This document shows positions 1-26,870 of a stretch of 26,870 nt of DNA, in pieces (within the stretch, counting starts at the first letter, position 1; each line of letters opens with the position of its first letter). The notes under the pieces are model-generated. The model had not been told where the DNA came from. It made no database searches and saw only the letters and a list, made by a program, of their open reading frames with translations. The stretch spans positions 1-26,870 of the forward strand of contig JBDRFG010000075.1 of assembly GCA_043819135.1 (NCBI GenBank). The letters are read 5' to 3'. The translations under genes were made by a program, and so were the position numbers. The stretch comes from Candidatus Eiseniibacteriota bacterium (GTDB lineage Bacteria; Joyebacterota; Joyebacteria; Joyebacterales; Joyebacteraceae).

Positions 1-1794
1 GGAACTCGTGCCCGTGATGCTGCCGCTCACCCGGAGCGCGACGGCCAGGAACGACCCCTCCTCCAGTCCGTCGGAGAGTGACGTGACCCTCCACGCGGAG
101 ACCACTACAGGCACCGACCCCATGGTCCGAAGAGATACGCTCGTGCGGCGCACGATGCCATCGGCGGTCGCCGGCGGGTCGCCTTCGCTGTCTGTGCGGG
201 AGCGCACTCTGGACTCCACGGCTATCCGCCAGTCTCTCTTGCTACGAAACTCGCCGCCGACGGTCACGGAGGACGAACCGTTCGGCAGCTCGGAGTAGTA
301 GGACCGCCAGGGCCTTCGTGCGATACGCGTCGCGGCCCAGATCTTCCAGTCGGCGCCCGAGCGGTACTCGGCGCCCACCCACCCGACGGCGCCGTTCGAT
401 CCGCCGGAGAAGCCCGGAACACCTCCCCCCAGGGGCGCCCAGTAGTCCCTGGACAGGTATCCCGCTCCGGCGTTCACGCGGGAACTGCCGCGACCCAGTC
501 GGGCGGCGGCGAGAGCGGCAACGCCACGCGCGGAGGTCGCCGCTACCTCGCACCCGGCCATGAGCTCGCCTCTCGATGTCCGAACGTCGAGCCCGCCCGC
601 CGTCAGGTCCTCACCGCGAAACCCAAAGCGCTGCCTCACCGGGTCCCCGGGCATGAGCCCCGGGGAGTAACCGAGACGGAGGACCGAGGCGGAAAGCTCG
701 AGTCCAGCCGGCTGCTCGAAGGTCACGCGGGCGCCGGCCAACGACTCGTCGAGGTAAGATGCGCCCTCCCTTTCCCCCTCCGTGCGATGATACCCGGTCG
801 TCCTGATCGAGGTGGCCAGTCCGTCCTCGCCGACCGCGGCGTCCAGCGCGCTTCTGGCGAGGATGGCCCGGACGCACGCCTTTCCTCTCGATGCGGTCAC
901 GAACACGCCCCGCCTTGCGGAACCCTCGCCGGCGCCGTCGTAGCGCCTGACGGAATCGCGCCGCCGCGGGTAGGCAGCTTCCGACGGGAACCCTCCGCTA
1001 CGGAGGAGCAACCCCTGTCCCCAGCTTCCAACGAAGTCGCCTACACCCACAACGAACGCCGGTCCGTCCTCCGCCGCGTCGGTGACGTCGCGCCAGACAA
1101 GTGAGACCACCGAGTGGTCCGCCAGCCCGGACTCCCCCGCATCCTTCTCGCACGCGACCGACAGGTCCAGCCTGTCCCCGTACGACACGCGCAGTCTGGC
1201 GAAGGTCCCCGTGCCGTTCACTACGCCCCGCGCGCCCCACGCGGCGTCCCAGCGCTCCTGCGCCGTCGCGCGCAGACGCAGCTCCCAGGCGACCTGCGAC
1301 GGGGCCGTCTGTGGCACCGGGGCCATCGTGTCCTCGACCTCCGGCGCTGCCGTCTCGGGAACCGGCGGATGCACGACATGACGCACGACAAGGTAGGGCC
1401 GCACGGCCGGCAGTGCCTCGCGGTTGATACATCCCCTCACAACGAGTTCGTCCAAGGACGCCACCGGTCCCAGGACGTCACGCCGCGCGACAATGCGAAC
1501 GGCGGCCGCCGGGTCGAGGAACGGCACGCGCAGAAGATCGGACAGCCCGGCGGCATTGACGTCGACGGGGTTCTCCCTGAAGGCCGCCGCCTCGCGCAGA
1601 AGCTCATCCAGCCCGTCGAGCGCAGCGCCCTCGTCTTCCAGCCCCGCCAGAACCTCGCGCATGATGGAGTCGTCAGGTGAGATGTCGTCCACGCCCGATG
1701 CGACGTCGTCGGCGACGCACCGCGCGGGGAGCACGGAGAGGGCAACCGCCAACAGAAGAGCCGTTGCGTCACGGCTCGATGGTGACCGACACAA
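1..1794 (-). CDS. ComEA-like helix-hairpin-helix domain protein with probable C-terminal outer-membrane beta-barrel (3' end beyond the window)
   Basis: Not in the ORF track; translated by hand. TTG start at 1794 with GGAGTGAG just upstream, and the frame stays open to position 1. Signal peptide MCRSPSSRDATALLLAVALSVLPARCVA. ComEA-type HhH segment ENPVDVNAAGLSDLLRVPFLDPAAAVRIVARRDVLGPVASLDEL. Then amphipathic beta-strands with EKDAGE, GDFVGSWGQGLLL and TGYHRTE motifs that I recall from Bacteroidota-type HhH outer-membrane proteins. Confidence 0.8.
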   Translation of the reverse strand, partial: MCRSPSSRDATALLLAVALSVLPARCVADDVASGVDDISPDDSIMREVLAGLEDEGAALDGLDELLREAAAFRENPVDVNAAGLSDLLRVPFLDPAAAVRIVARRDVLGPVASLDELVVRGCINREALPAVRPYLVVRHVVHPPVPETAAPEVEDTMAPVPQTAPSQVAWELRLRATAQERWDAAWGARGVVNGTGTFARLRVSYGDRLDLSVACEKDAGESGLADHSVVSLVWRDVTDAAEDGPAFVVGVGDFVGSWGQGLLLRSGGFPSEAAYPRRRDSVRRYDGAGEGSARRGVFVTASRGKACVRAILARSALDAAVGEDGLATSIRTTGYHRTEGEREGASYLDESLAGARVTFEQPAGLELSASVLRLGYSPGLMPGDPVRQRFGFRGEDLTAGGLDVRTSRGELMAGCEVAATSARGVAALAAARLGRGSSRVNAGAGYLSRDYWAPLGGGVPGFSGGSNGAVGWVGAEYRSGADWKIWAATRIARRPWRSYYSELPNGSSSVTVGGEFRSKRDWRIAVESRVRSRTDSEGDPPATADGIVRRTSVSLRTMGSVPVVVSAWRVTSLSDGLEEGSFLAVALRVSGSITGTSS

Positions 1795-2629
1795 ATGAGC
1801 TCACTCCCAACTCGGGGTGCCATTGAACTGCGATATCCACAATCGGCCACGGGCCGCCGCGGCCGCGGCCCACGCCGAACCCGAAACCGAGCCGTCCGGG
1901 CGCGTCCCTCGCGCCGGCCCTGACGCGAAGCCAATCGGTCAGAGCGGCCTCGAAAGCCAGTACGGTCGAGGGGGCGAACGTCTCTTCGAACAGAAGCGTC
2001 CACCGGATCGACACCGACGGCAGAACCAGCGCCGCTCCGAAACCGGCGCGAGCCGCAACGGGCGAGTCCCCGATCCACGAGCGCGTCAGGTTCTCGCACG
2101 CGGCGCCCAGCAGAACGCGACCGATCAGGCGCCTTGTCACGCTCGCGTCCACCGCCGCCGTCCAGCGGTCGTCGATACCCCTGGCGGCGATGCCAAGACC
2201 TCGCACCCGAACGCTCAGGCCGAGATCCGGATCGGCGTCGAGCCCGACGCGCACGGAGAGGGAGCGCTCCTCGTAGAGCTCGCCCCCGAGCCGGGACAGC
2301 TCGATGCCGACTGAGACCGCACCGAACCCGGTCGAGCCGCGCGCTCCCCATCCCGCGGCCTCCCGAACACCGTAGAACTCGCCGGCGGAGACCGTCACGC
2401 GGAGGCCGGGCAGTGCGCGGGACGTCGCCGAGTCCGGGGAGGCTTGGGTGGGCTCGAGACCGGGTGAGGTCACGAGCAGCAGGCCGGGCGTCAACAATCC
2501 CGCCGACCGGGCGTCGGGCCACGAGAACTCGAACGCGGCCCGCGCGAAACAGGCGGGCAGAAGAAGAGCGAGCAGTACGGCAGCGCAGAGGTGCCCCGCG
2601 AGCCGCGCGGCGCCTGTCGTTGTTCCCAT
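1769..2629 (-). CDS. Putative outer-membrane beta-barrel, divergent PorV/PorQ/FadL-like (286 aa)
   Basis: Signal peptide ending ARA-AFE. DARSAGL resembles the GARxxGxG start of PorV-like proteins. Alternating hydrophobic strands (LGFGFGVG, VDIAVQWH, SFVSVTI). TAGGAG RBS overlaps the upstream stop codon. Overlaps the HhH gene by 26 bp. Confidence 0.6.
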   Translation of the reverse strand: MGTTTGAARLAGHLCAAVLLALLLPACFARAAFEFSWPDARSAGLLTPGLLLVTSPGLEPTQASPDSATSRALPGLRVTVSAGEFYGVREAAGWGARGSTGFGAVSVGIELSRLGGELYEERSLSVRVGLDADPDLGLSVRVRGLGIAARGIDDRWTAAVDASVTRRLIGRVLLGAACENLTRSWIGDSPVAARAGFGAALVLPSVSIRWTLLFEETFAPSTVLAFEAALTDWLRVRAGARDAPGRLGFGFGVGRGRGGPWPIVDIAVQWHPELGVSSFVSVTIEP

Positions 2630-2639
2630 CGCGGGGCTC

Positions 2640-4310
2640 CTATCTCACGATCCCGACGGCCGTCTTGGCCGTGACGAAGATGCCGGCACGGGCGTCGATC
2701 GCCTCGAGATAGGCGACGTAGAGCCCCGATGGAAGCGGGGCGCCGTCCGAGCCCGTTCCGTCCCACAGGAATTCGCTCACCGAGGGAAGCGCCGCGTGGT
2801 CTGCAAGCACCGCACGCACGCGTCCCTCCATATCGAACACGGTCAGCCTCGCCGTCGCCCGCGCCACGGGCAGTTCCACCCGGAACAGGGTACGGTCGGC
2901 GCTACCGTCGCCGTTCGGCGTGAAGGGATTCGGAGCGACCGTCAGTCGGCCGGCTGCCGGCGCGGCATCAAGATGGATGCTGTTGGTACGGCCGGGCGTG
3001 CTTCCCTCGGGAGCCACCGAGCCGCCCCAGTTCCCCGCGTTCTGCGAGGGCATGTCGGGCCGGACGCGCTCGAGCGACACGCCCCTCTCACCACCCCAGT
3101 CCCTCTCGTACGTGAAGTGGTCCATTGGAGTACCGAACTCGTCCAGCAACACCACCGTGTCGTCGGCCGAAAGAGCCTCCCAGTCGTCGGTCTCGACGAC
3201 CGGGCACGACGCCAGCCCCTCCATGAGTTCCGTGTCTCTCGCCACCAGCAGGAACGCGCCGGTGGCGAAGAGAGCCAGCGAATCGGAATCGATTCGACCG
3301 GCGCCCGCGTCATCTCCGAGCGCCCATCCACTCAACTCGACACCATCGCCAGGGATGTTGAGAAGCTCCACCCACTCGGTCCCGCCGTCATCGGGTGAGT
3401 GCATGACCTCGTTGACCGCGATGAGACCACCCACCCCGCCGACGGTGAAAGACGTGTGAGCGGTGTTGTTGGACGGCTCGCAGTCCGCTCCGAACGTGAG
3501 GGTCACGTTCCCGCGGTGATATCCGTCCGCCGGATCCATCCACCTAAGCGAGACCTCGACCGAGTCCCGCGGCGCCAGGTCGTCCGTAAGTACGGAAGAA
3601 CACGCGGGAGTCTCGGACCCGTACAGAAAAAGCTCAACGAGCAGCGACTGTCCGCCGGTAGGAAGCGCACCGACGTTCCTGACCACGCACGAGAGTTCCG
3701 CCGGCTTGCCGTGGTCGAAGATCGCCCGGCCGGGATGGTGAACCTCGAGGCAGAGGTCGTAGGAGAGCGCGTTGGCCGCCCCGGGCGTGGGCGGTCCCGC
3801 GACGAGATCGAGAGCGTTGTCCCCGTGATCGAAGCAATCGGGAGAGCGCGCGAGTGACAGGCCCGACTGCGCGTCGGCGGCAGGTCGGCCCTCATAGTAC
3901 TCCTGGAAGAGCGGCTCTCCCCACCCCACGACGTCGACCGGATCGACGCCATTGGTCAGCCGTACCCCGTCCGGGCCGTTCTGAAGATCCAGGGGCGTCG
4001 TGTAATCGGGTGGAGGCAGGACATCGACCTCCCCGATGACGAACATCTGTCCAGGCTCGACGTAGTCGAGATCGCCGCCGATCCACTCGACCGTCCAGTC
4101 ATCGGGGTTCGCGCCGTTCCCGGTCTCGAGCACCCATCCGGTCAGGGACACGCCGAGCCGCCCGCAGTTCAGGAGCTCCACGAACTCAAGGCCGGTGTCC
4201 GGACCTTCCGGGTCGTACAGCACCTCGTTGATAACCACCTGCGCAGTAGCGGGACCGGCGAGCAGCGCGCACGCCACGGCCCACAGGATGCGAAGACAGT
4301 GCTGTCGCAT
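2640..4310 (-). CDS. Secreted lamin-tail-domain (LTD) protein: LTD, CARDB, LTD, FlgD-Ig/T9SS-like C-terminal domain (~556 aa)
   Basis: ATG at 4310 with GAGGGAG RBS and signal peptide ending ATA-Q. Two LTD signatures (VVINEVLYDP..EFVELLN..LTGW and IAVNEVMHSP..EWVELLN..LSGW). CARDB-like VVRNVG...EPSNN segment. C-terminus PNPFTPNGDG...WDGTGSDG..PSGLY. Confidence 0.8.
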   Translation of the reverse strand: MRQHCLRILWAVACALLAGPATAQVVINEVLYDPEGPDTGLEFVELLNCGRLGVSLTGWVLETGNGANPDDWTVEWIGGDLDYVEPGQMFVIGEVDVLPPPDYTTPLDLQNGPDGVRLTNGVDPVDVVGWGEPLFQEYYEGRPAADAQSGLSLARSPDCFDHGDNALDLVAGPPTPGAANALSYDLCLEVHHPGRAIFDHGKPAELSCVVRNVGALPTGGQSLLVELFLYGSETPACSSVLTDDLAPRDSVEVSLRWMDPADGYHRGNVTLTFGADCEPSNNTAHTSFTVGGVGGLIAVNEVMHSPDDGGTEWVELLNIPGDGVELSGWALGDDAGAGRIDSDSLALFATGAFLLVARDTELMEGLASCPVVETDDWEALSADDTVVLLDEFGTPMDHFTYERDWGGERGVSLERVRPDMPSQNAGNWGGSVAPEGSTPGRTNSIHLDAAPAAGRLTVAPNPFTPNGDGSADRTLFRVELPVARATARLTVFDMEGRVRAVLADHAALPSVSEFLWDGTGSDGAPLPSGLYVAYLEAIDARAGIFVTAKTAVGIVR

Positions 4311-4375
4311 TTGGACAACTCCCTCAGGGGAGCCGGGGTGTCGTGAACATGCTGGCAAGGAATACTGCGATGTGG

Positions 4376-4452
4376 GGTAGTGCACTGGGGATTGCGAATT
4401 GGGGGTTGTGAACTGGGGATCGTGGATCGGGTTCTGAAGACTGGAGACTGAG
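4376..4452. repeat. Degenerate heptamer tandem array, 11 units, intergenic
   Basis: Plus strand reads ggtagtg cactggg gattgcg aattggg ggttgtg aactggg gatcgtg gatcggg ttctgaa gactgga gactgag, with a 14-bp higher-order period in the centre. Confidence 0.65.
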
Positions 4453-4466
4453 GGTCGCGCGCCGCG

Positions 4467-6632
4467 CTACGGCAGCCCCTGCTTCCTTCTCAGCGCCCAC
4501 TCGGCCGACATCAGTCCGACGAAACCAAGAAGCAGCCACGGCGAGTTCCACAACTCGAACTCGCTCTTCGCCGTGCGCTCGGCCCAGGCCAGAGGCACGT
4601 CATCGGGAAGGTCGTCCAGGGTCTCCGGCATGTAGTACCCTCCTCCGCTCTCCTCGGCTATCCTCCTGAGGATCGCGGACCTTCGTCGGGTCTCGGAGTC
4701 CTCGAGACTGAATCGCTCGACCACGAACTCGCCGGACGCCGTGCCCACTTCCTCGCCACCCACTGAGGCCGTAGCGCGCAGCACGTAGGGACCGGGCGGA
4801 AGGTGGCCGATCGAACCGCGGTAGTGGTCGCCCGCGGCCTCAAGGTCGACGGTGGCCACGGGGGCCGCGCCCTCGCCACTCGCGGCGGACACGCGCACAA
4901 CGGCATCGTGCGCGAGTCGATAGTCGGCCCTGTAGACCTGGGCGGAGAGACCGATGTCCTCGCCCGCCTGGTAGACGTCCTTGTCCGCGGCCACCACGAC
5001 GCGCTCGAGTTCCCCGCGCGCCGTCAGCCAGCGCGCCGTGTTCGTCACGAACCGACCGTAGACGTCGATGTCGTCGCCGGCCATCTTCCACCGCCACAGC
5101 CCGTCCGCCATGATGGCCATGACACTCCCCGCTCCCAGACGTCTGCCCGCGACGATCGCCGCGCCGTCGCCGCCCGGACCGTATCCTTCCACGAGCACGT
5201 CGGCGTCGGCGCGAACGGACCATGGCAATGACGTGAACGTGCGCACCGGAGGGAGTTCTCTCCACACCTCGACGTTGGCGAACCGATCCTCGGCCACCCG
5301 TGTGGCCGGCGCCGATTCTCCCGCATCGGTCAGACGGACGCGCACGTCCCGGAAACCGGAGAGCGGCTCGGCGACGAACGAGTACGGCAGGATGCCGAGG
5401 ACATCGTTCGGCGGACGCTCGCGGGGAATGCCCGCGATCAACAGGCCGCCTCCCCGGTCGTGCGCGAACGCCCGGAGCCACTCCAGAGACACAAGGGGTT
5501 CGGACCAGTCGGGCTCGAACAGGATCACGAGATCGTACTCGTAGAGCTCCGCCCTGGACTGGGGCGGCGTCCCGTCTGTGGCCGACACGGGCGAGCCCCG
5601 CTTGGCCACGACCGACTCAACCTCGACGTTGCGGTCGGCCTCGAGTTCGCGCGTGAGGAAGGCGAAGTCCCATCCGGGACGTCCGGCCAGAACCAGCACG
5701 CGGATCTTACCCTTCATCGCCGTCGTTACCACGATGCGCGAGTTGTTGGCGGTCGACAGCTCGCCGGCCGCGACCGGCACCGACACGGAGTAGCGATGCA
5801 CCCCGGGCGTCGAGGGCGTCACGCGAAACGTCACGCGCACCTCTTCGCCGCTTCCGGAGAGTTCGATCTGCCGTGAGTCCAGCGTCGCTCCGTTCTCCGA
5901 TAGCTCGACGACCGTCTCGGCGCCCTCGAACCCTGCGCTCGAGACCGTGACCTCGACGGGAACGCTCTCTCCCGTGTACGAGATGCGGTTGGTCACGACG
6001 TCTTCTATCGCGATGTCCGTCGCCGCCTGTGAACTGCCCACCCCAAGCACGAACACCGGGACGCCCAGCGAGACGGCGGCGACGTACGGACCCGCCCCGC
6101 GGTTGTCCGCGCCGTCAGTGGCAACGACGACGGCCCCCAGATTCCTGCCGGAGAGCACGTCGTCCAGAGCCTCGAAGGCCTGTGCAAGATCGGTGGCGCC
6201 GCCGTCGAACGTAGGCGCGTCCACGAGGACCCCCGCATCGGTTGTGAGCTCTCGCGACGCCCCGGAGAACGCGAACGCCACGAGGTCCGCGTCACGGGCC
6301 ACGCGCGGCAGAACAACTTCGTTCAGGAGGGACACGGCCTCATCGCCGCGCCGCTCGCCCCCGGTCCCGTCCCGCACCGACATGCTTCTGGACGCATCCA
6401 GAAGAAGCGCGACGACGGGCCGCTCCGTGATCGTTCGGGAGAGGGCGAGAACGGGCTCGACCAGGGCGACGAACAGCAGCACAAGACCTGCCGATCGCAG
6501 GACAACGAGAAGGGGCCGCAGGCGACCGGCCGAGGTTGGCACCCTGCGGTAGAACCAGATGACGGAGATAACAGTCAGGGCGCCCAGCAACAGGAGCACC
6601 CACGCGTGTGTCTGATTGAACAGTAGTGTCAT
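4467..6632 (-). CDS. Membrane-anchored VWA domain protein with CARDB/Ig and glutamine-amidotransferase-like domains (BatA-like, ~721 aa)
   Basis: ATG at 6632 overlaps the debranching-enzyme stop (ATGA). Two N-terminal TM helices. Complete MIDAS motif (LDASRSM, GGATD, VATDG). STANN CARDB-like end. GATase-like domain (YDLVIL...GGGLL...LWRWKM). C-terminal TM ending EWALRRKQGLP. Confidence 0.8.
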   Translation of the reverse strand: MTLLFNQTHAWVLLLLGALTVISVIWFYRRVPTSAGRLRPLLVVLRSAGLVLLFVALVEPVLALSRTITERPVVALLLDASRSMSVRDGTGGERRGDEAVSLLNEVVLPRVARDADLVAFAFSGASRELTTDAGVLVDAPTFDGGATDLAQAFEALDDVLSGRNLGAVVVATDGADNRGAGPYVAAVSLGVPVFVLGVGSSQAATDIAIEDVVTNRISYTGESVPVEVTVSSAGFEGAETVVELSENGATLDSRQIELSGSGEEVRVTFRVTPSTPGVHRYSVSVPVAAGELSTANNSRIVVTTAMKGKIRVLVLAGRPGWDFAFLTRELEADRNVEVESVVAKRGSPVSATDGTPPQSRAELYEYDLVILFEPDWSEPLVSLEWLRAFAHDRGGGLLIAGIPRERPPNDVLGILPYSFVAEPLSGFRDVRVRLTDAGESAPATRVAEDRFANVEVWRELPPVRTFTSLPWSVRADADVLVEGYGPGGDGAAIVAGRRLGAGSVMAIMADGLWRWKMAGDDIDVYGRFVTNTARWLTARGELERVVVAADKDVYQAGEDIGLSAQVYRADYRLAHDAVVRVSAASGEGAAPVATVDLEAAGDHYRGSIGHLPPGPYVLRATASVGGEEVGTASGEFVVERFSLEDSETRRRSAILRRIAEESGGGYYMPETLDDLPDDVPLAWAERTAKSEFELWNSPWLLLGFVGLMSAEWALRRKQGLP

Positions 6633-8998
6633 GGCAGCTCGCCCGCGCACGCGGAGTCTTCGTCAGCGCCGGCCAGCCGGGTTGTCCACGCCCCGCCACT
6701 TCTCTCGGAGGTGAACCTCACGGAGCCGCCGGGCTTGAGGACCACCTCGAGCGTCTCTCCCTCCTCCTGGACGTCGGCGTCGGGGCGCGCGCGGGGTGTG
6801 AATCGAACGGTCAGGGGTGGAGCATCCGCGTCGGCCACGACGCTCGTGCAGGCGCGTCCGCCTTCGGCGTCCACGCGGTGCAGCACGAAGAGAGAACCCT
6901 CGCCCACCCGGACGGGCGCGGCCATCCAGCTACAGGACGGCGGTAGCGCGGGCCTGACGTCCACCGTCCCATCGAGAACGTTGGGCCGGACCCCGAGGTA
7001 GTCCTGGTAGAAGTTTCTCAGGAACTCGGACAAACTCCATGCTTGCGACACGGCACCGGCTACGTTCTCCCCGTGCTCGGGAGGAACGCCGTTTCTGAGC
7101 TCGGGAAGGGTGCCGGCCGCGCCCTCGTCGAACATCATGTTCGCGAGCACGGATGTCTGCTCCCAGGCCGCGGCAACCAGGCCGTGCTTCACCAGCGCGG
7201 AGACCACGGGGCCGGTCAGCCACACCCACACGTCTCCGTTGTGGTAGGCCTCATCGAAGTGGTACCTCTCCAGATCGAGGTGGCAGGGATGGAAGCCCGG
7301 GTCCTCCGTGTAGAGAGTCGTGACGCCGTGCCTCAGCACGCAGCTCTCCCGGACAAGCTCCAGCATCGCCCGTTCCGCCTCACGAGGGAGCAGGTCGTCC
7401 CAGGGCACTGTCGCCGCGAACACCTGATTGGGCCGGATCTGACGGTCGGGCACGCCGTCCGGGTCGAGGTGATCGAAGAGACCGTGAGTCGAAGGATCCG
7501 GGAACTCGCGCAGAAACGCACCTCCGACCAGTTCCGCGGCCTCACGCCATCTCGAGGCCTGCTCCTCCCTGCCGAGCGCGTCCGCGATGGCCGCCCCCGA
7601 GATGAGGGCAGTGTACCACAAGACCTGTACCTCGACTGCCCGGTTGCCGCGGGGCGAGAACGGGCTCGTCTCTCCACCCGCGTCCATCCATGTCTCGGCC
7701 TGACCGTGGAGCAGGAAGCCCTCGGCGTCCGTCCTGCGCGCGAGCGCTCCGTCGATCGCCCGTTCGACGACCGGCATGAAGCGCTCCGCGAATTCCAGGT
7801 CGCCCGTGTATCTCAGATACTCGTACGCCTCGCGGACGAACCACCAGGTTCCGTCGGCCGTGTTGTAGTAGACCTCGCCCGGCATTGCGAGGTTGGGTAT
7901 CCGTCCGAACAGGAGGTTGTCCTCGTCCGTCTCCTGGAGTACGGCGAACGACTCCAGGATCTCCCTGGCGGTGTCGAATTCGCCACGAACCAGGCACGCC
8001 CCCGGGAGAGCGATGAACGTGTCCCGCCCCCAGTAGTTCGGGAACCAGTGCAGCCCCGCGAAGATGCCACGGCCGAGCTGGTTCATGATGAGAGCGTCCA
8101 CGGACGCGGCGGCCCATTGGAGGGCCAAGTGGTAGTCGTTGTCGTGCGTGGCGATGCCGGCGCCATCCAGGAGGTCCGCGGTCCTTCTCATCTTGTCGTC
8201 GTAGAGCGCAAACTCGTCGTGTAGACCTTTGCGCGCAAGCTCCGCGGCCCCGTCCAGCGTGTCTCCGACCGCGGCGCAGAACGTGACGCTCCCCGCGAAG
8301 CCCTCGTCACTCTCGAACGCGAACTCCAGGCGCCCCGGCGAGTAGGGAACAGCCGACGCCATGGCCCTTCTGGCGGCGTCCTTGGTGTACGTGGTCCTTC
8401 TGTACGCCTCGTGCGGAACGAACTCCGCGGGTCGGTCGCACGCGACGGCCACCCACACGGGATAATCCTGTTGATCGGTACGCTCGAGATGGTCGGTCCG
8501 TCTCAAGGCGAGCACGCGCCTGTCCTCGTCCCAACGCGTCTCGTACTCGGGCTGCCCCTCTTCCCAGATGCTCCTGATGTCGAACCTGGGCTCGAAGGAC
8601 GCCCGCCCCGAGTGATTGGAGCTGTAGGAGACCAGGAGAATGTTCTCACGGTCGGCCAGGAAGACGGTCTCGGTCGTCTGCTCGATGACGTACTCGCGCG
8701 TGACGCTCTGGGGGAGGACACAGGCGCTCCTCAGACCCCACGAGGAGAGCGGCACGTCGCCGAGCATCAGGTCCCAGCCCTCGAGGAACTTGTGGAGCTC
8801 AACGATCAGGCCCGCGTAGCTCCTGGTGTTCGTCGTGCCCGTCTCACCGGCGAAGTAGGCCTTCTCTTTGTTGGTCAGGATGTACTCGCGCGTCTCCCGG
8901 GAGCCGACGACTATCTGCAGCCCCTGGCGACAGCCCTTCAGAGGTAGCTTCTGCGAGCCCGATTTCTCTTTGGTGTTTCTGATCGCGTCGTCTCCCAT
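6629..8998 (-). CDS. Amylo-alpha-1,6-glucosidase / glycogen debranching enzyme (GDE_N + GDE_C, GH133-like), cytoplasmic
   Basis: GDE_C motifs HWFPNYWGRDTFIALPG, YNTADGTWWF, TWMDA, RAVEVQVLWY, RPNQ, YHNGDVWVWL, LPEL and QAWS. N-terminal REYILTN motif. No signal peptide. Confidence 0.9.
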   Translation of the reverse strand: MGDDAIRNTKEKSGSQKLPLKGCRQGLQIVVGSRETREYILTNKEKAYFAGETGTTNTRSYAGLIVELHKFLEGWDLMLGDVPLSSWGLRSACVLPQSVTREYVIEQTTETVFLADRENILLVSYSSNHSGRASFEPRFDIRSIWEEGQPEYETRWDEDRRVLALRRTDHLERTDQQDYPVWVAVACDRPAEFVPHEAYRRTTYTKDAARRAMASAVPYSPGRLEFAFESDEGFAGSVTFCAAVGDTLDGAAELARKGLHDEFALYDDKMRRTADLLDGAGIATHDNDYHLALQWAAASVDALIMNQLGRGIFAGLHWFPNYWGRDTFIALPGACLVRGEFDTAREILESFAVLQETDEDNLLFGRIPNLAMPGEVYYNTADGTWWFVREAYEYLRYTGDLEFAERFMPVVERAIDGALARRTDAEGFLLHGQAETWMDAGGETSPFSPRGNRAVEVQVLWYTALISGAAIADALGREEQASRWREAAELVGGAFLREFPDPSTHGLFDHLDPDGVPDRQIRPNQVFAATVPWDDLLPREAERAMLELVRESCVLRHGVTTLYTEDPGFHPCHLDLERYHFDEAYHNGDVWVWLTGPVVSALVKHGLVAAAWEQTSVLANMMFDEGAAGTLPELRNGVPPEHGENVAGAVSQAWSLSEFLRNFYQDYLGVRPNVLDGTVDVRPALPPSCSWMAAPVRVGEGSLFVLHRVDAEGGRACTSVVADADAPPLTVRFTPRARPDADVQEEGETLEVVLKPGGSVRFTSERSGGAWTTRLAGADEDSACAGELP

Positions 8999-9065
8999 GC
9001 AACTTCCCTGCCATGCTCACCGGCCACTGGCGCGTGGGGTCCGCGCCGCTACGGCCGGTCCGAAG

Positions 9066-9082
9066 TGTCAAGCGCGTTGACA
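9066..9082. promoter_or_regulatory. Perfect inverted repeat TGTCAA-N5-TTGACA upstream of the debranching enzyme (candidate operator)
   Basis: tgtcaa gcgcg ttgaca lies 68 bp upstream of the ATG at 8998. No properly spaced -10 hexamer was found on either strand. Confidence 0.35.
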
Positions 9083-9115
9083 GTGCTCCCGAGCCAGCTC
9101 CCCCAGAGGCACCGC

Positions 9116-9142
9116 TCGCCCGGCCGTTCAACCGCCGGGCGA
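9116..9142 (-). terminator. GC-rich hairpin after the DOMON gene (possible terminator or mRNA-stabilising stem)
   Basis: tcgcccggc-N9-gccgggcga, a perfect 9-bp stem about 34 bp past the stop at 9176. It has no U-tract, so termination is uncertain. Confidence 0.35.
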
Positions 9143-9175
9143 CCGATGGATGTCGCAACGCGACTAACGACCGCT

Positions 9176-9952
9176 CTACTCCAGAGCCAGAGCCGGAAGG
9201 ACCACGAGCTGACCCGTCTCGAGGCTGCAATTTCCCAGGATCTCCTCCTGCGAGCGCTTCCCTCCACCGAAGAGCCCGAGGATCTTCCTCGGCACGGGCA
9301 CTACGATGTCGTACACGTTTGTGTCGATCGACAGGTCGCCACCACCGCCACCGCTCCACTCTTCGGCGACCTTCTTCACTTCTCTGAAGTCACCCAGGCC
9401 GCCTGCGCCGTAGTCGTCCTGAAGTCCGACCGCAGGCGTGAACCGCCAGTCGGGCGCGGCGCCGTCGATGGCATCGATCGGAACACGTATCCTGATGGTG
9501 CCGTTCTTGATGTCCGTCTCAATACTCGCCCCGATGTCGACCGGCTCTGCGGAGGAGTCTATCACCTCGACGACCTCACCCGCCGCGAACACTTGATACT
9601 CGGACGGCTCGGCCAGACCCGCGTTCGCGTTGCGCCTTAGCTCGACGTCGCCACCCTCTTCGGTGTCGATGGCGACCGCGACCATGGTCAGCCGGTTGCC
9701 GACGTTCCACGGATCGACGAGATTGCGGATCTTGAACTCGAAGATGAGCGACCCGTTCTCCTTCTCGATCGCGAACGACAGAAGGTCCGCCTCGCCTCCC
9801 TCTCCGAACGCCTCGTTCAGAGGATACGTATAGTCCCCGTCACCGGTGTCGTCACCGACCGGGTCGTCCCATCTCGCCAACTCCTCCGCTCCCGCCGGTA
9901 TCGCGAGAGCAAGAAGCGCGATGAGGAGAATGGCTCCACGCAATCGTCCCAC
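9176..9952 (-). CDS. Secreted glucodextranase C-terminal DOMON-like carbohydrate-binding protein (~258 aa)
   Basis: Likely GTG start at 9952 (AAGGGGG upstream), signal peptide ending AGA-EE. Motifs DDPVGDDTGDGDYTYP, LVDPWN, VAIDT, EWSGGGG and NVYD..QEEIL match the Glucodextran_C domain of amylopullulanases and glucodextranases. Confidence 0.75.
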   Translation of the reverse strand: MGRLRGAILLIALLALAIPAGAEELARWDDPVGDDTGDGDYTYPLNEAFGEGGEADLLSFAIEKENGSLIFEFKIRNLVDPWNVGNRLTMVAVAIDTEEGGDVELRRNANAGLAEPSEYQVFAAGEVVEVIDSSAEPVDIGASIETDIKNGTIRIRVPIDAIDGAAPDWRFTPAVGLQDDYGAGGLGDFREVKKVAEEWSGGGGGDLSIDTNVYDIVVPVPRKILGLFGGGKRSQEEILGNCSLETGQLVVLPALALE

Positions 9953-10078
9953 GTCTGCCCCCTTGCATGCGAAGCACCGCAGCGCTCCGCGAGTATCTTC
10001 CAGGTCCAGTCCACCAGGCGCGCCCCAGCGCGGTCTCCCGCCGCGCACGCCGAAGCCTCGAAACCTCTCTGACACAAT

Positions 10079-11314
10079 CTACTCGCCCGCGAGCAGTTTG
10101 TCTATCTCCACGATTGCCGCGTTGAGCGCCGCCTCAACCGACTTCGTGCCGTCCAGAGCGGCCTGCATCTCCGGATTCATCAGATTTTCGATTTCCGGGT
10201 AGTTAGTCACTTGCGGGCGTGGAACAGCGGTCTTCATCTGTTCGACGAATACGACGAGGTAGGGATGCTCCTCCGACGTGATGGCGTCCGTGGCCTTCAC
10301 GTTGACGGGGATCTGACCGAGCCGGGACGCCCACATGCGCTGCGTCTCCTCGCCGGCGACGAACCTGAGGAACTCGGCGGCGAGCTCCGGCTGCTTCGAG
10401 TTCCTGAACACGACCAGGTTGTTACCGCCGACGTTGGTCGACGTGCCCGCCGGTCCTTTCGGAATAAGCCCGACGCCGAAGTCTATGCCCGTCCGCTTCA
10501 TGCTCTCGACGGCCCACGGACCGTTCAGGATCATCGAGTATCTGCCGTTCTGGAACCCGAGGTCGTGCACGATGCCGCCCGCACGCCACGCTCCGCCCTC
10601 GATGCCGTACTTCTCATAGAGGTCTACCTTGAGCTGGAACGCCTTGACGCCCTCGGGACCGTTCAGCACACAGCGCGTTCCGTCCTCTGAGAGGAACTCC
10701 GCGCCGTGCGTGTAGAAGAACGGAAGCGTCCACCAGAGCGAGTTGCTGAGGCCGATACCGAAGACGCCCTCTTTCTTGTTCGTCAGCTTCTTGCCGTACG
10801 ATATCAGCTCGTCCCACGTGGTCGGAGGCCGTTCCGGGTCGAGCCCCGCGCTGCGGAAGTGCTCCTTATTATAGAAGAGGCAGAGTCCGTTCGTCTGGTC
10901 CGGCAGCCCCCACAGCTTGTCGTCGTAGTAGCAGCTCGAGAGCGCGACGGGCAGGATCTCCTCCCGGAACTCGACCGGCACGTACGGACCGAGGTCCAGG
11001 AGCGCGTTCTTGCTGGCGAGTCTCGAAAGGAACGAGACGTCGACCCTGGCGATGTCCGGCTCGGTCCGCGTCGTCAGCGCGGTCTGTATCTTCGGCTCGG
11101 CGCCGGCGAACGGAAGCCGGACCACGTCGATCGTGATACTCGGATGGGTCACCTTGAAGTTCTCCACGATCTCCTTGAAGACCGGGTACTCCTCGTCGTT
11201 GTAGGTCTGCCAGATGGTCAGCGTGGCGCCGTCGTCCTGCCCGCCCCCGCATCCGGCCATGAGCGCGACCGAGCAGACCCCCACGACCACCGCCGCTATC
11301 ACCGCTCGTCTCAT
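10079..11314 (-). CDS. Carbohydrate ABC transporter solute-binding lipoprotein (CUT1, MalE-like)
   Basis: Lipobox LMAG-C. Motifs TLTIW, PDIA, LWGLP, LFYNKEHF, PPTTWDEL, FQNGRYSMILNGPW and GGNNL. Confidence 0.92.
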   Translation of the reverse strand: MRRAVIAAVVVGVCSVALMAGCGGGQDDGATLTIWQTYNDEEYPVFKEIVENFKVTHPSITIDVVRLPFAGAEPKIQTALTTRTEPDIARVDVSFLSRLASKNALLDLGPYVPVEFREEILPVALSSCYYDDKLWGLPDQTNGLCLFYNKEHFRSAGLDPERPPTTWDELISYGKKLTNKKEGVFGIGLSNSLWWTLPFFYTHGAEFLSEDGTRCVLNGPEGVKAFQLKVDLYEKYGIEGGAWRAGGIVHDLGFQNGRYSMILNGPWAVESMKRTGIDFGVGLIPKGPAGTSTNVGGNNLVVFRNSKQPELAAEFLRFVAGEETQRMWASRLGQIPVNVKATDAITSEEHPYLVVFVEQMKTAVPRPQVTNYPEIENLMNPEMQAALDGTKSVEAALNAAIVEIDKLLAGE

Positions 11315-11358
11315 TCCGTGTCCCTTTCGCGTGGTGTTTCCGCGAGGCGCCCGCTCGT

Positions 11359-12186
11359 CTAGCCCTTGAGCGCCCCCATCGTCATTCCTTCAATGAAGTA
11401 CCTCTGAGCGAAGAAGAAGAGCGCGGCTATCGGCAGCACCGAAATGCACGAGCCCGCCATCTTCAGTGTGTACAGCTCCTCGTGCGCGCTCTTGAACATC
11501 GCGAGCCCCACCGGAACGGTGTAGAGGCGCTCGACGTTCGTTACGATCAGCTGCCAGAGGAAGTTGTTCCAGTGGAACTGGAAGGTCAGGAGGAAGAGCG
11601 TGGCGATGATCGGGATCGACAGGGGAACCATGACGGTCCTGAAGACCTGCCACTCTCCCGCCCCGTCTATCTTCGCCGCCTCCAGAAGCTCCGAAGGGAT
11701 CGTCATCATGTACTGCCTCATCAGAAAGAGGCCGAAAACATTGGCGAGGTGTGGGACGATCATCGCTTGGTAGGTGTTCATCCATCCCAGTTTGTTGATG
11801 ATGGCGAACTGCGGCACGACGTACATCATCCCCGGTATCATGAGCGACGCGAGCAGGAAGCCAAATAATTTGTCGCGCCCTATGAACTGCTTCTTCGCAA
11901 ATACGTATCCCGCCATCGTCGCGAAGAGCGTCGCGAAGAGCGCCGCGGTCGTCGCCACAATGACGCTGTTTCCGAAGTAGCGCGCGAATCCGTAGTCGGT
12001 GAGCACGCGCCTGAAGTTCTCGAGCGTCGGCTTCGAGGGGAAGATCTCCTGGCTGAACGCCTGTCCCGGTTCCTTGAATGCCGTCACGACCATCCAGAAG
12101 AACGGGAACAGAACGACGACAGCGGCGACCGTCAGGCCGACGTAGAGGATCGTTCTCTTCGCGGTCGTCGCGCCAGTGCGTGGCAA
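11359..12186 (-). CDS. Carbohydrate ABC transporter permease (MalG-like, ~275 aa)
   Basis: TTG start at 12186 behind GGAGGT, 2 bp after the upstream stop. Motifs PFFWMV and FGNS, EAA loop [20 protein letters not shown]. Confidence 0.92.
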
Positions 12187-12188
12187 GT

Positions 12189-13184
12189 CTACACCTCCGC
12201 CCTGAGGAAGCGCCGGTTGACAACGGAAATGATAAGCGTGATCGCAAGGAGCACGTACGACATGGCCGCGGCGTACCCGAGCTTGAACTGCGTGTAGAAC
12301 GTATCGAAGACGTAGTACCCCGTCACCCACGTCGCTCCGAGCGCGCGACCTCCGACGTCGATGTTCGGCCCACCGCTCGTCATCGCGTAGACCTCCGCGA
12401 ACGCGTTAAGGGCTCCGATCGTCCCGATGATGACCATGAAGAGGGTGATGGGTTTCACCAGCGGGAGCGTTATCGCAGTGAAGCGCCTCCACGGCGTGGC
12501 GCCGTCTATCTCGGCGGCCTCGTACAGCGACTGCGGAATGTTCTGGATCGCCGACAGGTAGAGGATCATCCCGAACCCGGCGCCCTTGAGCACGTTCGCG
12601 AAGACGACGGACGGCATCGCCGAGCCGGGTATGCCCAGGAACCCGCGCTCCGTGAACGTCGTGATGCCCACGCTCTCGAAGATGCGCGTCAGCACTCCGA
12701 CGTGCGGGCTGTATATCAGCGTCCACACAATGCCCACGACCAGCATGTCGAGCACGTAGGGCATGAAGAACGCGCTTCGATACGCCGCGACGAATCTGAG
12801 CCGGTTGTTGAGCAGGAGCGCCAGGACGAGAGAGGCGGCTATTCCCGACGGGATGATGAGCGCAGCGTAGTAGAGCGTCATGAGCACCGACCACCAGAAC
12901 TTGGTGTCGGCGAGAAGCTTCGCGAAGTTCCTGAACGCGACGAACTCCAGCCCGCCGAATATGTCGAAGGAGTCAGCGGGCACCTGGTGGAGCGCCAGGT
13001 AGAGCGAGTAGAAGACCGGGAAGACCAGGAAGATGGCGAAGATGACAAGAAACGGCGCGAGAAACGCGTAGGATGTGGCCGAGTCGCGCGTCCGTGTGGA
13101 AGCGCGGCGCGGGCCCGGGTTCACACCGGGCCCGTCCGATCCAGGTTGTTCCTGCTTTCGCATCCGACTGTCGTGACTAGGCAT
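12189..13184 (-). CDS. Carbohydrate ABC transporter permease (MalF/UgpA-like)
   Basis: AGGAGG upstream. YAFLAP, FVAFRNF, EAA loop [26 protein letters not shown]. The exact start is uncertain. Confidence 0.92.
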
Positions 13185-13251
13185 CGGCGGTCACGGCCTC
13201 CTGTAGCCGACCCCCTCGCGAGATCGCGGGGCCGTTTCCTACCGGGGAATC

Positions 13252-14040
13252 TCACTCAACGGTCAGGATCGAATTGACGCCGCCGTAGCCGTCATCGACG
13301 CTGTCCGGGTTGCCAGGATCTTCGATCCACGTGCCGTCGACGACGAACTTGTAGAAGTACTCCCCCGGCTCGAGTTCAACGCTCGTCCGCCACAGGCCGT
13401 CGTCGCCCTTCACGAGCGGCTGGACCGTCGGGTCCCAGTCGTTGAAGGTGCCGGCGAGGTAGACGGAACCGGCATCGGGGAAGTCGACCTCCATCGCGAC
13501 GCCCTGCGCCGTGACGGTGATCGTGGGAGTCGTGGGAGTCGTGGTGTCCCTGTCGAACCCGCCGCCTTCACCGATGACCGTGCCCGTGACGATCTCGTAG
13601 TCGTAGGAAACGGTCGACGGGACCACAATAAGGGAGTTCTCGATACCGCCCTCCGTGGCCTTGTCCGGGTTGTTGGGGTCCTGCTCCCACCGGACCCCGC
13701 CGTCAATGACGTACTTGTACTGATAGCGTCCCGGCGGAAGAGGGACAACAATGTCCCAGGTGCCGTCGCCGTCGCCGTCGCTCATCTGGTCGATGCTCGA
13801 ATCGTATCGCCCGCCGCCCTGCGTCCCACCCCAGTTGTTGAAGCCGCCAGCGAGCGTCACCTGGCGCGCCGAGGGAGCGTGGTACCGGAACATGATCCCG
13901 TCGTCCACCTCGGAAGGCGGAGGCAGCCGGTCCTGTATCCAGTCCAGCGTGCCCGCGCACGAACTGAGCGCCAACGCTACCGCCAGCGCAAGGACAAGCA
14001 GCGACGCCGGCGTGCTTCTTCTGTAGATAGTGTTCCTCAC
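13252..14040 (-). CDS. Lipoprotein with two CBM48-like (AMPK-beta-type glycogen-binding) domains (~262 aa)
   Basis: GTG start at 14040 with GGAGGAG RBS and lipobox LSS-C. Two copies of V.LAG.FN.W...G.W...L.PG.Y.YK(Y/F)V(I/V)DG..W..DP.NP...NS, joined by a TTTPTTPT linker. Confidence 0.85.
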   Translation of the reverse strand: MRNTIYRRSTPASLLVLALAVALALSSCAGTLDWIQDRLPPPSEVDDGIMFRYHAPSARQVTLAGGFNNWGGTQGGGRYDSSIDQMSDGDGDGTWDIVVPLPPGRYQYKYVIDGGVRWEQDPNNPDKATEGGIENSLIVVPSTVSYDYEIVTGTVIGEGGGFDRDTTTPTTPTITVTAQGVAMEVDFPDAGSVYLAGTFNDWDPTVQPLVKGDDGLWRTSVELEPGEYFYKFVVDGTWIEDPGNPDSVDDGYGGVNSILTVE

Positions 14041-14080
14041 GATGCCCAACTCCTCCATCCGCGGTTCCGTGCTTCCGTCG

Positions 14081-16159
14081 CTAGAACGATATGACCGCCA
14101 TGACCCCGATGACCCTGGCGTCGGCCAGCGCCTCTTCGGCGTCCAGCGCGTCGTTGCCGCTGTGGTCCCACACGTACTCAGCGAGCCACCTCTCGCGACC
14201 GTTCCCTCTGCCCTCGACCGGCGTGTCCATGTAGTTGGTGGGATTGACGCCGTAGCCCACTCTGAGTTCGACGTTCTCCCTGGGGCTGTAGGCCAGGGCG
14301 ACGTAGGGCGCCGTGAAGGAATCGTCGGCGTAGTGGAGCGAATCCTGAGTGGACATCCCCAGCCTGATAATGTCCCTGTAGGAAATGGTCCTGACGTCGA
14401 ACAACAGGCTCCAATCCTGCCACAGACCCACGTCCGCCATCCCGATGAACTCGATAGTGCTCGGATCTTCCAGGTAGTCCCCATCGTAGTAGAAGTTGAG
14501 CAGTTCTGCCGCAAACCCGACGCGAACCCTATCGGTCAGATTGGCTCCGCCGGTCGCAGCGACCCGCGTGCTGCGCTGGCTCCAGGTGTCGAAGTCGTCA
14601 AAGGCGCCATGGATCGTCTCAACGTAGTTCCACTCGTAGTCATCGCGGTCGTACTCGAGCTTGAGGTCGAAGATACCGAACCCTAGGTTGGCGTCGAACT
14701 CCATTGCGAATTCGTCCCGCTGGGGCGACGGGCCGTAGACGTTCAAGGAGAGCGGAGAGCCGTCGTACTTGACCTCGGTGTACTGCCCGACGAACGGGGA
14801 CACCCAGTAAGGACCACCGTAGGTCACGTAGAGGTCGTCCGAGTTCATGGAATCGATCGTGGCCTTCGTGAGCTCCAGACGGAGGTCAAGGACCGGAAGC
14901 GGCGAGCTCTTCAGGACACCCCTGGCGAGCCAGCCGGTCATGTCGCCGACGCGTACCTCGATGGCGCCGTTCGAGTAGTCTTCACCCTCGACCTTCTCCC
15001 TGTTGCCCATGTCGAAGAGGCTGTCGTAGCTGTAGAACGAGTACTCGGCCGCGGCGTGGAGTAATCCGTCCGCTACCGGCGCGGCGACGTCGAAACCAAT
15101 CCACGTCTCCGTGTTGGACAGCTCGAACCAGTCGCTCGTGGATCCGGTCTCCTCTTTGAACTCGTCGATGTGCGGGCTCGAGTTCGTTCCGGTCCAGTCG
15201 ATCCACCAACCGTCACGCCAGCTGGTGTAGGTGGCGCCGAGAGTCACCGGACCGACGGCCCGATTCAGACGCGCGGCAAGGAGGTCTGTCTCCGTGTTGT
15301 CGTACACACCCGGGTCGTTCATGATGAAGTAGTCGTATACGTTCGCGTAGGTAGCGCTGAGCGTGAAGTCCCAGAACTCCGTGTCGACGACGATGCCCTG
15401 CGCTCCTCTGCCGAACGGGATGTGCTCTTCAGGGATCGTGAAGTCCAGGTCGATGTGACCGACGGTCTCGAGGGGGTTATCGTACTGCACCAGCTCCTCG
15501 TTGTAGAACCCCGTCACCGTAAACGGGCCGCCCTCAAGAACGGCGTGGCCGCTGTAGATGTCAGCCGAGATCTCCTTGATGTCTCCGGCCCCGGTCGAGA
15601 GGCGAACCACGGCGCTTCCGGAGGCAACCGACGTCACGGTCGGATTGACGCCGATGTAGAACTCGTGCGCCGGCCTGGTGAGCCGCCAGCGCGGATCGCT
15701 CTGCAGTTCCGTCTGCGTCTCGTATGTCGCTCGATACCAGCCGGTCAGCTGCACCCTGGAGTTCGCCGGCGTGTTTGAGATGGCGGCCGCGGCCCCACCG
15801 GACACAGGCTCACCATCGTCGTCGATCGTGACACCCGAGTTGCCGTAGTCGCCCACGACCTTCGGATTCTCCGGGTCCGCGATCCACTCGGAGCCGTTCA
15901 CGACGAACTTGTACTCGTACTCGCCGGGCTCCAGGTCGACGACCACCCTCCATACCCCGTCCGCGTCCTGAGTAAGCGGCTGCGCGTTCATGTTCCAGTT
16001 GTTGAAGTCGCCGGCCAGACTCACGCTGCCCGCGCTCGGGTCGTCGAAGGTGAATTCCACGCCTCCGTCCGCCTTGGACAGGCCCGCGATCGCACTCCCG
16101 GCTACAAGGAGAGCGAGGGCCGTCACGGCTGCCACACCTGCGATGCCTCTGTGCTTCAT
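14081..16159 (-). CDS. Outer-membrane beta-barrel with N-terminal CBM48-like glycogen-binding domain (~692 aa)
   Basis: ATG at 16159 with GGAGA RBS, signal peptide ending AIA-G. CBM48 motif VSLAGDFNNW...LEPGEYEYKFVVNG..W..DPENP. Then about 570 aa of aromatic-rich amphipathic strands ending in a terminal Phe (IGVMAVISF). Confidence 0.75.
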   Translation of the reverse strand: MKHRGIAGVAAVTALALLVAGSAIAGLSKADGGVEFTFDDPSAGSVSLAGDFNNWNMNAQPLTQDADGVWRVVVDLEPGEYEYKFVVNGSEWIADPENPKVVGDYGNSGVTIDDDGEPVSGGAAAAISNTPANSRVQLTGWYRATYETQTELQSDPRWRLTRPAHEFYIGVNPTVTSVASGSAVVRLSTGAGDIKEISADIYSGHAVLEGGPFTVTGFYNEELVQYDNPLETVGHIDLDFTIPEEHIPFGRGAQGIVVDTEFWDFTLSATYANVYDYFIMNDPGVYDNTETDLLAARLNRAVGPVTLGATYTSWRDGWWIDWTGTNSSPHIDEFKEETGSTSDWFELSNTETWIGFDVAAPVADGLLHAAAEYSFYSYDSLFDMGNREKVEGEDYSNGAIEVRVGDMTGWLARGVLKSSPLPVLDLRLELTKATIDSMNSDDLYVTYGGPYWVSPFVGQYTEVKYDGSPLSLNVYGPSPQRDEFAMEFDANLGFGIFDLKLEYDRDDYEWNYVETIHGAFDDFDTWSQRSTRVAATGGANLTDRVRVGFAAELLNFYYDGDYLEDPSTIEFIGMADVGLWQDWSLLFDVRTISYRDIIRLGMSTQDSLHYADDSFTAPYVALAYSPRENVELRVGYGVNPTNYMDTPVEGRGNGRERWLAEYVWDHSGNDALDAEEALADARVIGVMAVISF

Positions 16160-16236
16160 GGGTTCTTCTCCAGACTGGGCGCTTGTCGCGCCTCCCACAA
16201 GTGGCTCTCGGGACCCACCGGCCCCAGGTTTCTTCC

Positions 16237-17811
16237 CTAGTAGTAGATCCTCACGAATGCCTTGAACACCTGCTCGGTTATCGAGTTTGCGCCGTGCGAC
16301 ACGAAGTCGCCATCGTTGACAAGGTCGTTGCTCTGATCCGGGTTGCCGAACTCGACGAAAAACTCCGCGCTGTTCCAACCCAGATACCGGATCTGCGCGA
16401 ACGCCGTCTGCCGGGACTCGGTGGCCTCGTCGACGTTCATCACGCGCGCGTAGAACTTCCAGAGATCGCTCAGGTTGACGTTCGCCTCGAAGCCGTATGC
16501 GGTCACCTCGTAGTCGGAGTCGATGTCCCTGATGCGAAACTGCGTCCGCAGCTTGACCAGTTTGTTCTCGCCCGTCAGCTCGAAGAAGAGGTTGGGCCAG
16601 ATGCCGTTGTTGTCCTCGTAGACCTTGTACTCGGTCTTGCCTGTGAACCCGTTCAGAAACTCGATGTACGCCTCGCTCCCCCACTCGTCGATGTTGCCCA
16701 CCGACTGCGCGTGGCTCGTCACCAGCGGGTCCTCAGGCTCGGCGTGCCTGATCCAGCCCTTGAGGTTGATGGCCTTCGTGGGAACGCGGTAATGCCCCTC
16801 AGCGTAGTACTGCGTGTAGCCGTTGAGATTCTGCCTGTCGCCGTGCGCGAGACCCTGGTTGTAGAAGTCCTTGCCGTAGGTCTCCCACGCGCCAAGGAAC
16901 TGCATCGGGCCCACGCGGATGTCCCTGAGCTCCGTCTTGAATCCGTTGACACCGGGGTCTTCATCGTCACTCAGATGTCCGGATGTGGTTCGCCCGTACT
17001 CGGATGCCCACGTGACGCGTCCGAACTGCCCGATCACCGGCGCGATATCTCCCAGAGCAAGTTCTGCGTCGAACGCCACCGTCTCGTCGAAGTTACCGCT
17101 CCTGCCTACGTAGGCCGTCTCGTTGAAGTCCTTCCGTGCGTAGGTGCTGCCCAATTGAACGCGATCGGAGAGGACCTTCTTGTTCATTCTGAAACCCCGA
17201 TAGTCGTCCGTGCTGCTTGAGATCGTGTCTCCCACGGTGGAACCGGGGTAGTAACCCTGCTCGGCCGCGGATAGTTCGGACCACCCGGAAGAGACGTAGT
17301 CGCTTCTCTCGCTCATGAAGGCCGCGCCCGAAAACCCGTACGTGTCCCAGAAGTCCAGCCTGATTCCCTGCGCCCGCGGCCCGTAGTCGTCGTGCTTCAC
17401 CTGTCCCGAGTCCACGATCTGGAGGAGCGGTTCGTTGAGCCAGAACCTGTCCTGTCCCGCGAACAGGTGCGTCTCGAACTTGCTCGCGTGAAACCGAAGG
17501 TGCGCCTCGCGGAAGAAGAACTTCGTATCCTTCAGATCGTCCATCCACCTGTTCGACTCGGCCGAGACCTTCAGGAAGCTGTCGATGTCCTGCCACGGAC
17601 TCGACTTGAGCCGGAACTCGGCGTAGAGTTGGGGATTGTCGAGCCCCCAGCTGGGGTCTCCGCCGCCGCTGCTCCGAAGCTCGCTCATGAGCGAGGAGTA
17701 GCCCTCGAGGGTCGTTACCCCGGCGGCGGGCACGACCCACGCCGCGAGCGTCAGACCCGCGGTGAGGAGAGCGAAGATGTGGCGGCTTCTCTTTCTCTTA
17801 GTTCGAACCAA
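16237..17811 (-). CDS. Putative outer-membrane beta-barrel, distant paralogue of the downstream barrel (524 aa)
   Basis: TTG start with TAAGGAG RBS, Sec signal peptide, amphipathic beta-strands throughout and a C-terminal aromatic beta-signal (FKAFVRIYY). Confidence 0.7.
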   Translation of the reverse strand: MVRTKRKRSRHIFALLTAGLTLAAWVVPAAGVTTLEGYSSLMSELRSSGGGDPSWGLDNPQLYAEFRLKSSPWQDIDSFLKVSAESNRWMDDLKDTKFFFREAHLRFHASKFETHLFAGQDRFWLNEPLLQIVDSGQVKHDDYGPRAQGIRLDFWDTYGFSGAAFMSERSDYVSSGWSELSAAEQGYYPGSTVGDTISSSTDDYRGFRMNKKVLSDRVQLGSTYARKDFNETAYVGRSGNFDETVAFDAELALGDIAPVIGQFGRVTWASEYGRTTSGHLSDDEDPGVNGFKTELRDIRVGPMQFLGAWETYGKDFYNQGLAHGDRQNLNGYTQYYAEGHYRVPTKAINLKGWIRHAEPEDPLVTSHAQSVGNIDEWGSEAYIEFLNGFTGKTEYKVYEDNNGIWPNLFFELTGENKLVKLRTQFRIRDIDSDYEVTAYGFEANVNLSDLWKFYARVMNVDEATESRQTAFAQIRYLGWNSAEFFVEFGNPDQSNDLVNDGDFVSHGANSITEQVFKAFVRIYY

Positions 17812-17889
17812 CGGAAGCTCCTTAGAAGTCTGTAGCTACGGTCAGTGCTCGGCGGTGGCGCCCCGCGCGGGGCAACTACCACGGTCCTC

Positions 17890-18771
17890 CTACCACAGGA
17901 AGATCGCCGACAGCCTGTAGAGGCTCCCTATCCTCCGCTCAGAGAGCAGAGCGACGTCTATCTGAACGTGCCTGGTCCTCATGCCCAACCCCGCGGTGAT
18001 CCTGTCGCGGTTCATTCCCGCTCTCAATGCAAACGCTTCGTAGAACCAGACCTCGGTTCCGAGGTTGATGATGTAGCGGTCTTCGTAGTACTCGGGCACC
18101 TCCCTGGGAGCGCGCCACTCGGCCGTCATCAGCATGACGTCGCGGAAGAGATACGAGCCGCCGAAGCGAAACTCGCTGACCACCGGGTCGAGGTCTTCGG
18201 AGTCGGTCGAAGAGATCAGCTGGAGCTTAGGTTCTCCGAGGTTCCTCAAGGTCCCGCCAACGCTCCACTTCCCGCGCTTGTAGAGAGCGCCCAGGTCCGC
18301 CGAGTACGCGTCGTCGCCGCCTGACTCGAAGGACGGGTCGTTGTAATACTCGTATCCGGGCGCCTCGACGGAGAAACGCTTGAGCGTCACACCCGCGGTC
18401 AGGCCGTCGATCGGCGTCTCGGTGCCGTAACCCGCCAGGAGCGTGTCCTCGTTGTAGAGGTCCTCCGCCCCCGTTCTCATCCACCCCACGCCGTACCCCA
18501 TGTTTCCCGTTCCGTACGATACCAGAGCCGCATCTTCGGACAGGCCGTCAACGCTGTAGACGCTTGTGCGCATGCCGAAGACCTGGATCCCCTGAAGCCC
18601 TGCCAGGCCGGCAGGATTCCAGTGCAGCGCCGTCACGTCGTCGGCGACGGCCACGAATGCGCCGCCCATGCCCATCGCCCTCGCCCCAAGCTCGGTCTCG
18701 AGGAAGTTCGCCTGAACCGCCCCGACCAGGAGGAGCAGAGCAACGGCCGTGCTTACAGTGAGCTTCAGCAT
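17890..18771 (-). CDS. PorV/PorQ family (FadL-like) outer-membrane barrel (~293 aa)
   Basis: ATG at 18771 with AAGGA RBS, signal peptide ending VQA-N. Family signature GARAMGMGGAFVAVADDVTALHWNPAGLA, plus ADLGALY, LRNLG and ALRAG. Terminal Trp. Confidence 0.85.
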   Translation of the reverse strand: MLKLTVSTAVALLLLVGAVQANFLETELGARAMGMGGAFVAVADDVTALHWNPAGLAGLQGIQVFGMRTSVYSVDGLSEDAALVSYGTGNMGYGVGWMRTGAEDLYNEDTLLAGYGTETPIDGLTAGVTLKRFSVEAPGYEYYNDPSFESGGDDAYSADLGALYKRGKWSVGGTLRNLGEPKLQLISSTDSEDLDPVVSEFRFGGSYLFRDVMLMTAEWRAPREVPEYYEDRYIINLGTEVWFYEAFALRAGMNRDRITAGLGMRTRHVQIDVALLSERRIGSLYRLSAIFLW

Positions 18772-18784
18772 AGACAGGTCCTTG

Positions 18785-21700
18785 CTACTTGATGATGACA
18801 ACAGGTCTGTTCACTCGCTCGAATGTCGGTTCGGTCTTGAACTTCGCTTCAAGGCGCATCACGTAGATCCCGTAGGGAACCGCGTTGCCCTCCCGGTCGG
18901 TCCCGTCCCAGGACACGGTGTTCGGGGTCCGCCCCGTGTAGTTGGTCGCCCCCTGGAAGACCAGCCGTCTGGCGAGTCTTCCTTCCAGGTCGTAGAACTC
19001 GACGTTGACGTAGTCGGCCTCGCGGCCGAGGTAGAAGCTGACGATGGTCTCGTCGTAGATGCCGTCACCGTTCGGCGAGAACGGGTTGGGCTGCGCCAGC
19101 ACGCCGGACAGACCGTCGGACGAGCCCACGTCCAGCACCTCCCAGTAGAACAGACCGTAAGTGCCGGCATTGTCGATCTCGGCAGTTACGGTGTTGCCGC
19201 CGGGGTTGCTGGCCCCTCCCCTCAGGATCCAGCGCTCGGTCTCCGGCACCCACTCGAAGAGACCGAAGCTGGACTCGTCGAGACCTCCGACGTCGTACTG
19301 CGGGTAGTGCAACGTCAGCCCCGCATGACCGCCGATCTCGAGGGGCGTCCCGCTGGCGTACTCGGCCCCGATGGTCCTGGCGACTCCCACGAACTCCATG
19401 TCATCACGGATGTTGGAGACGTCGACGAAGTTCGACGGTATGGGAGTGACGGTCACCTCGATGGTGTCACCCTCCGCCGGCTCTATCTCCACGTCCTCGA
19501 CCGACAGCACCGTGCCGTCCTGGAACACCAGGAACTGCTCCGCGTTCGGCATGAGCGAATCGGGTCCTGATATCGTCTGGCTCAAGGACCACGGCTCGGG
19601 GATGCCGAACGTGAGAGGAGAAGTCGTTATGCTGTTCTGCGCCTCCGTCAGATCCGACGCCTGGATCCATGCCTCGAACACGCGGCCGTCGCCGATCTTG
19701 TTCAGCTCTACTACGTTGGTGGCGGCCACGATGTCGGAGCGGGATATGTCGGCCGCCCAGATGTTCCCGATGAGGTTGACCATGTCGGCCGTGTAGCTGC
19801 CCGCCGGCAACCACACGGGACGCCAATGGAAGGTCGCGGCGCGCACACCGGTCACGTCGCTCATCGTCGTCCAGAGAACCGACGGGGCGCCGTCGAGAGC
19901 CTCCCACGGAATGAACTCGAGGTCCGGGTCGCCCGGGAAGCCGTGGATGACCGGCGGCGACGTGTCCACGGCGAAGCTCGCCTCGAGCACACACGCAACC
20001 TTGTTGCTGTTGAACCTCTGTTCCGCGTCACCGGTCGTGTAGTCGAGCATCTCCTCCTGCGGTCGACCCGACTCGTGTCCCAGGCCGGGCGAGGTAGCGA
20101 CGTCCATGATGTTGGCGTCCCTGTCCCGGCCACCCTCGCTGTCCCTGCCGCCGCCGATCTGCCACTCGCTCGTCGTGCCGTTGACCCAGCGAATACCACC
20201 CAGGTTCTGATCGTTGGTGTCGCCGTCGTGCGAACCCAGCGTGACGATGATGTCCCACGAGAGGATGGCGTCGTTGTCCGTTGTGTCATTCGGGTCCAGC
20301 CCCAGCAGTGCGCGATTGACGCTGACGTCGATGTAGTCCTCTGCGTAGTCGTCGCACATCGAGATGTCGCTGTCGTTCTTGTAGATCCCCCAACTCGCGG
20401 AGGAGTTCGAGCCGTTCGAGACGACGAACCACTTCCCCCAGCCCTCCGCTGAAATGCCGTAGTCCCACGCGTCCACGTTGGCGATGTCGACGTAGCGGTT
20501 CGGGAACCCGCTCGTCGCGCCCTCTCCCTCGTTGGCGTCGATGTAGATATCGAGCTTCTGCAGGTTGAGGTCGGTCCTGTTGGGATTGGCGCAGGTCTGC
20601 TCGCTCGGCTGGGGAGCCCCCCAGTCGGCGGCGGACGGGTCCTGATGGTAGACCAGGTCCTTGATGTGAGTGCGGAAGACAATCTTGTTCCCGTCCGCGA
20701 ATATCTCGACCCCCGTGATATCGAAAGACCCCGGCAGGAAGACCAGGTTCGTCGGGTACCGGTAGTACAGACCCTCTATGGGACTTCCGCCCGAGGTGGT
20801 CTGGTTGGGACCGTGGTCGTCGAACTCCGGGTCCTCGAACGACCTGATGGCCGTCGCCGGGTTGTCGGCGGAGACCGTGATCTCGATGGTCGAGGTTGCC
20901 ACGTTCTGTGCGTCGCGCGCGGTCACTACGACCGTATGCTCGCCGTCAGATGCCGCGGACGGCATCTCCTCCTGCGCCGTGTAGACGCCGTCGCCAGCCG
21001 CTCTGTCGGCCGCCGCCCCGTCATCCGACATCCGCAGGAAGATGCTGCCGCCGATGCTCGAGAGATCGATGAAGACGTCACCGATGCCCCCGCCCGCGTC
21101 GGCGACACTGACGCTGTATGTGACGAGCTCTCCGGGCGCCGCCTCGGGAGGACTTGCAGTCCCTGACGTGAGGATCGGCGCGAACCCCTCTTCACGAACG
21201 ACGTAGGTGGCGTAGTTCGAGAGCGTCACGGGCGTCGTAGCGGTCTCCCACCAGTCCCCCTCGTCGGGCAGCATGTCGTGCGTACTGTCGTTGGGAACGG
21301 AGTCCAGAGCCGTGCGCTTCTCGCCGTCCGTTTCCTGCATCAGGTAGACCTGAACGCGAATGGTGTCACCTATCGCGGTCTCGATGACCGAGAGCGGGAT
21401 CCGGAGTTCGACGTCCTCCGCGCCCTTGGTCGTGAATCCCTGTGCGACCACATTCACGCCGTCGGCGTAGCCTATGCGCCACGCCTCCTCGACGAAGTCG
21501 TAGTGCTCCCACCCGACTCCGGCTCCCAGATTCCGCCTGAGGTCACCGTAGTCGTTGGCGGTGTACTTGTAGGTCAGGGCGTAGTCCGGAAGGAGCGCGT
21601 GACCGAAGTTAATCGGGAACTCGAAAGGATCTGCTGCTCCACCTGCGGCGTCGTCGTGCGTCTCGAGGAGGACGCCGAGGTGCACGCCGTCCCAGTTCGA

Positions 21701-24121
21701 GGAGAAGGCCAGACCGACGACCAGGTTCTCGCTGTCGTTGGCGACCTTGAGAATAGTCAGATCCACGCCCGCGTCGCTGTTGTGCGCGGGGTCGGTCTCC
21801 GGCGCCGTCTCGTCCACGGCCGCTATCGTCGCATCGATGGGGATGTAGAGCGTCTCCACCGGGAGGCTCCCGGCGGTGCCCGTAATCTGGATGGTGCCGT
21901 AGTTCGCGCCGGCCGTAAGCACCCCGGTGGCCCCACCCGTCGCTCCGGTCACTATCGGGGTGTCGAGAGACTCGATCAGCTCCACAGGTGAAGCCGCGAG
22001 AGCGATGGAGAGCCCGGAGAGCGCCACGGAGTTGCCCCACGCGTCCACCACGCGCCCGGTCAGCGTCGACGACTGGTGTGGGCTCAAGGCCCTCGGGTTG
22101 GCCGACATCTCTACGAATGCGGCGTCGCCCGCCGTAAGGAGTATCGCAAGCGTATCGACCGCCAGGTTGGGATACGCGGACGACGGGGCGATCGTCGCCG
22201 AAACGTAGGTAGTCCCTGCGGCGACACCGGAGAAGTCCACTTCGAACCTGCCGTTCGACTCGGTCTCAGGCGACGAGATGCTGAAGCTGCCGCCGACGCC
22301 TCCGGCAGTCATGCCGGCAACGATGCCCGGTATCTGCGAGCTGTTGCCGCTCGCGTCCACCAGCTGACCCGTGATGCGAGCGACTCCATCCCCCGCGGCG
22401 ATGGTCGTGGCGTCGGTTGAGAGCGCGAGACGCACGGGAGCCGGCGGGTCGATACCGACGTCGAGGACACCCTGGAGGTTGACCTTCTGGGCGAGCACCC
22501 GCACGACCTCCACCGCATCGCCGCTCACGAGGAACAGCGCCCTGCCGTCGTCGAACATCGCGTTGGTCACGGTCGAGTCAACCAGAGGCGTGCCGGTCGG
22601 GTCCGCGAAGATGATGTTGCCGGTTGGAGGGTAGGCGGGATCGAGCTTGGACGCGGACAGCAGAACGTCCGTCTGAGCGGTCTCGTCCCAGTAGGCGATC
22701 CTATTGCCGGCGTCGCGCGGCTCGAGCCACGCGCGAGCGTAGTAGTAGATGGAATCCGCGGGCAGGCTGACTGTAGTGCCCGTGCCGTAGATGCTGTTCC
22801 CGAGCGAGTCGGAGAACCCGTACTTGGTCGCGACTACGGCGGGAAGTTCGAGGAGCCCGACGTCGGTCGTATCGCCGCCTGCGATCGTCGCCATCGTGTC
22901 CGCCTCGACGTAGCCCTTTCCTTCGGCCAGAACGAACCAGTCGCCGTCGGCGACCAGACCGATTGAGAACGGGCCGGAACCTCCCGCTACCACGACCTCG
23001 CCGTCTCCAACCAGCGCACCGGTCGCCTGGTCGTAGACGCCGATAGTCACATCGACGGCAGGGCCGCCCGTAAGAGCGACCTCACCATCGACGCGTCCCG
23101 TGACCCTGGTCAGCGCGAAGTCGACTCCCGGCGTGTCGCTGGTATCTGCGACCACGACGCCCTCCGTCGTCACGGGCAGGTAGGAGAAGGCCTCCGCCGT
23201 TACGTCGTACACCCCGTCACCGAGCCGCCTGATCAGATACTCGCCGCCCCCGGCCGCCGTCTTGCCGAACCACACTTCCTCGCCGCCCTGATAGGCAGTT
23301 ACCGTGACCACGGTATCGTGGTCGGTCGTGTCGCCCAGCGCGACGGCCCCGGAGATGCTGCCGCCGGGGGGATAGTTGAAGTCGGGAACGCCGTCTCCAT
23401 TCTGGTCGATCGGTATCTCGAAGAAGAGGTCCAGGTCGGTGTAGGCTCCGTCGGGAGTGGCGGGATCGGACTCCATCCCCGATGAAGACGTAGGCATGGC
23501 ATCGAAGGCGCCGGTGTTATCGCCGCCGACGACAGCCGCGATGAACCGGAGCACGGTACCCTCGGGAACCACGCCTGCGCCGAGTCCGTAGAGCCCGTTC
23601 CATGGGATGACGCCCTCGTAGTGCTTAGCGCCGGGGTTGATCGCGGCGTAGGCGCCGTCGATGGCGGGCATGACCACCAGCTCGTCGCTGTGCCTGATCC
23701 CCTCGCTACCTCCCTGCAGACTCCACACGCCGAATATCGCGTCGACCCCCATGGTGCTTAAGGTCACGCGCCTGGGGTAGAATGCGGCGCTCGTGAAATC
23801 GGTGGCACCCGTGATCCCGTCCTGCGCGTCCTTGTCGATGTAGAGGGTGTAGCCGTTGTTGAGCGGACCGTTGACGGTCCTGACGCCGAAATAAAGGTTC
23901 GTCTCGTCCCAGGTCACCCAGAGGTCCCTGAGGTCTCCCTGGGTCGGGTAGTGGCGGCAGTCGTTGCTGGGGTCGTTTCCCGGCCACTCATCGCTCTCCC
24001 AGTCACCCTCCAGTGTGGTCACGCGCCCGTCGATCGTGGGCGTGTTGTAGCTGTTAGACAGAGCCGATGTCGCCAGCAGAAGCATCAGAACAACGACGGC
24101 AGCAACCAGGTACCTTCGCAT
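18785..24121 (-). CDS. Large secreted multidomain alpha-glucan-binding protein: DOMON/CBM9-like x3, carboxypeptidase-regulatory-like x2, Big_1-like Ig, choice-of-anchor-X-like, FlgD-Ig/T9SS-like C-terminal domain (~1778 aa)
   Basis: ATG at 24121 with AAGGA RBS, signal peptide MRRYLVAAVVVLMLLLATSALS. TPTIDG..DW..DLWVTWDETNLYFG. GSISGAV..GVYDVTAEA. VDASGN and VDAWGN Ig repeats. MSDDGAAADRAAGDGVYT. Glucodextran_C-like FEDPEFDDHG..YRYPT..GSFDI..LDIYID. C-terminus PNPFSPNGDG..WDGTD..PYGIY. Confidence 0.75.
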   Translation of the reverse strand: MRRYLVAAVVVLMLLLATSALSNSYNTPTIDGRVTTLEGDWESDEWPGNDPSNDCRHYPTQGDLRDLWVTWDETNLYFGVRTVNGPLNNGYTLYIDKDAQDGITGATDFTSAAFYPRRVTLSTMGVDAIFGVWSLQGGSEGIRHSDELVVMPAIDGAYAAINPGAKHYEGVIPWNGLYGLGAGVVPEGTVLRFIAAVVGGDNTGAFDAMPTSSSGMESDPATPDGAYTDLDLFFEIPIDQNGDGVPDFNYPPGGSISGAVALGDTTDHDTVVTVTAYQGGEEVWFGKTAAGGGEYLIRRLGDGVYDVTAEAFSYLPVTTEGVVVADTSDTPGVDFALTRVTGRVDGEVALTGGPAVDVTIGVYDQATGALVGDGEVVVAGGSGPFSIGLVADGDWFVLAEGKGYVEADTMATIAGGDTTDVGLLELPAVVATKYGFSDSLGNSIYGTGTTVSLPADSIYYYARAWLEPRDAGNRIAYWDETAQTDVLLSASKLDPAYPPTGNIIFADPTGTPLVDSTVTNAMFDDGRALFLVSGDAVEVVRVLAQKVNLQGVLDVGIDPPAPVRLALSTDATTIAAGDGVARITGQLVDASGNSSQIPGIVAGMTAGGVGGSFSISSPETESNGRFEVDFSGVAAGTTYVSATIAPSSAYPNLAVDTLAILLTAGDAAFVEMSANPRALSPHQSSTLTGRVVDAWGNSVALSGLSIALAASPVELIESLDTPIVTGATGGATGVLTAGANYGTIQITGTAGSLPVETLYIPIDATIAAVDETAPETDPAHNSDAGVDLTILKVANDSENLVVGLAFSSNWDGVHLGVLLETHDDAAGGAADPFEFPINFGHALLPDYALTYKYTANDYGDLRRNLGAGVGWEHYDFVEEAWRIGYADGVNVVAQGFTTKGAEDVELRIPLSVIETAIGDTIRVQVYLMQETDGEKRTALDSVPNDSTHDMLPDEGDWWETATTPVTLSNYATYVVREEGFAPILTSGTASPPEAAPGELVTYSVSVADAGGGIGDVFIDLSSIGGSIFLRMSDDGAAADRAAGDGVYTAQEEMPSAASDGEHTVVVTARDAQNVATSTIEITVSADNPATAIRSFEDPEFDDHGPNQTTSGGSPIEGLYYRYPTNLVFLPGSFDITGVEIFADGNKIVFRTHIKDLVYHQDPSAADWGAPQPSEQTCANPNRTDLNLQKLDIYIDANEGEGATSGFPNRYVDIANVDAWDYGISAEGWGKWFVVSNGSNSSASWGIYKNDSDISMCDDYAEDYIDVSVNRALLGLDPNDTTDNDAILSWDIIVTLGSHDGDTNDQNLGGIRWVNGTTSEWQIGGGRDSEGGRDRDANIMDVATSPGLGHESGRPQEEMLDYTTGDAEQRFNSNKVACVLEASFAVDTSPPVIHGFPGDPDLEFIPWEALDGAPSVLWTTMSDVTGVRAATFHWRPVWLPAGSYTADMVNLIGNIWAADISRSDIVAATNVVELNKIGDGRVFEAWIQASDLTEAQNSITTSPLTFGIPEPWSLSQTISGPDSLMPNAEQFLVFQDGTVLSVEDVEIEPAEGDTIEVTVTPIPSNFVDVSNIRDDMEFVGVARTIGAEYASGTPLEIGGHAGLTLHYPQYDVGGLDESSFGLFEWVPETERWILRGGASNPGGNTVTAEIDNAGTYGLFYWEVLDVGSSDGLSGVLAQPNPFSPNGDGIYDETIVSFYLGREADYVNVEFYDLEGRLARRLVFQGATNYTGRTPNTVSWDGTDREGNAVPYGIYVMRLEAKFKTEPTFERVNRPVVIIK

Positions 24122-24151
24122 GTTGGTATCCTTGGGAATGGTGTTCAGTGC

Positions 24152-24179
24152 GATGCCTCCGGAACCCCGTTCCGGCATC
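24152..24179 (-). other. Hairpin in the leader of the large secreted protein gene
   Basis: ccggaac-ccc-gttccgg core extended by gatg/catc with a bulge, about 30 bp upstream of the ATG. Function unknown. Confidence 0.3.
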
Positions 24180-24284
24180 CCGGTCAGACACGCCAGGTGA
24201 TACTCTGCTTGGATACAGCCACCCACGGCCGGTTCCCCACGGGCCCCGACGTGTGCAAGAGGTTATCAGAGCTTGAGGGACCGG

Positions 24285-25088
24285 TCAAGCAGACGAGGCC
24301 CTGGCGACCGAGTTCGCGGCCCCCCCGCCGCGGTTGCCCACGAGCTGCAGCACGCGATCGGCTATCGCGGGCAGGATATCACCTGCGCTTCCGAGCAGAG
24401 TGTCGTCGACAAGGGCGGATATCGGCGTGAACGCACTATTCACCTCGATCACGAAAGCCCCGTTGTGCTTGGCAACGAGCGGCAGGGAGGCCGCGGGATG
24501 CACCATGGCCGACGTGCCGACGACGAGCATGGCGTCGCAGCTGGACGCTATCTCGTGAGAACGCTCGTAGGCCTCCATGGGGAGAGGCTCACCGTACCAC
24601 ACAACATCGGGACGAAGCAGCGCTCCGCACCGCTCGCAGAGGGGAGGCAGTTCCTTCAGCGGGCTGTCGAGCAGATCGCACACGGTCTGCTCGGCCGTGC
24701 AGCGCGCCCTCCAGACACTGCCGTGCAGCTCGACGGGAGCCGAGCTGCCGGCCCTTTGATGAAGTCCGTCGGTATTCTGAGTGATGAGGGAGAACTGCGG
24801 GTAGCCCCGCTCCAGCTCGGCGATGGCCCTGTGTGCCGGGTTGGGCTCGGCGTCGGAGATCAGCTGACGCCTGTAGTCGTACCAACTCCAAACGAGCCCG
24901 GGGTCACTCTCGAACGCTCTCCACGTCGCCAGTTCCTCGGCCCGGTACTGCTTCCACAACCCTTCCTCGCCCCTGAACGTCGGGACGCCGCTCTCCTGAG
25001 ACACTCCGGCGCCGGTGAGGACGGCCAGCGCCTCGGCGCCGCTCAGCCGCTCCACCAACATCTTCGTCACGCCACTGGCGGGTTCCAT
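24285..25088 (-). CDS. cobB: NAD-dependent protein deacylase, class III sirtuin (~267 aa)
   Basis: GAGVSQESGVPTFRG, TQNTDGLH, ELHG, RPDVVWYGE, VGTS..VHPA, EVN. YDYR supplies the Tyr-x-x-Arg pair of desuccinylating sirtuins. ATG at 25088 follows GGAAGGGG. Confidence 0.93.
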   Translation of the reverse strand: MEPASGVTKMLVERLSGAEALAVLTGAGVSQESGVPTFRGEEGLWKQYRAEELATWRAFESDPGLVWSWYDYRRQLISDAEPNPAHRAIAELERGYPQFSLITQNTDGLHQRAGSSAPVELHGSVWRARCTAEQTVCDLLDSPLKELPPLCERCGALLRPDVVWYGEPLPMEAYERSHEIASSCDAMLVVGTSAMVHPAASLPLVAKHNGAFVIEVNSAFTPISALVDDTLLGSAGDILPAIADRVLQLVGNRGGGAANSVARASSA

Positions 25089-25117
25089 TGCATCCCCCTT
25101 CCAGGGCAATCCAACAC

Positions 25118-26074
25118 TCAGCTCGTGTCCGGTACCTCTGGTTTCCTGCCTGTTCTATCCTCGATCGCCGCCTCGCGGATGGCTCCGCGTGCCGCGGCCG
25201 CCTCCGCCCTGCCCCTTGCCGTTCCTCTGCCTCCCTGTCCGAGGTCCATCTTCCAGTAGACCGAGCCGAAGCTCGTGCAGTTCATGCAGCGGATGCAGTC
25301 GACACTGCCTATCTCCTCGGGCACCTTGAGTCCCATCGGGCAGTTGGCGGAGCAGTAGTTGCAGGAGGCGCAGTTCTTGAACTCGGATCCCCTAGCGAAG
25401 GCGACGGCGCAGTCGTCAAGATGCGTGTCCATCTGAAGCAGGCTGAACTTGTTCGTCAGCCCGAGAAGCGCGCCCAAGGGACATATGAAGCGGCAGAACG
25501 GACGCCTCATCATGCCCATCAGAAGCACCAGGGCCGCCAGGATCACGACCTTGAGCGTGAACACCGAGGTGAGGAAGTTCATGCCATCCGCGTAGTCGGA
25601 ACCTCGGGCCTTCCACGCCAGCCACGGGAGGCCGCCCTCGAGCGTTCCGGCCGGACATATCTTGCAGAACCAGGGCTCGTAGGTCCACCATGCGATGAGC
25701 CCGCACACCACAATGAGCACGACGAACTTCAGGTGTCTCAGCCAGTTGGGCGCGGAGAACTTGGGCAGTTTGAGCTTGTAGACGATCTCCTGCAGCCACC
25801 CGAACGGGCAGAACCACCCGCACGGGAACCGCCCGACGAACACACCTATGAAGCCGAGTATGCCCAGCACGTAGAACGGGAACTGTCTGACGATCACGAA
25901 GTGCTGAAGCGCACCGATCGGGCACGAGCCCCACGCGAGGGGGCACGCGTAGCAGTTGAGAACCGGGACGCACACGCCCTTGAGGCTGCCCTGATAGAAG
26001 GTCGCCGCCGGGATGGACGCGAAGTAGGAATTGGTGAGCAGAAGGGAGATGAACTGGACGATGCGTCTCTTCAA
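25118..26074 (-). CDS. Membrane 4Fe-4S binding protein (NapH/MauN/YccM-like, ~318 aa)
   Basis: TTG start at 26074 after GGAG. CVPVLNCYACP..CPIG, GRFPCGWFCPFG, FCKICPAG, RPFCRFICPLG, several TM helices and a C-terminal ferredoxin CxxCxxCxxxCP motif. Confidence 0.88.
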   Translation of the reverse strand: MKRRIVQFISLLLTNSYFASIPAATFYQGSLKGVCVPVLNCYACPLAWGSCPIGALQHFVIVRQFPFYVLGILGFIGVFVGRFPCGWFCPFGWLQEIVYKLKLPKFSAPNWLRHLKFVVLIVVCGLIAWWTYEPWFCKICPAGTLEGGLPWLAWKARGSDYADGMNFLTSVFTLKVVILAALVLLMGMMRRPFCRFICPLGALLGLTNKFSLLQMDTHLDDCAVAFARGSEFKNCASCNYCSANCPMGLKVPEEIGSVDCIRCMNCTSFGSVYWKMDLGQGGRGTARGRAEAAAARGAIREAAIEDRTGRKPEVPDTS

Positions 26075-26156
26075 ATGAGTCTCCGGCCCTGGACGACGAA
26101 ACCCGGCGCGGGTGCCTGCCACCCCGAACGTGCGCAGCCGCGTTCAATCGATGGGA

Positions 26157-26333
26157 TCAACCCACGCCGATGCAGGACAGGCAGATCATCGCTCCGTTAG
26201 AGAGCGTCTCCCGGAAGTGGTCGGTCACGATCCCGAAGATGAGAAACGCCTCGAACGCGACCAGAGCGACGGCGAAGAACAGGACCGTGCGTCCTGGATT
26301 CGACTCTCTGAAGAAACCGGCCAGCTCGCCCAT
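26157..26333 (-). CDS. Small membrane protein with C-terminal CxxC (CD1871A family-like)
   Basis: One TM helix followed by ICLSCIGVG-stop, the typical end of this family, which I recall as lying next to this type of 4Fe-4S gene. Start is ATG 26333 or GTG 26342. Confidence 0.8.
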   Translation of the reverse strand: MGELAGFFRESNPGRTVLFFAVALVAFEAFLIFGIVTDHFRETLSNGAMICLSCIGVG

Positions 26334-26374
26334 GACGACCACCCGTCCCCCCGAAGGGACCTCGGCTGCACGAG

Positions 26375-26446
26375 TTCAAGATGTGTTGATTACGCTTGAA
26401 TTCTAGCGACATGCCGCCGCCGTCGTCAAGCGTAAACGCCTGAATT
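26375..26446. promoter_or_regulatory. Candidate repressor operators overlapping the promoter
   Basis: Imperfect palindrome TCAAGCGT-AA-ACGCCTGA (26426-26443) over the -35. Minus-strand ATCAA-N6-TTGAA (26390-26375) just past the predicted start site. Direct repeat GAATTCA(G/A)GCGT occurs twice. Confidence 0.5.
26400..26429 (-). promoter_or_regulatory. Sigma70-type promoter for the CxxC / 4Fe-4S / cobB genes
   Basis: Minus strand TTGACG (26429-26424), 18-nt spacer, TAGAAT (26405-26400). Each hexamer matches consensus 5/6 in a GC-rich background. Confidence 0.7.
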
Positions 26447-26536
26447 CCCCGTCGGTTAACCGCCCTCGGCGCCGTCCGATCCGTCGTTCGTGAACCGCCC
26501 TGCGGCCGCGCGGCGTGATGGTCGGAACCTCCGAGC

Positions 26537-26870
26537 CTACGTGATTCCCCTGATGCGGGCCTTGAGAACCGCGTGGGCGGCCGCAAGACGGGCGACGGGA
26601 ACGCGATAGGGCGAGCAGCTGACGTAGTCCAGGCCCACCTGATGGAAGAAGTAGATGGACTCCGGGTCGCCGCCATGCTCGCCGCAGACGCCGAGATGGA
26701 GATCGGGATTGACCAGCCTGCCCTTGTCGACGGCCATCTTGACGAGCGCGCCCACTCCGCGCTTGTCGAGCGACTGGAAGGGGTCCTTCCTGAGGATACC
26801 CCTCTTGAGGTAGTCCTTGATGTACGAACCGGCGTCGTCGCGGCTGAATCCGTAGGCCATCTGGGTCAGG
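26537..26870 (-). CDS. ppdK: Pyruvate phosphate dikinase, C-terminal fragment (5' part outside the window)
   Basis: [35 protein letters not shown] and [22 protein letters not shown] form the canonical PPDK C-terminus with the catalytic Cys. Confidence 0.97.

Follow-up and report, generated by a model that had tools for sequence, protein, structure and literature searches.

How might a bacterium bring polymers across its outer membrane when it has few TonB-dependent transporters? The question is raised by a window of 26,870 nt of contig JBDRFG010000075.1 (GCA_043819135.1), from an FCB-group bacterium with probable polymer-utilisation loci and few such transporters. The labels C22, C23, C44, C49 and C72 below denote other contigs of the same genome. 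An earlier note on this DNA read six of its genes as two modules of one design, each with a cargo carrying a C-terminal domain (CTD), a small carrier barrel and a large barrel with an N-terminal ligand-binding domain, and proposed a modular chassis for polymer import. The six open reading frames are all present, all on the minus strand. From high to low coordinates the window contains the following features.

18785..24121, minus strand: module A cargo, 1778 aa, with a signal peptide, Ig/carboxypeptidase-regulatory repeats, Glucodextran_C and a T9SS-type CTD ending PVVIIK
17890..18771, minus strand: module A PorV-like carrier barrel, 293 aa, PorV_fam 77 of 90 bits
16237..17811, minus strand: paralogue barrel without N-terminal domain, 524 aa, C-terminus RIYY, linking the CBM48 and HhH barrels
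14081..16159, minus strand: CBM48 barrel, 692 aa, with CBM48 ahead of a predicted barrel (about 22 strands, no plug), third loop long and conserved
13252..14058, minus strand: lipoprotein with two CBM48 (lipobox LSSC by eye), candidate periplasmic glucan sink
12189..13184, minus strand: sugar ABC permease (MalF/UgpA-like), from domain matches
11359..12330, minus strand: sugar ABC permease (MalG-like), whose translation probably begins near 12180
10079..11314, minus strand: sugar-binding lipoprotein (SBP_bac_1), from domain matches
9176..10075, minus strand: exported Glucodextran_C (DOMON-like) protein, non-lipoprotein, cleavable signal peptide by eye
8999..9175, no strand: gap, where most relatives have an exported GH57 with two CBM48, missing in the window and in G006
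6629..8998, minus strand: amylo-alpha-1,6-glucosidase (GDE_C, archaeal-type debranching enzyme), from domain matches
4467..6650, minus strand: vWA/CARDB membrane protein, immediately preceding the LTD cargo in all family loci of sufficient length
2640..4310, minus strand: module B cargo, 556 aa, with LTD, Ig-like linker, LTD and T9SS-type CTD, acidic (K+R 29, D+E 83)
1769..2629, minus strand: module B PorV-like carrier barrel, divergent, 286 aa
1..1794, minus strand: HhH barrel, with acidic helices at the N-terminus, an HhH of ComEA fold whose hairpins are degenerate, and a predicted plug-less barrel of about 24 strands

The earlier note assigned module A to glucan, and its surroundings agree: a complete alpha-glucan uptake locus (ABC importer, binders and debranching enzyme) encloses it, and alpha-glucan is very probably its substrate. 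The Glucodextran_C domain of the large cargo matched with E 1e-27; we take this family to be the one labelled DOMON or DOMON-like. No catalytic domain and no PDB sequence match were found for this cargo. The CBM48 of the barrel at 14081-16159 (Pfam: PF02922) matched with E 1e-11 and 45 bits (cut-off 22.4), and its tryptophans W55, W70 and W92 are kept in 96 of 96 homologues. Domain match and tryptophan conservation together mark it as a putative glycogen-binding module, which by the usual topology of outer membrane proteins would be periplasmic. Relatives of module A were compared in 48 loci, some of them near-duplicates, and the order is kept down to about 30% identity. The carrier precedes the paralogue in 37 of 43 loci, the cargo precedes both in 27 of 27, and the CBM48 barrel follows the paralogue in 26 of 26; the gene for the lipoprotein with two CBM48 comes after the CBM48 barrel in relatives too. 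Contrary to what had been claimed, gene order differs between the two modules: module A consists of four parts (cargo, carrier, paralogue and CBM48 barrel), unlike module B. The 16 window proteins gave 0 matches to SusC or SusD, so no tandem susC-susD pair is present, and a promoter and terminator scan of positions 1-14500 stayed at chance level.

Both large proteins were predicted to be outer membrane barrels, in line with the earlier note, and to lack a plug; their best structural matches are outer membrane barrels (AF2: pLDDT 85.5 and pTM 0.77 for the CBM48 protein, 85.8 and 0.82 for a whole homologue of the HhH barrel). Long strands counted from the DSSP lists number 22 for the CBM48 barrel and 24 for the HhH barrel. 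Plug (Pfam: PF07715) is unmatched on all window barrels, CBM48 or HhH occupies the N-terminus, and the first strand of the paralogue comes directly after the signal peptide. The structure comparison placed no solved relative of either large barrel above generic barrels. The 16237-17811 barrel was rightly called a paralogue: hhalign gave 97.2% (E 4e-11) against the CBM48 barrel, a match that is weak by BLAST (E 0.002), and 83.6% against the HhH barrel. Compared directly, the profiles of the CBM48 and HhH barrels match weakly (21%, E 0.001), and we regard the two as remotely related because the paralogue bridges both. Language-model features make the paralogue DUF6029-like; Pfam PF19494 itself is unmatched in the window, where only feature and structure look-alikes were seen. 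The lumen face, estimated from strand alternation and not from coordinates, is basic in the HhH family (R+K 27.5 vs D+E 18.0); that of the CBM48 barrel is acidic (R+K 21.1 vs D+E 32.2).

In module B, the HhH gene is cut by the contig end at base 1 and continues on C49 or C22, contigs that are 91% identical and form an assembly bubble. The whole protein should have about 675 aa, and a whole homologue, 90% identical, has 675 aa. HHH_3 matches 1-1794 with E 3e-8. No catalytic domain was found in the cargo. The carrier at 1769-2629 has no family match itself; its family alignment gave 98.7% against 17890-18771 and E 7e-7 against PorV 6h3i. Judged by sequence, the small barrels of both modules are PorV-like; the module A carrier and the carrier on C44 share 32% identity.

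Conservation of the triplets, which the earlier note had named as a check, holds in so far as both modules are kept in relatives. The module B order was found in 17 of the 18 family loci fetched, and the 18th is incomplete. Outside the family, by contrast, module B is a pair of carrier and HhH barrel without cargo. The two genes are adjacent in 64 of 80 loci, with CTD genes present among 3 of the 25 large neighbours that were scanned, and in 14 of 20 distant loci, where the cargo gene is absent. Most Bacteroidota loci have no cargo beside the pair, nor do G026 or G028, and in G057 and G129 carrier and barrel are unlinked. The HhH barrel itself is near-universal and single copy, present in 96 of 121 sampled Bacteroidota-phylum genomes including a cultured strain (L122). 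It is retained in five genomes without a SprA match, in which the carrier is mostly lost. Most likely the barrel is the core of this family, the carrier its usual partner in genomes with a T9SS, and the cargo lineage-specific. The module B barrels share 35-46% identity across genera, vs 68-74% for the barrel on C44, and the terminal aromatic residue is gone from those of this family. We regard the window module B as the fast-evolving copy. An apparent carrier-barrel fusion in L154 proved to be an artefact of an N-gap.

Both cargo tails read PNPF[TS]PNGDG, and among the 70 CTD tails listed only these two do. In hmmscan, FlgD_ig and CHU_C stayed under the Pfam cut-offs on both tails (CHU_C 18 and 22 of 27 bits), and TIGR04131 reached 17 of 35 bits on the LTD cargo and did not match the large one. 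Directly downstream of the cargo in both modules lies a PorP/SprF- or PorV-family barrel gene, a remote assignment below curated cut-offs and closer to PorV_fam. Since a PorV-like gene lies directly downstream of only 7 of the 70 CTD genes of the genome and both module orders are kept in relatives, the layout exceeds chance. The genome encodes the SprA translocon on C72 (500 bits, cut-off 200); the GldM model had zero matches here and likewise zero in controls. A cargo adjoining its cognate carrier is an already known T9SS rule (PMC12618676, PMC9143113). As described there, type B cargos with a PorP/SprF shuttle resemble the present modules in the cargo directly upstream of a small FadL-family barrel, the PNGDG tail and a third linked gene. 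The carriers here, however, are closer to PorV_fam than to PorP_SprF, and the CTDs fall under the TIGR04131 cut-off.

The layout recurs elsewhere in the genome. A third copy, module C on C44, comprises an HhH barrel, OB/LTD cargos, a 5'-nucleotidase and an ABC transporter, in an order shared by all 5 family loci and also by all 3 genomes from other families; it is the better-kept copy, probably for scavenging DNA. In a fourth copy, on C23, an ordinary TonB-dependent transporter fills the barrel slot. This recurrence favours the idea of a modular chassis; against it, a third ligand domain was not found. Barrel-only profiles run on 225 loci and the genome gave only CBM48 (one or three), HhH (one or two) or none, a weak search because the loci overlap and were collected via these same families.

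Does the HhH domain point to DNA, as the earlier note held? The window HhH has the tandem HhH fold and aligns with ComEA 8dss (Z 8.9, rmsd 1.8, 65 aligned), yet it lacks the G-h-G hairpin, which we take to be the canonical ComEA/HhH motif. G-h-G is missing in the C44 HhH as well and occurs in 4 of 122 N-termini of the HhH-barrel family, vs 29 of 29 carrier-ComEA fusions. The median net charge of the HhH domain (-1) also speaks against DNA. What upholds the link to DNA are the fusions and module C: in G028 a carrier fused to two canonical ComEA domains adjoins the HhH barrel, there are 29 such fusion clusters, and two module C cargos have weak DUF5689 matches, below cut-off. DUF5689 is also the family to which DdbD, a proposed DNA binder, belongs (PMC12478041). 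On balance we think it probable that the HhH-barrel family handles nucleic acid. As a separate observation, the acidic cargos and the acidic C44 barrel (K+R 60, D+E 90) count against a DNA reading.

We slightly favour reading these genes as import loci of a PUL-like kind, whose channels belong to an uncharacterised family without a plug and whose driving force is a periplasmic sink. The CTD cargo would exit via the SprA translocon with a PorV-like carrier of its own and, by analogy with PorP/SprF work, may stay tethered to the surface as a non-catalytic binder. The channel would be the predicted plug-less barrel of 22-24 strands, narrowed by conserved inward loops. Gene content and the analogy with LamB/MalE suggest that the N-terminal domain of the barrel catches substrate on the periplasmic side. 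On the same grounds, directional flow may be provided by the lipoprotein with two CBM48, GH57 and a MalE-like SBP for glucan, and by ComEA, 5'-nucleotidase and an SBP for DNA, and an ABC transporter would finish uptake. We reason that a single tethered domain would be a catch and not the proposed ratchet, unless it passes substrate to free periplasmic binders. LamB maltoporin with MalE and CymA, both among the structures listed for the fold, are TonB-free sugar channels; a periplasmic binder together with a Mal-type ABC transporter drives LamB. Compared with these, the module A barrel is larger, has a fused CBM48, a second paralogous barrel and a putatively T9SS-displayed binder, and no sequence relation was seen.

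Sus and other PULs (SusCD, SusEF; PMC12478041) likewise combine a surface binder, an outer membrane transporter, a periplasmic hydrolase and inner-membrane uptake in one locus per polymer. The loci here differ in having no plug or SusD, a T9SS cargo instead of a lipoprotein as binder, a barrel with a putatively periplasmic CBM48, and an ABC importer. Pilus-free DNA capture at the outer membrane would be shared with ddbABCDEF (PMC12478041) and Riemerella RA0C_RS04915/04920 (PMC8459023), and the weak DUF5689 matches of module C are a further resemblance; Ddb, in contrast, has a TonB-dependent transporter and lipoproteins in that account. The Riemerella HhH protein RA0C_RS02645 (PMC8459023) and P. 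gingivalis PGN_0421 (PMC11532111) are described as periplasmic ComEA types, and were compared here by description only.

An unlikely but serious alternative is convergent bookkeeping: each locus would co-transcribe, for one substrate, a porin-like barrel and a T9SS cargo with its cognate carrier, and there would be neither a three-part machine nor a hand-over. Cargo-carrier adjacency is indeed general (7 of 70 CTD genes plus C23), several cases having no large barrel, and is known in F. johnsoniae (PMC12618676). The missing module B cargo outside the family and the unlinked genes of G057 and G129 fit as well. Bookkeeping does not account for the adjacency of carrier and HhH barrel in loci that lack the cargo, and the carrier-ComEA fusions tie the carrier to the ligand of the barrel.

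We find it improbable that the large barrel is a third subunit fixing the carrier-cargo pair, as PorE does for PorP and a type B cargo, with HhH-fold or CBM48 binding a periplasmic partner. The known PG1035-PorP-PorE trimer (PMC9143113) is a precedent, the HhH hairpins are degenerate, and a near-universal single-copy barrel suits a housekeeping role. In that source, though, the third gene encodes a peptidoglycan-binding lipoprotein, not a large barrel, and the known cargos are adhesins. An anchor is also hard to square with barrels retained in genomes that gave no SprA match and have mostly lost the carrier, with importers and catabolic enzymes next to modules A and C, and with the predicted fold, a wide barrel with a conserved luminal Arg.

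Marginally less probable still is that the barrels are energised after all, by TonB/ExbBD or a pilus, with the N-terminal domain or acidic helices as an atypical plug. The claim that no TonB or pilus is needed went too far: the genome encodes TonB/ExbBD and pilus genes, with secretins, T2SSE-family ATPases, ComEC and a free ComEA, and the argument for independence is the missing plug. TonB-dependent transporters, moreover, are the top structural matches to a barrel of about 22 strands, two homologues have a precomputed PF00593 match, HhH-model residues from about 40 on align with plug starts in several rows, and C23 has such a transporter in the equivalent slot. Against this stand the unmatched Plug, the paralogue strand that directly follows the signal peptide, no TonB gene in any locus examined, and Z values of 14-16 that do not favour TonB-dependent transporters over ushers, porins and MtrB. 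Export channels for glucan or another polymer are very improbable. The fold matches do include barrels of the AlgE, Wzi and PgaA type, but the genes nearby encode an ABC importer with solute-binding protein, GH57 and a debranching enzyme, and the locus has no synthase or flippase.

Extending the import reading, we put forward tentatively, as a rather doubtful possibility, a superfamily of outer membrane channels that spans the FCB group, lacks plugs and exchanges its periplasmic ligand domains; each channel would dock a PorV-like carrier that keeps a T9SS binder above the pore as lid, a TonB-free equivalent of SusCD. Its HhH version, in the 96 of 121 Bacteroidota genomes, might be an unrecognised gate through which FCB bacteria without pili take DNA across the outer membrane, be it as food or for natural competence. 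A literature search of titles and abstract openings, with few subscription papers and no supplements, returned no description of these barrels or their layout; homologues may be listed in the supplements on Riemerella and ddb. DNA passage across the outer membrane of pilus-less Bacteroidota is called unclear in PMC11532111, and the single-copy HhH barrel with its PorV-like neighbour is a candidate. We suggest that T9SS carriers may contribute to nutrient uptake, in that they keep binders next to channels. Polymer-eating FCB with very few TonB-dependent transporters may use another channel family, which susC/susD-based PUL predictors would miss; genome-wide profile matches here number 3 for Plug vs 75 for FlgD_ig.

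The feature is real and extends past the window, and what is new in it is an uncharacterised superfamily of plug-less barrels, paired with T9SS carriers, whose periplasmic domains vary. Contig C75 of a 2.69 Mb genome (G000, 92% complete) makes up the window; from 24121 to base 1 its genes all have minus orientation, overlap or are separated by short gaps, and come in the following order, ending in a fork of the contig:

18785-24121, minus strand, module A: big cargo with a T9SS-type C-terminal domain (CTD)
17890-18771, minus strand, module A: PorV-like barrel (carrier)
16237-17811, minus strand, module A: paralogue of the CBM48 barrel
14081-16159, minus strand, module A: CBM48 barrel
next on the minus strand: CBM48x2 lipoprotein, two ABC permeases, sugar-binding lipoprotein, Glucodextran_C protein, debranching enzyme
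4467-6650, minus strand: vWA protein
2640-4310, minus strand, module B: LTD cargo
1769-2629, minus strand, module B: small PorV-like barrel (carrier)
1-1794, minus strand, module B: HhH barrel
1-130, with the ends of contigs C49 and C22 of the same genome: contig fork with two 91%-identical continuations

The HhH gene is truncated by the contig end and extends into either continuation, to about 675 aa in total. The two continuations suggest that two strains are present in the assembly; judged by eye, they carry glutamate-synthase-like small subunit and dihydropyrimidine-dehydrogenase-like genes.

With caveats, the parts can be kept as the earlier note named them, both large proteins being predicted to fold as outer-membrane barrels. 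In the predicted CBM48 protein (pLDDT 85.5, alignment of 96 rows) the barrel begins at about residue 134 and its structural matches are outer-membrane barrels, the best being FyuA (Z 15.9, rmsd 4.6, 382 aligned), with the FimD usher tied with FyuA at Z 15.0 and MtrB and maltoporin close. For the HhH protein the fold prediction used a whole homologue of 90% identity (pLDDT 85.8); its best match is FimD (Z 14.1, rmsd 4.9, 358 aligned), and over residues 74-138 it resembles ComEA (Z 8.9, rmsd 1.8). Secondary-structure lists give 22 long strands for the CBM48 barrel and 24 for the HhH barrel, and the domain search found no plug domain on either. Profile comparison confirms that the paralogue and the CBM48 barrel are related (97.2%) and gives a weaker match between the paralogue and the HhH barrel (83.6%, E 8e-6). 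The direct comparison of CBM48 and HhH barrels is weak (21%, E 0.001), yet colinear from the first strand. The usual topology rule for outer-membrane proteins puts N-terminal domains on the periplasmic side, so CBM48 and HhH would both lie in the periplasm. An ESM Atlas structure search also returned a separate 639-aa CBM48+barrel cluster, most frequent in Fidelibacterota (TM 0.69 to the window barrel).

The small barrels of the two modules are homologous (98.7%, profile comparison), and the family profile of the module B copy matches PorV 6h3i (E 7e-7). Both cargo tails are FlgD_ig/CHU_C-like, under the curated hmmscan cut-offs, and have in common the motif PNPF[TS]PNGDG, which is present in 2 of 70 CTD tails of the genome (from 75 FlgD_ig matches, of which the four weakest and a duplicate domain were dropped). 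SprA is present, as are about 70 CTD proteins and a C25 peptidase resembling PorU; the model search for GldM found no match in this genome, and its control was silent as well. Eight of 15 PorV-family matches are strong. A PorV-like gene lies directly downstream of 7 of the 70 CTD genes and an eighth pair is on contig C23; 4 of these 8 pairs adjoin a large barrel, namely modules A and B and two further copies:

C44 13428-27806 (L053, G000:C44:8000-27999), module C, conserved in other families: ABC permeases, solute-binding protein, two CTD cargos, carrier, 827-aa HhH barrel, FadL-like barrel, 5'-nucleotidase
C23 28531-35833 (L054): TonB-dependent transporter with plug, then a CTD protein and two PorV-like genes

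The module C barrel belongs to the same family as the window HhH barrel (E 8e-52), and one module C cargo has LTD and OB-fold matches. Cargo-carrier-barrel order is kept in 5/5 family loci and 3/3 genomes from other families; cross-genus identity is 68-74% for the module C barrel versus 35-46% for the window HhH barrel. The C23 module lies about 5 kb from exbB/exbD/tonB-like genes. With a plugged transporter in this slot, the cargo-carrier-transporter logic is thus general and not tied to TonB independence.

Module A, proposed in the earlier note as a three-part design, keeps its order in relatives and has four parts, the paralogue included: cargo, carrier, paralogue and CBM48 barrel are complete in 9 of 11 family loci, and the remaining 2 stop inside the carrier. 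The CBM48 protein has a barrel-length match in 23 of 24 family genomes. Among 48 metagenome loci retrieved with the paralogue as query, some of them near-duplicates, the carrier is immediately upstream of the paralogue in 37 of 43 with sufficient sequence (one gene farther upstream in 4 of the 6 exceptions), cargo precedes carrier in 27/27 and the CBM48 barrel follows the paralogue in 26/26. The CBM48 tryptophans are invariant across homologues, and the most distant loci have a barrel with three CBM48 domains. Most relatives carry an exported GH57 with two CBM48 domains, absent from G000 (window 8999-9175) and from G006. Conserved order and glucan genes therefore make module A a four-part outer-membrane unit in an alpha-glucan import and breakdown locus, and glucan is well supported as its polymer.

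Contig C88 of G000 carries another GH57. The distant variant (L197-L203) combines the three-CBM48 barrel with a single-CBM48 protein and additional CTD and BNR-repeat proteins; in L201 a nucleoside phosphorylase separates carrier from paralogue. A Sir2 deacylase and a 4Fe-4S membrane protein (window 24285-26122) precede module A in many relatives, distant metagenome loci included.

The module B triplet is a family trait: LTD cargo, carrier and HhH barrel are kept in 17 of the 18 family loci fetched (18 of 24 family genomes; the 18th locus ends early), but beyond the family only the carrier and HhH barrel pair remains. Within the family the vWA/CARDB membrane protein is invariably immediately upstream of the LTD cargo, and in two loci a gene downstream of module B (L035:15102-15809; L036:6192-6884) is about 50% identical to the N-terminal domain of the big cargo, which has no Pfam match.

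The HhH barrel family has 2032 representatives at E 0.001 or better, a count that may include HhH-only matches, and occurs in 96 of 121 sampled Bacteroidota genomes, almost always as a single match. The same PorV-like gene, about 270 aa long, lies upstream in 64 of 80 named, mostly Bacteroidota loci; CTD genes make up 3 of the 25 large same-strand neighbours scanned, all 3 downstream. In 14 of 20 genomes chosen by hand to cover low to high scores, the carrier lies upstream; 5 of the other 6 have flanking genes in common and are apparently one lineage (L206-L210). SprA had no match in these five and matched in the other 19 of 24 tested, and in 4 of the five no gene in the whole genome clearly matches the carrier. 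Two genomes (G129, G057) retain a carrier unlinked to the HhH barrel. So, as far as about one independent loss tells, the barrel can exist without T9SS and the carrier mostly tracks T9SS.

Cognate carriers encoded immediately downstream are described for type B T9SS cargos (PMC12618676), as are a type B cargo/carrier trimer including PorE (PMC9143113) and PorV as carrier at SprA (PMC10994853). The same cargo-carrier rule is used here; the pairs differ from the textbook type B pair by a sub-threshold CTD and a PorV-type carrier. The loci work like a PUL, but their large barrels, lacking a plug, are not members of the SusCD/TBDT family. Among the titles and abstract openings surveyed, none concerned plug-less barrels or their carrier link. 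Also new is the superfamily's very widespread HhH member, which lends itself to testing in Bacteroidota strains in culture.

That the parts would form a complex, hand substrate over and work independently of an energy source is inferred, the sole argument for independence of TonB and pilus being the missing plug. The genome has 4 TonB_C, 3 plug, 2 secretin and 6 T2SSE-family matches in profile searches, as well as ComEC and a free ComEA whose hairpins are canonical. As for the proposed ratchet, a single tethered domain can catch a polymer but not ratchet it; more plausibly, free periplasmic binders and enzymes would give directionality, as for LamB and MalE.

On DNA as the ligand of module B the evidence points both ways. 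A carrier next to the HhH barrel in genome G028 (L045:8018-9298) ends in two canonical ComEA domains, and such fusions form 29 clusters, several labelled Ca. Edwardsbacteria, all with G-h-G hairpins. The module C neighbours are of nucleic-acid type, and two distant module C cargos match DUF5689 below cut-off (E 3e-6 and 1e-4), the family of DdbD (PMC12478041). The estimated lumen face is basic in the HhH family and acidic in the CBM48 barrel. Against DNA, hairpin glycines are missing from the window HhH and occur in 4/122 of its family, the HhH domain is near-neutral, the C44 barrel and cargos are acidic, and the terminal aromatic residue kept in Bacteroidota is lost in this family's module B barrels. 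On balance we lean towards DNA or nucleic acid as the ligand of the HhH-barrel family, while the window copy may be under relaxed constraint or have taken on another role. Pilus-free DNA capture in Bacteroidota is described as employing a TonB-dependent transporter (PMC12478041; PMC8459023), and in P. gingivalis the outer-membrane step is described as unclear (PMC11532111). Acidic helices precede the HhH (median net charge -9) and could, as a guess, be a DNA-mimicking gate.
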